A stretch of DNA of 64,000 nt from Parcubacteria bacterium C7867-001 (GTDB lineage: Bacteria; Patescibacteriota; Minisyncoccia; Phycocordibacterales; Phycocordibacteraceae). The translations under genes were made by a program, and so were the position numbers. The stretch is from the NCBI GenBank assembly GCA_001189095.1, contig LFCK01000001.1:149251-213250 (forward strand), given 5' to 3'. The notes under the pieces are model-generated. The model saw only the letters and a list, made by a program, of their open reading frames with translations, searched no databases and had not been told where the DNA came from. Positions 1 to 64,000 of this stretch are shown piece by piece; the first letter of the stretch is position 1; the number at the start of each line of letters is the position of its first letter.

Positions 1-413
1 CCCATGACGAAGTACTGGTCAGGTCCGAGTGTAGTCGTTCCACTATAGGTCGCATCTTCTGCGATGACATATGGCTCCTCAAGTGTGAGTTTTGTGCCGT
101 CAGTCTTGGTTATGTCGACTTTCCCGCGAGTGATGCGGAGCGTTTCTCCCGGAAGACCGATGATTCTCTTTATGTAGAAGATTTTAGGGTCGTTTGGATA
201 ACGGAAAACAACGACTTCGCCGCGTTCAGGCGCTTCAAAGCGGTAGGTTAGTTCGTCGACGATGAGGTAGTCGAGGTTTTTAAAGGTTGGGAACATGCTT
301 TCTCCTTCGACCACGAATGGTTGCGCGAGGAAAATGCGAATAGGGAGAACAATGACAATTGCGAGAACGATGAGGAGTAGGAGTTCCTTGGAAACGTTCT
401 CAATGAACTTCAT
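1..413 (-). CDS. lepB: Signal peptidase I (LepB), 3'-truncated at window edge
   Basis: Minus-strand translation from the ATG at 411-413 reads MKFIENVSKELLLLIVLAIVIVLPIRIFLAQPFVVEGESMFPTFKNLDYLIVDE...YIKRIIGLPGETL. It contains the SPase I catalytic Ser box (GESMFPT) and Lys box (YIKRIIGLPG). The ORF runs off the window start. Confidence 0.75.
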   Translation of the reverse strand, partial: MKFIENVSKELLLLIVLAIVIVLPIRIFLAQPFVVEGESMFPTFKNLDYLIVDELTYRFEAPERGEVVVFRYPNDPKIFYIKRIIGLPGETLRITRGKVDITKTDGTKLTLEEPYVIAEDATYSGTTTLGPDQYFVM

Positions 414-526
414 GTAGGAGTATTGTACGCTCCACTTTTTTCGATGCAAGTTTTTCAATTCGCCTGTAACGAAAAACCGCCACGCTTTCGCGCGGCGGCC
501 TTTTTCGAAGCAACTTGACTTCACCG

Positions 527-754
527 TTACTCGGTGTCGGGCTCTTCCGAAGCGGCACCTTCCTGAAGTTGCACCAGCAGCGAATAGCACTGCAGGGCAT
601 CAATCAGGCCGTCCGACTCGGCTTTAACCGTCACGAGCGCGATTTCCACCGCCTTTGCGTCATTGCGTTCCAGAGCGTCTTTCAGCTCCGTGGGGCATTT
701 GTCGCCCCCAAACGCGATGAGGCATCGAGCAATGAAGTCCTTAGAGAAAGCCAT
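527..754 (-). CDS. Small acidic hypothetical protein (75 aa)
   Basis: C-terminal part of the ORF-track frame 527..1063 starting at MAFSKDF. It lies in the intergenic gap between lepB and pth, in the same orientation as lepB. No recognisable domain. Confidence 0.3.
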   Translation of the reverse strand: MAFSKDFIARCLIAFGGDKCPTELKDALERNDAKAVEIALVTVKAESDGLIDALQCYSLLVQLQEGAASEEPDTE

Positions 755-863
755 GAGGCCCCCCTTAGCTGCACCGGAGGAATGTACCGGCCTACCTACC
801 ATAGTACGCCATATATGACGTATTGTCAAGTATGAAGGGCGCCGCGTGCTACACTCGGGACTA

Positions 864-1463
864 ATGGCATTTGTGATCGTCGGACTCGGGAATCCCGGCA
901 AGGAATATGACAAGACCCGCCACAACGCGGGTCGCATGGCAGTCGAACTTCTCGCGAAGCAGGAAGATTTCGATGATTTTGAATTTAATAAAAAAGCGAA
1001 CGCGCTGGTGACCGACGGAACTATCGACGGCGAGAAAGTCACACTCGTACTTCCCGAGACCATGATGAATCTTTCAGGGAAATCTATTCCGGCCTACGTA
1101 AAAAGCGTGAAGGCTGCAAAAAATATGCTCGTGCTCCAAGACGAGCTCGATTTGCCGCTCGGTACCTTGAAAATGGTGTTCGGGAGGAATTCCGGTGGGC
1201 ACAAAGGCATCGAAAGCATCATGCGCGCTTTGAAAACCAAGGAATTCGCGCGCATTCGCGTCGGCATTTCAGGAGAAGGGAAAAAGCATCAAGCAAAAAA
1301 GCCGAATGGTGACGAGAAAGTAATTAAGCACGTCATTGGGAAATTCAAGCCGACAGAAGAAGCGGTTCTTAAGAAAAGCCTCAAGAAGGCGGTGCTTGCT
1401 GCGCGCACGTTTGTTACCGATGGTTGTGAACAGGCGACGATGGTCGCTAATACCCGCTCCTAA
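864..1463 (+). CDS. pth: Peptidyl-tRNA hydrolase
   Basis: MAFVIVGLGNPGKEYDKTRHNAGRMAV... matches the Pth N-terminal signature (GLGNPG...TRHNAG). Start taken at the ATG at 864 inside the longer ORF-track frame. Confidence 0.9.
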   Translation: MAFVIVGLGNPGKEYDKTRHNAGRMAVELLAKQEDFDDFEFNKKANALVTDGTIDGEKVTLVLPETMMNLSGKSIPAYVKSVKAAKNMLVLQDELDLPLGTLKMVFGRNSGGHKGIESIMRALKTKEFARIRVGISGEGKKHQAKKPNGDEKVIKHVIGKFKPTEEAVLKKSLKKAVLAARTFVTDGCEQATMVANTRS

Positions 1464-1507
1464 ACTTCCGTGCTAGGATGGCCGCTTGCATCGAATAGGA
1501 GGATGCA

Positions 1508-1855
1508 GTGAATGCTCAAGCCGCGGGTGTTACGCCCGCACAAACTGTCAGCTCCGACCGGACTCAACTGGCGGAAAAGCGGAAAATCGATCTTTGTAAC
1601 GACCTCGTGACGCTTCATCGGCAATATCCGCCTTTGCGGACGCCGAGCGGCGACCCCATTCCGTGCTCTACGGTGATGAATTTCGCCGCCGAGCGCTTGC
1701 TCAAGTATGCGGGGGAGAGTGGCATGTTCATGCATCACTCTCAACACGAATGGAAGCTCCTGCTCATCAAGATGGGCGCGGAACTCCGTTACGTCTTTTC
1801 GGCGCAATCCGAAGAAGACTTCAAGATGCGGTTTGCGGCCAGTAAGTGGTCGTGA
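1508..1855 (+). CDS. Hypothetical protein (115 aa)
   Basis: GTG start preceded by TAGGAGG at 1496-1503. A hairpin plus T-run follows immediately (1871-1901). The overlapping minus-strand ORF is Arg-rich and looks like an antisense artefact. Confidence 0.5.
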   Translation: MNAQAAGVTPAQTVSSDRTQLAEKRKIDLCNDLVTLHRQYPPLRTPSGDPIPCSTVMNFAAERLLKYAGESGMFMHHSQHEWKLLLIKMGAELRYVFSAQSEEDFKMRFAASKWS

Positions 1856-1870
1856 GCTAGTACAAAACAA

Positions 1871-1901
1871 CGCGCCGGACCTTTGGTCCGGCGCGTTTTC
1901 C
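1871..1901 (+). terminator. Rho-independent terminator hairpin (cgcgccggacc ttt ggtccggcgcg + ttttcc)
   Basis: Perfect 11-bp inverted repeat followed by a T-rich tract directly after the 1508..1855 stop codon. Confidence 0.6.
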
Positions 1902-1938
1902 GTTTGCGAGAGCGGTATCCATCGGCGATACTCTACTG

Positions 1939-2709
1939 ATGAAAGATTTTCCTGACATTTTCCGCACGCGGTTCGATGACATCGTGTGCGAGTTTATTCT
2001 TCCAGCGCGTGAGTCGAAGAAAGTCATCATCCTCGCTGCAGGCGCTCCGGGGTATCCGGGCGGCAAAGACGACCTTATGCATTTCCTTTCGAAGAAAGGG
2101 TATTGGGTCTTCCTTCCGCGCTATCGCGGTACGTGGGAGAGTGATGGAAAATTCCTTGAGTTCTCTCCACACGAAGATCTCCTCCATGTCATGGACAAGC
2201 TGTCGACGGGCGACTTCATCGATCTCTGGAGCGGAACCTCGCATCAGATAGAAAATCCCGAGTTCTATCTCATCGGCGGGAGTTTCGGTGGTGCGGCAGC
2301 CATTCTAGCCTCGCGCGATCCGCGTGTCGTTAAAGCGGCGACCATTTGCGGCGTTGTTGACTGGCGCGAGCAGGAAGAGCACAGCATCGAATCACTTGAG
2401 GTTATGAGCACCTATGTGCCAGCGGCCTTTGGCCAAGCATACCGAAATGGCCCTGATGTATGGAAGAAACTCGTGATCGGGGATTTCTATAACCCCGCAT
2501 GGGAATCAGAAAGTATACTCGGTGTGAAGCTGCTCATGATGCACAACGAGGACGACCGCGTCGTTCCGATCGAAATCTCGAAGAAGTTCGCGGAGAATGT
2601 TGCCGCAACGTTCGTTTCTTTTAAGCAGGGAGGTCATCGCGCGCTTGGTGTGGTGCCTGAAGCGCGCTATTGGAATCGCATCGACAAATTTTTCCGCACC
2701 CCCCGCTAG
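1939..2709 (+). CDS. Alpha/beta-hydrolase fold serine hydrolase (esterase / dienelactone-hydrolase-like)
   Basis: GxSxG nucleophile elbow (LIGGSFGGAAA) and a later HNEDDRVVP segment consistent with the acid/His part of the fold. 256 aa. Confidence 0.75.
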   Translation: MKDFPDIFRTRFDDIVCEFILPARESKKVIILAAGAPGYPGGKDDLMHFLSKKGYWVFLPRYRGTWESDGKFLEFSPHEDLLHVMDKLSTGDFIDLWSGTSHQIENPEFYLIGGSFGGAAAILASRDPRVVKAATICGVVDWREQEEHSIESLEVMSTYVPAAFGQAYRNGPDVWKKLVIGDFYNPAWESESILGVKLLMMHNEDDRVVPIEISKKFAENVAATFVSFKQGGHRALGVVPEARYWNRIDKFFRTPR

Positions 2710-2759
2710 AGCGAGGACATTCAAAACGAGGCATTGCGGGAGCGCTCGGAAATCAAGGA

Positions 2760-2805
2760 GGCGAGTAGCAAAAACGCACTGTGTGAGCAGTGCGAGTTTG
2801 CGTTT
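2760..2805. terminator. Bidirectional terminator between convergent genes (caaaaacgca ... tgcgtttttg)
   Basis: 10-bp inverted repeat with A-run and T-run flanks, placed between the + hydrolase gene and the minus rpsA gene. Confidence 0.5.
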
Positions 2806-2881
2806 TTGCGTGAAGCGAGCCGACTATGATTTCCGTAGCGCGGAAGCAGGGTGCGTCTCGTTTTTAATGTCCGAGCGGTCT

Positions 2882-4000
2882 CTACTTCTTTCCTGCGAAG
2901 GCGAGCGTCATGCGCTGGTCCTTTGGCTCGAAGAGCTTGATGACGAACGGATAGCTCTTGCCGAGTTCGAGTGTCTCGCGGAGTTCCTGCGGACTTTCGA
3001 ATTCCGACATGTGGACGAGTCCGGCAACACCTTCCTCGATGGATGCGAGTGCGCCATGCTTGTTGTACTTGATGACAACGCCCGTAACCTCCATGCCCTT
3101 CTTGTAGCGATCGTTTGCCGACTTCCAAGGGTTCTCTTTGAGCGCCTTGATGGAGAGGGAGACTTTGCCTTCCTTTATCTCGATGACTTTGACCTTTACC
3201 GCGTCGCCCACCTTGAACATTGCGCGCGGGTCTTCAACGAGGCCCCAGTCGAGCTCAGAGATGTGCACGAGGCCTTCGAGGCCCTGTTCGAGCTTCACGA
3301 AGACGCCGAAGTCGACTGCGCCGGTGACTTCGCCGTTTACGACGTCACCAACCTGATACTTATCGACGAGTGATGCCTTCTCAGTCTCTTCCTCATCGAG
3401 ACGTTCAGAGAAGATGAGTTTTCCTTCCTTCGCGTCTGCGGTGATGATGCGGACCGGAAGCGTGGTGCCCACGAGCTTGCCGAGTTCAGAAAGGATTTTG
3501 TCCTTATCTCCTTCCGGCACGCGCGGATAATGATCCTTCGTAAGCTGAGAAGCAGGAAGGAAGCCCTTGATGCCCTGCCATGAAAGGATGAGGCCGCCCT
3601 TGTTCGCTTCTTCGACGGTGAGGTTGTAGATGGTCTGAGAAATGATTGCGGTTTCCGCTTCACCCCAGATAGCTGCCTGACGAGCTTCCTTGAGAGAGAG
3701 TTCGATGTAGCCATCGCGACCAGAAAGGTCAACGACCTTCGCCGTGATGGTGTCGCCCGGATTCGCCTTGCGAAGGACGTCCGCTGCGTTGAGGTATTCG
3801 CGGCCGTAAATGAGGCCGGTGCCGAACGGCGGAAGATCGACGTACACCTTGCCGCGGGTAAGTGCGATGATGGTGCCCTCGATCAAATCTCCCGAACGAG
3901 GCGGGGTAGCGATGCTTTCGATAAGACCGGCCATTGGGTGGCCTTCTTCGACAACGACCGTCATGGGGATGGTCGGAGTCTTTTTCTCCTCGTGCTCCAT
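2882..4000 (-). CDS. rpsA: 30S ribosomal protein S1 (multi-S1-domain)
   Basis: Repeated S1-domain patterns (GxxVxGxVxxxxxxGxFVxL, e.g. GDVVNGEVTGAVDFGVFVKLEQGLEGLVHISEL). Start assigned to the internal ATG (MEHEEKK...). Alternative start 27 nt upstream at 4027. No strong SD at either, which is typical for rpsA. Confidence 0.85.
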   Translation of the reverse strand: MEHEEKKTPTIPMTVVVEEGHPMAGLIESIATPPRSGDLIEGTIIALTRGKVYVDLPPFGTGLIYGREYLNAADVLRKANPGDTITAKVVDLSGRDGYIELSLKEARQAAIWGEAETAIISQTIYNLTVEEANKGGLILSWQGIKGFLPASQLTKDHYPRVPEGDKDKILSELGKLVGTTLPVRIITADAKEGKLIFSERLDEEETEKASLVDKYQVGDVVNGEVTGAVDFGVFVKLEQGLEGLVHISELDWGLVEDPRAMFKVGDAVKVKVIEIKEGKVSLSIKALKENPWKSANDRYKKGMEVTGVVIKYNKHGALASIEEGVAGLVHMSEFESPQELRETLELGKSYPFVIKLFEPKDQRMTLAFAGKK

Positions 4001-4441
4001 ATATATAAGACAGGCGGCCCTGCGCATCTCGGGGATTGAAGCTCTCGCCTCAAGGGTTATTCCGATAGCGTCTTACGCGGTCCCAGCCCGTAACGGGAGG
4101 ACTATAGCATTTAGAGCATGAAAAGCAAAATCCCCCGACGCTAGGCGCCGGGGGATTCGTTTCTCTCTCTGAGTCCGCGTTTTTCTCTAAACAAGGGTCA
4201 CCGTATTGCTACGGCGGTGTTCCTGAGTAGTACACGCGCACCTCCTAAGGGAGTAAAATTATCGGAAGGACTTTTTCTGCTAGCGGCGCCTACATCGCTG
4301 GCGTCGGGTCACTGCCTTCCGAACTGTGCCGTTGGCTACCCTAGCATGACATATAAAAACTGTCAAGCACGCGGGGGTAAAAAAGAAAGCGCGCTAGGCA
4401 GAGCCTAGCGCGCTTGGTACGAGAGGGTCTCGAAGCCGATC

Positions 4442-5480
4442 TTAGAAGATCAGCTGCTTCGAGTTCATGACGCGGTCGACGACTTCTTGTTCGATTGGGA
4501 AATCGCCGTATTGGACGATGATTGCCGTCGCGGAGCCGTGCCGAGTGACCACGATGGGGTCCCAGCCGGACTCGCGTTCGATGCGCCGGCGTTCCCGCTC
4601 GGCGTGTGCATCGGCTTTCATCTTGTCGTAGGCGCCCTTGCGGGTGTCGAGGAACGCGCGGATCGGATCGTCGATGAGGCGAATAGCACCGCCGACCACG
4701 TAGGTCGTGAGCTTGAATTTCGCCTCATGCGCTTTGAGCAGATTGGTTTGGGCGTCTTCCGGCGCTTCGGGGAGTTCGATTTTCATCGAGACGCTCATGC
4801 CTGTCGGTTCGACGAGATTCGGCCAGAGCGCTTTTGCGCGCGCGTCCGGATCTTTCGGCATACGCCGCTTCAGGAGTTCGTATTCGAACTTCTTCGCAAC
4901 GTCTGGTCGCTGGGTCTCGCCGTCGAAGTTCATCGAGTTGACGATTCCGCCAACAAGGCCGCCGACGACAATTGCCAAAATGACGCAGTCGATGACGGTC
5001 CAGATCATGAACCAGTGTGCGAGATAGTGGGTCAGAAAGATACCCACAGCGACGCCTGCGGCGGCGCCGATGAGACCGGCGATGGCCGCATGGTTCTCCA
5101 TGGCGTCTTTCGCGTCGTCGACGACTTGGTCGAGAAGCGCGGTATCCGCTCTCACAGCGCTGTGTTCGTTGGGTTCGAACCGGAAGAGGCCGGCCGCTTT
5201 GGTGATGGCGTCCCATGAGGTGGTCGGAACCACGGTCAGGTAGGAAACGCCAGCGGTTTCGAGCTTTTGTTTGATCGCCGCTTCATCCGCCTGATAGGCC
5301 CGAAGGGCCTGTCGGTGGGTTTCAGTGGCGCGCTCGACGACGGCACCGTCATAGACTTTGATGCCGGCGATGCGCCTGTGCGCGTTGGCCGTGTCGACGA
5401 AGGGTGTCGGGTCAGCAATCTGCTTTTCGACAGCTTTTCCGACCGCCTCGTTGATATACGCGAGATTTGTGCTCGCCATG
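4442..5480 (-). CDS. Hypothetical membrane protein (346 aa; central TM helices, charged C-terminal domain)
   Basis: Start MASTNLAYINE preceded by AAGGAGAG SD. Central hydrophobic segment (AIAGLIGAAAGVAVGIFLTHYLAHWFMIWTVIDCVILAIVVGGLVGGIV). Hairpin terminator downstream at ~4390-4420. No domain recognised. Confidence 0.6.
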
Positions 5481-5671
5481 ATTACTCTCCTTAAAAGAGC
5501 GCGCAGGGACGAATTCCCCACGATGGAGTGAATAGTATGTAAAATACGGTTTATGTCAAATTGAAACCCCGGCGCAAAGCGCCGGGGTTTGGAGGATAAG
5601 AAGGGGTGATGAAAATGCTTCCAAACAGCCTCCTTTCATCAGTCGCGAGCGGAACGTTCGCGAGGCGAGAG

Positions 5672-5872
5672 TTAGATCGTCTCGTCGCTCACCGTGCCGG
5701 GCCACGTCTCGATGGTGATCCCATCGTCGCCGATGCTGCCGCCGTCAGGCCAGCAACCACCGCCACCACCGTCGCCGAGATGGCCATGGCCGTCCGAGAC
5801 GCCCCAGCCTTCGATCGTCGTCTCCGGCTTCTTGAAAGCCGGTCGCACCCGCACCCGTTTTTGAATGAGCAT
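5672..5872 (-). CDS. Small Gly/Asp-rich protein (66 aa)
   Basis: AAGGGAG SD immediately upstream of the ATG. A GC hairpin terminator (5567-5589) lies downstream on the same strand. Sequence ...GHGHLGDGGGGGCWPDGGSIGDDGITIETWPG. The opposing + ORF 5606..5917 has no signals. Confidence 0.4.
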   Translation of the reverse strand: MLIQKRVRVRPAFKKPETTIEGWGVSDGHGHLGDGGGGGCWPDGGSIGDDGITIETWPGTVSDETI

Positions 5873-6227
5873 GACTCACTCCCTTTATTTGAATCAGGAC
5901 AGTCCCGATTCGCCTGACTTTGACGATAGCACGCATATGTAAATAAAAAAGCCCGAGCAGTGCTCGGGCCGTGGGGAGGGGCGGTGATAGCCGCCCCTCC
6001 TTCGCCGTAGCGATCCTTTATTCACCTGGGATCTAGGCGACGACGTGACCGTCCGATTGTTTGCGCATATGCAACTCCCGTGGCACACGATTGATATCCG
6101 GACCTATTGGGTTTATCTGACCCAGTTCGCGGATTAAGGGAGAATAGCATTCGAATACAGAGCCACAAGGTCACGCCCTGTATAACATTTGCATGCGGCG
6201 CCCTTCATTTTTTGCTACAATTCATGA

Positions 6228-6869
6228 ATGGTCATCACCCATCACGGCGGTCAGTGTTTCAAGGTTACCTTCGGCGACATCACCGTCGTCTTCGACCCCG
6301 TCAGCAAGAGCGGGACGCTCCCCGCGGTACGTTTTGGCGCGGACATCGCGCTCGTTTCGAGGAATCATCCAGACATGAATGGTGTCGAAGAAGTTACCTT
6401 CGGTAACAAGGAACCATTTGCTATTACCGGACCCGGTGAATACGAGTTCGGCGGCGTGACCGTGCAAGGCTTCCTCACCAAAAGCGAATACGGACTTAAG
6501 AAAGGAGAAGCGAACGCAATAAATACCGTCTACGCAGTGAAGCTTGAGAACATGACGCTTGTGCATTTGGGTGCACTCGCCGAGCCGAATCTTTCAGTCG
6601 AGGCGCGCGAAGCAATCGACGACATCGACGTGCTTTTCGTACCGGTCGGTGCCGATGGCGTGCTCGATGCCGCAGCCGCAAGCAAGATAGCGACCACACT
6701 CGAGCCGCACATCATAATCCCGATGCACTGGAGTGGCATGGGCGCCCCTAAATCGCTCGATGCCTTTATAAAGGAGGAGGGCGGCTCTTCAGAAAAGACC
6801 GATAAGCTCACCCTGAAAAAGAAGGATGCAGCAGAGAAGGACGGTGCTATCATAGTCATAACGCCCTAA
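6228..6869 (+). CDS. Metallo-beta-lactamase-fold metal-dependent hydrolase (UPF0173-like)
   Basis: N-terminus MVITHHGGQCFKVTFGDITVVFDP resembles the MKITxxGHxCF family start. 213 aa. Later histidine (PMHW) and aspartate positions typical of the MBL fold. Confidence 0.7.
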   Translation: MVITHHGGQCFKVTFGDITVVFDPVSKSGTLPAVRFGADIALVSRNHPDMNGVEEVTFGNKEPFAITGPGEYEFGGVTVQGFLTKSEYGLKKGEANAINTVYAVKLENMTLVHLGALAEPNLSVEAREAIDDIDVLFVPVGADGVLDAAAASKIATTLEPHIIIPMHWSGMGAPKSLDAFIKEEGGSSEKTDKLTLKKKDAAEKDGAIIVITP

Positions 6870-6874
6870 CGCTT

Positions 6875-7189
6875 ATGAAAGACCTCGTCGAACGCCTCCG
6901 CGCAAAGCCTGAGCACATCCGCCGCCGCATCACGCTCGGAACGAGTGTCGGCGTCACCGGCGTTGTCGCCATTGCGTGGCTCATCGCGTTGGTCACTTCA
7001 AGTCCGCTCCTGCTTCCGACTACTTCCGTAAATCTTGCAAACACCGGCCCGCAATTCCCGAATCTCCTCGGCGGAGCAGCCGCTGCGTTTGGTTCGCCTG
7101 AAGCGAACTCACTCACAATTGAAGATGGGGCTGCTTCTTCGACGCTCGATAGGAGCGAAACTGATACTCGCACCGTCATTCCGTTTTAA
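6875..7189 (+). CDS. Hypothetical small membrane protein (104 aa)
   Basis: One TM helix ([16 protein letters not shown]). Sits immediately upstream of gyrA on the same strand. Confidence 0.45.
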
Positions 7190-7191
7190 TC

Positions 7192-9657
7192 ATGGCTAAG
7201 AAGGAAGCACCGGAAACGCCTCCGCAGAATGCGGCACAGGTCATAGAGCAGAGCATTGTCGGCGAGATGCGCTCGTCGTATCTCGACTATGCAATGTCCG
7301 TCATCACGAGTCGCGCGCTTCCGGACGTTCGTGACGGTTTGAAGCCGGTGCATCGCCGCATCCTCTACTCGATGTATGAAAACGGGAACACGGCGAGCGG
7401 TCGCACGAAGAAATCGGCAACGGTGGTCGGCGACGTGATCGGTAAGTATCACCCGCACGGCGACGTTGCTGTGTACGACGCGATGGTAAAGCTCGCTCAG
7501 GAATTCACGACACGTTATCCGCTCATCATCGGTCAAGGTAACTTCGGTTCGGTCGACGGTGATCCACCGGCAGCCTACCGCTACACCGAAGCGAAAATGT
7601 CGCGCCTCGGCGGCTCTTTGCTTGATGATCTCGATAAGGAGACGGTGTCGTGGAATCCAAACTACGATGGCTCGAAGAAAGAGCCAGTGGTGCTTCCGGC
7701 GACAGTTCCGAACCTTCTCCTCAATGGCACGCTCGGCATCGCCGTCGGTATGGCGACGAATATTCCGCCGCACAATCTGCGCGAAGTGGTTGCAGCAACC
7801 ACGCACCTCATCGATGACTCGTCAGCAACCACCGACGATCTCCTTGAGTTCGTGAAGGGTCCTGACTTCCCGCTTGGTGCCGTTGCGTTCAATCAGGCGG
7901 ACATTAAGCACGCCTATGTAAACGGTAAGGGCGGCGTGGTCGTGCGCGGCGAGGCGGAAATCATCGAAGAGAAGAAGGGAACCATCATCGTCATCACCTC
8001 CATTCCGTTCCGCGTGAACAAGGCGGATCTCATCACCCGCATGGCAGAACTCGTGCATGAAAAGAAGCTTGAGGGCATCAAGGACCTTCGCGATGAATCG
8101 ACCGACGACATCCGTGTCGTGGTGGAACTCAAAGGTACGGCGCATCCGCAGCAGGTCTTGAACGCGCTCTACAAGCATACCGAGCTCGAGAGCACCTTCC
8201 ACTACAACATGCTCGCGCTTGTCGACGGCGTGCCGCAGACACTTTCTTTGAAGGGCATCCTCGAGCAGTTCATCAAGCATCGCCGCGAGGTGGTGAAGCG
8301 CCGCACGGAATACGATCTTAGGAAAGCGGAAGAGCGCGAGCATATTCTCCTCGGCCTCTCCAAAGCACTCGATCATATCGATGAAATCATCGCGATCATC
8401 AAGAAGTCGAAGGATGTTCCGGAAGCGGACGCGGCGCTCCAAAAGAAATTTAGTTTCTCTGAACGCCAGACGGCCGCCATCCTTGCGATGCGTCTCCAGA
8501 CGCTCGCTGGTCTCGAGCGCAAGAAAATCGAAGACGAACTCACGGAAATTCAGGAACTCATCAAGAAGCTGAAGAAAATCCTTTCCTCGGAAAAGAATAT
8601 CCTCGCCGTTGTTCGCGAAGAGCTCGTTGCGGTCGCTGAGAAGTACGGCGACGATCGCCGCACGAAGATCGTGAAGGGTGGCGTAAAAAATATTTCCATA
8701 GAAGACATGGTGCCGGATGAGGAGTCCGTGCTCGTGATTACTGCAGGCGGATACGTGAAGCGCACGAATCCGAATGAATACAAAGCGCAGAAGCGTGGCG
8801 GCGTCGGCGTTATCGACATGTCGACCAAGGAAGAAGATGTGGTGACGCATTTCCTCTCCACCAGTGCGCATTCGGATCTCCTCTTCTTTACCGACTACGG
8901 CAAGGTGTACCAGACGAAGATGTACGACATTCCGGAAGGACGCCGTGCAACCAAGGGAAAGTCCATTATGAACTTCCTCCCGCTTGCGGCCGACGAAAAG
9001 GTGACGAGCGTTTTGCCGGTGCCGAAGGGAGCCGAGCGCGCTGCGCTTTCGGTGGTACTTGTGACGGACGCCGGTGTCGTGAAGAAGGTCGAGGCGAAAA
9101 ATTTTGCAGACGTGCGTCGCTCGGGCATCATCGCTATCAATCTCAAAGCGCCAGACAGGCTCGTTTCCGCAAACCTTGCGGGCACGGGCGACAGCGTTTC
9201 CATCGTTACCTCCGCTGGTCAATCAATTCGTTTTGACGAAGAAGAAGTTCGCGCAATGGGACGCACGGCAGCGGGTGTCCGCGGCATGAGCGTGAAGAAA
9301 GGAGACTATGTCGTCTCAGCGGAAGTCATTCCGGCAAACGCAAAGAAAGCAGCGCTCCTTGTCGTCATGGAGAAGGGTTACGGCAAGCACACTGATATGG
9401 ATGAATATAAGGTGCAGGGTCGCGGCGGCTCCGGAATAAAGACGGCGGACGTGACCGCGAAGACGGGAAAGATTATCGGTGCGAAAGTTCTCGCAGGCGA
9501 GGATTTGAAAGTAGAAGAAATCGTCGTCATTTCGAAGAAGGGACAAGTCATCCGCGTTTCAGCATCAGAAATCCCATCACTTTCGCGCGCGACGCAGGGC
9601 GTACGCATTATGAAAATGCGCGAAGGGGATTCCATCGCTTCCATGGTCGCTCTGTAG
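7192..9657 (+). CDS. gyrA: DNA gyrase subunit A
   Basis: Canonical GyrA blocks: [37 protein letters not shown] (active-site Tyr), [14 protein letters not shown]. 821 aa with C-terminal beta-pinwheel repeats. Confidence 0.95.
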
Positions 9658-9794
9658 TTCCTCCGAAAATACGCCATCTGCTGCGTTGCGGAGCCTCCCG
9701 ATTTCTTCCAAGGAACTGATTTTTTAGTGATCGAAAATAATACAGCAAATAAGCCATACTTTTAGCACTCTGGGTGGACATTTTTTAAAAGTAC

Positions 9795-9822
9795 TTGACA
9801 AATTTAGTGGTTTGTGTATATT
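9795..9822 (+). promoter_or_regulatory. Near-consensus sigma70 promoter (TTGACA - 16 nt - TATATT)
   Basis: TTGACA at 9795-9800 and TATATT at 9817-9822. Predicted TSS around 9829-9831 (gggagaagg). Confidence 0.55.
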
Positions 9823-9829
9823 GGGAGAA

Positions 9830-10370
9830 GGTTAGTCAAGTGGGATGCCGTTTGTTTTGGAGGTACCGGGCAACCGGGAGACCACTCAAGCGCCGCACTG
9901 GCTTTGGAACTGCTGGGATGCTTCTGGGGGCACTCGTTGCCTTTTGGACAGGGGATCTTAGCGGTGAAGGAGACAGAAACGGACCGTCGTAGGGCCTCGA
10001 AACCCTCGATCAGAGGTCCGCAGCAAGAGCGGACAGCAGGCATCTGCACTCTGACGTTGTTCTTTTGAAACGTAAAACAAAAGAGGTAACCAGGTTGGAC
10101 TTCGGGCGATTTTCGCTCGGTCCGCTGCGAGGCGCTTGTCGCCCGCAGAAAATCTAACCCCTGGATGAGTCGCGTGCGACTCATGGGTAGCCGGATAAAC
10201 GCGGCGTGGGTCTCTAATGACTTGCGCACATCGCGTCCCAAAACCGGTAGGCAAATGAAACGAGCCTCGGAATCGGAAGTTGGCTTCGAACACCAACTCT
10301 GACGACGAAACAGTTCACCCCGAAGGGCCGACTCGCACTTAGTTGCGACGAGGCCCTTTATCTTTTTCTA
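9830..10370 (+). ncRNA. Candidate ~540-nt structured non-coding RNA or long leader (family unknown)
   Basis: ~700 bp without a credible ORF in an otherwise tightly packed genome. GC-rich with many local hairpins. Bounded by the promoter above and by a weak hairpin plus U-tract (cgaggccctttatctttttc, ~10325-10370). No RNase P, tmRNA, SRP or 6S signature found by eye. Confidence 0.3.
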
Positions 10371-10404
10371 TGCTAAGCTGCCCGACGGAAGAAAGGAGAA
10401 CGAC

Positions 10405-10701
10405 ATGTTTTCGGTCGAACATATCGATACGGACCGGGTGCTCGCACCCGGTGAACGCGTTATTTACTTCAGAGGCTATCTCGCCAAGTACCAACTCGGC
10501 ACGTATGGCGTGGCTGGCGTGAATCGCGAGTGGGCGTGGAAGCAGCACCGCGAAGGCCGTGCCATCCTCGTGCAGCGGCGCATGGGGCCGAATGATTTCG
10601 AATACATCGCTATTGGCCGAGCGCGTCCTGAGCGCAAGGACAATGTCGTCGACATCAAGAAGCGGCCGTACAATCGTGAACGTCGCCTTCCGGAACTGTA
10701 A
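10405..10701 (+). CDS. Hypothetical protein (98 aa)
   Basis: AAAGGAG SD 7 nt upstream of the ATG. Followed by a strong hairpin terminator at 10728-10748. Confidence 0.55.
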   Translation: MFSVEHIDTDRVLAPGERVIYFRGYLAKYQLGTYGVAGVNREWAWKQHREGRAILVQRRMGPNDFEYIAIGRARPERKDNVVDIKKRPYNRERRLPEL

Positions 10702-10727
10702 GTTCCAGTTTTCAGAAAATAACGGGC

Positions 10728-10800
10728 GCCGCGTAGCGGCGCCCGTTTTCTAAAACCTCTAAAATCGAAGTTTGTTAATTACGGGCGCCGCTACGCGGCG
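10728..10800 (+). terminator. Two copies of the same 9-bp-stem GC hairpin (gggcgccgc-NNN-gcggcgccc) 52 nt apart in inverted orientation, each followed by a T-tract
   Basis: 10728-10748 has loop gta and 10780-10800 has loop tac. The second is the exact reverse complement of the first. Confidence 0.6.
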
Positions 10801-10820
10801 CCCGTGTTATTTTTAGCGTA

Positions 10821-11354
10821 ATGAGGGGCTTTGCTGATCCTAAAGAGAACATTCTCCATCTCGGTCTGCGCGACGGGAATCGCGTTGCGGATCTTGGCGC
10901 GGGAAGCGGTCACTACGCGCTTGCGGCAGCCGCCATCGTGGGGCACGACGGCAAGGTGTACGCGATAGATCTTCAAGAAGACATTCTCACGCGTCTAAAA
11001 AATGAAGCGGAGCATCGCAAATTACGGAACGTCGACATCATCTGGAGCGACTTCGAAAAAGCAGGAGGCACAAAGCTTCGCGACAACACTATCGATGCAG
11101 TCATCCTTTCAAACACGCTCTTTCAGCTTTCGAAAAAGGAAAGTGCTATCGCCGAAATAAAGCGCATCCTGAAGCCGGGAGGGAAGTTGCTTGTCATCGA
11201 TTGGGCGGGTGCGTATGGCGGGATGGGTCCCGCACCGCACCATGTGGTTCCTGAACGAACTGCGGAAGAATTGTTTATCAATGGTGGTTTCCATAAGGTA
11301 AAATCAGTACGAGGCGGCCCGCACCACTACTCCTTACTTTTCACTTGTCCATGA
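10821..11354 (+). CDS. Class I SAM-dependent methyltransferase
   Basis: Motif I VADLGAGSGHYAL and post-I acidic residue (YAIDLQEDIL). 177 aa. Confidence 0.8.
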   Translation: MRGFADPKENILHLGLRDGNRVADLGAGSGHYALAAAAIVGHDGKVYAIDLQEDILTRLKNEAEHRKLRNVDIIWSDFEKAGGTKLRDNTIDAVILSNTLFQLSKKESAIAEIKRILKPGGKLLVIDWAGAYGGMGPAPHHVVPERTAEELFINGGFHKVKSVRGGPHHYSLLFTCP

Positions 11355-12646
11355 GACCTTTCCAAACCAGCATAATTGCAGTATTCATCATTTTCGCGCT
11401 GCTCGGTCTCTTCGTCTTTGCGACCTATAGCGGCTTTGGCGGCAGCAAGACTTCGGTGGGGAAGATACAAATCTGGGGCACGCTTCCTCAGGACGGCATG
11501 GATCAGGCAATCAGCATTCTCTCGCAAGCGAATAAAGACTATAAGGACATAACCTACAAGCAGTATCCTGCCGCATCCTTTGATGCGGAGCTCGCGAATG
11601 CTATTGCCTCGGGTGCGGGTCCTGATCTCATCATCATTACGCAGGAGCAGTTGCTCTTGGAGGCTTCAAAGCTCACCACTGTTTCCTTCAAGACGCTTCC
11701 GCAGCGTACCTATGTAAATACGTACATTCCCGAAGCGTCGCTCTTCCTTGGTGCTGATGGAACGTACGGCGTTCCGTATGTCGTCGATCCGCTCGTAATG
11801 TATTTCAATGAATCCATGCTTGCGTCTGCCGGTGTCGCGACACCGCCGACTTCGTGGGAAGCTGTGAATGCTCTTGCGCCGAAGCTCACTAAGCAATCTG
11901 CAAACCAAACCATCACGAAGAGTGCGGTCGCTTTCGGAGGTTATGGAAACGTGAACAACGCGCGTGCAATCGTTTCGCTCCTTTTGCTCCAATCGGGCAA
12001 TCAAATTTCCCAGCAAGCTTCGCAAGGTATGCGTTCAACGCTCTCAGATGCGCCGTCGGGCACCTTCGGTGCTTCTCCGGCGGAAGCGTCGCTCAATTTC
12101 TACACGCAGTTCGCAAATCCCTCGAAGACCACCTACTCGTGGAATGCGTCGCTACCGTCTGCGCGCCAAGCATTCCTCTCGGGCGATCTCGCGCTCTATT
12201 TCGGCTTTGCTTCCGAGCGCCCGTTCCTCGAAGAAGCGAACCCGAATCTTCGCTTCGACATGGCGCGGGTGCCGCAGCCGGCAGCCGCGAGCTCAAGAAT
12301 TTCTTACGCGAACCTCTACGCATTCGCGGTACCGAAGGCTTCGAAGAATCCTACCGGCGCCTACAAGACGGCGCTCGCGCTGACCGATACGGATCCGCTT
12401 CTCGCCGCGGCCTACGGCATGGGACTCGCACCCGCAAAACGTGCGCTGCTTTCTCCAGCAACAGATGATCTTTTCGGTCCAGTCTTTTATCCAGAAGCAC
12501 TCACTGCGCAGGGCTGGCTGTCCCCAGCGCCTGCAAGTACGGACCGCATCTTTGCCGGTATGATAGACACTGTAGTCACCGGCAGGGGCGATTCGCAGGA
12601 CGCGCTTCAATCCGCCGAACAATCATTCAATGCTGCATTCCGCTAA
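11345..12646 (+). CDS. Membrane-anchored extracellular solute-binding protein (ABC-transporter SBP-like)
   Basis: N-terminal TM anchor (IIAVFIIFALLGLFVFA). 433 aa with overall SBP-like composition (WEAVNALAPKL..., GYGNVNN...). Family assignment by resemblance only. Confidence 0.6.
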   Translation: MSMRPFQTSIIAVFIIFALLGLFVFATYSGFGGSKTSVGKIQIWGTLPQDGMDQAISILSQANKDYKDITYKQYPAASFDAELANAIASGAGPDLIIITQEQLLLEASKLTTVSFKTLPQRTYVNTYIPEASLFLGADGTYGVPYVVDPLVMYFNESMLASAGVATPPTSWEAVNALAPKLTKQSANQTITKSAVAFGGYGNVNNARAIVSLLLLQSGNQISQQASQGMRSTLSDAPSGTFGASPAEASLNFYTQFANPSKTTYSWNASLPSARQAFLSGDLALYFGFASERPFLEEANPNLRFDMARVPQPAAASSRISYANLYAFAVPKASKNPTGAYKTALALTDTDPLLAAAYGMGLAPAKRALLSPATDDLFGPVFYPEALTAQGWLSPAPASTDRIFAGMIDTVVTGRGDSQDALQSAEQSFNAAFR

Positions 12647-12656
12647 TATTTTCTCC

Positions 12657-13376
12657 ATGAGGAACTTCATTCTTGCGTTCGCTCTTTTGTTGGCGGTGTT
12701 CTTTTCTCTTGGTATTCCTGCGTACGCTGCTGTCGGTACCGATAAAGATCCTGCGTGTCCGACGGGCGACCCGAAGACCTGTCCTTTTCCGGGCTCTCAA
12801 GTCTGTGAGACGGGAACTAATCGATGTATTGATAGTGGAAGCTGCGATTCTTCCAATGGTTCTTGTGATCCAAAATATGCTGCTAAAACTCAGACGGTCG
12901 GCGACGGGGAATCCTGCACAAACAACGGGATGCAAAAGTGTACACCTCCCGCAACCTGCAAGATTCAGCTGGGTCATTCAATCGGTAAATGCGTCGCTCC
13001 TGCTTCAGCTGCAGGTCAGACCTCGACTGACGTAAGTCCCGATGGCCAAGTCTCTCCAGAAACAAGCACAGGCGGTCAAAAGTCTCCTGATGTGACAACA
13101 AAGGGGAGTGGAGGGAAGCTCGAAAACCCACTCAATAACATTGATTCCCTCGAGGGTCTTCTCATGGCAGTTCTTCGCGCTGCCGTGACTCTCGGCTCTA
13201 TTCTCCTTGTCGTGGCAATCGTCTGGGTTGGCGCGCAGTTCGTCTTTGCGCAGGGTCAAGAAGAGAAGATACGTGAGGCGCGTAAGGCGCTCATGTGGAC
13301 CGTCATCGGCGGCCTCGTGCTTCTTGGTGCTGAAGCTATATCGATCGTCATTCAGGCGACCGTATCGACCTTATGA
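12657..13376 (+). CDS. Secreted Cys-rich protein with C-terminal T4SS-pilin-like (TrbC/VirB2-like) two-helix domain
   Basis: Signal peptide MRNFILAFALLLAVFFSLGIPAYA. About 14 Cys in the N-terminal half. C-terminal helix - QGQEEKIREARKAL - helix resembles the downstream paralogues. Confidence 0.65.
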   Translation: MRNFILAFALLLAVFFSLGIPAYAAVGTDKDPACPTGDPKTCPFPGSQVCETGTNRCIDSGSCDSSNGSCDPKYAAKTQTVGDGESCTNNGMQKCTPPATCKIQLGHSIGKCVAPASAAGQTSTDVSPDGQVSPETSTGGQKSPDVTTKGSGGKLENPLNNIDSLEGLLMAVLRAAVTLGSILLVVAIVWVGAQFVFAQGQEEKIREARKALMWTVIGGLVLLGAEAISIVIQATVSTL

Positions 13377-13636
13377 GTTTCGCTGAGCTTGTGGGGAATG
13401 TCATTGTTCCAATTGTGGACGGAGCTATCATTCCGCTTCTCTACGCGCTCTCCTTCATTTTCTTTCTCTACGGGGTAGTGAAATATTTCTTCCTTGCTGG
13501 CGAGGAGGCAAAGAACGAAGGGAAGACCTATGCCATTTTCGGCCTCGTTGGCCTCGTGGTGCTTTTTTCTGTCTGGGGCTTTGTTCGCCTCATTCTCCAC
13601 TCTTTTCTCGATTACGCGCTGCCGTTCGGGCTCTAA
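13373..13636 (+). CDS. T4SS-pilin-like small membrane protein (paralogue 1)
   Basis: Two hydrophobic helices flanking AGEEAKNEGKTYAIFGLVGL. Start codon overlaps the previous stop. 87 aa. Confidence 0.75.
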   Translation: MSFAELVGNVIVPIVDGAIIPLLYALSFIFFLYGVVKYFFLAGEEAKNEGKTYAIFGLVGLVVLFSVWGFVRLILHSFLDYALPFGL

Positions 13637-13687
13637 GCGCTGGGCATAACGTCTTGTTCCTTCATATTCCGCTGCTACCATAGACCT

Positions 13688-14071
13688 ATGGCCACCTCAT
13701 CACTTCCTGCAGCCCTCGTCCTCACGCTCGGTCAGCCGACCGTCTGGGGTCTTATCGGACAAATCATCGCGATCATCGATCAGGTGCTCGTGCCGCTCCT
13801 TTTCGCGGTCGCGTTCATTGTCTTCATTTACGGTGTTTACCAGTACTTCATTGCGGGTGGTGCCGATGAGGAGAAGCGAAAGAAAGGCCGTGAGCTCGTC
13901 ATGTATGGCCTTATTGGCTTCTTTATCATGATTACTGTCTGGGGTCTCGTGAACGTGCTTGTGGCGTCGCTCGGCTTCGGCTCGCAGAGCCGTCCTGCAC
14001 TCCCATGCTTCACGGGCTACTGCTCAGGAGGTGGTAGCGGCATAAACGTCAATATCAACATACCGCTCTAG
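13688..14071 (+). CDS. T4SS-pilin-like small membrane protein (paralogue 2)
   Basis: Core LVPLLFAVAFIVFIYGVYQYFIAGGADEEKRKKGRELVMYGLIGFFIMITVWGLVNVL. Gly-rich C-terminal tail. Confidence 0.75.
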   Translation: MATSSLPAALVLTLGQPTVWGLIGQIIAIIDQVLVPLLFAVAFIVFIYGVYQYFIAGGADEEKRKKGRELVMYGLIGFFIMITVWGLVNVLVASLGFGSQSRPALPCFTGYCSGGGSGINVNINIPL

Positions 14072-14132
14072 AAGGGATTGACGCTGGGTTCCGGCAGACT
14101 ATCCTGTATCTATAGATTCTTAACATTCGCTC

Positions 14133-14489
14133 ATGAAAAAAATTGCTTATTTGGGTTCGATGCTCGCGCTCCCGATGCTCGCGTTTGCGGCAATCGGTAG
14201 CATTCAAGATCTCGGAAACTTCTTTATAAATCTCATCAACACGGTGCTCGTGCCGCTCGTGTTCGCGCTCGCCTTCATCGTGTTCATCTGGGGCGTGTTC
14301 ATGTACTTCATTCAGGGCGGCGCCGATGAAGAGAAGCGCGAAAAGGGCCGTGTGCTCATGCTCTACGGTATCGTCGGCTTCTTCCTCATGGTCTCGGTTT
14401 GGGGTCTTGTGAACATCCTCATCGGTACGTTCAACCTCAACAACACGACCGGTCCTTCTTCCGGCTTCCCGCAAGCTCCGACCAAATAA
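14133..14489 (+). CDS. T4SS-pilin-like small membrane protein (paralogue 3)
   Basis: Signal peptide, then LVPLVFALAFIVFIWGVFMYFIQGGADEEKREKGRVLMLYGIVGFFLMVSVWGLVNIL. Nearly identical core to paralogue 2. Confidence 0.8.
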   Translation: MKKIAYLGSMLALPMLAFAAIGSIQDLGNFFINLINTVLVPLVFALAFIVFIWGVFMYFIQGGADEEKREKGRVLMLYGIVGFFLMVSVWGLVNILIGTFNLNNTTGPSSGFPQAPTK

Positions 14490-14585
14490 CACTCTCCTAA
14501 GAAAAACGCGCCGCGCATGCGGCGCGTTTTTCTTATACCCATTCTCTTGCGCACTCGAGCGCTACGCGGTTTATACTAAAGCTAT

Positions 14586-14849
14586 ATGGAAAGCGATCCG
14601 TTCACAGAATTTTTGACGAAAGTCGCCGCGGCTATCATTGACCCCTTGATTACGCTCATCGCACTCGCAGCATTCGTGGTGTTTGTGTGGGGTGTTGTCG
14701 ATTATGTGCGTGGGGCAGGAGACGCGGAGAAGCGAAAAGCGGGGCAGCAGCACATGATCTGGGGCATCATTGGTCTCGCAGTCCTTTTCGGCGCGCGCGC
14801 TATAGTGCAAATTCTCATTGCGACGTTAAACCAGACCCTCGGAGGATAA
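14586..14849 (+). CDS. T4SS-pilin-like small membrane protein (paralogue 4)
   Basis: Core FVVFVWGVVDYVRGAGDAEKRKAGQQHMIWGIIGLAVLFGARAIV. Own promoter-like TTGCGC - 18 nt - TATACT (14548-14577) and an upstream hairpin terminator (14503-14532). Confidence 0.7.
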   Translation: MESDPFTEFLTKVAAAIIDPLITLIALAAFVVFVWGVVDYVRGAGDAEKRKAGQQHMIWGIIGLAVLFGARAIVQILIATLNQTLGG

Positions 14850-14896
14850 AAAGAAAGCCGCGCTCATTGAGCGCGGCTTGTAGTTTTTCGAGGTAG

Positions 14897-15457
14897 CTAT
14901 TCCTCTTCTTCCTCGTCGTCCGATTCGGATTCCTCCTCCTCGTCCGTCGATTCGTCTTCGGTAGCTGCGCCCGTGTTGCATTGTTCTGCGAGGTTGTACC
15001 CCACCGTAACCGGACGATCCCCGTCGAGGCCGACGAACATCATCTCGGTCACAACCGAGCCGGATTCCGCGAGACGGATGTCCCGGAAGCCGCCCGTACG
15101 CAAATCCTTGTAGAGGAGCTGGTACGACGCGTGCTGGTTCTCGGGTGATTGATACGGAAGGTCGAAGCAGAATCTGAGCTTCGTCCCGCCATCTTCTTGG
15201 CCGATCGAGGTCGTGCCGTTCTTGTTGAACGTGCAGTACCGATGTTCCCGAGAGAACGAAGGGCACACGACCTGCGCAATTGAGGTTGCTTGTTCGTCGG
15301 TAGAAGCCGTTTTTTTCGGCGACGTGTCGGAAAGAGCGAACCAAAATAGGGCTCCTGCGACAAGTACAACGCTCGCGATGAGAAGCGGGACGAACATCGG
15401 GATTTTCCCTTTGCCGCCCTTTTCCTCACCGCCTTTCTTCTTGTGGTCGTCACTCAT
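14897..15457 (-). CDS. Membrane-anchored protein with poly-acidic C-terminal tail
   Basis: AAAGGAG SD. One TM helix, then a Cys-containing ectodomain and the tail TEDESTDEEEESESDDEEEEE. Start overlaps the stop of the upstream SPFH gene by 1 nt (TAATG). Confidence 0.6.
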   Translation of the reverse strand: MSDDHKKKGGEEKGGKGKIPMFVPLLIASVVLVAGALFWFALSDTSPKKTASTDEQATSIAQVVCPSFSREHRYCTFNKNGTTSIGQEDGGTKLRFCFDLPYQSPENQHASYQLLYKDLRTGGFRDIRLAESGSVVTEMMFVGLDGDRPVTVGYNLAEQCNTGAATEDESTDEEEESESDDEEEEE

Positions 15458-16466
15458 TACGAGTCTCCTTTCGATTTGTCGCGGCCGCTAAGTCCGGCAG
15501 CGATCGCTGTTCCGATTATGGATGCTGCGTCTTTAAGGCCAGCAATGTTGACGGTCTGCGTGGTTGAGGGACGATCTGGTGTCACGATCGAATGGGCTTG
15601 GCCCATTGCGGTGACAGGATCGACGCCTTTTGCAACGAAGCCGTCCATGCTCTTTTCGAAGGTTGCTTGGAGTTTTACTCGGGCCTCCTCACGCTTTTCC
15701 GCTTCCGCGATTTCGGATGCGGCAGCTGTGACGTTTTCCGGTAGATCGAAGTTAGGAATCGCGACACTGGTGATCTCGATTCCCCAAGGATGGGCTTCGC
15801 CCTTTTCACTACCGTACTGTATATCCGGCGGGTCCTTGGTTACTTTTAGGATCTCACAGTCGTAGCCGTTCGAGCGTTTCTGCAGATGTTCAGTGATGAT
15901 TTTCTTGAGCGCTTCTGCCGGTTTGGAACCGACAAAATCCTCAAGATTGTCACATTCGCGACCAAACGCTCGCGCGACTTGGCTAACGTCCGATTTTATC
16001 CCTTGCTCGGGGTCGGCGAGGTTGCCGAAGTGGAACAGCCCACCGACGCGAGGTCGCCAAAAGATGTTGACCTCGGTCTTGATAATGGTGTCGTCGCCGA
16101 CTTCAATCTGGACTACTTGATCGCCCGCCATTTTGATCGGGCGTTCTTTCATCGAGATGTGCTCGACGCCTTGGATGTTGAACCACTTCAGAATCCAGTG
16201 CTGGCCTTCGACCAATTCCTGACCTTTCTGCCGAGTTCCGAACGAAAGAAGAATCCCGCGTTCAGTAGTCGGAATATAGACCAAGTTGCTGTTCCATACG
16301 GCTACCCACACAAAAGGGGCAGCGGCAAGTCCAGCGAGGATGCTTATCGGATAGAGGTGTAACACCTTACCCGCTACAGTTATTGCTGCTGCCGACAAAA
16401 GGGCAACGGCAGTAGAGAAGAGTGCTCCGGTCACTAAGGTGCCGTTGCGCTCCATGCTATGGGCCA
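15457..16466 (-). CDS. SPFH / band-7 (stomatin-prohibitin-flotillin-HflK/C) domain membrane protein
   Basis: N-terminal TM helices followed by TTERGILLSFGTRQKGQELVEGQHWILKWFNIQGVEHISMKERPI... (the ERGxVxxFG SPFH start). AGGAGG SD upstream of MAHSME. Confidence 0.75.
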
Positions 16467-16553
16467 TAGGACCCTCCTGTTGGTTAATTCGTACCTCGGT
16501 TCTCAAGGTACTTCTGGTACTAAATTAAACAGAAATTACGCTAAAGTCAAGTG

Positions 16554-16637
16554 TGCCGAGGGTGGGAATCGAACCCACACGAACTTTCGTTCACGACGGT
16601 TTAAGCGTCGCGTGTCTACCAATTCCACCACCTCGGC
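16554..16637 (-). tRNA. tRNA-Leu (anticodon TAA)
   Basis: Cloverleaf folded by hand. Acceptor gccgagg/cctcggc. Anticodon stem cgacg/cgtcg with loop cttaaac. Long variable arm. T-loop ggttcgattcc. Confidence 0.85.
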
Positions 16638-16784
16638 AATTTCTACAGGGTACTCGGATACCCCTTCCGTATCAAATGCTTTATTGTTAGGATTGCTAAC
16701 ATTGCGCCCATATGGAAATTCCCATATGGCCGCTCGTTCGGCGCAAAAGAATGATACGTAGTATCATTCTTTTGACCTCACTTT

Positions 16785-16857
16785 GCGCCCATAGCTCAGT
16801 TGGTAGAGCAACTGCCTCTTAAGCAGTGGGTCCCAGGTTCGAGCCCTGGTGGGCGCA
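16785..16857 (+). tRNA. tRNA-Lys (anticodon CTT)
   Basis: Acceptor gcgccca/tgggcgc. D-arm gctcagttggtagagc. Anticodon stem actgc/gcagt with loop ctcttaa. T-loop ggttcgagccc. Followed by a long perfect hairpin terminator (16858-16902). Confidence 0.9.
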
Positions 16858-16910
16858 CAAAGACAGAAAAACCTGCCCTGCGGCAGGTTTTTCTGTCTTT
16901 GTGCGAGCCG

Positions 16911-16975
16911 CAGCCATGTTTTGTCAGTAGACAAAACGGCGAGGCGGGATCGCGGAATTTTGCGAGTGTCGACGA
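16911..16975 (+). repeat. Copy A of a ~65-nt conserved non-coding element (gttttgtcagYagacaaaacSgcgaggcgg ... gagtgtcgacgag)
   Basis: Second copy at 61110-61174 with the same two conserved blocks and a variable middle. Both copies sit next to tRNA sequence. Confidence 0.6.
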
Positions 16976-17003
16976 GCAAAAGATCTGTGATCACAAAATC
17001 CAG

Positions 17004-17085
17004 TGCCGAGGAGAGGACTCGAACCTCCATCCCTTGCGGGGCCTGCTCCTAAGGCAGGTGCGTCTACCAATTTCGCCACCTCGGC
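17004..17085 (-). tRNA. tRNA-Leu (anticodon TAG)
   Basis: Acceptor gccgagg/cctcggc. Anticodon stem cctgc/gcagg with loop cttagga. Long variable arm. T-loop ggttcgagtcc. Confidence 0.85.
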
Positions 17086-17092
17086 AATCTTG

Positions 17093-17164
17093 AGGCCCGA
17101 ACGGGAATTGAACCCGTGCATAGCGGGTTTGCAATCCGCCGCGTTACCACTTCGCCATCGGGCC
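17093..17164 (-). tRNA. tRNA-Cys (anticodon GCA)
   Basis: Acceptor ggcccga/tcgggcc. Anticodon loop ttgcaaa. T-loop ggttcaattcc. Confidence 0.8.
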
Positions 17165-17202
17165 GTTTTTAGATACTAGCGCGCAGTCGCACGTTTTGCT
17201 AC

Positions 17203-17526
17203 CTAGAGATCCTTGGAAATATCGTCCAAGTGCTGGCGATTTTTCTCGCCGTAGTCAATCGCGAAGCGGACGCGCGGAAGAATAGGGAAGCGTGCTTGCT
17301 GCTTTAAATAATCACGGAAAAGGTCTTGGTGGCGAATGAGGAAGGCAAGCACGTGCTCTTCTTCGCCGTCAGGGAAAACGCTTACATAAATAGTTGCGTT
17401 CTTGCGATCACTCGCAAATTCCGCGCGCGTCGGGGTGATAAGCGTACCGCGACCAGCCTCGCGGGAAATGTATTCAGCTGCGAGGTGGATAAGAATGGAA
17501 TTCGCTCGGTCGTCGCGGATGCTCAT
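17203..17526 (-). CDS. rbfA: Ribosome-binding factor A
   Basis: 107 aa directly downstream of infB in the conserved infB-rbfA order. Sequence consistent with the RbfA KH-like family (RANSILIHLAAEYI...IRHQDLFRDYL...LPRVRF). Confidence 0.75.
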   Translation of the reverse strand: MSIRDDRANSILIHLAAEYISREAGRGTLITPTRAEFASDRKNATIYVSVFPDGEEEHVLAFLIRHQDLFRDYLKQQARFPILPRVRFAIDYGEKNRQHLDDISKDL

Positions 17527-17528
17527 GG

Positions 17529-19001
17529 CTATGATTGCGTGATGCGGAACGCGACGAGATAGTCACCGGCTGCCGGCTCCGTCTTGCTCTCCATCTCGGC
17601 ACCAAACTCGCCTTCTTTAACGTCCTTCACGTCTGCACGAGCGACTTGGAGATTCGTTATCTTGCCCTTGTCGAGCTCGATATCGCGACGCGTAAGTTTA
17701 ACTTGGTCGCCAAGCGAAAGGACGCCGGACTCTACGCGTGCGCCGATGACCTGTGTGTTACCGCTTCGGTTGAATGTTTTGAGGATTTTTACCTGTGCAA
17801 GGATTTCTTCCTTCTGCACTTTTGGTGCTCGTTCGGTAAGAAGGTCGGCGACGCGTTTATTAAGCTCGTAGATGATCGTAAAGGTTTCTATAGAAATGCC
17901 GCTGCGGTCCGCGAGGTCGCGTGCGGAAGAATCGACATCGACATGAAAGCCAATGACGATGCCTTGCGCTGCCTGCGCGGTCTTCACATCATTTTCTGAA
18001 ACTGAACCAACCCCCGAGCTGATGACGCGCAATGCCGCGTTCTCGTGCTCGATTTTCGAAAGTTCGTAAAGAATGGCGTCGAGGCTTCCCGTCACGTCCG
18101 CCTTGATAACGAGCGGGAGATTCGTTTTGTCGCCAACAGCCTGCATTTCTGCGCGGGAAGCGAGTGCGGCAGCAGCGGATGCGATTTTTTCTGCTTCCTT
18201 TTTATTTGCAGCGACGGTGAAGGGTGTGCCGGGAGGAGGAACCACGGAGAATCCGGATACGGAAACAGGCTCGGACGCTTTTCCCTCGGTAATGCGATTA
18301 CCGGCAAAGTCTTCGATGAAGCGAATAGGCGCGAAAGCGGTATCGGCAACCACAAAGGCGCCGGTGGAAAGAGTTCCTTCCTTGATGATGAGTGTCGCTG
18401 AAAGGCCGCGTTTCGGGTCCTGCGTTGATTCAAGGATGAATCCTTCTGCAGGAAGGGTAAGGTCGCAGGTGAGTTCCGCGAGGTCCGCCGTGAGGAGAAC
18501 GAGGTCGAGGAGTTCGGGAACGCCTTCACCTGATTTCGAAGACACGCCTGCAAAAGAAATCGATCCACCAAGTCCTTCCAGATAAATACCAGCCTCAAGC
18601 GCGGAAATCTTTGCGCGCTCTACATCGGCACCGTTCTTGTCTATCTTGGTGAAGGCGACGACGAACGGAATGCCAGACTCCATGATGGCGTCATAGGATT
18701 CCTTGGTTTGCGGCTTTACGCCTTCGTCTGCAGCGATAACGAGCACGGCGACGTCTGCAGCTTTCGCGCCGCGGGAACGAAGCGCGCGGAAGGCTTCGTG
18801 TCCGGGGGTATCAAGGAAGGTAATGCGGCGTTTCGTGCCTTCGTGCTCGTGTTCTGCGACATAGGCAGAGACGTGCTGGGTAATGCCACCCGCTTCAGTA
18901 GCGGTTACATTTGCTTTGCGGATGTAGTCGAGCAGGGAGGATTTCCCGTGGTCGACGTGACCCATAACAGCAACAATAGGCGGACGAGGAGTGCGAGCCA
19001 T
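17529..19001 (-). CDS. infB: Translation initiation factor IF-2 (short form lacking N-terminal extension)
   Basis: G-domain [34 protein letters not shown]-terminal domains present. Start taken at MARTPRPP directly before the G domain. ~490 aa. Confidence 0.9.
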
Positions 19002-19019
19002 AGTATTAAGGAGTACACC

Positions 19020-20246
19020 ATGGACCTTCCCGAAAATCAACGAGGACCGTATGCTCTAGGTATGTTTTCTCGCTCTCGCGTGTATCTCGATTGGGCCGCA
19101 GCGGCTCCTGTGCATCCTCATGCACGGGAAGCCTTTTCCTATGCGCTGGCGTCATTCGGGAACCCATCTTCGCCCCATGCGGAAGGCCGCGCAGCACGCG
19201 CGATACTTGAGAAGGCTCGCGCAGATATTGCGCTTCTCACGCAGGTAAAGCCCGAGGCGGTTCTTTTCACCTCCGGAGCCACCGAAGCAAATGCACTTGC
19301 TGTAGAAGGATATATTCGGGCTCTCGTGAATAAAGGGCGAGCTCTGAAAGATATGCATGTTCTGTATCTCCCGACCGCGCATGCGTCCGTATATGAGCTC
19401 ATGCAGCGCCTTGCGAAGGATGGGGTGAAAACGGAAACGATTGCCTATAAGAACGGTGCGATAGAGATGGACGCATTTCGTGCGCAGATCCGCCCAGAAA
19501 CGGTTCTGGTGTCGATAGAGGTTATTGCAGGAGAAACCGGCGTACGCACCTCAACGCGACTCGTTCGTCAGGTACTCGATGAGGCACACAAGGAGGGAAG
19601 GGAACGAATTGTGCTTCATGCTGACGCTTCGCAACTTCCACTGATTGAATCCATCGAGCGGACCCGACTCGCCTGCGATCTTATGACGCTCGATGCCGCA
19701 AAGGTTGGTGGCGTCCGCGGCATCGGTGCTCTCATTGCTCCCGTGACAATTCCGCTCGCGCCGATAATCGAGGGTGGGCGACAAGAACGAGAAGTGCGCT
19801 CGGGGACGCAAGTACCAGCGCTCGCTGCTGCATTCGCTATGGCGCTCAAGTGCACCGCGAAGACATGTGAATCATTTGCGGAGAGTGCGCGCGCAGCGCG
19901 CGCAAAGCTCGTCGAAAAGCTCCTCGCGTTTTCCGACGCAGTAGTAAACGAAGGGAAGGAGCAGGCTCCACATATTTTGAATGTATCGTTCCCGAATATC
20001 GATACTGATTATTTGGTCGCGCTTCTTGATGCCAAAGGCTTTTCGGTGTCGACCAAGAGCGCGTGCGAAACGGACGCTGTCGGGTCTCGCGTCGTCCTTG
20101 CCGAAACTGCTGATGAAAAGCTCGCCGCGTCCACCCTGCGCATTTCATGGGGCCCCTCGACGCGTCCGCAGGACCTCGAACGCTTCCAAAAGGCGCTGGC
20201 TGCTGAGCTCGATTTTCTGCATAAAAACCGTATAATGGCCTCATGA
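19020..20246 (+). CDS. Cysteine desulfurase (class V aminotransferase, IscS/NifS/SufS-like)
   Basis: AAGGAG SD at 19007-19012, ATG at 19020. ~408 aa. Sequence runs FTSGATEANALAVEG ... HADASQLPLI ... SGTQVPALAAAFAMAL, ending ILNVSFPNID...ACETDAV. Confidence 0.8.
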   Translation: MDLPENQRGPYALGMFSRSRVYLDWAAAAPVHPHAREAFSYALASFGNPSSPHAEGRAARAILEKARADIALLTQVKPEAVLFTSGATEANALAVEGYIRALVNKGRALKDMHVLYLPTAHASVYELMQRLAKDGVKTETIAYKNGAIEMDAFRAQIRPETVLVSIEVIAGETGVRTSTRLVRQVLDEAHKEGRERIVLHADASQLPLIESIERTRLACDLMTLDAAKVGGVRGIGALIAPVTIPLAPIIEGGRQEREVRSGTQVPALAAAFAMALKCTAKTCESFAESARAARAKLVEKLLAFSDAVVNEGKEQAPHILNVSFPNIDTDYLVALLDAKGFSVSTKSACETDAVGSRVVLAETADEKLAASTLRISWGPSTRPQDLERFQKALAAELDFLHKNRIMAS

Positions 20247-20980
20247 ATATAGAAGAACTCTCAAACACCCAGCTCCTTCTCCTCACGGTTCTCGTAAATT
20301 TCGTGGTCGCCATAGCGACCGGTGTTCTCACGGTGTCTTTCCTTGATCAGGCGCCGGCAACCGTAACTCAGACCGTGAACCAGATTGTCGATCACACCAT
20401 CGAGACCGTCACGCAGCAGGTTCCGGGTGTTGCAACGCCAACACCGTCTGCTGAAGACCAGCTCACGGGCGCTATCGCTGCTGCTGCAGCGCGCACCGTG
20501 AAGGTCCATCAGGAAAGTACGACCACACCAGCACTTGCGACCGGCGTCTATCTTCCGAAATCGCGCGCCATCGCAACGCTTATGGGCAAATCACTCCCGA
20601 AGGAAGTCATCGTCGAGTTTGCGGACGGTTCCTCCGCGCCAGCGTCGCTCTCACGCACAAACGAGAACATTGCAATTTACGGCTTCTCCGATTCCGCGAA
20701 ACTTTATGATGCTCCAGCCGCATCTCCTATCCCGCTCACGAGTCTCAAGGCAGGGCAGACCATCATCGCGCTTACGTCAGACGACAGCGTGGCGACCGGC
20801 ATCATCTCGAAGATAAGTGCGACGGGCATTTATACGAGCCTCTCCTCTCCTACGCCGGGCACTGGTGCGGTAAACATCTCCGGCAGTCTCGTTGGCATCG
20901 GAAGCGCGACCGCAGGAGTCTTCATTACCGCCGATCAGATTATCAGTCTTCTTTCCGCAACCAGTTCGCCGAATCAGTAA
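20243..20980 (+). CDS. Hypothetical membrane-anchored protein (245 aa, Ala/Thr/Ser-rich ectodomain)
   Basis: ATGA start/stop overlap with the desulfurase gene. N-terminal TM helix (LLLLTVLVNFVVAIATGVLTV). Confidence 0.55.
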   Translation: MNIEELSNTQLLLLTVLVNFVVAIATGVLTVSFLDQAPATVTQTVNQIVDHTIETVTQQVPGVATPTPSAEDQLTGAIAAAAARTVKVHQESTTTPALATGVYLPKSRAIATLMGKSLPKEVIVEFADGSSAPASLSRTNENIAIYGFSDSAKLYDAPAASPIPLTSLKAGQTIIALTSDDSVATGIISKISATGIYTSLSSPTPGTGAVNISGSLVGIGSATAGVFITADQIISLLSATSSPNQ

Positions 20981-21014
20981 GTTCACGTAATTATCAGCGT
21001 CATCTCTTCTAGCT

Positions 21015-23705
21015 ATGCCGCCATTCAAGAACTTCACCACCAAAGCAAAGGAAGCAATACGAAAAGCTCACGAGCTCGCTATTGAGCGCGGCCAGAATCA
21101 TGTCTCGCCGCTTCATCTTCTTACCGCACTCATCCATCAGGAGGAGTCGTTGGTTTTCTCTGTGCTTGATCGCATGGACATCGACGTCATGCTCCTTTCC
21201 GATACGCTCCTTGAGATTCTCGAGACGCCGGAAACTTCCTCTGTGCTTTCGCCGAGTTACCAGCTCTACCTCACGCCGGATCTCGCTGCAGCGCTTGAAG
21301 CTTCAGGAAAAGTCGCAGCGCGCCTTAATGATCCGTTTGTCGGTACCGAGCATTTGTTTGTCGCAACGCTTGAGCATCCAGGGCCGGCAGGAGATGCACT
21401 CGCTCGTTTCAAAATTGATCCGGAGACCGTCGTTTCTGTGCTTCGCGAACTGAAGAATACGAAAGACGGACAGGTGGTCGAGCCAAAGCGTTTCCGCACG
21501 CTCGCAAAATATACGAGGAATCTTACTAAGCTTGCGTCTGAGAACGCACTTGATCCGGTCATTGGCCGCGATCAGGAAATACATCGCGTCATCCAGATCC
21601 TTTCGCGCCGCACGAAGAATAATCCCGTGCTCATCGGTGAACCGGGCGTTGGTAAGACCGCTATCGCGGAGGGAATGGCGCAGCGCATCGCTTCGGGTGA
21701 CGTGCCGAGCTCGCTCAAGGGCAAAGAGCTTCTTTCGCTCGACTTGGGTCTCATGATTGCAGGAACGAAATATCGCGGCGAGTTCGAGGAACGCATGAAG
21801 AGCGTTATGAAGGAAGTCGAGCGCGGCGAAGGAAAGATAATTCTCTTCATCGACGAGCTCCACACACTCATCGGCGCTGGCGCCGCAGAGGGTGCGATGG
21901 ATGCTTCGAACATGCTCAAGCCGGCGCTTGCGCGCGGCGAGTTCCGCATGATTGGCGCAACAACGCTCAAGGAATACCAGCAGCACATCGAAAAGGATGG
22001 TGCGCTCACGCGCCGCTTCCAGCCGGTCTATGTCGAAGAGCCTTCGGTCGAAGACGCGATTGCGATTCTTCGCGGGCTCCGCGACAAATACGAGCTTTTC
22101 CATGGCATTCGCATCACGGACGGTGCTATTGTTTCTGCCGTCGAGCTTTCTGCTCGCTATATTTCCGATCGTTATCTTCCCGACAAAGCAATAGACTTAA
22201 TCGATGAAGCGGGATCCGGTCTGCGCATCGCGCTTGAGAATAAGCCGACGCTCCTCGAAGAGTCTGATCGCAAGATCCGACGCCTTGAGATTGAGCGCGA
22301 AGCGCTCAAGAAGGATGCTGAGAGCGCAGCTGAAACCACGGTGCGTGGTAAAGAGATTCGTGATCGTGTGCAAGCGATTGACGAAGAGGTCGCCGATTTG
22401 CGTGAGAAGACCTCGGAGCTCGAACTTAAATGGAAAAACGAAAAGGAGGTACTTGAAAGCATTCGAACCATAAAAACGGAACTCGATAAATTGCGCGTTC
22501 AGGCAGAAAATGCGGAAGCGATTGCGGACCTTGGAACAACCGCAGAAATCCGCTACGGCAAGATTCCGCTCCTCCAAAAAGAGCTCGAAACAAAGATGAA
22601 GCGCTTGAAGACGCTGCAGAAGTCGCGTCGCGTTTTGCATGAAGAGGTGACTGAGCACGAGATTGCGAGCGTCGTTTCTCGGTGGACCGGTATCCCCGTC
22701 AACAAAATGATTGAAGAGGAAGCGGCTAAGCTCTCTCGCATGGAAGAGGCGCTCAAGTCCGCGGTGGTCGGCCAAGATGCTGCAGTGAAAATTGTTTCGG
22801 ACGCAGTGAAGCGTTCTCGTGTCGGCATTAGCGATCCGAACAAACCAATCGGCTCCTTCCTTTTCCTCGGACCAACGGGTGTCGGTAAGACAGAGCTTTC
22901 CCGAAAACTTGCGGAGTTTATGTTTAACGATGCTGATGCGCTCGTTCGCGTCGACATGTCGGAGTTCATGGAGAAACACTCGGTCGCAAAATTGATCGGC
23001 GCGCCTCCGGGCTACGTGGGCTATGAAGAGGCAGGAAGCCTTACGGAGCGTATCCGCCATCGCCCGTACGCGGTCATTCTCTTCGATGAAATCGAGAAAG
23101 CGCATCCGGAAGTATTCAACATTCTCCTGCAGGTACTCGACTCCGGTCATCTTACGGACGGTAAGGGACGCAAGGTGAATTTCAAGAACACCATCGTGGT
23201 ACTCACGAGCAACATCGGTTCTGAGTTTATCGACCGCATGTCCGGAATCGGATTCACGAGCTCGGCGAGCGCCGATGCGGACCAGTATGAGGCGACAAAG
23301 GAGAAGGTCATGAAAGCGCTTAAGGATCACTTCCGTCCAGAATTCCTCAATCGTCTCGACGACACAATAATCTTCGACGTGCTCTCCAAGGAGACGTTGA
23401 TTAAGATCGTCGATACTCAAGTTGCTGATGTGGTGAAGCGTCTTGCCGACAAGCGCATCGTTCTCACGCTCACGGATGAGGTGAAGTTGTGGCTTGCCGA
23501 CAAGGGATACAACCCACAGTACGGCGCACGACCGCTCAAGCGCGCGATTCAGGACAAAATCCTCACCCCAATAGCGACCCTTATGGTGGGTCAAGGCGTC
23601 ATGGAGGGCGGTGCCGTGAATGTCTCCATAAAGGCCGGAGAGCCTCATTTTGACGTCAAAAAGAGCGTTTCTCGGGTCCGAAAAGCTCCGAGCGTTACGG
23701 TTTAG
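21015..23705 (+). CDS. clpB: ATP-dependent chaperone ClpB
   Basis: Clp N-domain repeats, two AAA+ modules (GEPGVGKTAIAEGMAQRI; GPTGVGKTELSRKLA), a long coiled-coil M-domain between them, and C-terminal GARPLKRAIQ. 896 aa. Confidence 0.95.
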   Translation: MPPFKNFTTKAKEAIRKAHELAIERGQNHVSPLHLLTALIHQEESLVFSVLDRMDIDVMLLSDTLLEILETPETSSVLSPSYQLYLTPDLAAALEASGKVAARLNDPFVGTEHLFVATLEHPGPAGDALARFKIDPETVVSVLRELKNTKDGQVVEPKRFRTLAKYTRNLTKLASENALDPVIGRDQEIHRVIQILSRRTKNNPVLIGEPGVGKTAIAEGMAQRIASGDVPSSLKGKELLSLDLGLMIAGTKYRGEFEERMKSVMKEVERGEGKIILFIDELHTLIGAGAAEGAMDASNMLKPALARGEFRMIGATTLKEYQQHIEKDGALTRRFQPVYVEEPSVEDAIAILRGLRDKYELFHGIRITDGAIVSAVELSARYISDRYLPDKAIDLIDEAGSGLRIALENKPTLLEESDRKIRRLEIEREALKKDAESAAETTVRGKEIRDRVQAIDEEVADLREKTSELELKWKNEKEVLESIRTIKTELDKLRVQAENAEAIADLGTTAEIRYGKIPLLQKELETKMKRLKTLQKSRRVLHEEVTEHEIASVVSRWTGIPVNKMIEEEAAKLSRMEEALKSAVVGQDAAVKIVSDAVKRSRVGISDPNKPIGSFLFLGPTGVGKTELSRKLAEFMFNDADALVRVDMSEFMEKHSVAKLIGAPPGYVGYEEAGSLTERIRHRPYAVILFDEIEKAHPEVFNILLQVLDSGHLTDGKGRKVNFKNTIVVLTSNIGSEFIDRMSGIGFTSSASADADQYEATKEKVMKALKDHFRPEFLNRLDDTIIFDVLSKETLIKIVDTQVADVVKRLADKRIVLTLTDEVKLWLADKGYNPQYGARPLKRAIQDKILTPIATLMVGQGVMEGGAVNVSIKAGEPHFDVKKSVSRVRKAPSVTV

Positions 23706-23832
23706 CGGGGTACGCCATATCGCCCTGCGAGTCCTCACCAACGAGACTTGTAATGGTTGCGGGCTCTCGGTCGATATGGCGTATCCCGCTCCGTTGCAGG
23801 AATTGGGCGGATTTGGTAGGGTATTCCTACAT

Positions 23833-23988
23833 ATGTCACAGGACCACCTCATACGCCTCAAGTCGACCAAGTCAACGACGGTCTACTTCACTCGCAAGAA
23901 CCGCAAGAAGGTCGAGCGTAAGATCGAGCTCAAGAAATACGATCCGGTTACCCGCAAGCACGAGGTTTTCAAGGAAGCGAAGAAATAA
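23833..23988 (+). CDS. rpmG: 50S ribosomal protein L33
   Basis: 51 aa MSQDHLIRLKSTKSTTVYFTRKNRKKVERKIELKKYDPVTRKHEVFKEAKK. The C-terminal half parallels E. coli L33 (...ELKKFDPVVRQHVIYKEAK). Hairpin terminator at 24000-24022. Confidence 0.8.
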   Translation: MSQDHLIRLKSTKSTTVYFTRKNRKKVERKIELKKYDPVTRKHEVFKEAKK

Positions 23989-24095
23989 AAGAAAAGCCGC
24001 CCACAGGGCGGTTTTTCTTTAAGTGACAAAAGGAAGGCGTCGTGTCAGTATCGGACCTAGCCGTTCATTACTTACGGCAGAAAGAGGAGGCAGAA

Positions 24096-24410
24096 ATGTC
24101 CTACAACGTTGCTCTCCGTTATACGGAGAAGGCTGGCGGGTACGCTGGTGTGATTTTCTGGAGCAGCTATCCCTCGAAGGAGGCGCTCCATGAATTCATC
24201 GGCTCTCAAGAAAAACTCGAAATTGTCGAAGAAGGCATCACCGAAGAGCTCGCTACTGCGCTCACGCGGCAAACGCCCTCTCGCAGCTACGCGAATGCGG
24301 CGCTCGCAGCCGCGACCGACCCTGAGACCGGCGAAGTCAATCCCGACCTGCTCGAACATGAAATGAGCAAGGCGGTGTTCGGCATTCGTCTTGCTGCACA
24401 GTCGGCGTAA
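24096..24410 (+). CDS. Hypothetical protein (104 aa)
   Basis: AGGAGG SD 6 nt upstream of the ATG at 24096. The longer frame from 24042 lacks an SD. Confidence 0.45.
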   Translation: MSYNVALRYTEKAGGYAGVIFWSSYPSKEALHEFIGSQEKLEIVEEGITEELATALTRQTPSRSYANAALAAATDPETGEVNPDLLEHEMSKAVFGIRLAAQSA

Positions 24411-24436
24411 TAATCCGCTTGGTAATGGAGGACGAA

Positions 24437-24610
24437 ATGTCTGAGAAACGGAAACTCGTTAAAGGAGATCCGGAGCGCTTCAAGAAGTTCTGGCCTTCGG
24501 GCCGGCCGCAGATGCCAGTGGGGTACAACGCTCCTCTCGATACTCGGCCGACGATTCAGATCATCCGCGAACGCGATGAAGCCGATGCGGCCGCTGGCCG
24601 TACGTGGTAA
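24437..24610 (+). CDS. Hypothetical small protein (57 aa)
   Basis: GGAGG SD upstream. Terminator hairpin aagccgctccc ttt gggagcggctt at 24613-24640. Confidence 0.4.
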   Translation: MSEKRKLVKGDPERFKKFWPSGRPQMPVGYNAPLDTRPTIQIIRERDEADAAAGRTW

Positions 24611-24654
24611 ATGCTAAGCCGCTCCCTTTGGGAGCGGCTTTGGATTTTGTAATG

Positions 24655-24806
24655 ATGCGGGCCCACGAGGACCGCGAGTACGCGTATCGGTCCTTACAGG
24701 ACCTGTACACGTTGCGGATATTTCAGTTCGCCTCACTCCTGAAATATGCTCGCAACATTTTCGATTCCTCGACGCAGACGCCCCGCGTCTGCGTGGGCCC
24801 GCATGC
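24655..24806. repeat. Hairpin-rich ~150-nt element closed by inverted copies of the tRNA-Trp 3' end
   Basis: gcgggcccacgagg at 24659-24672 and tcgattcctcg[22-nt palindromic insert]tgggcccgc at 24764-24806. Both match the T-arm/acceptor 3' segment of the adjacent tRNA-Trp. At least three internal hairpins lie between them. Confidence 0.5.
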
Positions 24807-24835
24807 AAAAACCGCCTTGCGGCGGCTTTGCAGTG

Positions 24836-24906
24836 CGGGCCCACGAGGAATCGAACCTCGGCCGACGGTTTTGGAGACCGACGTTCTACCATTAAACTAT
24901 AGGCCC
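24836..24906 (-). tRNA. tRNA-Trp (anticodon CCA)
   Basis: Acceptor gggccta/tgggccc. Anticodon loop ctccaaa. T-loop ggttcgattcc. Hairpin plus T5 terminator downstream on the minus strand (24808-24832). Confidence 0.85.
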
Positions 24907-24982
24907 AATATCACGCAGGGTAACAGATATGAGGCTGGGGGAAAAGCGCCTTCGAGAGGCCTCCTCGACGTATACTAGGGGT

Positions 24983-25945
24983 ATGAACTTCGTCAAAACG
25001 GCGATTCCAGTGCTTTTTGTTGCGGTCGCCCTTATCCTCCCGCAGGTATCTTTTGCGGCTGCGACCTTCTTCGATCCTATTATCCCGCCGGAATGCCATT
25101 GCGAGCAGTCGGCGCCTGATTTCGGTTGCGTGATGCAGATAATCCAGAATGTGATGAATTTTGGTGTTTCTATTTCGGTTATCGCCGTAACGCTGGCGCT
25201 CGCGTACGGAGGCATTTTGTGGATTTTGAGCCCAGTGAATCCTCAGAACCGAGAAATCGCGAAAACAGCTCTCCTCAATTCAGTTATCGGTATTGTCATT
25301 GTGCTCGGAGCGTGGCTTATCGTGGACTTCGTCATGAAGACCTTTTATGGTGGCCAATTCGGGCCGTGGAATGAAATCATTATGTCTGAGGAGGGGACTC
25401 AGTGTCTTCAAGTGAAGAAGCCTGCAGCGCCGGCAGGAACTACAACGGATGGAAAGCCAACCGACGGGGGACTCGGTACGACTGAGAACCCGAAGCCTCA
25501 GACAGGTCCTTCAGGTTCCGATAAGAAGTGGGAAGATTTCTTCTCATTCGACTCTTCGGCCATTAAAGCAGGAGCAGGAGCAATTTCTGGATCGCTCGAT
25601 ACAATGTTGGGCTGCATGGTACCAAAACTTCCTGCTGGAGTGGGCCGTATCTCTGCACTCACCGACAGTTACGTGCAAACGGATTCAACGAAAATTGCAC
25701 ACTGTGCGAAAGTTGGTAAAGAAGGAGATTCAAGCTGTAAGCATACATGGGCTTCCTGCCATTACGGCGGTAAGACGTGTGGCGAATCATATGCAGTCGA
25801 TTTCGGAGATGAAGAAAATTCAAGTAAGTTGATTGCCGCTGCAAAAGCGTGCGGAGCTTCTCGAGCAGTCGTAGAAAATGGAAATCACGTTCACGTTGCT
25901 ATGCCTAACCAATGCGGAGGACAGAAGAGTAATTCTTGTCAGTAG
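24983..25945 (+). CDS. T4SS-pilin-like domain protein with Gly/Thr linker and Cys-rich C-terminal domain (possible M15/VanY-like peptidase)
   Basis: Signal peptide MNFVKTAIPVLFVAVALILPQVSFA. Pilin-like two-helix core VIAVTLALAYGGILWILSPVNPQNREIAKTALLNSVIGIVIVLGAWLIV. C-terminal SCHYGGKTCGESYAVDFGD ... NGNHVHVA resembles the H..D / H.H zinc ligands of LAS/M15 peptidases (weak). Confidence 0.55.
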   Translation: MNFVKTAIPVLFVAVALILPQVSFAAATFFDPIIPPECHCEQSAPDFGCVMQIIQNVMNFGVSISVIAVTLALAYGGILWILSPVNPQNREIAKTALLNSVIGIVIVLGAWLIVDFVMKTFYGGQFGPWNEIIMSEEGTQCLQVKKPAAPAGTTTDGKPTDGGLGTTENPKPQTGPSGSDKKWEDFFSFDSSAIKAGAGAISGSLDTMLGCMVPKLPAGVGRISALTDSYVQTDSTKIAHCAKVGKEGDSSCKHTWASCHYGGKTCGESYAVDFGDEENSSKLIAAAKACGASRAVVENGNHVHVAMPNQCGGQKSNSCQ

Positions 25946-25946
25946 T

Positions 25947-26771
25947 CTACAAAGAAAGTTTTCGAATCCATTTCTTCTGATGCTTGGCGTACTGCCAGAG
26001 CTTTGCCGTTAAGGCAGGGATAAGGGAGTCTTCGCTGCGCTCTCCGCGTAGAAATTCTCCAACAATTCGGTATTCAAGGCCGAGTTCGTTCAAACGCGCG
26101 TCGCCGTAGGTGGCGCGCGTCCGCTCCACTTCAGTGATAAGGCCCTTTGAAAACGCATTCTTGAGCCGTGCCTCGAGACGAGGAAGCAGTTCTTCCTTCG
26201 GCGGGTCGATAACAATCCACTCGATTTCGTAGTTCTCATTCTTTACGCGTTTTGGCACCGGACCTTTTGTCTCGATGATTTCAAGCGCACGAATGAGGCG
26301 ACGGCGATTATTCGGATCGAGTTCGGCTGCTCGCTCGGGATCCTTTTCCTCTATCCGTGCGTACAGTTCCTCGTTCGAGAGCGGTTCGAATGATGCTCGT
26401 AGCTCCGGACTCGCTGGTGTTTCCTGAGGAATGCCGTTCAAAAGTGCATCGAAATAAAAATGCGTCCCCCCAGCGAGAATAGGCAGCTTTCCGCGTGAGG
26501 AAATCTCTTCAATAAGTCGCTGCGCATCAACAACAAAATCTCCTGCGCTATATATCTCGTCAACATTCCTGATATCGATAAGATGGTGGGGAATACCGTC
26601 CATATCCTCCCCAGTCATCTTTTCGGTGCCAATATCGAGTCCTCGGTACACTTGTCGACTGTCGACGGAGATAATTTCACCATTCCGAGCGAGTGCTTCC
26701 TCGACAGCGCGTGCGGATTTGCCCGAACCAGTCGGGCCAATAATGGCTAAAATCTTCACTTTCCCCCTCAT
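25947..26771 (-). CDS. miaA: tRNA dimethylallyltransferase
   Basis: P-loop IIGPTGSGKS and MiaA signature ISVDSRQVYRGLDIGTEKMT. 274 aa. Confidence 0.85.
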   Translation of the reverse strand: MRGKVKILAIIGPTGSGKSARAVEEALARNGEIISVDSRQVYRGLDIGTEKMTGEDMDGIPHHLIDIRNVDEIYSAGDFVVDAQRLIEEISSRGKLPILAGGTHFYFDALLNGIPQETPASPELRASFEPLSNEELYARIEEKDPERAAELDPNNRRRLIRALEIIETKGPVPKRVKNENYEIEWIVIDPPKEELLPRLEARLKNAFSKGLITEVERTRATYGDARLNELGLEYRIVGEFLRGERSEDSLIPALTAKLWQYAKHQKKWIRKLSL

Positions 26772-26823
26772 GGCTCGGATGCTATCATGCGCAAATCATC
26801 TTTGTTAGCCTAATCCCATCCTC

Positions 26824-27489
26824 ATGAACAAGCACGGAACCAAAAGCAACTACTGTGAGCACTGCGGCGACTTCCACGACTCAGCGAAGGAGTTCATTTC
26901 CTCAGTGAAGGTCGGGGAGACTATTCCAGACTACGAGTTCGAAGCGTATCAGGCGGACGATACGAAGACGATGAAGTTCTCTGATTTTCAGGGGAAGTGG
27001 CTCATCGTCATGTTCTACCCAGCGGACTTCACCTTTGTCTGCCCAACCGAACTTGAGGAGATGGCGAAACTCTATCCGAAATTCAAGGAACTAAGCGCGG
27101 AAGTCGTGACGTTCTCATCGGATACCGTTTTCACGCATAAGGCATGGCACGACACTTCGGAAGCTATCAAGAAAATAGAATTTCCGATGGGTGCGGATCC
27201 ATCCGGTAAAATCTCCTACGCTTTCGGCGTACTTATCGAGGGGGGCGAAAGCGCGCTCACGCCGGATGAGGGTCAGCCGATGCGCGGTACGTTCATCGTC
27301 GATCCTGCAGGCGTTCTTCGCACGATGGAAATTCATCACAACTCAATCGGCCGCTCAGCGAAGGAAACGCTCCGCAAACTTCAGGCCGCACAGTTTGTTG
27401 ACGCGCATGGCGACAAGGTATGCCCAGCTTCTTGGGAACCGGGGGACGACACGCTTGAGCCCGGCATGGACTTGGTAGGAAAGATATAA
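26824..27489 (+). CDS. Peroxiredoxin (AhpC/TSA family) with N-terminal CxxC extension
   Basis: Peroxidatic Cys motif DFTFVCPTEL. N-terminal YCEHCGDF zinc-ribbon-like extension. Confidence 0.85.
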   Translation: MNKHGTKSNYCEHCGDFHDSAKEFISSVKVGETIPDYEFEAYQADDTKTMKFSDFQGKWLIVMFYPADFTFVCPTELEEMAKLYPKFKELSAEVVTFSSDTVFTHKAWHDTSEAIKKIEFPMGADPSGKISYAFGVLIEGGESALTPDEGQPMRGTFIVDPAGVLRTMEIHHNSIGRSAKETLRKLQAAQFVDAHGDKVCPASWEPGDDTLEPGMDLVGKI

Positions 27490-27529
27490 GAAAAAAGCCG
27501 CGCCATAAGGCGCGGCTTCGGGTTTAGCG

Positions 27530-28003
27530 TTACAGGCTAAGCCAGCTGTATCGCAAAAGCCCAGCGAATCGTTCGGTGTCGTCCAGAAGAACTTGCTCGT
27601 TCGGCTGCAGCTCGTCGGGGAGCTCAGTGATGCTCGTTGAGAGCACGACCTCGATGGCGGCCTTTTCGCTTTCCACAAAGTTCAGTCTCGTGACGACCTC
27701 CTTGAGGAATGCTTTCGAGTAAATCGGCACTCGAATGACCGCGGTGCCGTCGTCGCTGCTGAAGATAACGTGCCCGTGCGGGCTGTCTTCTTTGCAGTCG
27801 ATCTTCCAGCTCGTATCAATCTTATACGAGCCTTCGCATTTTTTGCAGAAACCTGCGTGCAGCGGAAAATGATCGTTTCGCTGCAGTAGCTTCTTTTTGA
27901 GTGTCAATCCCTCGGTGGGATTTTCTGGATTCACCAAGTACATTCGCGCCCCGAGGTAATTCCAAGGGTAGTCGATACGCCAGCCGGTCTTTGTCTGCGG
28001 CAT
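27530..28003 (-). CDS. Hypothetical protein with CxxC zinc-ribbon-like motif (157 aa)
   Basis: AAGGAG SD upstream of MPQTKTGW. GFCKKCEGSY plus distal Cys/His residues. Bidirectional terminator at 27494-27520. Confidence 0.5.
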   Translation of the reverse strand: MPQTKTGWRIDYPWNYLGARMYLVNPENPTEGLTLKKKLLQRNDHFPLHAGFCKKCEGSYKIDTSWKIDCKEDSPHGHVIFSSDDGTAVIRVPIYSKAFLKEVVTRLNFVESEKAAIEVVLSTSITELPDELQPNEQVLLDDTERFAGLLRYSWLSL

Positions 28004-28123
28004 GGTATGTCTCCTTGCTGGGGGAACAATTTCCCTGAGGCAATTCATACTACAAAGCGACAGACTCCACAACGCGATACTTTCTATAAAAAGGACGCCT
28101 CGGCAGAGTCGAGGCGTTTTGAT

Positions 28124-28825
28124 TCAGTATTCTTGCGTGAGCAGTTTCCAGTCGTCTTTGGGTTTCTCAACGGGAGGAACGAGCTCGCGCCCATCCTTGG
28201 TGAACGGGTTCTTGCCCTCTTCCCACGTTTTCAATTCAGCATCGACGAGCGCGTAGATCTTCATGCTGCCGAGGTGCGTTTTACCGCTTCGATTGCAGAG
28301 CGCAAGGATGTTCGGACTGAATTGAACGCTTGGCGCGACAGCGCGAACGGCGTCTATGACTTTCACGAGGCTGCCGCCCGTCGTGATAGTGTCTTCAACG
28401 AGCAGAATTTGCTCGTGGGGCAATGGCTGGTTTCGCTTGAAAGCAAAAGCGTCGCCTTCTTTTTCAGCAAACGCCATTTTGATTTGTGGCGCGAGATCGT
28501 TGATCTTGAAGTACGCCGAAGCAACCGAGTGCGCAAACGTTATCGCGCCCATGGCGGGTCCGATAACCCTGTTGATGCTTAAGCTCTTGCGGCTCTGGTC
28601 GCCGTCGAGCATTTCGGAAACGAGTTCATGCGATACCGCGTCAAGCACCGCGGGTAGTTCGCAGAGCACGGCGCCGTTGAAGTACCCGTTTGAGATGAGG
28701 CCTGACCGGAGCCGAACGTAGGGACGCTTTGGATTACCATCGTGGTGCCAGAAGACACCGAGTTCCTCGAGGGTCTTTTTGCGTCCCGCCGAAGTTTCAA
28801 GCCATGATTTTTTACGTACTGGCAC
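28124..28825 (-). CDS. Phosphoribosyltransferase (orotate-PRTase-like)
   Basis: PRPP-binding motif ILLVEDTITTGGSL. Terminator hairpin at 28090-28122. Confidence 0.75.
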   Translation of the reverse strand: MPVRKKSWLETSAGRKKTLEELGVFWHHDGNPKRPYVRLRSGLISNGYFNGAVLCELPAVLDAVSHELVSEMLDGDQSRKSLSINRVIGPAMGAITFAHSVASAYFKINDLAPQIKMAFAEKEGDAFAFKRNQPLPHEQILLVEDTITTGGSLVKVIDAVRAVAPSVQFSPNILALCNRSGKTHLGSMKIYALVDAELKTWEEGKNPFTKDGRELVPPVEKPKDDWKLLTQEY

Positions 28826-28909
28826 GGAATTTCCTTTCTTTCCTAATCCGCTAGCACTCTACGGGAGCACAAGTGCAAAATCAAATTGTGCCAGGAGGCT
28901 CGACCAAAA

Positions 28910-29542
28910 TTATATGAGGTTTTCAATTGAGTTGATGCCGTCCGGAATTTTCTTTCGTGTACGAAGTATATGGAACGCCAACTCGATTCCGCCAAGCGCA
29001 TACGGACGCAGTCCGCGTACGGTAGTTGAAAATCCTATCTCGACATCAGCGCTGCGCAAGACGATATCGTGCTCTGCGTGGACTTTTGAATTTTTTCGTA
29101 TCGAGCGTATCTCTCGAGCGGGAATACCGGAACGTTCTGCGAGCAAGCGGGCGGTGCCAGCAACGCTATCTTTACTCTTTTGGTGAGATTCTGATAGCGC
29201 GGCCACCATCCCCATAGTTCGTAGGGTTTTTACAATGCGTGGAATATCACGCATGAAGATAAGCATAGGAATTGAGAGATTCGGTGCAAGCAGGATAGGG
29301 CAGCGTGGTCTCTTCGGTAAAAGATTTTCTTGGCCGGTCGCTGCCTGTATGAGCGGGACTCGATATTTTTCGCACCATGCTACGAGATCGGAGAATTGTC
29401 GGCCGCTACCTGTATGTATAGCGATCGCATCTATGTCCGGTTCAAGTGTCGTGGTCCAGACTGCGCTGCGCACGCGTTTACGCTTACATTCCTTGCGAAG
29501 GGCGCCTGCCAGCTTTCCATTTCCAGCGATGAAGATTTGCAT
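28910..29542 (-). CDS. Dihydrodipicolinate reductase (DapB)-like protein
   Basis: N-terminal Rossmann MQIFIAGNGKLAG. ESHQKSKDSVAGTARLLAE resembles the DapB E(L)HHxxKxDAPSGTA motif. Assignment tentative. Confidence 0.55.
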   Translation of the reverse strand: MQIFIAGNGKLAGALRKECKRKRVRSAVWTTTLEPDIDAIAIHTGSGRQFSDLVAWCEKYRVPLIQAATGQENLLPKRPRCPILLAPNLSIPMLIFMRDIPRIVKTLRTMGMVAALSESHQKSKDSVAGTARLLAERSGIPAREIRSIRKNSKVHAEHDIVLRSADVEIGFSTTVRGLRPYALGGIELAFHILRTRKKIPDGINSIENLI

Positions 29543-29543
29543 G

Positions 29544-29624
29544 TGCCGAGGGAGAGACTCGAACTCTCAATCCGTGAGGAAGTGGGTTTTGAATCCACCG
29601 CGTATACCATTCCGCCACCCCGGC
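29544..29624 (-). tRNA. tRNA-Leu (anticodon CAA)
   Basis: Acceptor gccgggg/ctcggc(a). Anticodon loop ttcaaaa with an A-C at the loop-closing pair. Long variable arm. T-loop agttcgagtct. Confidence 0.75.
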
Positions 29625-29686
29625 TTTGGATTTCACCATAGCATTTTGCGCTCCCTTTTTCACGAGCGTGATAGAATACCTGCATT

Positions 29687-30685
29687 ATGCAAGAAAAGAA
29701 TCCTAGTTTTGGCGAACCAACGCGCTACGACTCTATTTTCTGGGTCGAAGTCGATAAGATAGAGCCCAATCCATTCCAGCCGCGTAAAGAGTTCGACGAG
29801 GAGCGTTTGAAAGCACTCGCAGAATCCATCCGTCAGTACGGCGTTCTTCAGCCACTTACGGTCACACGAAAGGAGGTGGAGAAGTTCGGTGGAGGACTCG
29901 AGACTCGCTATGAGCTTATCGCCGGCGAGCGTCGTCTGCGCGCCTCAAAATTAATCGGTCTGCGTGAAGTGCCGGTCGTCATTCGTGTTGGCGAGAATAC
30001 CGATGGCATGAAGCTCGAGCTCGCAATCATCGAGAATCTTCAGCGTGAAGATCTCAACGCTATCGATCGCGCCCGCGCGCTTGCGCAGCTCGTCGAGGAG
30101 TTCCATCTCCCTCACTCAGAAGTCGCAGCAAAGATAGGTCGTAGTCGTGAATTCGTAAGTAACTCCATACGCCTCCTTGCGCTCCCAGACTCCATCCAAC
30201 AGGCCGTTGTCGATAAGGAAATCAGCGAAGGGCACGCACGTGCACTCCTTATGTTGAACGATCGCCCAGAAGAGCGCGACACACTCTTCAAGGAAATTAC
30301 CCTCAAAAAGACGACGGTTCGAATGGTGGAGCAGATGGTGCGTCGCATTGCGACCGATAAGATCCGGAAGTTCGATAAATCTCCTGAAATGATGGAGCTT
30401 GAGAAATCGCTCACTGAAACGCTCGGCACTCGTGTTCTCATCGAAAATCGACCGACCGGAGGTCGTCTCATGATCGAATTCTTCTCGCCGGAAGATCTTT
30501 CAAACATCGTTGCAGCGCTCGCGCAGAAGGAAGCGGAAGCTCGTGCAATGTCGCAAGAGGCTGCGGCTTCAACCAAGGAAATGCCAACGTATCCGAATAC
30601 GACGCATGTGGATGCGGAATCAGGCGTGGTTGCCGAGAAAGCTCCTGAAGAGGATCTCTACTCCATAAAGAACTTCAGCGTCTAA
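29687..30685 (+). CDS. parB: Chromosome partitioning protein ParB (Spo0J)
   Basis: ParB box I/II (LQPLTV ... YELIAGERRLRASKLIGLREVPVVIR), HTH region, C-terminal dimerisation region. 332 aa. Confidence 0.9.
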   Translation: MQEKNPSFGEPTRYDSIFWVEVDKIEPNPFQPRKEFDEERLKALAESIRQYGVLQPLTVTRKEVEKFGGGLETRYELIAGERRLRASKLIGLREVPVVIRVGENTDGMKLELAIIENLQREDLNAIDRARALAQLVEEFHLPHSEVAAKIGRSREFVSNSIRLLALPDSIQQAVVDKEISEGHARALLMLNDRPEERDTLFKEITLKKTTVRMVEQMVRRIATDKIRKFDKSPEMMELEKSLTETLGTRVLIENRPTGGRLMIEFFSPEDLSNIVAALAQKEAEARAMSQEAAASTKEMPTYPNTTHVDAESGVVAEKAPEEDLYSIKNFSV

Positions 30686-30687
30686 CG

Positions 30688-32328
30688 CTAGGCTTTTGTT
30701 TTTCGGGCAGAACGAGGGCGTCTTCGCAAAATGCGTGAGTCCGCTTTCGGTGCGGGGCCTGCGCCGCGCTCGGTGATTTCGAGCGAAGAACGGATGTGTC
30801 GACGCGCAAGCGAGGTGCGCGCATAGTCGAGCCATTTCGTGGTCGGGTGCGAGGACTCACGCGTAAGGATTTCAACGATATCGCCATTGTGAAGAGTGGT
30901 TTCAAAGGACACGAGTTTGCCATTCACTTTCACTCCCTGCATGTGATCGCCCAAATCGCTATGAATGGCATAGGCGAAATCAACCGGCGTAGAGTTTACG
31001 GGAAGGTCAACAACATCGCCTTTTGGTGTGAAGACGAATACGCGATGAGAGAAGAAATCTTCTTTAAGACCGGCAACGAATTCCGATGACTCCGCAATCG
31101 ACGCATGAGCATCGGCGATGTCGGTAAGCCAGCGTGGCGCCGAGTCCGTTTTCTTTTTCGAACTTGGTTTTCCTTGAACGACAGGTGGGGGAGGAGTCTT
31201 CTTGGAGAAATTGAGGAGTGTCGGAAGGAGGTCGCGAATCCACGCGAACGAAAGCACCTCGAATGCCCCTTTTCCTGCAGCTTTCCCGAGCTGCTTGTAC
31301 GACATGTGGGACGCGATACCGAACCGAGCGTGCTGGTGCATCGCTTCGGTCCGTACTTGAATTTCAACGATGCCAGCGTCTCCGGTTACCACCGTCGTAT
31401 GGAGCGACTGGTAGCCATTCGGCTTTTCGAACGCGATGTAGTCCTTGAACTCCCCCGGAAGCGGTTTCCAGAGTGAATGGATAACGCCAAGGGCGGTGTA
31501 ACAATCGTCGACGGTCTTGACGATGACGCGTAGTGCCGCGATGTCGTGAATCTGGGTGATGTCGTCGTTCTTGCGCTTTAGTTTCTGGTGAAGGCTCCAG
31601 TATCCCTTCATGCGAACTTCCGTTTTGAATTCCGTAAGGCCTTTTTTGGCAAGATTTTTCTGAAGCTCGCGCTTTACCTTGAGAAGCCCTGTCTCAGTTT
31701 CTTTGGCGGCAAGTTTACGGACTTCGACCGTGTGCTGGTAGGCGTCAGGATCAATGACGGGGAACGCCATATCCTCAAGGTCGCGCTTCACACGTCCCAT
31801 ACCGAGTCGGTCAGCGAGCGGTGCGTAGATTTCAAGTGTTTCAAGCGCGATGCGTTTCCGTTTTACTTCCGGTACATGCTCGATGGTCGTCATGTTGTGA
31901 TATCGGTCTGCAAGCTTCACAACGAGCACGCGCACATCCTCGCTCGTCGCGACGAGAAGGCGACGCAATGATTCAGCGTGACGTTCTGCTCCGCGGTATT
32001 TGTGCTTGCCCAGTTTTGTGACGCCCTCAACGAGGAAGAGGACTTCCGGTCCGAATTCTTTTTTCACTTCTTCTGCACTCGCGCGTGCGTCTTCAATGGC
32101 GTCATGGAGAAGTCCTGCGGCAACCGTCGCGGCGTCCATGCCCATTTCCGCAAGAAGTTTTGCGGTTGCGGCTGGATGTATGAAGTACGGCTCACCCGAG
32201 TAGCGGGTATGGCCTTCGTGCGCTTTTTTTCCGAACTCGTACGCACGCTCCACGAGCGCGCGGCCTTCGTCCGAAGGTGACTGCATTGCCCCCAGAATCT
32301 CCTTGACTGAGGTCATGGTTAGAAGCAT
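30688..32328 (-). CDS. rel: (p)ppGpp synthetase/hydrolase, RelA/SpoT family
   Basis: HD hydrolase domain (HPAATAKLLAEMGMDAATVAAGLLHDAIED) followed by the synthetase domain (ALRVIVKTVDDCYTALGVIHSLW...GYQSLHTTV) and a TGS-like region. 546 aa. Confidence 0.9.
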   Translation of the reverse strand: MLLTMTSVKEILGAMQSPSDEGRALVERAYEFGKKAHEGHTRYSGEPYFIHPAATAKLLAEMGMDAATVAAGLLHDAIEDARASAEEVKKEFGPEVLFLVEGVTKLGKHKYRGAERHAESLRRLLVATSEDVRVLVVKLADRYHNMTTIEHVPEVKRKRIALETLEIYAPLADRLGMGRVKRDLEDMAFPVIDPDAYQHTVEVRKLAAKETETGLLKVKRELQKNLAKKGLTEFKTEVRMKGYWSLHQKLKRKNDDITQIHDIAALRVIVKTVDDCYTALGVIHSLWKPLPGEFKDYIAFEKPNGYQSLHTTVVTGDAGIVEIQVRTEAMHQHARFGIASHMSYKQLGKAAGKGAFEVLSFAWIRDLLPTLLNFSKKTPPPPVVQGKPSSKKKTDSAPRWLTDIADAHASIAESSEFVAGLKEDFFSHRVFVFTPKGDVVDLPVNSTPVDFAYAIHSDLGDHMQGVKVNGKLVSFETTLHNGDIVEILTRESSHPTTKWLDYARTSLARRHIRSSLEITERGAGPAPKADSRILRRRPRSARKTKA

Positions 32329-32379
32329 ACTAAACGCTTCGCGCTTTTCAAAGCGTGGATAGATACGGGAGAGAAAGAG

Positions 32380-32631
32380 ATGCTCTCATGTGCTTATTGC
32401 GGTCACGAGATCGAAGACCAAAAATTCGACCGCTGTCCGAACTGCAAACGTCCGGTCAGCTACGCCTCAGTTGCTGCGTCCACCCAAACCTGCTCATGGT
32501 GCGGGGGCAAAGGCCACTCCGGTGAGGAGTGCGGAAACGCGATGGAAGGAGGCAAACGCTCCGTCCCATCAAGCTCAAAATCCGAAGGGTATGGCGAGCC
32601 GGCGAACGTGCGGAACTATCCGCTCATCTAG
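32380..32631 (+). CDS. Small zinc-ribbon protein (83 aa, CxxC-N13-CxxC plus CxxC-N7-C)
   Basis: Weak purine-rich SD-like stretch (gagagaaagagATG). Terminator hairpin at ~32655-32685. Confidence 0.5.
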   Translation: MLSCAYCGHEIEDQKFDRCPNCKRPVSYASVAASTQTCSWCGGKGHSGEECGNAMEGGKRSVPSSSKSEGYGEPANVRNYPLI

Positions 32632-32681
32632 ATTTAAACTTGTTGATTGCAGAACGCGCCGCTTTGCGGCGCGTCTTTCTT

Positions 32682-35072
32682 TTACTTCAGATAGTCAGCT
32701 GCTTCGTCTGGCGTCACTGATTCGGGTTCGGTGCCTTCGGGGAGATAGATGCGCCGCAAGCCTTTCTTAAGGAAAAGACCCTGCTTTGATTTGTAGAGTG
32801 TGAGCATTTTTCCACTCTTTGGGTGCTTGCCGATTTCGCGAATGATGGTGACGCCGCGTGGTGGCGCTTTCGGTGTTGCGAATATCTCGATAGCGCGCGC
32901 AAGCGTGACGGTATACGGATCGTCCGGCTTCTTAAGCGAGCGGAATTCGGTTTGATGCACGACAAACGGACCGAAGCGACCGATACCCGCAGTGATGATT
33001 TCACCAGTCTCTGGGTGTGGGCCAAGCGCACGCGGAAGGGAAAGGTATTTGATTGCGTCCTCAAGCGTTATCGACGCGAGATCGGTACCTGGTGGCACAG
33101 TCGCGCGCTTCACGTTCGCTTTCGGTTTCTTTGTGCGGGTTTTGCGCGGCTTCCCGCTCTTGGTGAGAGCTGGTTTCTCTTCAGCTGGCGCTTCAGATTC
33201 CGGAAGAATCATCTCGATGTAGGGGCCATAGCGACCGGTTCGTACGAAAATTGGATATCCAGATTCAGGATGCATGCCTATTGGCTCGTCACTCTTGAGC
33301 TCGGTGCCGTCTTCTTGGCGTGCGCCCTTGCATTCAGGGTAGGTGGTGCAGCTCATGAATATGCCGCCGCGGCCGAGCTTGAATTCCATAGAAGCGCCGC
33401 AGAGCGGACACGGGAATTCCTTTGGCGCTGCACCAAGCGCGGTTGCTTTCGGAAGCTTGTCGCCCTCGCCGACGGCCTTATGAAAAGGACCATAGAACTC
33501 GCGGAGTGTCGGTTCATACTTGCGTTCACCGCGAGCGATTTCATCGAGGTTGTCTTCCATTTCTGCAGTGAAGGAATCGCTAATGTACTCTGCGAAGTGC
33601 TCTTCGAGCCAGCCAGATACCACCATACCGGTAGCGGTCGGCGTGAGCGTCCGTCCGGTCTTCTCGACGTAGCCGCGGTCTTGAATGGTTTTCATAATGG
33701 ATGCGTACGTCGATGGGCGTCCGATACCGCGCTTCTCAAGTTCCTTCACGAGTCCGGCTTCCGTGTAGCGATTCGGTGGTTCGGTTTGCTTTTCTGTTGA
33801 GATAAGCGAAATGAGATCGAGCGATTCGCCGATTACGAGCTTCGGAAGTTCAACATCTTCACCGCGCGCACGTGTATCGAGCGCGAGCCAGCCGGGGAAC
33901 ATGACACGCGAACCGTTCGCGGCGAACAAAGGAATGTCTGCGTCTGCTTTTGCTTCCACCTTCGTGCGCATCACTTTCGCTGGCGCCATCTGGGACGCGA
34001 GTGTGCGAATACGGATGAGTTCGTAGAGATTTTGTTCGTCGCCCGGTGTTCCTGCGGTTTTCTTCGAGGGGTCGGTTGGACGCACTGCTTCGTGGGCCTC
34101 CTGCGCGTTCTTACTCTTTGTTTTATAGGCACGCGCCTGCACGTACTCTTTGCCAAATTCTTTCTCAACTTCGCCACACATCTTTGCGACCGCTTCCTTT
34201 GCGAGGTTCACCGAGTCCGTGCGCATGTACGTAATGTGGCCTGCTTCATAGAGCTTCTGCGCAGCGCGCATGGTGCGACTTGGCGAGAATCCAAGACGAG
34301 TCGACGCAGCCTGCTGAAGAGTCGACGTTGTGAATGGTGGACGAGGATTGCGTTCTTCAGCGCGTTCAGTCACATCTGCGACCGTCCATGCCGCTTTTGT
34401 GCCAAGCTCGACGATTTTGTCGGCCTCTTCCTTGGTTTTTGGCTGTTCGGCACACGTTGCAGGGAACTGACCTCCCTTTCCCTTAAAGAGAGCGTCCAGA
34501 ACGAAGTAAATCTCCGGAATGAAGGCTTTTATTTCGCGTTCGCGTTCGGCAAGAATGCGAAGTGCGGGGGATTGCACGCGACCGGCTGAAAGGCCATAGC
34601 GAACCTTTTTCCAGATAAGGCCGGAGAGGTCGTACCCCACGATACGGTCGAGCACGCGACGGGCTTCCTGCGCTTCGCGCAGGTTTTCATCGATATGGCG
34701 GGGATGCTTAATGGCTTCCTGAATTGCCTCCTTGGTGATTTCGTGGAAAACCACGCGCTTGGGCTTTTTGAGACCAACCGCTTCCTTTATATGCCACGCA
34801 ATGGCCTCACCCTCGCGGTCGGGGTCAGTCGCAAGATAGACCTCGTCGGCCTTTCCGGCTGCAGTCTTGATCTTCGCGATGACGTCGCGCTTGTCTGGAG
34901 AGATGACGTATTTCGGCACAAAGCCGCCCTCGATATCGACGGCGTCCTTGTTACTCTTCGGTAGGTCGCGTACGTGGCCGACCGATGCAAGAACCTCGAA
35001 TTCTTTTCCGAGATACGCACCAATCGTTCGCGCTTTCGCTGGCGACTCTACTATTAATAGTGTTTTGCTCAC
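32682..35072 (-). CDS. topA: DNA topoisomerase I
   Basis: Toprim start MSKTLLIVESPAKARTIGAYLG. Active-site region. Multiple C-terminal C4 zinc ribbons. 796 aa. Confidence 0.95.
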   Translation of the reverse strand: MSKTLLIVESPAKARTIGAYLGKEFEVLASVGHVRDLPKSNKDAVDIEGGFVPKYVISPDKRDVIAKIKTAAGKADEVYLATDPDREGEAIAWHIKEAVGLKKPKRVVFHEITKEAIQEAIKHPRHIDENLREAQEARRVLDRIVGYDLSGLIWKKVRYGLSAGRVQSPALRILAEREREIKAFIPEIYFVLDALFKGKGGQFPATCAEQPKTKEEADKIVELGTKAAWTVADVTERAEERNPRPPFTTSTLQQAASTRLGFSPSRTMRAAQKLYEAGHITYMRTDSVNLAKEAVAKMCGEVEKEFGKEYVQARAYKTKSKNAQEAHEAVRPTDPSKKTAGTPGDEQNLYELIRIRTLASQMAPAKVMRTKVEAKADADIPLFAANGSRVMFPGWLALDTRARGEDVELPKLVIGESLDLISLISTEKQTEPPNRYTEAGLVKELEKRGIGRPSTYASIMKTIQDRGYVEKTGRTLTPTATGMVVSGWLEEHFAEYISDSFTAEMEDNLDEIARGERKYEPTLREFYGPFHKAVGEGDKLPKATALGAAPKEFPCPLCGASMEFKLGRGGIFMSCTTYPECKGARQEDGTELKSDEPIGMHPESGYPIFVRTGRYGPYIEMILPESEAPAEEKPALTKSGKPRKTRTKKPKANVKRATVPPGTDLASITLEDAIKYLSLPRALGPHPETGEIITAGIGRFGPFVVHQTEFRSLKKPDDPYTVTLARAIEIFATPKAPPRGVTIIREIGKHPKSGKMLTLYKSKQGLFLKKGLRRIYLPEGTEPESVTPDEAADYLK

Positions 35073-35215
35073 GAGTTAAGGAATAACGCGATACCTTATA
35101 TATTGTCAACTCGCGCGCTTATCGAAACACGCTCGTTCGAGCTAAGAAGCTCTCGCTTTTGTGTTTCGTCGCTTGCCTCCCCATAAGAATGGGGACCCCA
35201 AAGAAAAGAAATATT

Positions 35216-36103
35216 TTAAGTACGACGCCATGCACCGAATTCTTCTTTCAAAACACCTTTTAGTTCAAGCATAACGAGTGCGGATAGCGCATCGGATGGA
35301 GTAAGTCTCGACGCACGGATGAGTTCGTCTTTTGGCACCGGTTCGTCGAGGAGTTCGTAGATAATTCTTTCGTTTCCTTCGAGTTTGATGTCAGCACGCG
35401 CGCCTTCGGCGCGCGGGTCTATGCCGAGCGCTTCCAAAATGTGCGATGATTCCGCAACAAGTCCTGCACCAAGACGAATGAAGAGATTTGCTCCGAATCC
35501 ATGCGGATCTCCGATGCGGTGCGGAACGCATAAAAGGTCACGATTGTATTCATGAGCGAGACGCGCCGTAATGAGAGTTCCGGATTTCTCCCCGGCCTCG
35601 ATAACAAGAATCGCGTCGGCGAGTCCGACCATAATCCGGTTTCGTGAAGGGAAATCATAGGCTGCTGGCTTGTAGTCTTCGGGATGTTCCGAAAGAAGGA
35701 GTCCGTCCGCTTTAAGAATGTCTTTAGCAAGTCCCACATTCGTCCGCGGGTAAATGGCGGAGTCGCCAAGACCCGAACCGGGAACCGCAATCGTATGAAG
35801 CCCAGCTTTGAGTGCAGCCCTGTGCGCTTCCGCATCTGTGCCGAGCGCGAGCCCCGAGATTATGGAAATCGGGTAACCAGCGAGTCCTGAAATAAGTTTG
35901 TGGCATGCCTCACGTCCGTAGCTCGAAAGTGCCCGAGAACCCACAACGGCAAGGCGTTTCGTTCCAGCTGCGGGCCACACTCCGCGCATCCAGAGTTTCT
36001 TTGGTGCTCCCGGAATTTCCGCGAGGCTTTTCGGGTAGCCGGTAGTTCCAAGCTCGACCGTATCCATAGGAATAGTATGCACCATACAAAAAGCGCGCGG
36101 CAA
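35216..36103 (-). CDS. dprA: DNA processing protein DprA (Smf)
   Basis: Rossmann-like DprA core (SGLALGTDAEAHRAALKAGLHTIAVPGSGL...). C-terminal winged-helix-like tail. Confidence 0.85.
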   Translation of the reverse strand: MPRAFCMVHTIPMDTVELGTTGYPKSLAEIPGAPKKLWMRGVWPAAGTKRLAVVGSRALSSYGREACHKLISGLAGYPISIISGLALGTDAEAHRAALKAGLHTIAVPGSGLGDSAIYPRTNVGLAKDILKADGLLLSEHPEDYKPAAYDFPSRNRIMVGLADAILVIEAGEKSGTLITARLAHEYNRDLLCVPHRIGDPHGFGANLFIRLGAGLVAESSHILEALGIDPRAEGARADIKLEGNERIIYELLDEPVPKDELIRASRLTPSDALSALVMLELKGVLKEEFGAWRRT

Positions 36104-36119
36104 AGCCGCGCGCTTGTGT

Positions 36120-36431
36120 TCAGTTCGGTTCCAGACCGAGCTTCTTCCGCGTGATCGGATCCTTGAGGACTCGTTCAGCGAATTTCGGACCCATTTGGAT
36201 CTTGAGTGTATATTCGGCGATCTCTTCCTTCGTTATCTTGCTGTCGAAATCAGAAAGGCCGTAGGCGCCGCTGATCTTTCCCGCAAGAAGCGAAAAGATC
36301 TGGTCTTCTTCAGTGAGTGCAGCGAAGCGTTCGTCAGCTTTCCGGCAGAGCTCCTGAATTTCCTCAGTGCTAAGACGTGGCCCGTCAGGCGCTAAGCCCA
36401 ACATAAGGCGCGTGGCTTTCTGTCCATCCAT
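36120..36431 (-). CDS. Hypothetical protein (103 aa)
   Basis: AGGAG SD upstream of MDGQKATR. Confidence 0.45.
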   Translation of the reverse strand: MDGQKATRLMLGLAPDGPRLSTEEIQELCRKADERFAALTEEDQIFSLLAGKISGAYGLSDFDSKITKEEIAEYTLKIQMGPKFAERVLKDPITRKKLGLEPN

Positions 36432-36516
36432 GGAACATTCTCCTGTGATTGCTCTAACGAAAGTATACCAGCCCACTCTTTAAGTTCGGTCAATTTTGGC
36501 TTATACTCACGAGAAC

Positions 36517-37785
36517 ATGCTCGATATTCATTTCATCCGCGAGAACGTTGATCTCGTGAAGGAGGGCGCGCGCAAGAAGCGGGTGGAGGTCGACGTTGAT
36601 CGCCTTATCGCGGTCGACGATGAGCGCATCAAGCTCCGCCAAGAGCTCGATGAGCGCCGTGCGGAGCAGAATCGCGCAAGCAAGACCATCGCGCTCGCGA
36701 AAGACGAAGAAAGGGAAAAGCTTCTTGAGGCAATGCGTCAGCTGAAGAGCGGCATGGCCGAAATAGAAGAGAAGCACACGAAAGTGATGGAAGAGTGGCA
36801 GAAGCTGATGCTCGAAATTCCGAACCTTCCGGATATTTCCGTTCCAGAAGGCGAAACGGATGCGGACAACAAGGAGGTGAAAGTCTGGGGTGAAATCCCG
36901 CAGTTCGCCTTTGCGCCGAAAGATCACATCGAACTCATGACGAAGAACGGCATGGCAGATTTCGAGCGTGGCGCGAAGGTTGCCGGATTCCGCGGCTACT
37001 TCCTCAAAGGCGATGCGGTGCTTCTCTGGAACGCGCTTAACTCGCTCGCGCTTAAGCACTTCGCGCAAAAAGGATTCGAGCCGATGATCGTTCCGTCGCT
37101 TGTTCGTCGCGAATCATTCCTCGGTACTGGTTTCCTTCCGCAGAGCGAAGAAGATCTTTATAAAACACAGGATGGCGAATATCTCGCCGGTACCGGTGAA
37201 GTTGCCACCATGGGCTACTACATGGACGAAACCATTGAAGCGGCGCAGCTGCCCCTCAAATTCGTTTCGTTCTCGCCATGCTTCCGTCGCGAAGCAGGAA
37301 GCCATAGCAAGGACACCAAGGGTCTCATTCGTGTGCATGAATTCTTCAAATGGGAGCAGGTCATCCTGTGCGAAGCGTCGCATGCTGAATCGGTGAAGCA
37401 TCACGAAGAACTCACGCAGAACTCGGAAGAATTCTTGCAGGCGCTCAATCTCCCCTATCACGTTGTGCTCAACTGTGGGGCGGATCTCGGACTTGGTCAG
37501 GTGAAAAAATACGATATCGAGACGTGGATGCCATCGCAAAATACGTATCGCGAAACGCATTCGTCGTCGTATTTCCATGACTTCCAAACACGTCGTCTCA
37601 ACACGCGCTATCGCGATGCGGAAGGGAAGCTGCAGTTCGCGCATTCGTTGAACAACACCGCTGTTGCAATGCCGCGCGTATTCGCAATGATTGTTGAGAA
37701 TTATCAGCTGGAGGACGGCACTATAAAAGTCCCAGAAATACTCGTTCCTTATGCCGGCAAAGAAGTCTTGGGACGTAAAGCGTGA
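36517..37785 (+). CDS. serS: Seryl-tRNA synthetase
   Basis: N-terminal coiled-coil arm (MLDIHFIREN...) and class II motifs (FRREAGSHSKDTKGLIRVHEF; ...GLGQ...). Start at the internal ATG at 36517. Confidence 0.9.
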   Translation: MLDIHFIRENVDLVKEGARKKRVEVDVDRLIAVDDERIKLRQELDERRAEQNRASKTIALAKDEEREKLLEAMRQLKSGMAEIEEKHTKVMEEWQKLMLEIPNLPDISVPEGETDADNKEVKVWGEIPQFAFAPKDHIELMTKNGMADFERGAKVAGFRGYFLKGDAVLLWNALNSLALKHFAQKGFEPMIVPSLVRRESFLGTGFLPQSEEDLYKTQDGEYLAGTGEVATMGYYMDETIEAAQLPLKFVSFSPCFRREAGSHSKDTKGLIRVHEFFKWEQVILCEASHAESVKHHEELTQNSEEFLQALNLPYHVVLNCGADLGLGQVKKYDIETWMPSQNTYRETHSSSYFHDFQTRRLNTRYRDAEGKLQFAHSLNNTAVAMPRVFAMIVENYQLEDGTIKVPEILVPYAGKEVLGRKA

Positions 37786-38686
37786 GCCAGTAAAAGAGGT
37801 CCGACGTACGCGCGGTAATCCGGCACGTCCGGCCACGCGCACGACGCGCGCAACGGCACGAGCTTCAGCAAAATCCCTCAAAGCCCGACGCTCCTCGGCA
37901 CGCAATGCAGTTTTTGGTGTCACTGCATGTGCGGTGCTACTTATCGTTGGGGGCTGCGTTTTTCTTTTATGGCGACCTGAAGTTCGCATACGCGAGGTGA
38001 CCGCAAACAGCGAGCACGCGTCGAGCATCCAGATGCTTGCGAAGCAGAAGCTTGGTGGAACGTATGCAAATATCATTCCGAAAAACTCAGTCTTCTTCTA
38101 TCCCGAGCACGCGCTTCGCGCAGCTATTCTTGACGCATATCCGGACATCGCTGCGGTTTCCCTCGCACGCTCAGGATTTACGGCGCTTTCCGTAAAAGTA
38201 ATTCCGCGTGTCGCCGCGTTTTGGTGGTGTGGCATTCCCTCTGCGGCAGCAGCAGAAGATACGACCTGCTACGAGGCGGATGCTGAAGGTCTCGTTTTTG
38301 CACCAGTTGTCGAAGGAGATGTGCTTGCGACCTCGACCGCTATTTCAACGCTTCGTATTTATGGTGACCTCGCAACCGCTTCGACCTCGAGTGAGTATCC
38401 ACTACGTGCTCATATGCAGCATGTCGAATCCATTCCAAGCGCGCTGCGTTTTGTGCGCATCATGAATCAGCTACAAGTGCCGGTGGTTTCGCTCGGACTT
38501 CATGACGACGAAGCGGATCTCATCACGCCGACGGGAACGCGTATTACGTATGTGCTCGGTCATGAGGAATCCGCGACGGCGCTCGCGCAAGCCGCATTTC
38601 CAACACTCAATCTCCTCGATGGTTCGATAGAGTACGTTGATCTACGATTTCCCGGAAAGGTGTACTTAAAAAGGCGTTCGGAATAA
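37751..38686 (+). CDS. Cell-division protein FtsQ/DivIB-like (basic N-terminus, one TM, POTRA-like ectodomain)
   Basis: Arg/Lys-rich cytoplasmic N-terminus, TM helix VTACAVLLIVGGCVFLLW, then a POTRA-like beta-alpha region. Overlaps the serS 3' end by 35 nt. Assignment by architecture only. Confidence 0.5.
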   Translation: MPAKKSWDVKREPVKEVRRTRGNPARPATRTTRATARASAKSLKARRSSARNAVFGVTACAVLLIVGGCVFLLWRPEVRIREVTANSEHASSIQMLAKQKLGGTYANIIPKNSVFFYPEHALRAAILDAYPDIAAVSLARSGFTALSVKVIPRVAAFWWCGIPSAAAAEDTTCYEADAEGLVFAPVVEGDVLATSTAISTLRIYGDLATASTSSEYPLRAHMQHVESIPSALRFVRIMNQLQVPVVSLGLHDDEADLITPTGTRITYVLGHEESATALAQAAFPTLNLLDGSIEYVDLRFPGKVYLKRRSE

Positions 38687-38905
38687 AGAAAAAGAAAGCA
38701 GCAACGCATTCTAGGGCGCACGAAATTCATAGTCGCGTCTTTTCGAAAAACGAAAAACTCGCTTTGCTCGAACAGTTCCGTTTTTCTCAGTCGCTCGTTG
38801 AATTTCGGCTGCTGGCATGAAGCTTTCTTTTTCTTTATTTCTCACTTGGGTGGGAGAAAGATATAAAAAAATCGGCCGGAGCGTAGCTCCGGCCGATAAC
38901 TTCAG

Positions 38906-40066
38906 TTAGCGCTTCGAGAAGATGTGCGGGACGAAGCGACCGGTATTCCCAGTCACCAGCCCGTTTCCTTCTCGAATGCCCATGCCTGCGGCCCACCCAT
39001 CGACCATCCAACTTCCGATGATCGGGTAGTTACCGCTGAAATTGGGGATTGGGTAGAGGTCTTGGTAGACGTATCCTTCTTCCCCATAATCACCCGCGGT
39101 CTCTTCGACCGCTTCGCCATTCCTGACGACGGTGATGTTGGCGCCTTCACGCGCGAGCTTCGGTTTCTTGACGTAGTCTTTCGACCGAGGCTCGAAGTAC
39201 GTGGGGAGCAAATTCGGGTGACCGGGATTGAGTTCCCAGAGCACCGGCAGAATCGCCTTGTTGCTCCACAGCATTTTCCAGATCGGCTCGATCCACTGCA
39301 TCTTGTCATAGCACTCAACGATGTGCGGACCGAAGTCCTCGTTGGCGAGCCACTCCCAAGGGTACAGATGGTAGAGCACATCGATGGGTTCGTCTTGGAA
39401 GCCGACGAATCGTTTCCGTTTCTTATCCCAACCGATGTCTTGGATGAAGACCGGCTCCGTATCGAGCCCCGCTTGAACCGCGAGATCCCGAAGATACGTA
39501 GTCGTGAGGGTGTCCTCGCCGGCAGCGTCGTTCATGTGCGTGAAATGCACGCGACGTGACTTCAGCTGCGGTGCGATATGTTGCCACCGCGCGAGCAGTT
39601 TGTCGTGAAGACTGGTGAACTGATCGTGGGTGGGGAACACCTCTTCCTTCCAATTCCACTGGACGACGGCCGCCTCGAACATCGAGGTCGGCGTATCGCA
39701 GTTGTACTCGAGTAGCTTGACCCGACCCGTGCCGTTGTAGGCAAGGTCGAAGCGACCGTGGTTGAGGGCCGGAGGCTCCTCGTTCCACGCCCGCTTGATG
39801 AGCGGGACGACGAACTCGGGGATACCGAATTCGCCGAACCGATTCTCATCGATCACGTGCTGACCGGCGGCTAGGAAGAGCTGGTGTAGCGCTTCCGAGT
39901 CACGCTCGATCTCATCGATCTGGTCGGCAGTGAACTGGTAGTAGGCTGACTCGTTCCAGTACGGCAACTCCGTTCCGTCTTCAAGACGGACCGAATGCCA
40001 CACCATCCCGAGTTCCTGTACCTTCTGCTGCCAATCCGGACGAGGCGCGATCGAATGCCGTTTCAT
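38906..40066 (-). CDS. Glutathionylspermidine-synthase-family (YgiC/YjfC-like) ATP-grasp amide ligase
   Basis: 386 aa, consistent in length and composition with the YgiC/YjfC family (tentative). Sits directly downstream of a YgiB-like gene, as in the E. coli ygiBC operon. Locally elevated GC. Confidence 0.75.
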   Translation of the reverse strand: MKRHSIAPRPDWQQKVQELGMVWHSVRLEDGTELPYWNESAYYQFTADQIDEIERDSEALHQLFLAAGQHVIDENRFGEFGIPEFVVPLIKRAWNEEPPALNHGRFDLAYNGTGRVKLLEYNCDTPTSMFEAAVVQWNWKEEVFPTHDQFTSLHDKLLARWQHIAPQLKSRRVHFTHMNDAAGEDTLTTTYLRDLAVQAGLDTEPVFIQDIGWDKKRKRFVGFQDEPIDVLYHLYPWEWLANEDFGPHIVECYDKMQWIEPIWKMLWSNKAILPVLWELNPGHPNLLPTYFEPRSKDYVKKPKLAREGANITVVRNGEAVEETAGDYGEEGYVYQDLYPIPNFSGNYPIIGSWMVDGWAAGMGIREGNGLVTGNTGRFVPHIFSKR

Positions 40067-40509
40067 CAGCCGCCGCCGAAGCCGCCGTGGGCCCCGCCTG
40101 ACGCTCCGAAGCCGCCGCGAGACGTGCTCGCGCCGGAAGCTTTCGTCGCACCAAACCCGCCACGCGAGACCACTGCGGATTCAACCGCCGCGGAGCGCGT
40201 GTAGGCCGTGCCAGCGATGGGCTGACGCGACCCGCCGGTCACCACCGAGCCGTAAGGCGGAACGGTGCCTCCGCGCGAGAGGTAGTACCAGTACGGGTAG
40301 CCGCTGCCGTGATAGAGCGAGCGGTTCGTGCACTGTTCGTCCTGAATCCGCCGACCTTGATTGTCCACGCAGGCTTGCGTGGGCCGGTCGGTGGTCCAGC
40401 TCGAGGCCGTGCTGTAGCTGTCCCCTGCGGGACCGCACGCTGTCAAAAGGGCCGCCCCCAGCATTGCTGTGGAAACGGCCGCCACCAAGGGCAATTTGAA
40501 GTTTCTCAA
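40066..40509 (-). CDS. YgiB-like (DUF1190) lipoprotein with Gly-rich RGGFG C-terminus
   Basis: TTG start 6 nt after AAAGGAG. Lipoprotein signal ending LLTAC. C-terminal SRGGFGATKASGASTSRGGFGASGGAHGGFGGG resembles the RGGFG tail of YgiB proteins. 1-nt overlap with the ygiC-like start. Confidence 0.65.
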   Translation of the reverse strand: MRNFKLPLVAAVSTAMLGAALLTACGPAGDSYSTASSWTTDRPTQACVDNQGRRIQDEQCTNRSLYHGSGYPYWYYLSRGGTVPPYGSVVTGGSRQPIAGTAYTRSAAVESAVVSRGGFGATKASGASTSRGGFGASGGAHGGFGGG

Positions 40510-40663
40510 AGTACACTCCTTTACGGACGCTAAAGTCCGTTTGTATATCATAGGACTATTGACGAAAAATGTCAACTACCTAAAACTTGCAATATATAGA
40601 GAACATGTTATTATAATCCGCGTTCTTTGACAGACGTTCATTCACCTTGAAAGGAGGTTGTTC

Positions 40664-41776
40664 ATGAACATAATCCTCCGGTTGTGGCGGAAGATGCGGG
40701 ACCTTGAATATCGGTTCCTCATTGTTGCCACGATCGCGCATTTCGTCCTCTGGTACCTAGTGTTCTGGGCTACCGAGGCTCCGGATGCTGCGATGCTTAA
40801 ACCGGTAAACTACTGGTATTTCTGGTCGACGACCGCGCTCACCATCGGCTACGGCGACTTGTCGCCTCAATCCGAATTGAGCCGTCTCATCGCTCCAGTG
40901 TTCCAGTTCACCGGCCTCATCATCCTGACGACATGGCTCACCAAAGTGGGGAGCGCAGCCGTCGAGCATATGACCAAAAAACGGAGAGGGCTCATGCCAA
41001 CGAAATTGAGCGGGCACATCCTCGTGCTCGGTGATTATCATCCTGTGCGTACGGACGACTTGTTGTCGAACGCGATCCTCGATCGCCAAGATGACGGCTC
41101 GCATCCGCATGTCGTGGGATGCTTCCGTAACACGGGAGATCGAAATCCCTTCGTGCGCCCGCAGGACTACCACGGCATCACGCCGGAATACGTCCAAGCG
41201 GCGGCGAGCGGATTTAACATGCGCATTCTCGAAGAAGCTGGCGCCGAGCGCGCGAGCCACATCTACGTGAACTGCGAAGACGACAACACGGCCATTGGCC
41301 TCGTGTGTCTCCTGAGCCGGATGCAAATCAAGGCCCGCGTGGGCCTCATCCTTCAGGAATATGCGAGCGCCGAACTCGTGCCGGCGTGTCCGCTCGAACT
41401 GCAGATCATCAAGCCGATTCAGGCGGTGCTCGCGGTTCGCGCGATGGAAGACCCCGGAACGGAGGCAGCGATTCGTATGCTGCTCACCACCGGCGGGACC
41501 AAGTCCATGCATTCGCTCGAAATCACGGGCATGCAGGTAAGCGCGGAGCACGTCTCGTTCGGCTCCGTTCGTGCTGCCTTCGAGAACCTCTTCAAGGACG
41601 GCGCCTTGCTGCTCGGCTTCACTCGCGTGGAGTCGGGCGCACCGGTGCCGTACCTGATGCCGAACTCGGCAGAACTGGTCCGGCAGAACGACCGACTCCT
41701 GTACATCGCGGACAAAGATTTCTCCGCGATGGAGGAGCAGTCCTTCAACAGCGTCTTCTCGCGCGTCGCAGCGTAA
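40664..41776 (+). CDS. Two-TM potassium channel with cytoplasmic RCK/TrkA-like domains
   Basis: Selectivity filter TTALTIGYGDL. AGGAGG SD 5 nt upstream of the ATG. ~370 aa with nucleotide-binding-like RCK regions (HILVLGDYHP...). Confidence 0.8.
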   Translation: MNIILRLWRKMRDLEYRFLIVATIAHFVLWYLVFWATEAPDAAMLKPVNYWYFWSTTALTIGYGDLSPQSELSRLIAPVFQFTGLIILTTWLTKVGSAAVEHMTKKRRGLMPTKLSGHILVLGDYHPVRTDDLLSNAILDRQDDGSHPHVVGCFRNTGDRNPFVRPQDYHGITPEYVQAAASGFNMRILEEAGAERASHIYVNCEDDNTAIGLVCLLSRMQIKARVGLILQEYASAELVPACPLELQIIKPIQAVLAVRAMEDPGTEAAIRMLLTTGGTKSMHSLEITGMQVSAEHVSFGSVRAAFENLFKDGALLLGFTRVESGAPVPYLMPNSAELVRQNDRLLYIADKDFSAMEEQSFNSVFSRVAA

Positions 41777-41857
41777 GAGAAGTTGAACCTTACAACCGCG
41801 GCACTTCGTGCCGCGGTTTTTGTTTGCGCTACCGCATAAAGACGATACTGTAGTCGG

Positions 41858-42835
41858 ATGGATTCCTTCTGGAACAAACTCCCCAAACCCTTTTTCGTAC
41901 TCGCGCCGATGGCGGACGTCACGGATCCAGCGTATCGCAGGCTTATCTCTGAAACCAAGAATCCGGACGTCATGTGGACGGAGTTCGTTTCCGCCGACGG
42001 ACTGTATGCAACGCGGGAAAAAAAGAAGATGCCGGACGTCGAGAATCCGCTCCTGCGCGATTTCCAGTTTTCGGAAAGCGAGCGGCCTGTTGTCGCCCAG
42101 ATTTTCTCAAGCAAGCCCGAGATGATCGCGTATGCGTCGAAACTCGCAGCCGAGCTTGGATTCGATGGCGTTGATCTCAATATGGGTTGCCCCGATAAGT
42201 CTATTGAAAAGCAGGGGGCTGGCGCGGCCATGATTAAAACTCCTGAACTCGCAAAGGAAATCATCGCTGCGGCGCGCACGAGTGGCTTGCCCGTTTCCGT
42301 AAAGACTCGTATCGGCTACAACGCCGTGAATCTTGAAGAGTGGCTCACCGCTATTCTTGAAGAGAAACCGGCGGCGCTCACCGTGCATTTGCGTACGCGA
42401 AAGGAAATGTCGAAGGTGGATGCGCACTGGGAACTCATGGGAAACGCAGTCGAGATTCGCAATCGCGTGAGTCCAGACACGCTCATCATTGGGAACGGTG
42501 ATGTGCAGAGTATCGAAGACGGAAAGAAGAAAATCGTAGACTCGGGTGCCGACGGCGTCATGCTCGGGCGCGCTATTTTCGGTAACCCATGGCTGTTTGC
42601 GGGTCGTGCGTCAGAAAGCCTCTCGAAAGAAGAGCGTCTGGCAGCGCTAGCTCAGCTCGCGCGCTATTTCTCCGAACTGCGCCCAGCCAAGTCCTACCAC
42701 CTCCTCAAAAAGCATTTCAAAGCATTCGTTTCGGGCTTCGATGGGGCAGCGGAATTGCGCGGCAAGCTGATGGAAACGAATTCCTATCAAGAGTTTCTTG
42801 TCCTGAGTAATTCAAAGGAGTATAGTTCCGTATAG
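41858..42835 (+). CDS. tRNA-dihydrouridine synthase
   Basis: FFVLAPMADVTDPAYRRL, catalytic region LNMGCPDK. TIM-barrel Dus family. 325 aa. Confidence 0.85.
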   Translation: MDSFWNKLPKPFFVLAPMADVTDPAYRRLISETKNPDVMWTEFVSADGLYATREKKKMPDVENPLLRDFQFSESERPVVAQIFSSKPEMIAYASKLAAELGFDGVDLNMGCPDKSIEKQGAGAAMIKTPELAKEIIAAARTSGLPVSVKTRIGYNAVNLEEWLTAILEEKPAALTVHLRTRKEMSKVDAHWELMGNAVEIRNRVSPDTLIIGNGDVQSIEDGKKKIVDSGADGVMLGRAIFGNPWLFAGRASESLSKEERLAALAQLARYFSELRPAKSYHLLKKHFKAFVSGFDGAAELRGKLMETNSYQEFLVLSNSKEYSSV

Positions 42836-42853
42836 GTAGCAACGGAGGTTCTT

Positions 42854-43042
42854 GTGCCAGACAGTCAATACGATGCAGCAATCGCCCACATCAATTCGTT
42901 ATTTCATGACGTGCGCGACCCTGTTGCCCTCGTCGCTTATTGTGCGCAGCAAGATAAAGCATTCCGCAAAGAGGGAGATGTGAGTACTGCTGAAGCATTT
43001 GCGGAAGCTGAAATCAGAGCAAAAAGGCTCATTCCAGCTTAA
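42854..43042 (+). CDS. Hypothetical small protein (62 aa)
   Basis: GGAGG SD then GTG start. GC hairpin terminator at 43050-43080. Confidence 0.4.
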   Translation: MPDSQYDAAIAHINSLFHDVRDPVALVAYCAQQDKAFRKEGDVSTAEAFAEAEIRAKRLIPA

Positions 43043-43108
43043 ATCTTGAAACGCGCGCGACCAAAGGTCGCGCGCGTCGCTCTATTAGTTTGAGGTATAA
43101 TCTCCCCT

Positions 43109-44137
43109 ATGTCGCATCAGTCCCTCTATCGTAAACATCGCCCACACTCGTTTAAGGATGTGGTCGGGCAAGACTCGGTCATTGCGCCGCTCAAGGAGCA
43201 GCTCGCGTCTGAAAAGGTGGGGCACGCATATCTCTTTGCTGGCTCGCGCGGACTTGGCAAGACGTCGATCGCACGCATCTTCGCGCGCGAGCTCGGTACC
43301 GATGAGCGTGATCTCTACGAAATAGACGCCGCAAGCAACAATAGCGTTGAGGACATTCGTAATCTCACGGAAAACGTCTACACGCTCCCGTTCGCTTCGA
43401 AACACAAAGTCTATATTCTCGACGAAGCGCACATGCTCTCGAAAGGTGCATGGAATGCATTCTTGAAAACGCTCGAAGAGCCACCAGCGCATGCAATTTT
43501 CATTCTTGCGACCACCGAGCTCTCGAAGGTGCCGGAAACCGTGCAGAGCCGTTGCCAAGTGTATGAGTTCAAGCGTCCGAGCCGCGAAACACTCGCGAAA
43601 GTCGTCGTGCGTGTCGCGAAGGAGGAGGGCGTCGTTGTTGAGCCATCAGCCGCAGATCTTATTGCACTTCTCGCAGGAGGTTCGTATCGCGATGCGCTTT
43701 CGACACTTGAGAAAGTTCTTTCTTCTACAACAGAAAAAAAGATAACCCGTGAAAACGCTGAAGAGGCGACCGGCGCGCCGCGTTCAGAGCTCATTGGGAA
43801 CTTGCTCCGCGCACTTTCCGAAGGCAATGCAGACAAGGCGCTCGCGGCAATTCGCAAAGCAGAAAAGGAAAGCATCGATTTGCCGCTCTATCTTTCGCTC
43901 TTCATTGATGCGCTTCGCGCCACGCTTCTCATCCGTCACGCGCCCGAGCTGCGCAAAGAACTCGCGGAAGAACTTGGCGAGCAGTATGCGGAATTGGAAA
44001 CCATCGCGAACGCAAAGGAATCGAAGATATCTCCTACAACACTCAAAACCTTCCTCGACGCGTCGGCGCGCATCCGTTTTTCGCCAGTACCGGCGGTTCC
44101 GCTCGAACTCGCGGTACTCGAACTTCTTGCTGAATGA
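43109..44137 (+). CDS. dnaX: DNA polymerase III subunit gamma/tau (short form)
   Basis: YRKHRPHSFKDVVGQDSV..., Walker A GSRGLGKTSIARIFAREL, DEAHML, sensor region. 342 aa. Confidence 0.85.
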   Translation: MSHQSLYRKHRPHSFKDVVGQDSVIAPLKEQLASEKVGHAYLFAGSRGLGKTSIARIFARELGTDERDLYEIDAASNNSVEDIRNLTENVYTLPFASKHKVYILDEAHMLSKGAWNAFLKTLEEPPAHAIFILATTELSKVPETVQSRCQVYEFKRPSRETLAKVVVRVAKEEGVVVEPSAADLIALLAGGSYRDALSTLEKVLSSTTEKKITRENAEEATGAPRSELIGNLLRALSEGNADKALAAIRKAEKESIDLPLYLSLFIDALRATLLIRHAPELRKELAEELGEQYAELETIANAKESKISPTTLKTFLDASARIRFSPVPAVPLELAVLELLAE

Positions 44138-45039
44138 ACGCGGTAAAGGCCGGCATCGAATACGTGCTGGTTCTTTCGGTGCTTGGCGCGACCGGCTATT
44201 TCCTCTACACGAAAGCGGTACCGCTTCTCACGCCGCCGTGCTCAACGTCAGTCGAATACTCGATTGGCAGCATTGATCCTCGCTACGGTCTCTCGACTTC
44301 AACGCTCGTTTCATATCTCAAAGAGGCAGAAGCACCGTGGAATAAAGCCGCAGGGAAAACGGTGGCAACTTATATGGAGACCGGCAGCCTCAAAGTGAAT
44401 CTGGTGTATTCAGAGCAGCAGGCGGCGACGAGTCTCGGGAAAAATATCGATGCCGATCAAAAGGTGTATGTGGCAGCAAAGGCAAGCCTTGAAAGTCTGC
44501 GCCGTGCGTTCGAACAGCAGAAGAATGCGTACGAGGCCGCCGTCGCATCATTCAATGCTGCGAGCGAAGCGTATTCGGCTGAGGTCGCGAAGTGGAATGC
44601 TCGCGGCGGTGCGCCAAAAGAAATCTTCCAACAGCTCGAGAATCAGAAGCGTTCTCTCGAAGCTCGGCAAGCAAGTCTCGCGCGAGATGCGGCCGACATT
44701 AACAGCCTCGTTACGAAAATAAATCAGGGCGTTACTGCGCTTAACGCGGCGGCGAAGAAGATAAATGCGAAGGTGAGTACGTATAATTCCGCGGTCGGTG
44801 ACGACTTCGATCAAGGAGACTATGTGAGCGATGCGCAAGGGAAGCGCATCAACGTGTTCGAGTTCACGAAGGCAGCGGACCTGAAGCGCGTGCTCGAGCA
44901 CGAGCTTGGTCACGCCATTGGTCTCGGTCATGTCGAGAATCCGGCATCGATCATGTACTCGTATAATGTTGGAAGCGGTCTCGCGCTCACGGAGGAAGAC
45001 GTAGCTGAATTGAAAGCCGTTTGCAAAATAAAATCCTAA
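44134..45039 (+). CDS. Membrane-anchored coiled-coil protein with C-terminal matrixin-like (M10 metzincin) zinc protease domain
   Basis: HExxHxxGxxH = HELGHAIGLGH, followed by the Met-turn SIMYS. N-terminal TM helix and a long Ala/Gln-rich coiled coil. Confidence 0.7.
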   Translation: MNAVKAGIEYVLVLSVLGATGYFLYTKAVPLLTPPCSTSVEYSIGSIDPRYGLSTSTLVSYLKEAEAPWNKAAGKTVATYMETGSLKVNLVYSEQQAATSLGKNIDADQKVYVAAKASLESLRRAFEQQKNAYEAAVASFNAASEAYSAEVAKWNARGGAPKEIFQQLENQKRSLEARQASLARDAADINSLVTKINQGVTALNAAAKKINAKVSTYNSAVGDDFDQGDYVSDAQGKRINVFEFTKAADLKRVLEHELGHAIGLGHVENPASIMYSYNVGSGLALTEEDVAELKAVCKIKS

Positions 45040-45057
45040 GCGGCAGGATATACAAAT

Positions 45058-45131
45058 TGGGAGATCGTCTAATGGTAGGACAGCGGCCTTTGAAGCCGTG
45101 AATCTAGGTTCGATCCCTAGTCTCCCAGCCA
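45058..45131 (+). tRNA. tRNA-Gln (anticodon TTG), CCA encoded
   Basis: Acceptor tgggaga/tctccca (U1-A72). Anticodon loop ctttgaa. T-loop ggttcgatccc. Ends ...cagcca. Confidence 0.9.
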
Positions 45132-45303
45132 GCTTATGCTAAGTCAGGTGACTGACACGCATAGCTTCTCCGCCCCGTCACAGCATACCGGCTGAGAGCC
45201 GTATTCAGACAGAAAAGACCGCTCCGAAAGAGCGGTCTTTTCTGTTATCAATATTCAAAATATTAACTAGCAAAGACAGAGCAGTAGCTGGTATTATAAG
45301 GCT

Positions 45304-45876
45304 ATGTCTCTAGAACAATACTCCATTTTTCTAACTCTCGGCCTCTTTGGAATGTTTGGCTTAGTAGTCATAAGTGCTGTTCTATATTTTTTGATTCCTA
45401 AGGTGCGTAATCACATACGTTCGCACAGCTACGCAAACTTCCTTGCGGCGATCGGTCTCATATCAGTAGCATCAATCATAGGAGCTCTTACCTATCAGCT
45501 CGTGTACCTGACTCCGGTCTGCGAACTCTGCTGGTGGCAACGTATTTTCCTTTTTCCAATAGGCGTCATTGCCGCAGTGGCATTATGGTACAAGACCAGA
45601 GAAGCGCACGTTACAATCGCAATCCTCTCAGCTATAGGACTTTTCTATGCCTGCTACCATTACTACTATCATTTCCAAGGGCTGGTTCTCGGAAATACGC
45701 TCTCGCTCCCATGCTCTTTCGTGGGTCTTCTCCCTGCGTGCACTAACTCGCCGATACTCACTTTCGGCTTTGTAACGATTCCATTCATGGGCATCCTTGT
45801 ATTTTCCAGCATGCTGATATTAGCTGCCTTTGCCCATATGAAAGCTAAACGTGACGCTAAGCCAAACACGGTATAA
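45304..45876 (+). CDS. Disulfide bond formation protein DsbB/BdbC family
   Basis: Four TM helices. First Cys pair in PVCELCWWQRIF (compare BdbC PCVLCWYQR) and second pair PCSFVGLLPAC. Confidence 0.7.
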   Translation: MSLEQYSIFLTLGLFGMFGLVVISAVLYFLIPKVRNHIRSHSYANFLAAIGLISVASIIGALTYQLVYLTPVCELCWWQRIFLFPIGVIAAVALWYKTREAHVTIAILSAIGLFYACYHYYYHFQGLVLGNTLSLPCSFVGLLPACTNSPILTFGFVTIPFMGILVFSSMLILAAFAHMKAKRDAKPNTV

Positions 45877-45885
45877 TCTTTACAT

Positions 45886-46545
45886 ATGAAAATGAACTCG
45901 ACTGCATGGTGGGTTATTGGTGTGCTCGTGGTGGCAGGAGGCCTCATATTCTTATCCAATATGCTACGCACGGCGTCTACTCCTTCAACAGAAGAGGCTT
46001 CAGAGGTGCTTACGCTTGTAGCGGATGACCACAAGAAAGGGGCAGAAGACGGAAAAGTTGTCCTTGTTGAATATCTCGATTTTGAATGTGAGGCTTGTGG
46101 CGCGTACTATCCTGTTGTTAAACAGATGGAAGAGGAATTTGGGAACCGCGTGACATTCGTCGCAAGGTATTTTCCTCTTCAGGGACACAGGAACGGCATG
46201 ACTGCAGCACTTGCAGCTGAGGCAGCGGGTCGCCAGGGAAAGTTCTGGGAGATGCACGATCTTATGTATACTCGTCAGAAGGACTGGGGTGAAAAGCAGG
46301 TTTCGACTCCAGAAGTATTCGAGGAATATGCACAAGAATTGGGGCTTAACATGGAGCAGTTCAAAACAGATGTTGCGTCAGCTTCTGTAAAGGAGCGGGT
46401 AGAACGAAATCTTAACCAAGCAATTGAACTCAAACTTCAAGGAACACCCTCGTTTTTCCTTCAGGGAAAGAAAATTGCGAATCCGCAATCGCCAGAAGCA
46501 TTTAAGGCACTTATCCGGGCAGAGCTCGAGCGCGCTGGCTCATAA
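45886..46545 (+). CDS. DsbA/BdbD-like thiol:disulfide oxidoreductase (thioredoxin fold, CEAC active site), membrane-anchored
   Basis: N-terminal TM helix. VEYLDFECEACGAYYP active site. Thioredoxin-fold spacing. Confidence 0.75.
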   Translation: MKMNSTAWWVIGVLVVAGGLIFLSNMLRTASTPSTEEASEVLTLVADDHKKGAEDGKVVLVEYLDFECEACGAYYPVVKQMEEEFGNRVTFVARYFPLQGHRNGMTAALAAEAAGRQGKFWEMHDLMYTRQKDWGEKQVSTPEVFEEYAQELGLNMEQFKTDVASASVKERVERNLNQAIELKLQGTPSFFLQGKKIANPQSPEAFKALIRAELERAGS

Positions 46546-46566
46546 GTATCAGTATCAATCTTTATT

Positions 46567-47307
46567 ATGGACAAAGAAACACACATCGCCGCATCTACCG
46601 AATCTAAGCTCTCAACGCCAGTCGCCATACTTCTCGGCGCGCTCATTATCGCCGGAGCGGTACTCGTAACGAAGTACATGCCCGCGCCAAACAGCGCAAA
46701 CGTGGCGGCGCCTGGACAGCCTCAGGCTCAATCTGCAAATCTTGAAGCAGTGCGTCCGATAGGCGCGGAAGATCATATTCGTGGGAATCCCGATGCTCCT
46801 GTAAAGGTAGTCATGTATTCAGATACTGAGTGTCCATTCTGCAAGCGTTTCCATAACACCATGCAGGAACTTATGAGCACCTATGGTGCAGAAGGTAAAG
46901 TCGCATGGGTATACCGTCATTTCCCGCTTGACCAACTTCACAAAAAAGCACGCAAGGAAGCAGTCGCTAGCGAGTGCGCCGCAGAGCAAGGAGGTAACGA
47001 TGCTTTCTGGGCATACATGGATCGCATGATGGAGATAACCCCTTCTAACGATGGTCTTGACTCGGCGGAGCTTCCGAAGATAGCGGCGTTCATTGGACTT
47101 GATGTGACGAAGTTCAATGCATGTCTTTCCTCAGACAAATACGCAAAGCGCGTGCAGGACGATGCGGACAATGCGCTTAAAACAGGGGGTCAAGGAACTC
47201 CGTGGAGTATCGTTATTGGACCAAACGGGAAGAAGTACGAGCTATCAGGGGCGCAACCAATCGACGCAGTACGTCAGCTGGTTGATATTGCGCTAGCAGA
47301 TAAATAA
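46567..47307 (+). CDS. DsbA-like thiol:disulfide oxidoreductase (CPFC active site), membrane-anchored
   Basis: VVMYSDTECPFCKRFH active site. TM anchor near the N-terminus. Confidence 0.75.
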   Translation: MDKETHIAASTESKLSTPVAILLGALIIAGAVLVTKYMPAPNSANVAAPGQPQAQSANLEAVRPIGAEDHIRGNPDAPVKVVMYSDTECPFCKRFHNTMQELMSTYGAEGKVAWVYRHFPLDQLHKKARKEAVASECAAEQGGNDAFWAYMDRMMEITPSNDGLDSAELPKIAAFIGLDVTKFNACLSSDKYAKRVQDDADNALKTGGQGTPWSIVIGPNGKKYELSGAQPIDAVRQLVDIALADK

Positions 47308-47311
47308 CCGA

Positions 47312-47845
47312 ATGAAAGAGACTCTTGCTAAGGTCTTCAAAGAAACCAGAAGCAAGATTATTGCGACAGGTTCAATGTTAGTACTTTTCAGTGCCATCGC
47401 GCTTGTTCCAAATGCCGGGGTGTTGGGACAGGTGTTTGGCTCGTCAGTGCCATTTGCTCAGAAGGTAGCTTTTTCCTTTACGTTGCTTGGCTCTCCAGCA
47501 GCCAATGCAACTATGTTCGGTTTCGTTGCAATACTTGTAAGCATCTTCCTTTCGGGTGTGGTTATCGCGCTTGCAGTCTATGCCTTTAGCAAGCGTACGG
47601 AGAATGTGGGCGCGATGGGTGTATCAGGACTTGGCATGGTATCTGCGTTTATCGGCATCGGATGCGCGTCCTGCGGATCGCTCCTTCTGTCAGCTCTCAT
47701 TCCTATCTTGGGTATAGGGGCGTTTGTAAGCATCTTGCCGCTCGGCGGGCTTGAATTCAGTATTCTTGGTGTAGTCCTCTTGCTAGTATCGATCTACCTA
47801 CTTCTTATGCAGATAGCGAAACCGAGTGTGTGTGCTGTAGCATAG
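47312..47845 (+). CDS. Polytopic membrane protein with intramembrane CxxC (GIGCASCGS)
   Basis: About 5 TM helices. Directly downstream of the Dsb genes on the same strand. Confidence 0.5.
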   Translation: MKETLAKVFKETRSKIIATGSMLVLFSAIALVPNAGVLGQVFGSSVPFAQKVAFSFTLLGSPAANATMFGFVAILVSIFLSGVVIALAVYAFSKRTENVGAMGVSGLGMVSAFIGIGCASCGSLLLSALIPILGIGAFVSILPLGGLEFSILGVVLLLVSIYLLLMQIAKPSVCAVA

Positions 47846-47852
47846 ATATAGT

Positions 47853-48725
47853 ATGAGCAAGCATTCGCACGACAGCCAGGGAAACATTAAAATAGCGCTC
47901 TTTCTCAATATCTGTTTTACGATAATTGAGCTTATCGGAGGTCTTCTCACAAATAGTCTCGCCATTCTCTCGGACGCACTTCACGACTTCGGAGATACCA
48001 TCGTTCTCTCGCTTGCGTGGTATGCCGAAAAGAAATCTAAACAGGGTCCGGATGAGAAGCGCACGTATGGATATGCCCGTCTCTCGGTATTCTCCGCACT
48101 AGCGTCAGGAGCAGTCTTGATCGGCGGCTCTCTCTTTATCGTCTCACAAGCTATTCCTCGTCTCTTCAATCCTGAAGCAGTTAATGCGCCTGGAATGATG
48201 ATTCTCGCGGTGGTTGGAATCGTATTTAATGGCATCGGCGCATACCGCCTGAAGAAGGGAAAGGGCATAAGCGAACGAGTACTTTCCTGGCATCTCTTTG
48301 AAGACGTGTTCGGATGGACTGCGATACTCATCGGTGGTGGGTTGATCTATCTCTTCGATCTGCCCATCCTCGATCCGATACTCACGATTGGCTTTACGCT
48401 CTTCATTCTGTGGGGTGTGATTCGCTCAATGGGAGAAGTGAGCAATATTCTTCTTGAAGGTGTGCCAGACCGGGTGAACCTGAAAGCTCTTAAGAACGAC
48501 ATTCAGGCATTTGAAGGAGTATTGGGTCTGCATGACGTACATGTTTGGTCTCTTGAAGGGAAGACGAACGTTCTCAGTGGCCATATCGTCATCAATCCTC
48601 AAAGTGTAGATGAGGGACGAGCTATACAGCAGAAAATAAAAGTGATGCTTAAGGAAAAGCATGATATTGAGCACGCCACCATCGAACTTGAGACGAATGG
48701 AAGCTGCGAAGGAAAACCTTGTTAG
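47853..48725 (+). CDS. Cation diffusion facilitator (CzcD/ZitB-like) metal efflux transporter
   Basis: His-rich N-terminus, TM core with LSDALHDFGDTIV (CDF signature), C-terminal cytoplasmic domain. 290 aa. Confidence 0.85.
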   Translation: MSKHSHDSQGNIKIALFLNICFTIIELIGGLLTNSLAILSDALHDFGDTIVLSLAWYAEKKSKQGPDEKRTYGYARLSVFSALASGAVLIGGSLFIVSQAIPRLFNPEAVNAPGMMILAVVGIVFNGIGAYRLKKGKGISERVLSWHLFEDVFGWTAILIGGGLIYLFDLPILDPILTIGFTLFILWGVIRSMGEVSNILLEGVPDRVNLKALKNDIQAFEGVLGLHDVHVWSLEGKTNVLSGHIVINPQSVDEGRAIQQKIKVMLKEKHDIEHATIELETNGSCEGKPC

Positions 48726-48909
48726 ATACTCTTTAAAGCTCTTACCTAAGCCATATTCTAGTCCACACTTCTTCATAAAAACATCATTGACCATGGTGCT
48801 ACCCACGCTATACTAGTAGTACTGGTTAGATACGGTTGTACTCAAGAAAAGCCTATATAGGCTTTTTTGTATTATGAAGAAACGCTGAACGTCCCTTCGC
48901 TTTCCTATA

Positions 48910-50004
48910 TTGCCTTCAATCTTTTTCTCCCGTTCTAAAGCTAATGCTAAGAAGCGCGGTACATACAAAGTTTATAGTTCGGTAGCAGCGGTTTTCGCTC
49001 TATCCTTTTTTATTCATATTGTGTCGCCGCAGTCTGTAGACGGCATTTTTCCTTTTCCACATACAGCACACGCTCAATCTGACGGCGAGGGTGGCATGAT
49101 TCATGACCCAACTATTGACCTGCTCGAAGCTGCCGTAAATTTCGACCCCAATCCAAACAAGGGTGACCATGAAATGGAACTCGCTGGAGGTATAGCACTC
49201 TTGCCTCACGGAGATATTCCGGAGGGCGAAGTCGGGGCATTAGACTCGAAAGCTTCTTCACCAAACAAAACAGGTATTGCAATCTATACCGTTAAGAAAG
49301 GTGACTCGCTCTCAGAGATTGCAGAGGAGTACGGTGTGTCTACAAAAACTATTCTGTGGGCGAACGATATACGAGATGCAAGCACTATTGGTATTGGAGA
49401 CGAGCTCATTATTCTTCCAGTCACAGGTGTTCAGCATAAAGTAGTGAGAGGGGAAACACTTCAATCTATCGCCAAGAAGTACGGTTCGGATGTAACTGAT
49501 ATTGCGCTCTACAACGGCATTAGCGAAAGCAAGGGTCTTATCGCAGGTTCCGAGATCATTGTCCCGGGCGGCGCATTCCCATCAGCTTCTCCAAAGAGTG
49601 TGGCAAGCACCGGTTCATCTAAGAAAAGTACTGCTTCAGCAAAGTCTTCAAGTACCTCTTCCTCATCAGGCAAGTTTGGGAACCCTCTCCCTGGTGGAGC
49701 TATCACGCAGGCAAATCATGGGTACAACGCCGTAGATATAGATGGTGAAACAGGAGACCCTATTTACGCTTCGGCAGGTGGTACGGTCCTTGTTGCTAAA
49801 GGAAGTGGCTGGAATGGTGGATACGGGAATTACGTAGTTATTGAACATGGAGGGGGAGCACAGACGCTCTATGCACACATGTCGAATGTTGCTGCGTCTG
49901 GCTCAGTATCTAAGGGTGATGTTATTGGGTACGTAGGAAATACAGGCAAGTCCACTGGGTCTCATCTTCACTTCGAGGTGCGAGGAGCAAGTAATCCTTT
50001 ATAA
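48910..50004 (+). CDS. LysM-domain M23 metalloendopeptidase
   Basis: Two LysM repeats (YTVKKGDSLSEIAEEYGVS...; HKVVRGETLQSIAKKYGSD...). M23 core GYNAVDIDGETGDPIYASAGGTV...HMSNVAASG...GNTGKSTGSHLHFEV. Confidence 0.8.
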   Translation: MPSIFFSRSKANAKKRGTYKVYSSVAAVFALSFFIHIVSPQSVDGIFPFPHTAHAQSDGEGGMIHDPTIDLLEAAVNFDPNPNKGDHEMELAGGIALLPHGDIPEGEVGALDSKASSPNKTGIAIYTVKKGDSLSEIAEEYGVSTKTILWANDIRDASTIGIGDELIILPVTGVQHKVVRGETLQSIAKKYGSDVTDIALYNGISESKGLIAGSEIIVPGGAFPSASPKSVASTGSSKKSTASAKSSSTSSSSGKFGNPLPGGAITQANHGYNAVDIDGETGDPIYASAGGTVLVAKGSGWNGGYGNYVVIEHGGGAQTLYAHMSNVAASGSVSKGDVIGYVGNTGKSTGSHLHFEVRGASNPL

Positions 50005-50030
50005 GCTTGATTTCAATCGGTATTTTTCTG

Positions 50031-51359
50031 TTATGCGACCGTTATTTTTTTATCTTTCAGAAATAGTTTGGTCTTGAGACATGAGAGCATCTCTCGCTTC
50101 TCGAATATCGTTCCTTCTTTCAGCAGGTACTTTGCGTAGTTCCTGATATCCACGTCTGGTGTTTGAACATCCTTCTTGTGTCCCAGCACACCCACTCTAA
50201 ATTTGTTGAATCGTGCTAGTTCTTGCTCTATCCGCGAGTGCATTCCTAGCTCATCCAGACTCAGTGTGTCCATAAGCTCCACCAGCCCGTCTATAAGTAG
50301 AGTCTCGTTGATATAGGGATTCTGGCATTCATCCCTACCTATCTTGCTACAGAAGTAGTACACATGCCGATTCACCCCTCCATCTTTAAGCTTCTTAAAC
50401 TTCTCGTCAGCAGTAATTCCTGAGGTGCAGTACCCGCATCGAATCAGCTTCGTGAAGGCGAACTCTTTACTCTCGGTTTTCGGTACGTACTTCTGGTCTA
50501 AGGCAACCTGCACCTTGTCGAACAGTTCTTTATCAATGACTGGGCTATGTCGTCCCGTGTACCAGTTACCACTCCCGACAGGGTACTCAAACTCCCCATA
50601 GTAGTACGGGTTCCGTAATATGAGGTAGATGTTTGCGAGCACGAGCGGTTTTCCGCGGTGCGTTTTGAATCCAGTATCCTCGAGCCATCGGTGTAGCTTT
50701 CTTCCGCTCCATTGTTCGTGCGCGACTTTCTCATACATCTGCCGAATCACATGTCCTCGCTTCGGATCTATTCTCGACTGGCATTTCTTATCAACATTCT
50801 TCTCATTCAAATAACCCGTGGGTGCGACTCCTGGTCGAAGTCCCATCTCACACCTCGTGCGAAGTCCACGTTTTACGTTCACCGCCTTGTTGTCATTCTC
50901 GAGCTTTGCCTGACTTCCTAGAATCATCAATAGAAACTTCTCATTCGGATTATTGGTGAATCGCTGTCCGTAGGTGCGTATTTCTACCAACTTCCCCTGA
51001 TCCATCAAATCCACCACCGACCCTAAGTCCCCAGCATTACGCGCCAGACGGTCGGGTGCCCACGTCAGGATGCCGTTGTACTTACCCTCACGAAGCTCGG
51101 CGAGCATTTCGTTGTATATCGGTCTTTGTCCAACCTCCTTAGAGGAGTGCGATTCTCGCTTGGTCTCTATTATGGTCAGTCCATCCCGCTCAGCTAAATT
51201 CAACATCTCCTTAACTTGCGATTCTATTGATAATGCCTGCTTATCCTCGGCTTCCGTCGATTTCCTCGCGTAGAGGCAGTATTTGATGGCTACTGCCTCT
51301 ATAAGAGGGACAGGTCTCGAAACCCCTTGTTTACGCTCACTTATTGCTATTTGTGTCAT
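50031..51359 (-). CDS. Large serine recombinase (resolvase-domain plus recombinase/zinc-ribbon domains)
   Basis: Catalytic AIKYCLYARKSTEAEDKQALSIESQ (Y-A-R-x-S-T serine motif), a later recombinase domain and a Cys cluster (CGYCTS...C). Start placed at MTQIAIS. The ORF track extends to 51518 but would overlap the divergent gene. Confidence 0.8.
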   Translation of the reverse strand: MTQIAISERKQGVSRPVPLIEAVAIKYCLYARKSTEAEDKQALSIESQVKEMLNLAERDGLTIIETKRESHSSKEVGQRPIYNEMLAELREGKYNGILTWAPDRLARNAGDLGSVVDLMDQGKLVEIRTYGQRFTNNPNEKFLLMILGSQAKLENDNKAVNVKRGLRTRCEMGLRPGVAPTGYLNEKNVDKKCQSRIDPKRGHVIRQMYEKVAHEQWSGRKLHRWLEDTGFKTHRGKPLVLANIYLILRNPYYYGEFEYPVGSGNWYTGRHSPVIDKELFDKVQVALDQKYVPKTESKEFAFTKLIRCGYCTSGITADEKFKKLKDGGVNRHVYYFCSKIGRDECQNPYINETLLIDGLVELMDTLSLDELGMHSRIEQELARFNKFRVGVLGHKKDVQTPDVDIRNYAKYLLKEGTIFEKREMLSCLKTKLFLKDKKITVA

Positions 51360-51516
51360 ACAACCACATTGATGACGCCGAACCCCATACGAGTCTAGAG
51401 CGGCTAAGACGCGTTGGAGTTGGCAGAGTCTGCCAGAGATTACTCTTTGTGTAGGCTGTAAATCAGGAGTAAAATGAAGCAAATGAGGCAAGCAAAAGTA
51501 AACGTATTTATTACAC

Positions 51517-52125
51517 ATGCAAGACGATCCATTTCTAGGAACTAAGGACGGGCTTAGTGTCCTAGGTGGAGAAGTATCTAATTTTTACCAATTAGGATTT
51601 GGTCAACTTGATATCAGCGAAGAGGAAATTAGTAAAGCTGGGCGATTGATACATGTTTTGTCGATTATAAAGCTTGAAGGATTACGTCCAGAAAAGTATC
51701 CCGCGAAGGGTGTAACGAATGATCATCACAGGCATTTACAAGGTGCATTATTCGCTTTTGGAACTGAAGGAGTTAATCACGAATGGAGAGAACACTCCGC
51801 ATCATCTATACGAGAAATGATTTCAGGCTTTGCTTCGTCTGAACTGGAATTTAATGAGAACGTAAGTAAGTATGGGACTAATCAGAATACTAATTCAGAT
51901 GAACTTAAAAAGATAGAATCGGCTTGTAAAAAAATAAAGAAGTACTACCAATTTTTTACTGGCGTAACACATCATCAACAGGCAGCCATTACTAATGGAT
52001 TCCGTCAATTAGAAGATTTAAGTGCAGAAAATGAAAGATGCTTGAGCGTCGATAGTTTTAAATTAGTGTTCAAACATTTCTTTATTGATTTGAAGAAAAT
52101 CATTACAGTATTTCCAGACCTATGA
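51517..52125 (+). CDS. Hypothetical protein (202 aa), translationally coupled to the next gene
   Basis: ATGA overlap with the 52122 start. No recognisable motif. AT-rich codon usage typical of the island. Confidence 0.5.
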   Translation: MQDDPFLGTKDGLSVLGGEVSNFYQLGFGQLDISEEEISKAGRLIHVLSIIKLEGLRPEKYPAKGVTNDHHRHLQGALFAFGTEGVNHEWREHSASSIREMISGFASSELEFNENVSKYGTNQNTNSDELKKIESACKKIKKYYQFFTGVTHHQQAAITNGFRQLEDLSAENERCLSVDSFKLVFKHFFIDLKKIITVFPDL

Positions 52126-55064
52126 AACAGCTTCAATTACATCGCAAAATAGATGAGTTTTTGAAAGCAGGAATTGCAACCGCGTCTGTTGATGTTGCGC
52201 AAGGGTTTATTCATGGTAACGAAGACTCAAAGCGGTATTTCTTTGCACAGGCAAATGAGTCTTGGCTAAGATGGTTCTTCGATAATGGTCTCTTTGAGGA
52301 ACTTAAGAAAAAAGCCGAAGATCCGACTAAGTACGGATACCGTCTTTCAGAACTTGAGTATCTAACAAGAATGGCGGATAAAGAGCCTCAGACTGTAGTG
52401 GATATTATTCTTTCCATCTCTATCACCAAGGACACCTTCAATCCTGAGGTAATAGATAGATTTTTCTGGATTACAGGACTACTGCCAATCACTCAAATAA
52501 AACAGATTCTACCAAAGATTCTCTCTGAAAATTGGTTGTTGCTGATGTCACCATTTAGTAAGTCTGGATACGAGTATCAGAAGATGGTCGAGAAGCTAAG
52601 TGAAGCTAAGGATTATGACGCTCTCCTTATTCTCACTCAAATCATTCTCACCGTTCGTGCAAAAGAAGAGTTCGCTGACTCGGAACGCTTTTTCATATCG
52701 GATAAATTGTTCTACCTTGGCGATATCAACGCTACGGGTATATTTGATGTAATCACAAATACTGAGAATCCAAAGAAAGAGGAGTTTTTGAAGGTTACCC
52801 TAGACACCCTCGCGATAGTTGTTGATTTGGGTAAAGAAAGAGAAGAGACTGTCTTTGATAAAACGGAACCGTTTTATTTACTCGATGTCGATATATTTGC
52901 TCTTGAACTTGATACGGGTAAGCGGTCTCATCTAAGAGAAGACATTCAAAATCTTGTTGCAACAGCTAAAGTTCTTGTTCGCTCTACAATCGGCTCTCTC
53001 TGTGAGAACGAGTTAGAAACAAGGCGAATATACGATACATATATTGCGACCCTGCCAGATAGTCTTACTTGCTGGAGATTGAAGCTCTACTCGATTACTC
53101 GTTGCCCCGAGGTCTTTAAAGTTGAAATCAAAGAGGCGTTATTCCGCGCATTCAATGTGGGAGAAAGATATTTTGAAATCGATGGAGGTGCCGAGTACCA
53201 TAGAGGTCTCATTGCTGGTTTTGGTGCACTTGATGATGCGACAAAAAGAGAGTATGTCAGCAAAGTCATTGAATATTACGGCGCTACTTTAGACGATAAG
53301 GATCGAGAGGGGTGGAGAAAGAGAGATGGTCTAGAGATATTAGGCTATATCAAAACTTATCTAACTCCAGAAGAATTCACAATCTCTGAACCAATCTTGG
53401 GAGTTATACCTACGGGTGAGGTTGTTGTACCACATCCGTCAGTCGGAAAAGTCACTAGTGGAATGGTACTCCACAAATCACCGTTTAACCCAGCAGATAT
53501 TACAATCGACGAACTCATTAATCACCTTAAAACTGACTCAACACCGAAAGCACTTAATGAGCAGTACAAGAATGACGATTTCCTCAGCCCGCGCGGAGCT
53601 GAGGGACTTAGTGATGCAATAAAAGAAGATTTTAAAATACGAAGAGTTGAGTATTTGAGCAATCTCAATAAGTTCTTTGACCGTGATGCAATTGACCCCG
53701 TGTATGTTTATGGACTTCTTCGTCAGGTAGAAGACATGCTTCGAGCAAAAGAAGCATTTAGTACTACTGAATATCTTCAGTTAATAAGCTTCTTTACTCT
53801 CATCGAACAATCTGGAACAGAGGTCGAATTTGAGCCAGCAGAGGAAAGACCTTACTGGGCTGACTGGATAACTGTGCACAAATCTATGGCAGATGTGTTA
53901 CTTGAGATTCTTGCACTAATGAAAGATTCCCAGACATTCAAAGATAATAGAGCACAAATATTCTCCTTGGTTAAATATCTTCTTTCCATCAAGAGTAGCC
54001 CTGATGCAGAGGACGATAAACGAGAATCAAATGAGCCAGCTCATGTAGCCATCAATTCCGTGCGTGGCCAGGCGTATAGAGCGTTCGTACAATTCACCTA
54101 TAACGAAGGAAATAAAACATTGTCGGAGGACGTAAAGACTCTCTACGAGCATGTGTTGGCTACTGATAGCTCAAACGCAGTCAGGTTTACGATAGGTCAA
54201 TTTTTGGCATCATTCTATTTCCGCGACATCCCGTTTATTACAAGTCTATTTCCAAAGCTATTCCCGAAAGCAGAAGCCGGTAAAGAAAAGGCTTACTTCG
54301 CGACATGGGAAGGGTATCTCGCGAGCTCGCTATACAAAGAGCTTTTTGAAGCACTTAGGGAATATTACGAATATGCAATAAACATCGATCCAGAGACGTA
54401 CCCTGATCGGAAATACCTCAAAGGATTAGATGAAACTCTTGCTGTCCATATCGCACTTGCGTACGCGCACTTCGATTTCAACATAGGTGATCCTTTGTTT
54501 GATCTATTCTGGAATACTGCTAATGAGACCCGTCATTACGAGTTCGTGTCATTTGTTGGGCGAACTTGTATCACTCGAAGTCAGGCTGGCGATGCTTGGT
54601 TTGCTGAAAATAATGTAAGCAAAGAAAAGCTCATTGAGTTCTGGAATTGGATTATTGCTACAGATATTCCGATTGAATCAAAAGCGTTTTCGGGCTTTGG
54701 GTTCTGGATAAATCCTGACAAGGAAATCATTGATGAGAAGATACTCATCCAAAACCTTTCAACTACTCTTGAAAAATCCGAGGGTGAGGTTGATTGGGAT
54801 TACGGTCTAACCCGTAGAATAAAAGTATTTGCTGAAATTGATCCAGAAAATACGCTCGAAATAATTCGACACTTCTTGTTGCAGGGTAACGAACTGAATT
54901 CGCATAGACGAGCACCTTTATTCAGTATTGATACTGAAATCAAAGAAGCTCTCGAGATTATCTATACGAACGAGCGACTAAAACAGGGTGTCGAAGACCT
55001 CATCAATCTTCTCATTGAAAGGGGTAGTAGTGTCTTCTGGGGGCTCAAAGACATCCTCAAATAG
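52122..55064 (+). CDS. Large hypothetical protein (980 aa, predicted alpha-helical, no recognisable catalytic motif)
   Basis: Single uninterrupted ORF. No Walker, HEPN, PD-(D/E)xK or zinc-finger motifs visible by eye. Weak hairpin (agggc ttcgcaa gccct) after the stop. Confidence 0.6.
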   Translation: MKQLQLHRKIDEFLKAGIATASVDVAQGFIHGNEDSKRYFFAQANESWLRWFFDNGLFEELKKKAEDPTKYGYRLSELEYLTRMADKEPQTVVDIILSISITKDTFNPEVIDRFFWITGLLPITQIKQILPKILSENWLLLMSPFSKSGYEYQKMVEKLSEAKDYDALLILTQIILTVRAKEEFADSERFFISDKLFYLGDINATGIFDVITNTENPKKEEFLKVTLDTLAIVVDLGKEREETVFDKTEPFYLLDVDIFALELDTGKRSHLREDIQNLVATAKVLVRSTIGSLCENELETRRIYDTYIATLPDSLTCWRLKLYSITRCPEVFKVEIKEALFRAFNVGERYFEIDGGAEYHRGLIAGFGALDDATKREYVSKVIEYYGATLDDKDREGWRKRDGLEILGYIKTYLTPEEFTISEPILGVIPTGEVVVPHPSVGKVTSGMVLHKSPFNPADITIDELINHLKTDSTPKALNEQYKNDDFLSPRGAEGLSDAIKEDFKIRRVEYLSNLNKFFDRDAIDPVYVYGLLRQVEDMLRAKEAFSTTEYLQLISFFTLIEQSGTEVEFEPAEERPYWADWITVHKSMADVLLEILALMKDSQTFKDNRAQIFSLVKYLLSIKSSPDAEDDKRESNEPAHVAINSVRGQAYRAFVQFTYNEGNKTLSEDVKTLYEHVLATDSSNAVRFTIGQFLASFYFRDIPFITSLFPKLFPKAEAGKEKAYFATWEGYLASSLYKELFEALREYYEYAINIDPETYPDRKYLKGLDETLAVHIALAYAHFDFNIGDPLFDLFWNTANETRHYEFVSFVGRTCITRSQAGDAWFAENNVSKEKLIEFWNWIIATDIPIESKAFSGFGFWINPDKEIIDEKILIQNLSTTLEKSEGEVDWDYGLTRRIKVFAEIDPENTLEIIRHFLLQGNELNSHRRAPLFSIDTEIKEALEIIYTNERLKQGVEDLINLLIERGSSVFWGLKDILK

Positions 55065-55378
55065 AGCTGTTGGTAAGAGGGCTTCGCAAGGCCCTATATC
55101 TAAGCTAAGGTTCTAAAAGGTAGCGCAATTTGCTATCATAGTCCTTGTACAACAAAGACCTAACCTCTAGAAAACGCTTAGTTTCCTAGAGCATGGTCGG
55201 AATAACAAAACCGCTACAGTATAGAAGGCTCCTCGTCAGAGTCACTGTAGCGGTCGTGTACTCGAAAGGGTATATGGGTTAGGCCGAAAGGTCTGATCGC
55301 AATGGCGGGGAGCCTTCTGTCCCACGACTCTAGGCTCCCTGCTACTTATTAGCAGAAGCTAAAACCGCTACAGTGCAT

Positions 55379-56302
55379 ATGAATAAAAGTATACAAATAG
55401 GCGTATTCGCCTTAGGGATATTTATATTCCAAGCAACCAACGTTCACGCAACTGACTATAACTACCTGCCTCCCGATGTTCTCATCAAACAGCAGGAAGC
55501 GCAGTCAGCTCTTGAGTACCGACTGCAAAAACTAGAAGCATCCGTTTCGAGCGATTCGTCTGCATCTATTGCGAGCCTCAAGTCTCGTATATCCCAACTC
55601 GAATCAGAGCGCACAACGGAGAAAAACTATATCTCAGGAGTGTATGCTCAGAGTGGTATTGCCAATCAGCTCGAAGCTAAGTTAGCTGAGATTGATGCGA
55701 AATACGACTCCCATATAAGTAGCCTGAAGTCACAGTTATCGAAACTCGAGAGTTCAAGTTCAAGCCAGTCAAACAACGAGTCAGAGATCCAGTCCCTAAA
55801 GCTCCAGATTGCCCAGCTCAAGGATAAGATCGCCACTCAAGAACTTCAGGTCAGTGAACAGGCGCTCGAAAAGTATCAAACAAAATACGAGTACTCAGAT
55901 GCAGAAGTGTACGAGGTCTTTACCTATATAGATGCACTTGCTCTCCAAGACTCATCCAAGCTGTTCCAGCGCATCAAAGTCAATAATCCAGAAGTAGCGT
56001 CTCGGGTTGTCGCTTTCTACAACCAGAAGTACCCACACGGGAAGCCGGGCACTGCAATTAACGATGAGTACCTCGCTTCGCTTCCAAAGACAACGGCTCC
56101 CACGCCTACAAAAACTCAGGCTGGAGTAGCACCAACTGTTGTACCGAAAGAGGTAGCAACTACCGCGAAGGATTCTGTCCCAGCAGAATGGCAGATCCCT
56201 CCCACTCCTGAACCAGTCATCACTCCACCAGTAGAACCAAAGCCAACGTTCATTCAGAAAGTAATGAGCTTCTTTAGTCGATGGTTTTTCGGAGGAAAGT
56301 AG
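55379..56302 (+). CDS. Secreted coiled-coil protein with Pro/Thr-rich C-terminal region
   Basis: Signal peptide MNKSIQIGVFALGIFIFQATNVHA. Heptad-like Ser/Leu/Gln repeats. PTPTKTQAGVAPTVVPKE...PPTPEPVITPPVEPKP tail. Confidence 0.6.
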   Translation: MNKSIQIGVFALGIFIFQATNVHATDYNYLPPDVLIKQQEAQSALEYRLQKLEASVSSDSSASIASLKSRISQLESERTTEKNYISGVYAQSGIANQLEAKLAEIDAKYDSHISSLKSQLSKLESSSSSQSNNESEIQSLKLQIAQLKDKIATQELQVSEQALEKYQTKYEYSDAEVYEVFTYIDALALQDSSKLFQRIKVNNPEVASRVVAFYNQKYPHGKPGTAINDEYLASLPKTTAPTPTKTQAGVAPTVVPKEVATTAKDSVPAEWQIPPTPEPVITPPVEPKPTFIQKVMSFFSRWFFGGK

Positions 56303-56642
56303 TAGTTGTCCACAGCCCATCTTGGGACTAGGTTTTAAATTTCCCTTAAAACATAAAGGATTTTTACAAGGGCTTTCTAATGTTCAAAGTTAGAGACCAG
56401 TGTCTGTATCATTTTTGTGATAGCGTTAGCTCTAGAAGCACCAATCACATCAGACCTGATTCTGTGAGCCTAAGCCACTCGCACAATTAAATAAGCCAAT
56501 AAGTAAATCGTGACTTTCTCTACTTGTAGAGAAAGGTATTTCGATTTCTTTGCGGTTCGTCGAAAACCCACCAGAGAGTCGAAGTTAAACTTCGGAAATC
56601 TGGTGGATTTTTGCTTCTAATTACTTAGCTAATTAGAAAGAC

Positions 56643-57971
56643 ATGAACAAGGAAAACTTGAAGATCGAGTACGTAGCCATTGATCAGTTGAATGTGAACA
56701 CGCAGAATCCCCGTAAGTGGAGTGAAGAGCAGAAGAAACAACTCAAGGAGAGTATCAAGCGGTTCGGAAATGTTGATCCGATAATCGTAAATACCCACGA
56801 AGAGCGGAAGAACATTGTCGTAGGAGGACACTTCAGGCTAGAAGCGTGCAAGGAGCTTGGGTACAAGAATATGCCCGTGGTATTCGTGAACCTCACGCCT
56901 AAAAAGGAAGAGGAGCTCAACCTGCGCCTTAACCGCAACCAAGGAGAATTCAATCTTGAGATGCTCGCTAAATTCGACAGCGCAATGCTCCTTGATATCG
57001 GGTTCGACTCGGAAGACATCGATGAGATATTCCCGTCAGTAAAGCACGACCAAGAATTCAATCTTCAGGACGAACTCGACAAGCTCGATATCACGGTCGA
57101 AGCAAAGAAGGGTGAAGTGTATGACCTCGATGGCTCGCGCCTCATGATTGGCGACTCAACCATCGAAGCAGACATGCTGAAACTGATGGGAGATAACCGG
57201 GCGGATATGGTGCTAACAGATCCTCCCTATATCTTGGACTACCTCAAAGGCAAAGGTCGAGGAAAGGATGGTGCAACAGTGGGTTTCGGTTCCAAGAAGA
57301 ATCGTAGGTACCTTGAGACTGATATTCTACCAGACAACTTCAGCGAGTTGTGGATGGCAAATGTCGCCAAGGTCCAGAAGCCTGACTTCTCAATTATCAT
57401 CTTCGAGAACCCAAAGAACCTGCGAACTATTTGGAACGCACTTGAAGCGCACTGGAAGTACCGTAATACGATAACGTGGCATGTGCCCAATCGTATGCAA
57501 GGATTCTCAGCCGCGAATAAGTTCTTCAATAAGACGGACATTGCGCTCGTAGGAGCGAAAGGTGATGTTGCGCTCAACCTAGAACCAGAAGAAGAGCCGT
57601 TCCAGAACGAGTATGAGAACGCGATCTTCGCCACTTCAGGAAAGGCGCACTTCGAGCCGTATGAGAAAGGAAAGAAGATATGCCCGACTGACTTCATCTC
57701 GCACCCAGCGGCAGATAAGAAGTCGTCAGGTCAGGAGATTATCTTCGGCACTAAGCCCATTGAACTCCTCGTTCCGTATCTCAAGGTACTCACCAAGCGA
57801 AATGACCTCATCCTTGAACCGTTCGGTGGAAGCGGGAGCACCCTCATCGCCGCAGTGAAGATGGGTCGCCGGTGCTTCGTCATGGAGAAATCCCACGTCT
57901 ATGCGGAAGTGATTATGAACCGCTGGGAAAAAGAGACAGGCAAGAAGCGTAAGAAAGTCGTAACAGTATGA
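56643..57971 (+). CDS. ParB-like nuclease domain fused to a DNA methyltransferase (N6-adenine / N4-cytosine type)
   Basis: N-terminal ParB-N-like region (YVAIDQLNVNTQNPRKWSEEQ...VGGHFRLEA). Catalytic DPPY motif (VLTDPPYILDY). C-terminal SAM-binding FGGSGST. Confidence 0.8.
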   Translation: MNKENLKIEYVAIDQLNVNTQNPRKWSEEQKKQLKESIKRFGNVDPIIVNTHEERKNIVVGGHFRLEACKELGYKNMPVVFVNLTPKKEEELNLRLNRNQGEFNLEMLAKFDSAMLLDIGFDSEDIDEIFPSVKHDQEFNLQDELDKLDITVEAKKGEVYDLDGSRLMIGDSTIEADMLKLMGDNRADMVLTDPPYILDYLKGKGRGKDGATVGFGSKKNRRYLETDILPDNFSELWMANVAKVQKPDFSIIIFENPKNLRTIWNALEAHWKYRNTITWHVPNRMQGFSAANKFFNKTDIALVGAKGDVALNLEPEEEPFQNEYENAIFATSGKAHFEPYEKGKKICPTDFISHPAADKKSSGQEIIFGTKPIELLVPYLKVLTKRNDLILEPFGGSGSTLIAAVKMGRRCFVMEKSHVYAEVIMNRWEKETGKKRKKVVTV

Positions 57972-58354
57972 CGATAAAGGAACGAACGAAGAAGGATAAA
58001 GCACGCGTACTGGAACACTTGAAAGCGATACCGATTATAGAGGTAGCGTGCAAGAAGGCGAACATTGCTCGCGCCACCTACTACCGCTGGCGTACTGAAG
58101 ACCCTGACTTCCTTAGGGACTCAGAAGACGCACTCGAAGAAGGTATCGCGCTCATTAATGATATGACCGAATCCCAGCTCATCGGTCTCATTAAGGAGAA
58201 GAAGTTCCAAGCGGTGCAATTCTGGCTTCGGCATAACCACCAGCGGTTCCTGCTCAAGGAGAAGGAACACTCGCTGTTGAAGCCCCGAAAGGATGTTGCA
58301 CTCTCACGAGACCAAGAGAAGTCACTCAAGAAAGCATTGGCTATGTACGCATAG
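57968..58354 (+). CDS. HTH protein, terminase-small-subunit-like
   Basis: ATGA overlap with the methyltransferase gene. ACKKANIARATYYRWR helix-turn-helix typical of phage terminase small subunits or transposase HTH domains. Confidence 0.5.
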   Translation: MTIKERTKKDKARVLEHLKAIPIIEVACKKANIARATYYRWRTEDPDFLRDSEDALEEGIALINDMTESQLIGLIKEKKFQAVQFWLRHNHQRFLLKEKEHSLLKPRKDVALSRDQEKSLKKALAMYA

Positions 58355-58375
58355 CTCTCTTTCAGAAGAACGCAT

Positions 58376-59434
58376 ATGAAAAAAGAAACCATACTCCAAA
58401 CCATCATCACTGACAGTGCCGTCAGACGAAGACTCGTGAAAGAATCACACGAGGCGTTTTGTAGTATCTATCTTTCGCACCACATCATGCACCCGTATGC
58501 GTTCTTCCATAAAGAGATGTTCCGCATGACTGAACGAGAAGACGAAAAGCTCTCTGTCGTTATGGCATTCCGTGGCTCAGGCAAATCAACGATTCTGAAC
58601 CTCTCCAATACCATCTGGTCTATCCTCGGTAAGCACCAGAAGAAGTTTGTGCTTATCGTGAGTAAATCAAAGCTTCAGTCTCAGGCGCACTTCCTCAACA
58701 TTAAGTCAGAGCTTGAAGACAACGAGCTACTCAAGCAAGACCTTGGTCCATTTCGGGCGAGTACCACGGAGTGGGGCGCATTCTCTATCGAGCTTCCACT
58801 CTATGGCGCGAAGATAATGTGTATCGGCTCGCTTCAGAATATCCGTGGACTGAAATACAAAAGCCAGCGCCCAGACCTAATCATCTGTGACGATATGGAA
58901 GATACACTCTCCGTGCAGGATGGTGAGACCAGATGGAATCTGTATGAATGGTTCTTGAATGAAGTGATGCCCATCGGAGACGAGAAGACACGAATCCTTG
59001 TGCTGGGAAATCTCGTTGGTAGAGTGTCCCTTATGATCCGACTCAAGAAGCTGATGATGCACGATAAATTGCAAGGCACGTACTACGCGTATCCGCTTCT
59101 TGATAACCACAACCGCATACTCTGGCCTCAACGGTATTCGATAGCCGAAGTGGAGAAACTACGTGATGCGCTCACTGATAAGGACGCACACAGAATGTAC
59201 CGACTCTTTGACCGAGACTATAAACTCAACATGTCCTGCGTACGAGATCCGCTTACCCCTATTCCATACGTATCTCATCCCGTCACCAATACCTCCACCA
59301 AGAAAGAAGACTTCCGCATAACCGCACCGCTCTGGGCGGTGGGCAATCGTGTCTTTGAGGACATGGAAAACATTGATGACCTCGACGGTTGGGACGAGGA
59401 GACGGTAGTGCCGAATGTGGGGCAGGAGTACTAA
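58376..59434 (+). CDS. P-loop ATPase, phage terminase large-subunit-like (apparently short or truncated)
   Basis: Walker A AFRGSGKST and Walker B-like DLIICDD about 100 aa later. 352 aa. No obvious nuclease domain. Confidence 0.5.
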   Translation: MKKETILQTIITDSAVRRRLVKESHEAFCSIYLSHHIMHPYAFFHKEMFRMTEREDEKLSVVMAFRGSGKSTILNLSNTIWSILGKHQKKFVLIVSKSKLQSQAHFLNIKSELEDNELLKQDLGPFRASTTEWGAFSIELPLYGAKIMCIGSLQNIRGLKYKSQRPDLIICDDMEDTLSVQDGETRWNLYEWFLNEVMPIGDEKTRILVLGNLVGRVSLMIRLKKLMMHDKLQGTYYAYPLLDNHNRILWPQRYSIAEVEKLRDALTDKDAHRMYRLFDRDYKLNMSCVRDPLTPIPYVSHPVTNTSTKKEDFRITAPLWAVGNRVFEDMENIDDLDGWDEETVVPNVGQEY

Positions 59435-59457
59435 TCATTGTCTGATAAAATACAGCA

Positions 59458-60195
59458 ATGGATTTTATCGTTATAGGGCTAGTAGCTTTCACTGCTTCCG
59501 CACTCACATTCTTTTCTGGTTTTGGATTAGGAACACTTCTCTTACCTGCATTCGCGATTTTCTTTTCAGCACCAATCGCTCTTACTGCAACTGGTATTGT
59601 TCACCTCCTGAACAATCTTTTTAAGGGAACGCTAGTACGAAAGAATGTTGATTGGCGCACGGTACTTCGCTTTGGACTACCTGCTGTCCCAGCTGCAATC
59701 TTGGGTGCATACCTGCTCACGTATTTAGATACTCGCATCGCAAGCATAGTCATTGGCGTGATACTTATTGCTTTTGCGGTCTTAGAATTCCAGCCGTGGT
59801 TTCAGCGACTGACATTCCCAAAGAAATATCTTTCGCTTGGTGGCGTAGCCACAGGATTTCTCGGTGGACTCTCGGGACAGCAGGGAGCACTACGTTCTAT
59901 GTTCCTACTGAAGTCAGATTTTGAAGCAGTGAAATACATTGCTACCGGAGTCTTCATTGCGATACTCATAGACCTTGCTCGGCTCCCAACTTATTTGCTC
60001 GGTCTAAAGAACGTTGCGTCTATAACCCAGCACGAGATTGCCCTTATCGAGTTTGGAACATTCTGTGCGTTTATCGGTGCATGGCTCGGAGCGAAGTACG
60101 TTAAGAAGACCACTATTGGTTTCATTCGATACATTGTTGCAGGACTAATGCTCTGTGTAGGTACCGCCCTTATCGTCGGACTGATCGGAGGTTAG
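59458..60195 (+). CDS. TauE/SafE (DUF81) family anion exporter membrane protein
   Basis: Two-fold repeated 4-TM architecture with Gly-rich motifs (FFSGFGLG ...GFLGGLSG). 245 aa. Confidence 0.7.
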   Translation: MDFIVIGLVAFTASALTFFSGFGLGTLLLPAFAIFFSAPIALTATGIVHLLNNLFKGTLVRKNVDWRTVLRFGLPAVPAAILGAYLLTYLDTRIASIVIGVILIAFAVLEFQPWFQRLTFPKKYLSLGGVATGFLGGLSGQQGALRSMFLLKSDFEAVKYIATGVFIAILIDLARLPTYLLGLKNVASITQHEIALIEFGTFCAFIGAWLGAKYVKKTTIGFIRYIVAGLMLCVGTALIVGLIGG

Positions 60196-60220
60196 GAACG
60201 GTACTTGTCTCGTATCTTCT

Positions 60221-60838
60221 TCATTTTCTCCTTATGTTTTTTAAGTCTTCCAGCATCTCTGCTTTTAACTTTCGTGACCACGCTTCAGCACGTTTCTTGT
60301 TATGCCTGTCGTACGATTTCCGACTTGCTGAGTATCGCTCAATTAGGGCAGGATTCTCTTTCTTCAAGAACAGGTACTCATAGGGAGTACCTGTTTCGTT
60401 CAAAATGATTCGAGGATGTAGCGTGCCCTCCTTTATATATTTCTTCGCAGTCTGATGTTTGATATCAAACCTGTATTTCAGACTCGACATTGAGAAGTAG
60501 CTATTTCGATGCAGGAAAATGTAGGTTGGTATCATTCCGTCTTTCACTGCCTTTCGGCAAAGAAGACAAGTCTGTCCGTACCAGTCATACCACCCGTTCG
60601 TCTCATCAATCCTGTTGCTACACACAAGACAGGTATATGTCCCGTCTACAGGGAAGCCGTCTGGTTCAGTCTTCAATCGCTTCTTTTTGATCGAGTCTTT
60701 CTTCGACATTTCCCATAAGAGGTCGAAGAAACCTACTAAATTCTGCGCACCCTCACGTGCGTCTTCGTCACTCATCTCCTCACCTTTCTTTCTAGATTCT
60801 TCCTTTAGTTGCTCTATAAGTTCATCGGATACTGCCAT
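60221..60838 (-). CDS. Hypothetical protein with CxxC...CxxC zinc-ribbon (205 aa)
   Basis: YTCLVCSNRIDETNGWYDWYGQTCLLCRKA. Lys-rich C-terminus. AT-rich. Confidence 0.45.
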   Translation of the reverse strand: MAVSDELIEQLKEESRKKGEEMSDEDAREGAQNLVGFFDLLWEMSKKDSIKKKRLKTEPDGFPVDGTYTCLVCSNRIDETNGWYDWYGQTCLLCRKAVKDGMIPTYIFLHRNSYFSMSSLKYRFDIKHQTAKKYIKEGTLHPRIILNETGTPYEYLFLKKENPALIERYSASRKSYDRHNKKRAEAWSRKLKAEMLEDLKNIRRK

Positions 60839-61075
60839 AGGTATCGTTGATTGGCTTGTAAGTGAGACACCGACTGATATCTCCCTTACAGTGTCTCATT
60901 TGTCTTTTTTCGTTAGAATACCCTTATTGTGCCTACGGGAGAGTAGACTGAGACGCATGGAAACGAGACAGTTTAATTCGCTCAGAAACCCTTACGGGGT
61001 CTCACTCGGGTAGGTTCGAGACTGAGTCAGTCAGCAAAATAAGCGCAGCATATTTTGCTGTGGAGAAGAACACGG

Positions 61076-61252
61076 AGTGATCGTCTAGGGATCGAACGCC
61101 GGAGCGATGTTTTGTCAGCAGACAAAACCGCGAGGCGGTGCCTAGTCCGAGCCGAGTGTCGACGAGGTGAGAGACGAAGGAGATATGGCGTATTCGCCGG
61201 CCCTAGTCTCCCAGCTTTTTTCGGAAACCGCCGATAGGGTGCCTTTGAAGCC
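61076..61252. pseudogene. Scrambled partial tRNA-Gln copies (candidate att-site remnants)
   Basis: 21-nt match to the tRNA-Gln anticodon-to-variable region (61232-61252). 15-nt match to its 3' end (61201-61215). 5'-like gtgatcgtctag and inverted T-loop ggatcgaac at 61080-61103. Confidence 0.55.
61110..61174 (+). repeat. Copy B of the ~65-nt conserved element (see 16911-16975)
   Basis: gttttgtcagcagacaaaaccgcgaggcgg...gagtgtcgacgag. Embedded between the tRNA-Gln fragments. Confidence 0.6.
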
Positions 61253-61307
61253 GTGAATCTAGCTGCATAAAAATAAAAGCGGGCGGAGCTATGCTCCGCC
61301 CGCGTTT

Positions 61308-61907
61308 TTATATGATTCGCTCCAGTGTCTGCACGTCTATGAGCGGCGTATTGCCCACCGAGTCGATGATTTCCAGAAGCACGTCCCATTTGAACAGTTC
61401 CGAACGAATGAAGAATGCTTGTACGCGACGCTCTCCGAGCGTTGTGTCGTCAGGAACGATGTCGTAACGATCTTTGTACGTATCTCGACGAACGTTTGCA
61501 GTATCGATGAGAACGTACATCCGATGCGGGTAGCCATGCTTCGCCGCGTTCCGATTTTTGAAGAAACCCTGCCAGTTGTCGCGAGGATCCGTGGAAATGG
61601 AATCGCCAAGAATGTTCGCTGGCACATGAACGTGGATTTCGCTTTGCGGTTCCCGCCAGTAGCCGCTGATAAAGCGACCCCCGAATTCGCCGAAACGTTC
61701 CTTGCGCGAGCGTACGCCCCTCGCAAGGTAGCTTTTGATGCTCCTGAGAATGTGCGCATCACTGCGATGCTTCTCAAGCCAGTCCATGTTTTTGATGACG
61801 GGATCCTCAACTGAGAGTCCCATGAATCCGGTGTCGAACGAACGAGGTCGTTCTATGCGGACCCGCTCGCGCAGTGCGGGCGGGTCCGCTAGTAGCACGT
61901 CAGTCAT
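61308..61907 (-). CDS. Hypothetical protein (~200 aa)
   Basis: Start taken at MTDVLLADPP. High-GC host-like composition. A+T-rich hairpin terminator on the other strand at 61270-61305. Confidence 0.45.
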   Translation of the reverse strand: MTDVLLADPPALRERVRIERPRSFDTGFMGLSVEDPVIKNMDWLEKHRSDAHILRSIKSYLARGVRSRKERFGEFGGRFISGYWREPQSEIHVHVPANILGDSISTDPRDNWQGFFKNRNAAKHGYPHRMYVLIDTANVRRDTYKDRYDIVPDDTTLGERRVQAFFIRSELFKWDVLLEIIDSVGNTPLIDVQTLERII

Positions 61908-61984
61908 GGTCGTACTCCTTTTGTCTGCGACAGACCATAGCACGGTGTAGACTCCCGAGGAAGCGAAACCTAGGAAAGGGTAGA

Positions 61985-62299
61985 ATGGTTATGAACACTA
62001 TGACCAAAAATCCTCTCATCAATGCGTTGGCAGGCCTCCTTTATATAGCGATTATCGCCTCGTTCCTCTTTTACGTTCCCGAACGACTTCAGATCGAAGA
62101 GACGGTACTTATTCCGATACTGATTCTTTCTATCTTCGTCTTTTCCGCAGCGATGATGGGCTACCTCTTCCTCTACGAACCACTCCGTCTTTTCCTCGAG
62201 GATAAGAAGAAAGAGTCCGTTTCGCTCTTCATGAAAACACTCCTCGCCTTTGCAGTAAGTACGGCGCTCCTCGTCGCGCTTGGCCTGTATCTCTCCTAA
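61985..62299 (+). CDS. Small membrane protein (~104 aa, 3 TM helices)
   Basis: Start at the internal ATG (MVMNTMTKNP...). The ORF-track frame begins upstream at 61874 without signals. Confidence 0.4.
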   Translation: MVMNTMTKNPLINALAGLLYIAIIASFLFYVPERLQIEETVLIPILILSIFVFSAAMMGYLFLYEPLRLFLEDKKKESVSLFMKTLLAFAVSTALLVALGLYLS

Positions 62300-62376
62300 G
62301 TAAGCGGTGCGCATATCCTTCGACTAGGGACCATGACCGCTATACTAGAGAGGTATAACTAACCCGTAGTGTAGCT

Positions 62377-62760
62377 ATGATTACGACTCTCGTTCTCGCT
62401 CAGATTTGGGGCCCCGTCCTTCTTGCCGTTGGAATCGGTATGTTCGTAAGTCGAGCGCAGTATCAAAAGGTGTATCGGGATATTGCCGAGGAGCCGCTTG
62501 CGGCGCTCACGTTTGGAGTCTTTGCTTCGGTGATCGGTATCATGCAGGTTCTTGCGTATAGTGTGTGGGATACCTTCATCGGGGCGATACTTACGCTCCT
62601 TGGTTGGGGAGCGCTTCTCAAAGGTCTCGTCTTTATCATGTTTCCAGCGTATGTTGCGAAAACTTCGCAGGCTTTTGCAAAGATAAAGGCAACCCCGCTT
62701 GCTGCGGCGCTGGTGACTGTGCTCGGTGCGTACCTCGCGTGGTACGGTTTTCTTGGTTAA
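62377..62760 (+). CDS. Small membrane protein (127 aa, 4 TM helices)
   Basis: Hydrophobic throughout. Hairpin terminator aaaaccggcgcactccgtgcgccggttttt at 62772-62801. Confidence 0.5.
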   Translation: MITTLVLAQIWGPVLLAVGIGMFVSRAQYQKVYRDIAEEPLAALTFGVFASVIGIMQVLAYSVWDTFIGAILTLLGWGALLKGLVFIMFPAYVAKTSQAFAKIKATPLAAALVTVLGAYLAWYGFLG

Positions 62761-62862
62761 TTAGCCCCTAAAAAACCGGCGCACTCCGTGCGCCGGTTTT
62801 TGTAAAATTCGCGCGGGGATGGTACCACAAGGAAGGAGACCAGAACTCACAGGAGAGTTGGT

Positions 62863-63573
62863 ATGCACCTTAAAGGCATCATTTACGATTTCGACGGTAC
62901 CTTGCTCGATTCGGGTAAGGAAAAAAGTCTGCCGCGACTTGAAAAAGTCATTCGCTCGTTCGGTTATTCGCTTGATGCGGATATGCACGAACGCATGAGT
63001 AGGGCGTGGGGCCAGTCCGGTGTTCCGTTTATTGCTGATATTCTCGGCGTAAACGAACGTACTGCGCGTGTCATCTACGATACGTGGGAAGGTATGGACG
63101 CGCACGAGCCCCATGACTTCATCGAATCAGCCATCGAGACGGTGGAATTCCTACACGCGAAGGGACTCGTTTCGTGTCTCGTCACGAGCCGCGCACGCGA
63201 GTCTCTAGTTGCCATTGCGGTTCGCGCGCCCATCTTCGATGAGTTCGCTTGCATTACCAGTGCAGACGACACTCCTCATCACAAGCCAGACCCGCGCGCG
63301 TTTAATGCAGCGTTCCTCGCGCTTAAGCGGCGCGGCGTCGAACGGCACGAGACGATTCTCGTGGGCGACACGGCGCAGGATATCCGCGCCGGCAGTGCTG
63401 CCGGACTACGTACGGTGGTCGTTGAGACAGGGCCGTATCGTGATGGGCAGCAGGAGGAGCATCCTGTTCCTGAGCACGATGTCATCCCTTCTGTGGCACA
63501 TTTGCCGCGTTGGATAGGAATGCACTGCAGATCACCAATCTTGTCAGAAAAAGAGGTTGCTAATGTCACATGA
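62863..63573 (+). CDS. HAD-superfamily phosphatase (phosphoglycolate-phosphatase-like)
   Basis: Motif I IYDFDGTLLDS, motif II VTS, motif IV LVGDTAQDIRAG. Confidence 0.8.
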   Translation: MHLKGIIYDFDGTLLDSGKEKSLPRLEKVIRSFGYSLDADMHERMSRAWGQSGVPFIADILGVNERTARVIYDTWEGMDAHEPHDFIESAIETVEFLHAKGLVSCLVTSRARESLVAIAVRAPIFDEFACITSADDTPHHKPDPRAFNAAFLALKRRGVERHETILVGDTAQDIRAGSAAGLRTVVVETGPYRDGQQEEHPVPEHDVIPSVAHLPRWIGMHCRSPILSEKEVANVT

Positions 63574-63922
63574 TCACCAGCACGACTCGGATTCATATTT
63601 TCCGGGCTCGGTGTACGAAGTCATCGTTCGAACGAAAGGAGGCTTCCTCTTGCGTTCAACGCCTTTGCTTGGAGAAGAGGTTGGTGGTTTTATTGACCTC
63701 CTCAAAAGCGAGCATTGGGAGTATTTGGGATTCCAAGTCCTTCCAACTCAAGCGGCAAAAGAGCTTCTCGAAAGAGATGCAGAACACTTGCGTACGCAGG
63801 CCGACGAGCTCGAGAAGTTCTTGGTAAAGCACCATCGAGGCTTTCAGAACAGCGTGGAAGGGATGCGAGATCGCGCCGACAATCTTGAGCGGCGCGCAAC
63901 GTTCCTTACGAGTCTCAAATGA
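63557..63922 (+). CDS. Hypothetical protein (121 aa)
   Basis: Overlaps the HAD gene's 3' end. Terminator-like hairpin aagctcccgaagcaattcgggagctc at 63925-63955. Confidence 0.4.
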   Translation: MLMSHDHQHDSDSYFPGSVYEVIVRTKGGFLLRSTPLLGEEVGGFIDLLKSEHWEYLGFQVLPTQAAKELLERDAEHLRTQADELEKFLVKHHRGFQNSVEGMRDRADNLERRATFLTSLK

Positions 63923-64000
63923 GCAAGCTCCCGAAGCAATTCGGGAGCTCTTTTTTTAGAAAACGCCAGAATTTTAGTAAAAAGTTGATTTTCTATCCTA

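Follow-up and report, generated by a model that had tools for sequence, protein, structure and literature searches.

At the 3' end of its tRNA-Trp gene, Parcubacteria bacterium C7867-001 carries a small insert without genes that is bracketed by copies of the tRNA tail, and comparable inserts stand at the 3' ends of six tRNA species. Apparently they form a broad and undescribed family in Patescibacteria, each insert being bracketed by the tail of its own tRNA. We tentatively propose, with slightly less than even confidence, that positions 24656-24849 of the 64,000-nucleotide stretch of DNA analysed here (the window) are a miniature ORF-less cassette of this broad family, lodged in the 3' part of tRNA-Trp by insertion at the T-arm and recognised as a folded single strand. 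DNA that inserts into a tRNA gene and brings a replacement 3' end is known to leave such a repeat, starting in the T-arm and reaching the gene's end, and among the known sublocations of integration is an attB that covers the tRNA from the T-loop to the 3' end (10.1101/2020.11.02.365908); this signature fits a class of miniature cassettes at the tRNA T-arm. A search of the published literature returned no description of these tRNA-tail cassettes and only related themes, for example tRNA fragments as scars of integration (PMC9897764).

The proteins encoded around the element are named 'Parcubacteria bacterium C7867-001' in their sources, and the window is part of a Patescibacteria (CPR) genome. 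Here ClpB (21015-23705) is followed by ribosomal protein L33, two small ORFs for which Pfam has no homologues, the element, tRNA-Trp on the minus strand, a T4SS-pilin-like gene and MiaA. The tRNA-Trp gene (24835-24906, CCA anticodon, 67.8 bits) is intact and canonical, and is the sole match of an Rfam scan run at the gathering threshold and with E up to 10. On the other side, the small ORF 24419-24610 is ended by a terminator-like hairpin on the plus strand (24616-24640, 11-bp stem, T-rich tail), and with this hairpin the intergenic region begins on its outer left side. Within this region, a repeat finder run on the window detected two copies of the 16-mer TGCGGGCCCACGAGGA in direct orientation with 16/16 identity. 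The copy at 24834-24849 (DR2, minus strand) is the functional 3' end of the gene, that is its last 15 nt and 1 nt of trailer; the copy at 24656-24671 (DR1, minus strand) repeats the 3' strands of the T-stem and of the acceptor stem, the discriminator G and 2 nt more. At up to two mismatches, TGCGGGCCCACGAGGA matches the window three times against 0.02 matches expected, a number reached by none of 100 shuffles. The repeat terminates in ...GCA (...CCCGCA) and not in ...GCCA, and thus copies the tRNA-Trp gene rather than the mature, CCA-tailed tRNA. A primer-binding site or another pairing with mature tRNA was rejected, the repeat lacking CCA and including trailer bases (4-5 nt of genomic trailer at other loci). 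A 14-mer of the tRNA-Trp tail had been placed at 24659-24672 in the preliminary description; the repeat is there, but it is 16 nt long and its coordinates were off by 1-3 nt.

The insert of 146 bp between the two repeats has no ORF. It contains an inverted copy of the tRNA-Trp tail, 22 nt of tRNA sequence reaching from the T-loop to the second nucleotide after the discriminator. Its first part, TTCGATTCCTCG (24760-24771, plus strand), matches the T-loop and the 3' strand of the T-stem at 12 of 12 positions, opposite to the gene, and can pair with CGAGGA of DR1. Its second part, TGGGCCCGCA (24794-24803, plus strand), corresponds to the acceptor 3' strand with GCA and can form 10 bp with TGCGGGCCCA of DR1, which on the plus strand is the 5' strand of this closing helix. 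Exactly between the T-stem-like and the acceptor-like halves, the copy is interrupted by a hairpin that we call hpC (ACGCAGACGC-CCC-GCGTCTGCGT, 24772-24794), with a perfect 10-bp stem and a CCC loop. A reverse-complement copy split by a palindrome had indeed been reported before; the accompanying view that inverted tRNA-Trp copies close the element on both sides was half right, since the inverted copy is real but the left copy is a direct repeat of the gene 3' end. The palindrome occurs once in the window, where the search for further copies that had been suggested found none.

The additional internal hairpins noted previously are also present: one at 24669-24693, GGACCG pairing with CGGTCC around an inner CGCG-AGTA-CGCG hairpin; the short palindrome TACAGGACCTGTA at 24695-24707; and a long two-part hairpin at 24711-24756, made of GTTGCG/CGCAAC and ATATTTCAG/CTGAAATAT. 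Between the inverted copy and the tRNA lies a spacer hairpin (24804-24832, minus strand) that is the terminator of tRNA-Trp, CCGCC-TTGC-GGCGG followed by TTTTT on the minus strand; its terminator-like hairpin proper (24811-24823, minus strand) and the one at 24616-24640 on the plus strand are the convergent terminators already described. When the focal 185-nt stretch was folded, as had been advised, it reached -93.5 kcal/mol on the plus strand (z = -8.3 against shuffles) and -98.9 kcal/mol on the minus strand (z = -7.9), and none of the shuffled versions folded as well on either strand.

The element is not an isolated case. When metagenomes were scanned with a degenerate pattern for tRNA-Trp, at least 120 other loci matched; the 120 listed are a pattern-biased sample in which frequencies are rough. 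Of these independent loci, 22 repeat 14 nt or more of their own tail exactly, at a distance of 88-320 nt downstream of the gene, and 30 of the 120 carry an insert as judged by either the repeat or a match to the core described below. The repeat sequences vary between loci exactly as the acceptor and T-stems of each tRNA vary; across loci, the flanking repeats are 14-24 nt long and extend 2-5 nt into the non-tRNA trailer (e.g. GATT in L118, AGAT in L159). A repeat that begins inside the T-arm and continues past the discriminator into the trailer marks a DNA-level event. The junction lies in the T-loop at 55/56 in every member of the main family (boundary GGTT|CGATTCC) and at 59/60 in the subfamily of the window. 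The same order of DR1, hairpins, inverted copy, spacer hairpin and DR2/tRNA is found at L012, L218, L160 and L202 and in all members of family 1, the group defined by the core. At L012, a low-GC locus whose ClpB is 66% identical to that of the window, L33 is followed by a terminator, a 22-nt copy of its own tRNA-Trp tail, about 114 nt of hairpins and the tRNA; at L007, whose ClpB is 82% identical, no such element stands beside tRNA-Trp. Both relatives came from searching a genome collection with ClpB. Presence is patchy even among lineages with a matching acceptor end: among loci that share GCGGGCCCA with the window, L124 has an element of family-1 type, the window one of hpC type, and L007, L151 and L190 have none, L161 giving a weak, sub-threshold core-like match (17.3 bits, approximate E 0.06).

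Most inserts share a 65-nt core that forms a covarying three-way junction. Read antisense to the tRNA, it runs from a repeat ending in ...GGAATCG through a hairpin, P2 (GGTCAC...GCGACC), the dinucleotide CC and a helix GCC/GGC that encloses an internal loop and a second hairpin, hpB, to TTT, CGATTCC, an inverted copy of the tRNA tail that is more or less complete among members, the spacer hairpin and the tRNA. A covariance model of P2, P3-hpB and the T-loop helix (R1), built from 13 members and giving approximate E-values, has about 40 significant matches in the fetched loci. In the R1 alignment, 89.9% of the cells are paired against 70.6% in shuffles, double changes occur in 25 of the 26 modelled pairs, and the signal is lost when partners are slid against each other. 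The family fold is under selection. The nucleotides of loops and junctions are conserved as well across core members. The preliminary description had proposed that its picture would give way to an ordinary intergenic terminator cluster if the arrangement were fixed in all relatives, with no second copies and no covariation; on the contrary, the arrangement is distributed patchily, there are second copies, and the covariation is strong.

The core is found 3' of several other tRNAs, convergent in orientation: tRNA-Tyr (L156, L009, L171), tRNA-Leu-CAA (L157, L170, L159, L150), tRNA-Leu-TAA (L009, L010), tRNA-Lys (L012, L171) and tRNA-Cys (L171). At L171, where six tRNA genes neighbour one another within 15 kb, as many as four of them carry the module. 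In several cases, e.g. L156-Tyr, L157-Leu, L009-Tyr and L171-Lys, both the direct repeat and the inverted copy derive from the tail of the adjacent tRNA (GGTGCGCCGGGAGGGATTCG occurs twice beside the tRNA-Tyr of L156); the direct repeat is partial or diverged at L170-Leu and L009-Leu-TAA. Cores at different tRNAs can be very close, 92% identical for L156-Tyr vs L150-Trp and 90% for L170-Leu vs L122-Trp, whereas the Trp and Leu cores within L157, or within L150, are at most 73% identical. Core similarity tracks neither tRNA species nor genome. The window itself contains a second element, with a family-1 core (P2 and P3/hpB) at 16906-16992 on the minus strand (R1 24.1 bits, approximate E = 1e-5), between tRNA-Lys (16785-16858, plus) and tRNA-Leu-tag (17003-17085, minus). 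It is convergent with tRNA-Lys, from which a long hairpin separates it, and the tRNA-Lys trailer supplies the sequence of its closing helix, TTTGTG/CACAAA. By eye, with no identity computed, the tRNA-Lys copies of the window and of L012 look alike; the related loci L122, L144, L145 and L200, also compared by eye, have spacer sequences in common. The shared spacers and the look-alike tRNA-Lys copies indicate that vertical retention also occurs.

A distribution of this kind bears on the idea that the element is the scar of a large prophage or island at tRNA-Trp, deleted so as to leave attL and attR about 180 bp apart with the hairpins as functionless remnants of attP arms. A direct repeat of a tRNA 3' end is the classic att signature, and L007 has a variable 3.4-kb insert with unrelated genes 3' of its tRNA-Trp. 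Independent deletions, however, would not leave the same 65-nt covarying core in dozens of lineages and at six tRNA species, no long-range repeat bounds a large island at any locus examined, and no viral contig was found with the core or the site, so that we hold such a scar to be improbable. The remnant of an integrated element and a tRNA-derived MITE had both been offered at the outset, and in direction they were right: the repeat runs from the T-arm into the trailer, and the inserts are patchy, sometimes in tandem, and present at several tRNAs. They are not random remnants of a large element, though, but a conserved family of about 110-180 bp with a covarying fold, for which no integrase, transposase or phage counterpart was found.

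Units also occur in series and in decay. L159 and L181 each have two identical tandem units; L097 has two divergent ones, the distal being about 86% identical to the unit of L012; in L149 the two have diverged and the distal is more decayed than the proximal; and copies are truncated or nested in L132 and L152. The same T-loop boundary can hold other cargo: L181, L182/L189 and L215 have repeat-bounded inserts that bear no relation to the core, and the 319-bp insert of L189 is filled by an ORF for a GIY-YIG nuclease (PF01541, E = 1e-13), matched by the ORF of L182 (phmmer, E = 1.8e-17). In 13 fetched loci there are small GIY-YIG ORFs close to tRNA genes; none is present in the focal element and none was detected in the window. 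Tandem and decayed copies, GIY-YIG cargo at the same junction, patchiness and a core decoupled from both tRNA and host fit a class of cassettes at the T-arm.

The focal element is not itself recognised as a family-1 core, R1 giving 5 bits with filters off (approximate E = 1.6). It nevertheless has the complete cassette architecture, from DR1 through hairpins, inverted tail copy and spacer hairpin to DR2/tRNA, in antisense-convergent orientation to the tRNA. The hairpin at 24711-24756 has a 12-nt loop, TTCGCCTCACTC, that resembles the long-loop variant of P2 in the family-1 core, YTCGYCGTCACTC. L202 has an exact copy of a 19-mer of the focal element, CCGCGAGTACGCGTATCGG (24672-24690), although the acceptor stems of the two tRNA-Trp genes differ. 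The hpC module recurs at the same place of the inverted copy in eight elements, the focal one and seven others, at Trp and Leu loci; its stems are perfect, 7-10 bp long and all different, its loops CCC or GCNG. Finally, L218 is syntenic with the window (L33, terminator, element, tRNA-Trp, pilin, MiaA), and its element combines a family-1 core (R1 27 bits) with hpC; its inverted copy is perfect to its own, different tRNA, and its direct repeat is decayed. On the strength of the shared architecture, the hpC module, the P2-like loop and this syntenic counterpart, we file the focal element as a diverged member of the broader tail-cassette class and not of the modelled core family.

L218 also suits the reading as an ordinary terminator cluster, whose repeats would have arisen by local palindrome extension and quasi-palindrome correction, with neither insertion nor function: an inverted copy that tracks its own tRNA beside a decayed direct repeat is what template-switch correction predicts, and in the window the inverted copy, the spacer hairpin and the tRNA 3' end do form one long palindrome (arms 24792-24816 and 24821-24845, 80% complementary). 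But a process of this kind leaves unexplained a non-palindromic core common to different tRNAs and genomes, the conserved nucleotides of its loops and junctions, the divergent tandem units and a GIY-YIG cassette with the same boundary, and we consider it very improbable.

Under the cassette explanation, a piece of DNA with its own copy of the tRNA 3' end and a hairpin/terminator would have recombined with the gene in the T-arm, with the junction in the T-loop at 55/56 in the main family and at 59/60 in the subfamily of the window. The incoming copy, DR2, would now complete the working tRNA, and the original 3' end, DR1, would have been displaced about 180 bp downstream, which would create the direct repeat; the spacer hairpin 24804-24832 would have arrived with the cassette, together with DR2. 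The internal inverted copy would let one strand of DNA or RNA fold into a branched hairpin whose closing helix is the tRNA acceptor/T-arm duplex, and this fold may be what a recombination or nicking enzyme acting in trans recognises, by comparison with integron attC and the attP hairpin of CTX phage. Through the flanking repeats, units could then be duplicated in tandem or lost cleanly. The succession of direct repeat, cargo, inverted copy, spacer and direct repeat is the one that results from integration of a folded single strand, as in integron cassettes and CTX phage, and it is from this match that we propose the conserved fold as the recognised form.

No integrase, transposase or reverse transcriptase lies inside the cassettes or consistently beside them. 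In a jackhmmer screen seeded with XerD, an approximate query sequence, tyrosine recombinases were near only about 6 of the 120 listed loci, and on the other side of the tRNA where mapped (L178, L155). In viral contigs, the core pattern, a looser core pattern and the 19-mer common to the window and L202 each had 0 matches, and no free, phage-borne or plasmid-borne copy was found. A phage attP as the origin of TGCGGGCCCACGAGGA was discarded: the 16-mer matches 11 viral contigs, all of them chance matches in coding sequence without a tRNA. Among the fetched loci there is no empty/filled pair with homologous flanks, and insertion was not observed directly. The four contigs that carry the neighbouring gene come from this strain and are 100% identical, the nearest relatives by the neighbouring pilin are at most 48% identical, and homologues of a 104-aa ORF lie on contigs that end before the focal site. 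Of the pilin-homologue loci that were looked up, the syntenic L218 was informative and L219 and L220 were uninformative. Two further origins were rejected. A group I intron, or a split or permuted tRNA, does not agree with an intact tRNA, with C rather than omega-G before DR1 and with the lack of a match to Intron_gpI or any other ribozyme; the group I introns of Patescibacteria tRNAs are inserted at 35/36 of the anticodon loop and at other sites (PMC13011429). A long target duplication of casposon or CRISPR type was set aside as the sequences immediately internal to the two repeats, compared by eye, do not form an inverted pair.

It has to be asked whether the conserved fold acts as DNA or as RNA. 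Modelled stems are 90.5% Watson-Crick, with 24 G.U against 19 A.C in 971 pairs; wobbles are therefore rare to about the same degree on either strand, a pattern closer to DNA hairpins than to a typical family of RNAs. As a means of choosing a strand, these counts amount to a tie, and terminator polarity failed too, the spacer hairpins being mixed. Other features are asymmetric. At an unmodelled position of P2, the antisense strand has a conserved A.C mismatch where the tRNA-sense strand of most members has a G.U pair; on the tRNA-sense strand, the junctions and the internal loop are purine-rich (AAG, GG, GGA/GA); and its fold is the more stable of the two in each of the 13 aligned members as well as in the focal copy. 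Should only one strand be active, these three observations favour the tRNA-sense strand.

These features would suit a structured RNA linked to the tRNA, of about 110-150 nt, made from the tRNA-sense strand by read-through of the spacer or from a promoter of its own, a reading that we rate as rather unlikely but plausible, and as the main rival. The closing helix of this RNA would be the acceptor/T-arm minihelix of the neighbouring tRNA, with the same discriminator and trailer. A structured RNA is compatible with a mobile origin. RNase P, the 3' trimming enzymes and the CCA-adding enzyme would process the transcript like a tRNA, and the product would mimic a tRNA, work as a decoy or carrier, or act in cis on the folding or processing of the pre-tRNA. 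Besides the stability of the tRNA-sense strand, its conserved G.U, its purine-rich junctions and its GGA/GA internal loop, it can call upon a three-way junction kept by compensatory changes, a location that is always 3' of a tRNA in one fixed orientation, and the tRNA-Lys copies of the window and L012, whose likeness by eye suggests long retention. The spacer hairpin counts on both sides: in many members it has no U-run, so that read-through is plausible, but in the window and at several loci it is a good terminator on the tRNA-sense strand. Against an RNA, no promoter-like site was found at the focal element, where one was looked for, no Rfam family matches, and apart from the one conserved wobble G.U is as rare as A.C, which is unusual for an RNA family; repeats that reach into the trailer, truncated and nested copies and a protein-coding cargo at the junction need a DNA-level process anyway. 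The tRNA-mimicking RNA envisaged at first keeps some plausibility, the fold being conserved and having RNA-like features on the tRNA-sense strand.

Retargeting raises a difficulty for any simple scheme, for an ordinary integrase crossover cannot explain an inverted copy that matches the new tRNA in a retargeted core. One could suppose a new class of nucleic-acid modules present at many tRNA genes, with both strands of the closing helix rewritten to the acceptor/T-arm of the host tRNA: either a target-templated, guide-like cassette that encodes no enzyme, or a family of tRNA-mimic RNAs processed, and perhaps charged, with their cognate tRNAs. We regard this possibility as doubtful, though worth stating.

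About a quarter of the listed tRNA-Trp loci carry the module, a large investment for the streamlined and extremely small genomes of CPR/Patescibacteria. This would imply either a very successful selfish element with an unusual, tRNA-specific mode of target choice and copying, or a side of tRNA biology that has gone unrecognised across a third of bacterial diversity. On a practical level, programs that look for tRNAs or islands can be misled by displaced tRNA tails and tRNA-like helices; Rfam has no entry for the family, and the R1 covariance model can now be used on complete genomes.

Several known systems resemble the cassettes in part. Of tRNA-like modules such as mascRNA-type RNAs, viral tRNA-like structures and the tRNA-like domain of tmRNA, they recall the minihelix of acceptor and T-stem with the correct discriminator, which is predicted in silico in the focal element, here beside a real tRNA; unlike these modules, they have no T-loop/D-loop elbow, the discriminator and the bases that follow it are paired in the helix, and Rfam gives no match. 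GIY-YIG homing genes come to mind as well, T4 SegB being a free-standing GIY-YIG homing endonuclease gene in a tRNA cluster (PMC2330249): small genes of this type lie by tRNAs in 13 fetched loci and fill the L189/L182 cassettes, but the focal element has no such gene and classical homing creates no target duplications. With MITEs and REPINs, the cassettes share small size, absence of ORFs, terminal inverted complementarity, hairpins, several copies per genome and an intergenic location near terminators. They differ in that their repeats are tRNA sequence of variable length, confined to tRNA 3' ends, with inverted repeats that are specified anew at each tRNA; no transposase of RAYT or DDE type was identified as a partner, and despite the complementarity of DR1 and the inverted copy, the repeats of 14-24 nt and ends that by eye are not inverted inside the repeats do not agree with a MITE.

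Integrative elements that target tRNA genes, including their gene-less derivatives, the cis-mobilizable elements (CIMEs), have in common with the cassettes a direct repeat starting in the T-arm, the restoration of an intact tRNA, tandem accretion and, as in CIMEs, no recombination genes inside. At the focal locus, the direct repeat with an intact tRNA and the T-loop sublocation, which is recognised alongside the anticodon loop and the 3' end, are both found, and an encoded integrase is not. In contrast to such elements, the cassettes measure only 88-320 bp, have a covarying single-strand fold and an internal inverted att copy, and spread as one family over at least six tRNA species; no parental element bearing an integrase and no phage copy was found.

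Integron attC sites and the attP of CTX phage differ from the cassettes by R''/R' core sites (RYYYAAC/GTTRRRY), an IntI/attI platform or a dif-like site, in place of which the cassettes have a repeat of 14-24 nt of tRNA gene; by inspection this repeat does not fit GTTRRRY, and the general recombinase screen found no recombinase inside or beside the cassettes. What they have in common is the succession of direct core repeat, cargo, inverted core copy and direct core repeat, arrays of units, an imperfect duplex that can fold within a single strand, and a structure conserved more than its sequence. It is by analogy with these systems that we infer a single-strand recombination of the tRNA-tail cassettes.

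The 3' side of tRNA-Trp carries different contents in related genomes. At locus L007, from a relative whose ClpB is 82% identical, 3.4 kb of unrelated genes (8900-12330) separates L33 from tRNA-Trp, and we therefore regard this side of the tRNA gene as a variable region in this group; two of the proteins encoded there have C-terminal sequences that, as judged by eye, resemble PEP-CTERM. In the window, the interval between L33 and the main element holds two small plus-strand ORFs of 104 and 63 aa (24096-24410 and 24419-24610), neither of which has a match in Pfam, and the 104-aa protein has only three homologues among 5.8 billion sequences (84%, 52% and 51% identity). Three related loci, L178 (469-1503, on the 5' side of the tRNA), L207 (1185-2339) and L183 (2-196), each have a tyrosine recombinase gene in the immediate neighbourhood of tRNA-Trp. 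This gene may be an XerC/D-like housekeeping gene or may have a connection with the cassettes. An insert is present in L178 and L183, and a search for a direct repeat at the tRNA-Trp locus of L207 found none.

The window contains a second tRNA-flanking element (16859-17002), located between tRNA-Lys and tRNA-Leu-tag, whose core (16906-16992, minus strand) is of the family-1 type, the covarying three-way-junction fold. A 22-bp hairpin separates it from tRNA-Lys, and its closing helix derives from the tRNA-Lys trailer rather than from the T-arm.

Elsewhere in the window, a 980-aa ORF (52122-55064) directly precedes an Rfam match to the LOOT RNA (RF03000; 55157-55298, plus strand; 50.4 bits vs a gathering score of 46.4). 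GC content falls to 0.40-0.45 around this match vs about 0.53 elsewhere, and this stretch may be a foreign island.

Inserts with other contents are bounded in a similar manner. L181 (minus-strand orientation) carries two identical hairpin-rich units of 88 bp, and a 23-nt tRNA-Trp-tail repeat delimits each of them. These units are unrelated to the family-1 core and may represent a further cassette type. In L189, a 23-nt repeat of that locus's tRNA-Trp tail bounds a 319-bp insert occupied by a small GIY-YIG nuclease gene (2899-3180, minus strand), and a related ORF occupies the insert of L182 (347-676, plus strand). Comparable small GIY-YIG ORFs accompany tRNA genes at 13 of the retrieved loci (including L215, L117, L116, L096, L125 and L156). 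The T-loop boundary of the GIY-YIG inserts is identical to that of the non-coding family.

Follow-up and report, generated by a model that had tools for sequence, protein, structure and literature searches.

Immediately downstream of a tRNA-Gln gene, the Parcubacteria (CPR) bacterium C7867-001 carries a 15.9-kb island (45,130-61,035 of the 64,000-nucleotide stretch analyzed, here called the window) that is probably mobile. We consider it likely that this is an integrative element moved by a large serine recombinase (LSR), inserted at the extreme 3′ end of the tRNA gene and built from two cargo slots and a phage-derived core maintained by selection. The LSR element family to which it belongs is common in Parcubacteria/Paceibacteria. 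The first-pass annotation of this DNA had proposed an acquired integrative element with cargo, which our comparisons support, and had read it as a decayed prophage, which they do not.

Extent of the island and its empty site

The island adjoins the following gene:
45058-45131, + strand: tRNA-Gln(UUG) (ARAGORN, Rfam; Dus-DnaX-(M10)-tRNA-Gln synteny in ~20 relatives)

GC content falls directly at the 3′ end of this tRNA, where the start of the island had also been placed in the first pass. GC is 0.457 in the island (45130-61035), compared with 0.543 on its left (1-45129) and 0.526 on its right (61036-64000), and no 15.9-kb stretch of the left flank lies below 0.533. The island described earlier is therefore real and compositionally distinct, but the step runs from ~54% to 46% rather than from 57% to 40%, the minimum near 40% being confined to 51.5-55 kb. 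The right junction lies at 61035/61036, ~220 nt before the previously assigned end at 61,252, and the attachment role given to tRNA-like pieces does not hold (see below).

The Dus-DnaX-(M10)-tRNA-Gln synteny is kept in ~20 relatives, none of which (0 of ~20) carries the island genes downstream of the tRNA. When 45130-61035 is removed, the window is colinear with relative L007 over the tRNA and the 185 nt that follow it. The empty tRNA-Gln site that the first pass had suggested looking for thus exists, and the acquisition of the island at this gene is borne out. The site is a hotspot, as other recombinase types occupy it in L013, L019, and L022. All samples with identical proteins carry the island (3/3), and a search for an excised circle, empty-site reads, or a strain lacking the island returned none, which counts against our reading.

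The recombinase and its attachment sites

The elements relevant to integration are as follows:
50031-51359, - strand: large serine recombinase, 442 aa, with Resolvase, Recombinase, and Zn-ribbon domains and a YARKST catalytic motif (Pfam, PHROG, sequence)
45130-45165, + strand: P′ arm of the attachment site, CAGCTTATGCTAAGTCAGGTGACTGACACGCATAGC (same arm in L295, L297, and L296; single copy in the window)
45184-45246, + strand: left arm of the element, a conserved small hairpin and intrinsic terminator (conservation in L141/L142; inverted repeat)
60847-61012, + strand: right end, non-coding and conserved, containing a GTGAGACAC...GTGTCTCATTTGTC hairpin and GAGAC/GTCTC motifs in several copies (sequence conservation)
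61013-61035, + strand: P arm of attR, GGTTCGAGACTGAGTCAGTCAGC, with the host junction at 61035/61036 (same arm in L290/L291 and L296)

The left junction (B|P′) reads TCTCCCAGC|CAGCTTATGCTAAGTCAGGTGACTGA and the right junction (P|B′) GGTTCGAGACTGAGTCAGTCAGC|AAAATAAGC. The B half of attL is the tRNA-Gln 3′ end, ...TCTCCCAGC, up to 45129, and the island contributes the final bases of the encoded CCA. Each arm occurs once in the window. The P′ arm lies directly behind tRNA-Gln(UUG) in L295, with DnaX, as in the window, on the opposite side, and directly behind tRNA-Gln(CUG) in L297; in both loci it adjoins, in the same orientation, a recombinase 77-78% identical to that of the window. In L296, a 78% identical recombinase has an uninterrupted P|P′ on one side and a P|AAAAATTATAAG junction on the other, so that the P arm is present in two copies; in L290/L291 it terminates the element at the end of the module containing the short TerL described below. 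Taken together, the P′ arm beside tRNA-Gln with closely related recombinases and the contiguous P|P′ point to an intact large serine recombinase with tRNA-Gln as its target. Homologues of this enzyme form more than 120 protein clusters at 72-79% identity, all from Parcubacteria. The recombinase probably catalyzed the insertion of the island, which may still be able to excise.

Sequences inside the arms are also conserved. In the left arm, 28 nt are 89% identical in L141/L142, the inverted repeat spans 45209-45245, and L297 has a similar sequence behind its P′ arm. At the non-coding right end, a 64-nt stretch shows 91% identity in L087/L292 and a 46-nt stretch 89% in L141, and comparable sequence precedes the P arm in L296. 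The hairpin and the GAGAC/GTCTC motifs found there could be accessory or packaging sites.

We propose that the recombinase would pair an element P|P′ (...GGTTCGAGACTGAGTCAGTCAGC|CAGCTTATGCTAAGTCAGGTGACTGA...) with a host B|B′ (...CCCTAGTCTCCCAGC|AAAATAAGCGCAGC...), strand exchange falling within the shared CAGC. Insertion would leave the tRNA intact, with the CA of CCA even supplied by the island, and would not create a long direct repeat. The exact direct repeats expected in the first pass are indeed absent: the P arm matches the tRNA 3′ end at 16/23 positions, exactly at the junction, with a shared core of ~4 nt.

Further observations count against this reading: the recombinase gene lies 4.9 kb from attL in the window, a distance of only ~80-120 nt in L295 and L297, and the analysis identified no recombination directionality factor. 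In L141 and L292, the module occurs with an orthologous recombinase (54-64% identity) and no tRNA neighbor in the 10-kb flanks searched; a second, unrelated recombinase element is inserted at the right end of L141. The architecture thus appears plastic, and module and recombinase may travel separately.

A conserved phage-derived core

The proposed core would comprise the features below except the exporter, together with the GAGAC-repeat right end:
55157-55298, + strand: LOOT RNA (Rfam RF03000; 50.4 bits, family gathering score 46.4)
55379-56302, + strand: 307-aa protein with N-terminal hydrophobic segment and coiled coil (weak coiled-coil matches only)
56643-57971, + strand: ParB_N and N6/N4 DNA methyltransferase fusion (Pfam, PHROG)
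57968-58354, + strand: TerS-like HTH protein, 128 aa (PF13022, 28.6 bits; phrog_4044 terminase small subunit, E=6e-7)
58376-59434, + strand: short TerL (~350 aa), the ATPase domain of a terminase large subunit, keeping Walker A/B and lacking the nuclease domain (phrog_38)
59458-60195, + strand: TauE/SafE-family exporter (Pfam)
60221-60838, - strand: 205-aa conserved protein with CxxC pairs (75% identical in L087)

The LOOT RNA, which the first-pass annotation had missed, occupies the equivalent position in a further six distinct elements, where it scores 52-83 bits. Here it is always found within this element family, in 6/7 distinct elements just upstream of the ParB-methyltransferase/TerS/short-TerL genes; our literature search found no published function or genomic context for it. 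The RNA and these three genes co-occur in six distinct related elements, and a seventh has LOOT alone. Order and lengths are the same in L087/L292, L141, L145, and L294, while L290 represents a variant without the ParB-methyltransferase; LOOT is present in all of these module-bearing elements and also in L297. The 307-aa protein is 42% identical to its positional counterpart in L141, and the 205-aa protein has 214-aa homologues in the same position in L290, L291, and L292. The exporter is an insertion specific to the window's copy; in L087 and L290, no such gene intervenes between TerL and the one for the 205-aa protein.

As in tailed-phage large terminases (T7 gp19-type and Parcubacteria Terminase_6C homologues), the N-terminal ATPase of the short TerL aligns, matching the T7 terminase ATPase region and 478-506-aa Terminase_6C-bearing homologues, with Walker A GSGKST and Walker B DLIICDDMED. 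Where those proteins have an RNase-H-like nuclease domain, the short TerL has an unrelated ~60-aa tail and so cannot cut concatemers in the usual way. This nuclease-less form, 335-361 aa long, is common to more than 30 protein clusters, and the TerS-like protein measures 128 aa in all relatives. Non-synonymous change across the module proteins is 0.08-0.18 per site (pN) compared with saturated synonymous change of 0.65-0.99 (pS). For the ParB-methyltransferase (79-86% identical in L087, L141, and L145), pN is 0.08-0.13 with pS saturated; for the short TerL, the values are 0.12-0.18 and 0.66-0.92. By this measure the module proteins are under strong purifying selection. The core is phage-derived and kept by selection, not a relic. 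It may serve the element's own DNA handling or transfer by recognizing DNA and translocating it into helper-phage capsids; alternatively, it may interfere with phage packaging.

A less probable alternative, a satellite having already been offered in the first pass, is that the island is a phage satellite (PICI/PLE-like), whose TerS-like protein and nuclease-less TerL would redirect helper packaging to island DNA, with the conserved, repeat-bearing right end acting like a pac site and the variable slot holding anti-phage cargo, as in P4-like elements and PICIs. Like P4-like, PICI, and PLE satellites, the island is small (~11-16 kb), has an integrase and a packaging-related TerS-like gene, and lacks virion genes; as in defence-hotspot satellites, its variable slot holds anti-phage-type genes in relatives (type I R-M, AAA_15/21 ATPases) and the Dsr1-like protein in the window. 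Full-length TerL relatives in the same phylum could be those of helpers. However, there is no known helper, the island yielded neither a replication nor a primase gene, and genes for capsid redirection or capsid size, late-gene control, or helper sensing are not recognizable in it. It also differs from these satellites in combining an ATPase-only TerL with a structured RNA; PICI, P4, and PLE carry TerS or capsid-remodeling genes and are not known to carry an ATPase-only TerL.

The same data leave little room for the decayed prophage of the first-pass annotation, in which a temperate tailed phage at tRNA-Gln lost its structural and lysis genes, and terminase fragment, TerS, and ParB-methyltransferase drift as leftovers. 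The TerS- and TerL-like matches and the phage-typical ParB-methyltransferase fit such an origin, as do full-length TerL homologues with a Terminase_6C nuclease in Parcubacteria (478-520 aa, 47-50% identical), two related contigs filed in IMG/VR, and L296, where a ParB-methyltransferase, a TerS-like gene, and a 606-aa ORF at the TerL position accompany the same recombinase type. Drifting remnants, however, do not fit genes conserved in six distinct elements, with a constant TerL length across more than 30 clusters, ORF order and lengths maintained between genomes of 34% and 54% GC, and amino-acid change of 8-18% alongside saturation of synonymous sites. No recognized capsid, portal, or tail gene lies beside the module in the related loci examined, and the att arms and the attP-like junction have no match in IMG/VR, an absence that also counts against our own reading.

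Two cargo slots

The cargo genes are as follows:
45304-50004, + strand: cargo slot B, whole block (Pfam, gene calls, sequence)
45304-45876, + strand: DsbB-like (Pfam)
45886-46545 and 46567-47307, + strand: DsbA-like, two genes (Pfam)
47312-47845, + strand: 177-aa membrane protein with CxxC (CASC) (sequence)
47853-48725, + strand: CDF exporter (Pfam)
49096-50004, + strand: LysM-M23 peptidase (Pfam)
51517-55064, + strand: cargo slot A, overlapping 202-aa and 980-aa ORFs (PADLOC Dsr1, homologue lengths)

The gene calls of the first-pass annotation hold throughout, namely DsbB, two DsbA, CDF, LysM-M23, the YARKST serine recombinase, TauE, the ParB_N and N6_N4 methyltransferase, the TerS-like HTH protein, and the TerL-like ATPase; so does its statement that virion genes and a tyrosine integrase are missing, as the island yields zero capsid, portal, or tail matches and no tyrosine integrase.

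Slot B would extend from the left arm to the 3′ end of the recombinase gene, filled here by the Dsb/CDF/LysM-M23 envelope block. Neither L295 nor L297 has anything in this slot, tRNA-Gln and the recombinase gene being no more than ~80-120 nt apart there, which supports the identification of these genes, the Dsb cluster included, as cargo, as had been suggested. Slot A would run from the recombinase promoter to the LOOT RNA. Its ORFs (GC 0.404, the lowest in the island) represent, in split form, a family of Parcubacteria proteins of ~1150-1190 aa, with homologues of 976-985 or 1147-1188 aa, and the C-terminal half is similar to Dsr1 outside its SIR2 part (PADLOC, E=4e-17, profile 735-1047 of 1227). 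In relatives, the slot holds type I R-M or AAA_15/21 (ABC/OLD-type) ATPases. This variable block adjoining the conserved module is defence-like.

With the recombinase gene directly behind the P′ arm in L295 and L297, the 4.8-kb block counts as an addition, and one may ask whether it came as a separate insertion (45.1-50.0 kb), wedged between the tRNA and a recombinase element (50.0-61.0 kb) already in place. The hotspot character of the site would accommodate two tandem events. Against this, the P′ arm and hairpin-terminator lie left of the Dsb block, beside the tRNA and not beside the recombinase gene; no second P, P′, or tRNA-like junction occurs anywhere within the island; the spacer between LysM-M23 and the recombinase stop codon measures just 26 nt; and the block has the GC content of the recombinase gene (0.475). 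We therefore give tandem insertion scant credence. That the region is a native, fast-evolving, non-mobile one, with low GC due to gene content and coincidental tRNA adjacency, is practically refuted by the att-arm comparisons: sequence downstream of tRNA-Gln does differ in every relative, and in L020 conserved synteny returns only at ~66.6 kb window-equivalent, past the island, but exact junctions with conserved arms are common to unrelated genomes, module proteins are 72-86% identical where DnaX is far more diverged or GC is 34%, and the recombinase is 72-79% identical across many lineages versus 72% for the best DnaX match.

Comparison with known integrative elements

The integrative LSR island that we favor resembles LSR-moved islands and prophages (SCCmec with CcrAB; Tn5397/TndX; phiC31-, Bxb1-, and A118-type) in the Resolvase, Recombinase, and Zn-ribbon architecture and in its short, asymmetric att sites, which have few identical bases at the crossover and lack long direct repeats. 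SCCmec offers further parallels: there, too, the recombinase gene is internal to the island and flanked by cargo to its left and right, and insertion likewise takes place at the 3′ end of a conserved housekeeping gene. Unlike these systems, it resides in a CPR bacterium, targets a tRNA gene whose 3′ end is rebuilt by the element, and has a terminase-derived module and LOOT RNA at its core instead of resistance genes. Among integrases, it is typically those of the tyrosine class that target tRNA genes; for the serine class this is unusual. With tyrosine-integrase islands and prophages at tRNA genes it shares insertion at a tRNA 3′ end that leaves the tRNA intact, compositional contrast, and a re-used hotspot, but a tyrosine integrase is absent, and in place of a 15-50-nt perfect direct repeat there is the 16/23 attR/tRNA match with its ~4-nt core.

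A structured RNA behind the tRNA gene

The sequence right of the junction includes the following:
61036-61215, + strand: host DNA, not island, with the B′ half-site and a tRNA-trailing structured RNA (colinear with L007 right after tRNA-Gln)
61241-61262, + strand: 22 nt identical to the tRNA-Gln anticodon arm, beyond the island (exact match)

The tRNA-Gln pieces reported in the first pass exist as three exact matches, of 15 nt (tRNA 3′ end, 61201-61215), 22 nt, and, inverted, 13 nt (T arm, 61085-61097), but they do not form the right attachment site, attR being the P arm at 61013-61035. At least the 13-nt and 15-nt pieces (61,085-61,215) lie outside the island and belong to a separate RNA motif native to the empty site; they are not att scars. 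Covariance model R1 matches this motif at 61086-61197 (93.3 bits, E=3e-21). It has no Rfam match and is seemingly undescribed so far. The motif is covarying and has more than 120 occurrences, usually 25-100 nt behind a tRNA, with 37 anticodons represented. The 22-nt piece lies just past it and is not accounted for by the motif; copies of tRNA 5′ parts are rare beside other trailer units (6/96).

Boundaries of the island and an unoccupied target site

The island lies just 3' of a tRNA-Gln gene, and its extent is best seen by comparison with L007, a related locus in which tRNA-Gln runs straight into a homologue of window 61036-61215, an empty site of the kind that the first-pass annotation had suggested looking for in relatives. 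Once 45130-61035 is removed, the window aligns colinearly with L007 from tRNA-Gln on, which makes the island an insertion with the boundaries 45129/45130 and 61035/61036. The tRNA gene, the left arm and the recombinase gene lie as follows:

45058-45131, + strand: tRNA-Gln(UUG), called by ARAGORN and Rfam
45130-45246: left arm, consisting of P' and a hairpin-terminator
50031-51359, - strand: large serine recombinase

GC content in the window decreases right at the tRNA-Gln 3' end, being 0.543 in 1-45129, 0.457 in 45130-61035 and 0.526 in 61036-64000, with every 15.9-kb stretch of the left flank at 0.533 or more. The compositional step noted in the first-pass annotation is thus real but smaller than claimed, from about 54% to 46%, and values near 40% are confined to the 51.5-55.1 kb segment. 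The gene order Dus-DnaX-(M10 peptidase)-tRNA-Gln is kept in about 20 relatives, none of which has island genes downstream of tRNA-Gln; in the closest species-level genomes (Paceibacteria/Patescibacteria), DnaX is 59-72% identical. The 173-kb metagenome contig from which the window comes encodes proteins identical to those of Parcubacteria bacterium C7867-001. Among contigs with exact protein matches we found no strain without the island, which is present in all three samples.

In the related locus L020, genes shared with the window's genome resume only near window-equivalent 66.6 kb, so the stretch after the island is also variable. There, a metallo-beta-lactamase-fold gene comes straight after tRNA-Gln, followed by a holin and DUF87, and relative to this locus the window's genome carries a further ~5.5 kb of lineage-specific genes of host-like GC after the island (61036-64000 and 11579-17146 of L003, the same contig beyond the window), including HAD, VanY and MliC. 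Seven related loci (L006, L009, L010, L014, L017, L020, L027) share a conserved sequence of about 40 nt (ACTCGTGCTAGGTTATCGCGCTCGAGACGCGTCGATAA-like) just after tRNA-Gln, which differs from the sequence at that place in the window. L007 carries, at 11889-12002 and upstream of its intact tRNA-Gln, copies of tRNA-Gln positions 1-20 and 16-40 lying 69 nt apart, which look like the broken 5' half of a second tRNA-Gln. The window's organism was also assembled independently (L002; Logan SRR2043728_5185), and this assembly ends inside tRNA-Gln at window ~45085, at the exact start of a 22-nt repeat; this break is probably a repeat-induced assembly artefact, and could also reflect heterogeneity at the site.

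Attachment sites and the recombinase

With B and B' denoting the host half-sites and P and P' the arms of the element, the left junction B|P' (attL, 45129/45130) reads ...CCCTAGTCTCCCAGC|CAGCTTATGCTAAGTCAGGTGACTGACACGCATAGC and the right junction P|B' (attR, 61035/61036) reads ...GGTTCGAGACTGAGTCAGTCAGC|AAAATAAGCGCAGC. CAGC is the sole stretch common to both. Precisely at the junction, the attR copy and the tRNA-Gln 3' end agree in 16 of 23 positions. From these sequences, the predicted attP is GGTTCGAGACTGAGTCAGTCAGC+CAGCTTATGCTAAGTCAGGTGACTGAC and the predicted attB is CCCTAGTCTCCCAGC+AAAATAAGCGCAGCATATTTTGC.

The recombinase contains the Resolvase, Recombinase and zinc-ribbon domains (PF00239, PF07508, PF13408) and the YARKST motif, and matches the phrog_95 integrase (E=7e-60). 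No tyrosine integrase (Phage_integrase) was found among the island ORFs, so Pfam, PHROG and the sequence itself bear out the first-pass annotation on both counts. A tRNA island of the tyrosine-integrase type can be set aside, as it would require a tyrosine recombinase, and a perfect direct repeat where the attR copy has only 16 of 23 matches. Serine integrases yield a short core identity without a long repeat. The domain set, the attL and attR sites with their short core and the unoccupied target in L007 all place the island among large-serine-recombinase elements, and we infer that this recombinase made the insertion. A search of the small ORFs with Pfam and PHROG gave no candidate for a recombination directionality factor, a very diverse group of proteins.

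More than 120 clusters of recombinase homologues, all from Parcubacteria, are 72-79% identical to the window's protein. Since this exceeds the DnaX identity of their hosts, it points to a recent spread of the family. We read the genomic context of three close homologues (L295, L296, L297). In L295, the order is DnaX, tRNA-Gln(UUG), GTCTTATGCTAAGTCAGGTGACTGAGATGCATAC and the recombinase on the opposite strand; in L297, tRNA-Gln(CUG) is followed by AGCCCTATGCTAAGTCAAATGACTGAGACGCATAG with the same small hairpin as in the window and then by the recombinase. In L296, the P and P' arms are contiguous (GGTTCACAACTGGGTCAGTCAGC|CATCACATGCTAAGTCAGGTGACT) and another P arm abuts AAAAATTATAAG, these two junctions flanking a recombinase 78% identical to the window's. 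Two further loci, L290 and L291, end with GGTTCGAGACTGACTCAGTCAGC and encode a short TerL 86% identical to that of the window. The att arms are conserved in L290, L295, L296 and L297, and together these comparisons define the P and P' arms for the recombinase family and tie the family to tRNA-Gln. Neither the attP-like junction nor the P' arm had a match in IMG/VR.

Not all copies sit at this target: in L141 and L292, the conserved module described below and an orthologous recombinase occur without a tRNA within 10 kb, which indicates that the element family is modular. Conversely, another serine recombinase clade lies directly after tRNA-Gln in L013 (11501-12973), L019 (12398-13384) and L022 (11641-12060), so tRNA-Gln is a hotspot for at least two recombinase lineages. 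These proteins are ~36% identical to the window's recombinase and equally close to a second recombinase of L141. The latter belongs to a second element (11608-17900) lodged in the right end of the L141 copy; besides the recombinase, this element encodes an HTH protein and a rolling-circle Rep (REP_ORF2-G2P), and it ends in the same hairpin-terminator as the left arm of the window's island. L296 contains a 6.5-kb version of the recombinase element (6914-13440) that encodes an HNH protein and a reverse transcriptase. The contiguous P|P' forms its boundary on one side, next to a ParB-methyltransferase, a TerS-like protein and, at the TerL position, a 606-aa ORF. L296 may be a tandem array of elements.

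To our knowledge, few mobile elements have been characterised in CPR bacteria, a huge and uncultured group. For the present one, exact junctions, an intact recombinase and predictions of attP and attB are available. A serine integrase with a defined 40-50-bp target in tRNA-Gln could become a genetic tool for a host group that, as far as we know, currently has none.

Two variable cargo slots

The genes called in the first-pass annotation hold on closer analysis: DsbB, two DsbA, a CxxC membrane protein (177 aa, with CASC), CDF, LysM-M23, ParB-methyltransferase, TerS-like and TerL-like proteins, and TauE. The recombinase gene of L295 and L297 is only ~80-120 nt away from tRNA-Gln, whereas in the window 4.8 kb of Dsb/CDF/LysM-M23 genes separate the left arm from the recombinase stop codon; this block is therefore a cargo slot. 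It indicates that envelope-folding and metal-export traits can be gained horizontally in the reduced genomes of these bacteria.

A second variable slot, on the other side of the recombinase, holds overlapping ORFs of 202 and 980 aa (51517-55064) that resemble a split version of one 1147-1188-aa protein, which lacks a Pfam domain and is common in Parcubacteria, Peribacteria and Taylorbacteria. In relatives, the slot is occupied by type I restriction-modification genes or AAA_15/21 ATPases. The C-terminal half of the split protein matches the non-SIR2 part of the PADLOC Dsr1 model (profile positions 735-1047 of 1227). We rejected an assignment to Dsr1, as the C-terminal region alone is in common and the 980-aa protein has neither the SIR2 NADase domain nor a Pfam match; it had no relatives in IMG/VR. 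TauE, located between TerL and a 205-aa gene, is missing from that position in relatives and is thus a local insertion. In the related locus L298, three tandem repeats of ~60-70 nt (4020-4290), each with part of the adjacent tRNA-Glu 3' end, separate this tRNA from a homologue of the 202+980-aa gene pair; they are another kind of tRNA-end repeat array.

LOOT RNA and a conserved phage-derived module

The right part of the island starts with a LOOT RNA, which passes the gathering score and is missing from the earlier gene inventory. LOOT RNAs were located at:

window 55157-55298: LOOT RNA (RF03000), 50.4 bits against a gathering score of 46.4
L087 3336-3475: LOOT RNA
L141 6746-6879: LOOT RNA
L145 7197-7318: LOOT RNA
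L290 5499-5632: LOOT RNA
L294 6783-6901: LOOT RNA
L297 3493-3608: LOOT RNA

Scores in relatives range from 52 to 83 bits. Every examined element with a short TerL (L086/L087, L141, L145, L290, L294) carries the RNA, as does the recombinase element of L297; L295, L296 and L298 gave no match. Six of the seven distinct elements have it immediately upstream of the ParB-methyltransferase/TerS/short-TerL genes, among them L290, in which ParB-methyltransferase is missing. LOOT is thus a constant component of the element family, and the island supplies a reproducible genomic setting for it. The family is too variable in sequence for a specific DNA search pattern, and our literature search for its function or genomic context returned only a mention of covariation and the 2017 discovery paper.

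LOOT comes first in the core, then a coiled-coil or small ORF, and then ParB-methyltransferase, the TerS-like protein and the short TerL, whose identities in relatives are 79-86%, 70-83% and 72-82%, respectively. To the right follow, in some copies, a 205-214-aa protein on the opposite strand and, at the end, conserved non-coding DNA in which GAGAC repeats occur along with a GTGAGACAC/GTGTCTCA hairpin. The TerS-like protein is weakly assigned, with 28.6 bits at a cut-off of 27.9 and a PHROG E=6e-7. In alignments, the short TerL (352 aa) corresponds only to the ATPase half of its 478-506-aa homologues, which carry PF17289. Walker A and B are kept, and the nuclease domain is replaced by a short unrelated tail; its best structural match is the ATPase region of the T7 terminase. 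The closest 30-odd homologue clusters likewise comprise 335-361 aa, and more distant homologues (47-50% identity) have 478-520 aa with a Terminase_6C nuclease domain.

Compared with L141, L087 and L145, the module shows 0.08-0.18 non-synonymous differences per site and 0.65-0.99 synonymous ones, the latter at or near saturation, and this pattern spans genomes of 34% and 54% GC. Judged by these values, the module is under purifying selection and not decaying, which exposes a selected terminase ATPase without a nuclease. Defence-system models gave only generic methyltransferase matches to the module proteins.

Nature of the element

The best-supported reading, which we consider probable, is that of a serine-recombinase integrative element located at the tRNA-Gln 3' end, which has two slots for cargo and a phage-derived core under selection. 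As in SCCmec and other islands moved by serine recombinases, the recombinase gene lies inside, a housekeeping gene is targeted at its 3' end and the core identity is short. Unlike SCCmec-type islands, it targets and rebuilds a tRNA gene, resides in a CPR host and carries LOOT RNA and a nuclease-less terminase. Targeting and rebuilding of tRNA genes is a habit of tyrosine integrases. A literature search on tRNA-targeting serine integrases and CPR integrative elements returned nothing directly relevant.

As for the role of the core, packaging hijack in the manner of a satellite is conceivable, if on balance rather unlikely. It would fit the TerS-like gene, weakly assigned as it is, the ATPase-only TerL, the repeat-rich right end and the defence-type variable slot; as in PICI/P4/PLE-like satellites, an integrase is present and virion genes are absent.

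The first-pass annotation had leaned towards a decayed prophage and reported no capsid, portal or tail genes. Their absence is confirmed by Pfam and PHROG for island ORFs of at least 120 aa, and none adjoin the module in the related loci examined. Decay is contradicted by the retained protein lengths and Walker motifs and by the substitution pattern of the module. The island also lacks both the structural genes and the two-domain TerL (ATPase and nuclease) of a tailed-phage prophage. Two related contigs are filed in IMG/VR, and the same element lies inside a 93-kb chromosomal contig among restriction-modification genes. A simple decayed prophage is thus disfavoured and, in our estimate, very improbable. 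We rate two tandem islands equally low: the P and P' arms occur once each in the window, for which reason we treat the island as one element, and a search for an internal att junction splitting it in two found none. A non-mobile variable region, likewise disfavoured by the evidence, can be practically dismissed.

tRNA-like pieces and a trailer RNA unit

The tRNA-Gln pieces that the first-pass annotation reported near the right end are real and comprise three exact copies:

61085-61097: inverted 13-mer of the tRNA-Gln T arm
61201-61215: direct 15-mer of the tRNA-Gln 3' end
61241-61262: direct 22-mer of the tRNA-Gln anticodon arm

Their interpretation as att scars did not survive. Homology to L007 begins at 61036, and the 13-mer and 15-mer belong to a separate RNA motif; we accordingly rejected the 15-nt and 22-nt copies as att repeats. 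tRNA-like fragments near a tRNA are hence not necessarily att scars, most of those here being part of a widespread motif of their own. The segment 61036-61215 is host DNA with a conserved core consisting of GAACGCCGGAGC, a CAGCAG-loop hairpin and then GCGAGGCGGUGCC..., which is also present twice after tRNA-Leu(CAA) in L020.

A 25-base pattern retrieved at least 120 copies of this trailer unit from metagenomes. Same-strand tRNA ends lie upstream of 104 of 128 units, mostly at 25-100 nt and in a few cases at up to 375 nt, and the tRNAs concerned represent 37 different anticodons. The surroundings consist of housekeeping genes, and recombinase, RT or transposase genes do not recur there. Of 96 non-redundant units, about three quarters exactly duplicate parts of the tRNA that they follow, once in sense (the last ~20 nt) and once in antisense (positions -22 to -12); the 13-mer and 15-mer in the window are therefore the two arms of such a unit. 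Together, the two copies would form an acceptor/T-stem-like helix that closes the structure. Compensatory changes occur in 20 of 30 predicted base pairs. G-U and A-C counts, compared as a clue to which strand of the trailer may be functional, were 86 and 58. Copies of the tRNA 5' two-thirds were present near only 6 of the 96 units; in the window, the 22-mer immediately follows the unit and precedes a terminator (61275-61307).

The covariance model R1, derived from 31 metagenomic copies, scored 93.3 bits (E=3e-21) at 61086-61197. It also detected a second, degenerate copy at 16892-17007 (45.9 bits), which begins 34 nt after tRNA-Lys(CUU) and runs into an opposite-strand tRNA-Leu(UAG). Actinobacterial control loci gave noise-level matches alone (E 0.5-0.9). 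Before the island's arrival, the unit stood ~58 nt after tRNA-Gln. Rfam at permissive thresholds had no match to the motif in the window or in five clean copies. A short pattern yielded 23 matches in IMG/VR, all without the hairpin, the number expected by chance for 18 specified bases. The group I intron described for Patescibacteria tRNAs in a preprint is a different feature, located at anticodon position 35/36.

The trailer unit would be an undescribed structured RNA of ~120-160 nt which, in CPR bacteria, follows tRNA genes regardless of isotype at a distance of 25-100 nt, and whose two tRNA copies would mimic the acceptor/T-stem minihelix. If so, it may be a mobile element that copies the 3' end of its target, or a tRNA-like device for processing or priming. 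That the trailer is a new RNA class in CPR and that LOOT is at the same time an RNA cofactor of the ParB-methyltransferase/TerS/nuclease-less-TerL module is a joint proposal that we put forward tentatively, as plausible but somewhat short of probable. If it holds, the module would be a functional machine of RNA and protein that hijacks DNA packaging or interferes with phages, and it would travel on serine-recombinase elements targeting tRNA-Gln.

In six loci, a gene of the CCA-adding enzyme/poly(A) polymerase family adjoins the trailer unit, the ORF in one of them (L278) starting 104 nt after the unit; this proximity may be due to chance.

Follow-up and report, generated by a model that had tools for sequence, protein, structure and literature searches.

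A predicted two-gene anti-phage system with a Dsr1/Avs7-type sensor on a mobile element of a Parcubacteria bacterium

Gene arrangement of the locus

We analyzed a window of 64,000 nucleotides, meaning the whole stretch of the contig from Parcubacteria bacterium C7867-001 introduced above, in which two genes encoding proteins of 202 and 980 amino acids lie divergently from a large serine recombinase gene (Table 1). As the preliminary description had it, the ORF list and the sequence show the two genes, both of which begin with ATG, to be joined by an ATGA overlap (...cctATGAaa...), the ATG of the larger gene starting at position 52122 and the TGA of the smaller one occupying positions 52123-52125. 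Homologues of the 202-aa protein open with the same first residues, M-[EQ]-x-D-P, which supports the start assigned to its gene. Around 40% of the homologues carry the small protein as a domain fused to the N-terminus of the large one, the rest having a coupled upstream gene. In 30 split loci with a small upstream gene, the distance between its end and the start of the large gene is -4 to +8 bp in nearly all cases, the two exceptions being -23 and +88 bp. Given this recurrence and the frequent fusion, the tight spacing of the pair exceeds chance. The overlap is consistent with joint production of both parts, as expected since many relatives are a single chain.

Table 1. Features of the gene pair and its surroundings (positions in the window)
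Feature	Position	Strand	Basis or remark
Large serine recombinase, 442 aa from MTQIAIS start	50031-51359	-	Pfam Resolvase, Recombinase, Zn_ribbon_recom; divergent from the pair
Divergent intergenic region, 157 bp	51360-51516		Between recombinase start (51359, -) and start of 202-aa gene
202-aa helical R/H domain protein (KND51842.1, ABA06_01115)	51517-52125	+	ORF list; partner of the sensor, presumed effector module
Codon of Arg99 (202-aa protein)	51811-51813	+	Invariant residue
Codons of His152-His153 (202-aa protein)	51970-51975	+	His152 invariant
980-aa alpha-solenoid sensor (KND51843.1, ABA06_01120)	52122-55064	+	ORF list and sequence; start overlaps the upstream stop codon
Sensor C-lobe segment (aa 482-847) homologous to Dsr1	53565-54662	+	hhalign, family profile
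Invariant N645-G649 (980-aa protein)	54054-54068	+	Within the most conserved motif
LOOT RNA, Rfam RF03000	55157-55298	+	cmscan, 50.4 bits (gathering score 46.4)
ParB_N + N6_N4 DNA methyltransferase	56643-57971	+	Pfam
Small-terminase-like HTH protein	57968-58354	+	Pfam
TerL-like fragment, 352 aa	58376-59434	+	Homology to a protein of locus L010

The divergent serine recombinase beside the pair, which had also been described before, is borne out by its Pfam domains and by a match to the PHROG 95 integrase (E 6.8e-60). Its mechanical ORF extends to position 51518, and the MTQIAIS start leaves the gap of 157 bp that had been read as a shared promoter region. The gap itself stands, and both promoters presumably lie in it; we can only infer this promoter role, because a consensus promoter scan gave no signal above shuffled background (likewise, no terminator signal was obtained). 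The same arrangement of recombinase and pair is repeated in loci L003, L004, L014 and L034. Across the pair, GC content is 39-43%, compared with about 53-55% further upstream. The earlier reading that neither protein carries a P-loop, nuclease, HEPN, zinc finger or TM segment stands when curated thresholds are applied: the 202-aa and the 980-aa protein both stay below the cut-off of every Pfam and NCBIfam family, and the Kyte-Doolittle 19-residue mean of the former has a maximum of 1.08.

Sensor homology of the 980-aa protein

The two proteins had been taken for orphans, the larger of them without a recognisable relative. Neither view survived the searches, in which a single query sequence retrieved at least 144 members of the family of the 980-aa protein (hereafter the sensor), the small domain fell into 294 representative clusters, and profile methods revealed homology of the sensor to the defence proteins Dsr1 (defence-associated sirtuin 1) and Avs7 (antiviral STAND type 7). 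A PADLOC search, as had been proposed for the island, matched the Dsr1 model PDLC04166 to aa 459-788 of the 980-aa protein (E 4e-17), covering only positions 735-1047 of the 1227 in the model. Of 50 family members searched, 11 matched this model, at best with E 5.5e-21, and it was the only one of 5027 PADLOC models to recur in the family; none of the six fused homologues tested passed the HMMER filters with the Dsr1 HMM.

Profile-profile alignment extended this relationship. The family profile aligned with Dsr1 of B. thuringiensis (WP_284559349.1) at 97.0% hhalign probability (E 8.8e-11, 317 columns), with the C-lobe (aa 482-847) placed against residues 831-1162 of the latter. The most conserved motif of the sensor family, HVAINSVRGQAYRAF (of which INSVRG is aa 644-649), aligned with SYILNSVKGQALRAV of the same protein. 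An Avs7-like STAND ATPase from a Halocatena salina plasmid (WP_247996002.1), so labelled by inference from its architecture, gave 97.8% probability (E 9.2e-13) over 792 columns, which pair aa 76 to about 950 of the 980-aa protein with the C-terminal sensor (residues 598-1460) of the ATPase. Independently, tblastn searches against plasmids aligned a 'SIR2 family protein' and several 'ATP-binding proteins' to aa 440-918 of the sensor, and the SIR2 protein proved to be a bona fide Dsr1 (PADLOC E 1.3e-142; Pfam SIR2_2). The controls showed the domains expected of them, SIR2_2 at residues 99-252 in B. thuringiensis Dsr1 and AAA_22/nSTAND1 at residues 180-340 in the haloarchaeal protein. Neither protein of the pair matched SIR2 (Pfam, NCBIfam and PADLOC) or the AAA/STAND NTPase families (Pfam and NCBIfam).

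AlphaFold2 models, each of a single protein, bear out the previous view that the 980-aa protein is entirely alpha-helical (pLDDT 89.8, helices only), and divide it into two lobes with a low-confidence linker (aa 427-460) between them. Fold searches with this model returned generic HEAT/ARM solenoids only, such as karyopherins, CAND1 and HUWE1. The preliminary description had named a mundane repeat-protein family as a finding that would speak against defence; the protein does not fall into such a family, because its similarity is specific to Dsr1/Avs7 sensors and does not extend to repeats generally. By profile alignment and model together, the 980-aa protein is a free-standing two-lobed alpha-solenoid, almost all of which is homologous to the sensor domain that Dsr1 and Avs7 have in common. 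The relationship is a distant one, sequence identity to these proteins being low (21-24%) and the HMM match confined to the 11 members mentioned.

The R/H domain and its conserved residues

The model of the 202-aa protein is a helical bundle (pLDDT 85.1, pTM 0.82). Its family aligned with the N-terminal domains of the fused homologues (hhalign 95.8%, E 7.9e-9), where Dsr1 and Avs7 carry their effector, and 55 of the 56 small-domain matches longer than 280 aa had the sensor body directly after the domain. Among 184 family sequences with <20% identity, Arg99 (181/181) and His152 (170/170) are invariant, for which we use the name R/H domain, and Asn87, Ser97, Glu/Asp100 and Gln/His93 are near-invariant. 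In these sequences, the two invariant and four near-invariant polar residues point to an active site. With low confidence, we would guess its chemistry to be that of a metal-independent phosphodiesterase, for example an RNase. Profile and fold comparisons found no similarity of the domain to known enzymes. Throughout the 294 representative clusters, it occurs solely alongside this sensor, a restriction that would also suit a domain with an integral regulatory or oligomerising role.

We considered a relationship to HEPN RNases, among which are Las1, Csm6 and the HEPN domains of Cas13. Arg99 and His152 are 53 residues apart on different helices, no Rx4-6H motif is present, no conserved His follows 5-7 residues past Arg99, and hhalign against a HEPN protein gave a probability of 0.1%. 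The Pfam family PF18165 (pP_pnuc_1), a predicted pPIWI-associating nuclease, matched the 202-aa protein at 15.8 bits (E 0.011), below its gathering threshold of 26.3 bits, and a sub-threshold match to it recurred in 6 of 19 fused N-domains (best E 0.014). We treat the likeness to HEPN RNases and to PF18165 as a lead, not a classification.

An exchangeable position upstream of the sensor

Not all sensors are preceded by an R/H domain. In L012 the upstream place is taken by a CHAT protease (33.2 bits, cut-off 24) and in L024 by a CHAT-like protein (18.3 bits, below the Pfam cut-off), while L003, L034 and L053 have a TM protein there. These CHAT and TM-only partners occupy the same position as the 202-aa protein and lack the R/H domain; coupling to the sensor therefore does not require this domain. 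Nor do the identities of partners and sensors go together: sensors 65-71% identical to that of the window go with a partner that is only 26% identical, or with a CHAT or TM partner, whereas the closest partners (61% and 53% identical) go with sensors that are only 48% and 43% identical. Because of the shared position and this discordance, the place of the small gene behaves, as far as sequence comparison can tell, as an exchangeable effector slot, the effector role of the R/H domain itself being presumed.

Distribution and genomic context

We found 51 loci among 185,579 species genomes, nearly all of them in Patescibacteria, with pseudogenised copies in L020, L044 and L051. The pair recurs both near restriction-modification genes and in elements with recombinase or terminase genes. 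Homologues of the pair adjoin type I restriction-modification genes in L001; the neighbours in L009 are an EcoRI methylase, GmrSD/HNH and Fic; a type IIG restriction-modification gene and HicA are found nearby in L010; and L062 is flanked by a PLD-SNF2 helicase/Eco57I methylase and a HATPase_c protein. L008 lies between serine recombinases, together with Prim-Pol, and in L001 and L009 the module stands without a recombinase or terminase nearby. IMG/VR yielded only one contig with a homologue, a fused one, which sits among restriction-type genes in a defence gene cluster. On a qualitative assessment of these neighbourhoods, the family is associated with defence genes and mobile elements and has a patchy spread.

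In the window, the pair is part of an element of about 9.4 kb in which no capsid, portal or tail genes were found. In L010, a protein of 495 aa that bears Terminase_6C is a homologue of the 352-aa TerL-like protein (E 4.4e-65), and the gene set of the element (ParB-methyltransferase, terS-like and TerL-like) adjoins the pair in eight further related loci.

Proposed function and alternative explanations

We propose that the pair is a two-gene anti-phage system of the abortive-infection type, which belongs to the Dsr1/Avs7-sensor superfamily and is carried as cargo by a small phage-derived integrative element, and we assign this reading a probability of about 0.62. The suggestion that an uncharacterised anti-phage system might hide next to the recombination module is thus favoured by the sensor homology, by the defence, recombinase and terminase contexts and by the exchangeable slot; the anti-phage function is a prediction from sequence. 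Upon infection, the sensor would bind a conserved phage protein, which by analogy with Dsr1 and Avs7 would be freshly synthesised major capsid protein, held by the two lobes as in a clamp. A conformational change or oligomerisation would then activate the bound 202-aa module, and the activated module would damage the cell or the phage. Going further, the R/H domain may be an immune effector enzyme of a class not recognised before, whose new all-alpha catalytic fold would use an Arg/His site and would be activated by an NTPase-free capsid-sensing solenoid, a proposal that we make tentatively and consider rather unlikely.

According to PMC12803255, Avs7 and Dsr1 share a bilobed sensor that is triggered by the phage major capsid protein, as is specified for EcDsr1 of E. 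coli, and ATP-driven tetramerisation is described for SeAvs7. The same paper reports this sensor also without an NTPase and with diverse N-terminal effectors, those of the non-STAND sensor proteins comprising NADase, nuclease, kinase, HEPN-like RNase, TM and 'unknown' (PMC12803255). Our family resembles Dsr1 in its homologous C-lobe, including the conserved NSV[RK]GQA motif, in the lack of an NTPase, in the variable module N-terminal of the sensor and in its location on mobile DNA. It differs in that the SIR2 NADase of Dsr1 is replaced by the helical R/H domain, which is a separate, translationally coupled gene in the window, in that identity is only about 22-24%, and in its near confinement to Patescibacteria. 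The two lobes and low-confidence linker of the 980-aa model are consistent with the bilobed sensor described for Avs7, but the pair has neither a STAND NTPase nor a P-loop, and its presumed effector is a different one and split off. As no STAND NTPase is present, the ATP-driven tetramerisation of SeAvs7 cannot apply as such. The non-STAND proteins with the Avs7/Dsr1 sensor follow the same logic of an effector module and then a sensor, with effectors exchanged (here R/H domain, CHAT or TM). In our family, however, the effector is often a separate gene, and its main domain has no annotated counterpart.

A different reading, which we regard as unlikely, retains the Dsr1/Avs7-type sensor system and makes the 202-aa R/H domain not the effector but an adaptor, autoinhibitory or oligomerisation domain, comparable to an effector-associated domain. 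Toxicity would then have another source, for example a host factor that the domain recruits, the TM helix of those variants that are anchored in the membrane, or even the sensor. That the domain never accompanies other sensor types in its 294 clusters and resembles no known enzyme would suit such a role. So would the variants of its architecture, arrangements typical of adaptor modules: an N-terminal TM helix before the domain in 6 of 125 standalone forms, two tandem copies in P0130 and P0201, and an FRG domain in front in P0255. However, an invariant Arg and His with four near-invariant polar residues at <20% identity would be unusual for a pure adaptor, and the CHAT and TM-only partners hold the same position without the domain. 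The other 119 of the 125 standalone forms consist of the domain alone and therefore leave no other candidate effector in the locus.

It is quite improbable, in our judgement, that the pair serves the mobile element itself, by superinfection exclusion, by satellite-like packaging or hijacking through binding of helper-phage capsids, or by counter-defence. The joint occurrence of recombinase, LOOT RNA, ParB-methyltransferase, terS-like and TerL-like genes in the window, and again in eight other related loci, would agree with such a service, and helper capsids could in principle be diverted by the sensor if, like Dsr1 and Avs7, it bound capsid protein. On the other side, the module is also found beyond the element, beside restriction-modification and toxin genes (L001 and L009), the exchange of partners for CHAT or TM proteins is a pattern of immune effectors and not of assembly factors, and Dsr1 and Avs7, its known relatives, act in defence by killing the host.

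We give very little credence to a housekeeping role of the pair in Patescibacteria, in which the large protein would be an alpha-solenoid scaffold for protein-protein interactions and the small one its accessory subunit; such a scaffold would have nothing to do with phage defence, and its similarity to Dsr1 would stem from repeat composition. Such a scaffold could account for the generic HEAT/ARM results, for curated families all staying below threshold and for the well-conserved length of the sensor family (44-82% identity at full coverage), but not readily for alignments with Dsr1 and the Avs7-like STAND protein (317 and 792 columns) that are long, collinear and specific and, in the case of Dsr1, include the most conserved motif, nor for Dsr1 as the sole recurring PADLOC model. 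The patchy occurrence with three decayed copies, the variable neighbourhoods rich in mobile and defence genes and the low GC content of the pair also speak against it. Structural or internal phage proteins of a cryptic prophage (tape-measure, internal core or similar), the alternative named in the preliminary description, are highly improbable, since the terminase-like genes of the element and the one IMG/VR contig with its fused homologue are outweighed by the lack of a significant PHROG match (best E 0.033 and 0.037, to families of unknown function) and of any structural-protein match in the fold searches, the lack of capsid, portal and tail genes, the restriction-type neighbours of the IMG/VR homologue, a two-lobed solenoid that is homologous to immune sensors and generic in fold, and the presence of the module in loci without phage genes.

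Implications for Patescibacteria and the LOOT RNA

The genomes of Patescibacteria (CPR) are tiny, and apart from restriction-modification few defences have been recognised in them. To our knowledge, their phage resistance is largely unexplained and their phages are poorly known. The sequences of this family suggest that they may use a Dsr1/Avs7 capsid-sensing module stripped of the NTPase and of the known effectors; if the R/H domain is indeed an effector enzyme of the new class, activated by an NTPase-free capsid sensor, this would be a minimal two-piece pattern-recognition immune system specific to reduced Patescibacteria genomes. It raises the mechanistic question of how a bare sensor switches on a separate partner of 200 residues. 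The R/H partner, with its invariant Arg and His and no relative found, is a candidate for a new effector activity, and the fused, split, CHAT-linked and TM-linked versions form a natural series that is ready material for experiments.

The recurrent element, with its recombinase, ParB-methylase and terminase-like genes, also gives LOOT RNA, of which the Rfam entry says only that it is an sRNA, its first genomic context here. This RNA probably belongs to the surrounding mobile element, not to the operon; going beyond the proposal of a new effector enzyme, and more speculatively, it would serve the system as a functional partner or a substrate. In the window, 93 bp separate it from the stop codon of the sensor gene upstream. 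The 11 hits obtained elsewhere represent 10 distinct related loci, since L034 duplicates L003, and among them the RNA varies in position and in strand. In four loci it lies 93-104 bp downstream.

Gene pair and its setting

The pair consists of a 202-aa gene and a 980-aa gene, both annotated as hypothetical. The preliminary description had given the positions of both open reading frames, which the ORF list confirmed, together with an ATGA overlap and a 157-bp divergent gap between the pair and a large serine recombinase. The overlap is borne out by the sequence ...cctATGAaa... at the junction, where the start codon of the 980-aa gene overlaps the stop codon of the 202-aa gene, and the gap holds when the MTQIAIS start of the recombinase is taken. 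In the GC profile of the window, the pair lies at 39-43% against ~53-55% upstream. A promoter and terminator scan of 51200-55500 gave no signal above shuffled background.

Coordinates of features in the window and in related loci (handles beginning with L; L034 duplicates L003)
Locus	Feature	Position	Strand	Annotation
window	202-aa gene	51517-52125	+	KND51842.1, hypothetical
window	980-aa gene	52122-55064	+	KND51843.1, hypothetical
window	large serine recombinase	start at 51359	-	Pfam Resolvase, Recombinase, Zn_ribbon_recom; PHROG 95 'integrase'
window	LOOT RNA	55157-55298	+	Rfam RF03000, listed as sRNA; 93 bp downstream of sensor gene
window	direct repeat AAAACCGCTACAGT	55207 and 55361		flanks LOOT RNA
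window	small integrative element	50031-59434		
window	lower-GC stretch	45000-61000		
window	tRNA-Gln gene	45058-45131		
L003	LOOT RNA	9043-9158		
L008	LOOT RNA	12321-12443		
L010	LOOT RNA	13428-13551	-	
L012	LOOT RNA	7585-7726		
L014	LOOT RNA	6942-7067		
L017	LOOT RNA	7325-7449		
L020	LOOT RNA	2580-2695	-	
L030	LOOT RNA	7820-7940		
L033	LOOT RNA	7036-7179		
L042	LOOT RNA	2694-2819		
L020	broken sensor gene	4001-6944		
L044	broken sensor gene	3992-6935		
L051	broken sensor gene	4001-6951		
L009	SAM riboswitch aptamer	10764-10911		RF00162, 48.3 bits
L019	SAM riboswitch aptamer	7164-7311		RF00162, 48.3 bits
L062	contig with fused homologue	90-13186		IMG/VR UViG 2626541890_000001
L064	region of Avs7-like STAND control and its divergent HEPN-annotated neighbour	1-1130		Halocatena salina plasmid NZ_CP096023.1
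L065	region of Avs7-like STAND control and its divergent HEPN-annotated neighbour	52-1365		Halocatena salina plasmid NZ_CP096023.1

The 980-aa protein is homologous to the sensor of Dsr1 and Avs7

The 980-aa protein has no significant family in Pfam, NCBIfam or PHROG, and sequence searches against all PDB chains, with each protein and with the profile of each family, returned nothing meaningful. The PADLOC model for Dsr1 matched aa 459-788 (model positions 735-1047 of 1227, E 4e-17) and was also matched by 11 of 50 family members (best E 5.5e-21), with no other sensor model recurring in the scan of these 50. A tblastn search against plasmids provided an independent route to the same answer, aligning aa 440-918 to a 'SIR2 family protein' of Bacillus thuringiensis and to several haloarchaeal 'ATP-binding proteins'. 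The former (1302 aa), which matches the PADLOC Dsr1 model at E 1.3e-142 and carries Pfam SIR2_2 at residues 99-252, is by these matches a bona fide Dsr1. Our family profile aligned to it using hhalign with 97.0% probability (E 8.8e-11; aa 482-847 to its residues 831-1162), and the most conserved family motif, HVAINSVRGQAYRAF, fell on SYILNSVKGQALRAV of the Bacillus protein. A Halocatena protein of 1493 aa, with AAA_22/nSTAND1 at residues 180-340, aligned over 792 columns (97.8%, E 9.2e-13; aa 76-~950 to its 598-1460), an alignment so extensive that essentially the whole 980-aa protein corresponds to the sensor at the C-terminus of an Avs7-like STAND protein. The Dsr1 model was not matched in a PADLOC scan of six homologues in which both parts form a single chain; we attribute this to HMMER pre-filters acting on long, low-density alignments, because the 11 matching members and the hhalign results do show the relationship.

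Avs7 and Dsr1 are reported to have in common a bilobed sensor and to be triggered by the phage major capsid protein, which is clamped between the sensor lobes; the same sensor is also reported from proteins that lack an NTPase and carry various effectors at the N-terminus (PMC12803255, January 2026 preprint). The 980-aa protein is predicted to work like the sensor of Dsr1 or Avs7. It contains neither the SIR2 domain of the one nor the NTPase of the other and so is neither a Dsr1 nor an Avs7; the system matches the wider class of proteins that have an Avs7/Dsr1 sensor and variable effectors but no NTPase (PMC12803255). From that class as described there, the window family differs in its new putative effector domain, in the frequent placement of the effector in a separate coupled gene and in its almost complete restriction to Patescibacteria. 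We regard the pair as a predicted defence system and as a clear, testable candidate.

The 202-aa protein carries the R/H domain

A direct search with the 202-aa protein retrieved only nine close homologues. Among the listed homologues of the 980-aa protein, 44 of 120 were 1122-1188 aa long, with the extra 150-215 residues at the N-terminus, and hhalign related the 202-aa protein to the N-terminal domains of fused homologues (95.8%, E 7.9e-9). Both share the core N-x-[DE]-W-x-x-[QH]-x-A-x-S-x-R-[ED], followed 50-70 residues on by H-H, which we refer to as the R/H domain. A profile of this domain found 294 members (179 with E below 1e-10) among 1.84 billion representative proteins. Hits of more than 280 aa number 56, and in all but one (P0255) the sensor body follows immediately, so that in domain architecture the R/H domain is the exclusive companion of this sensor. 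P0255 (374 aa) consists of an FRG domain (PF08867, E 1.7e-16) and then an R/H domain, without a sensor. Two proteins, P0130 (1313 aa) and P0201 (1293 aa), have two tandem R/H domains ahead of the sensor.

In an alignment of 184 R/H-domain sequences, Arg99 was present in 181/181 and His152 in 170/170, and His153, Ser97, Asn87, Trp90, Glu/Asp100 and Gln/His93 were each conserved in >87%, a pattern that looks like an active site. Pfam PF18165 pP_pnuc_1, a predicted pPIWI-associating nuclease, recurs in the family, always below threshold, and we found no literature on it.

An assignment of the R/H domain to HEPN was rejected, as the Rx4-6H motif is lacking and profile comparison showed no similarity to a HEPN protein. 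Nor did such a comparison reveal any similarity to the N-terminus of the STAND relative. The Avs7-like STAND control of Halocatena salina lies beside transposases and is divergent from a 'HEPN domain-containing' protein, which is unrelated to the R/H domain (hhalign probability 0.1%).

The position ahead of the sensor is exchangeable

Our comparison covered 65 related loci, drawn from metagenomes, GTDB species genomes, IMG/VR and plasmids; ~24 are fused and ~30 split into two genes. The distance from the end of the upstream gene to the sensor start is -4 to +8 bp in nearly all split loci. After one round of profile iteration, this gene proved to encode an R/H-domain protein in most of them. 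An N-terminal transmembrane helix precedes the R/H domain in six cases. Elsewhere the slot is occupied by a CHAT protease (L012; 33.2 bits against a cut-off of 24), a CHAT-like protein scoring under the cut-off (L024) or a transmembrane protein without R/H domain (L003, L034 and L053). Sensors 65-71% identical to that of the window have a partner that is only 26% identical, or a CHAT or transmembrane partner, and the partners closest to that of the window (61% and 53% identical) accompany sensors that are only 48% and 43% identical. Judged from these identities, the discordance is the effector-shuffling pattern familiar from defence systems.

These comparisons establish that the sensor is homologous to those of Dsr1 and Avs7, that the two parts are obligate partners and that the partner slot is exchangeable. 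In the mechanism that we propose, the sensor would recognise a conserved phage protein, by analogy with Dsr1 and Avs7 most likely the major capsid protein, and would then activate the R/H module located at its N-terminus or bound there. Coupled synthesis of the two parts would fit with the ATGA overlap. Our guess, given the invariant Arg/His site, is that the R/H module is enzymatic, possibly a metal-independent RNase. The main rival explanation is that it serves as an adaptor or regulatory domain.

The pair as cargo of a small integrative element

In the window, as in eight other related loci (L003 and its duplicate L034, L004, L010, L012, L014, L017, L033 and L038), the pair lies in the same small integrative element of Patescibacteria, which is conserved across these loci. 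It comprises the serine recombinase, a cargo slot (here the pair), a LOOT RNA, a 309-aa coiled-coil protein, a ParB_N + N6_N4 DNA methyltransferase, a terS-like HTH protein and a TerL-like protein (352 aa in the window; 495 aa with Terminase_6C in L010). The element has no capsid or tail genes and so resembles the remnant of a cryptic prophage or a satellite. A role of the pair in serving this element is a weaker rival explanation. The element is shared in some loci and other neighbours are found elsewhere, so that the pair behaves like cargo which can also travel without the element.

LOOT RNA was found in 11 of ~40 related loci scanned. In four of them it lies 93-104 bp past the end of the sensor gene and shares its strand; elsewhere it is up to 3.5 kb away on either strand. 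Since it occurs together with the recombinase / ParB-methyltransferase / terminase-like element in 7 of the 11, it is probably an RNA of that element.

The 16-kb lower-GC stretch of the window (44-50% against 52-59% elsewhere) starts directly after the tRNA-Gln gene and contains, besides the element, two DsbA-like thioredoxins, a cation-efflux (CDF) transporter, a LysM/M23 peptidase and a TauE exporter.

Distribution and neighbours

The family is almost confined to Patescibacteria, including Paceibacteria and Uhr-, Falkow-, Morani-, Woese-, Berkel-, Doudna-, Yanofsky-, Staskawicz- and Taylorbacteria. Its 51 loci among 185,579 species genomes mark it as accessory and patchily distributed. A housekeeping scaffold is likewise a weaker explanation of the pair. 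Frameshifts or stop codons split the sensor gene into two or three ORFs in three species genomes (L020, L044 and L051); this points to decay of the system in some lineages or else to errors in assembly. Elsewhere the family has as neighbours a type I restriction-modification operon (L001), an EcoRI methylase together with a GmrSD/HNH protein and Fic proteins (L009), a type IIG enzyme along with HicA (L010), and two serine recombinases with a Prim-Pol (L008).

That the 980-aa protein is a phage structural protein is also a weaker reading; the only viral-collection contig with a homologue (L062; fused, 36% identity) holds it just after a TerL fragment within a row of defence-type genes, namely a PLD-nuclease/SNF2 helicase (1090 aa), an Eco57I/TaqI_C methyltransferase (1020 aa), the fused system and a HATPase_c protein (664 aa). 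In L009 and L019, a SAM riboswitch aptamer lies ~200 bp downstream of the fused homologue; its values are identical in the two loci, which may come from the same organism.
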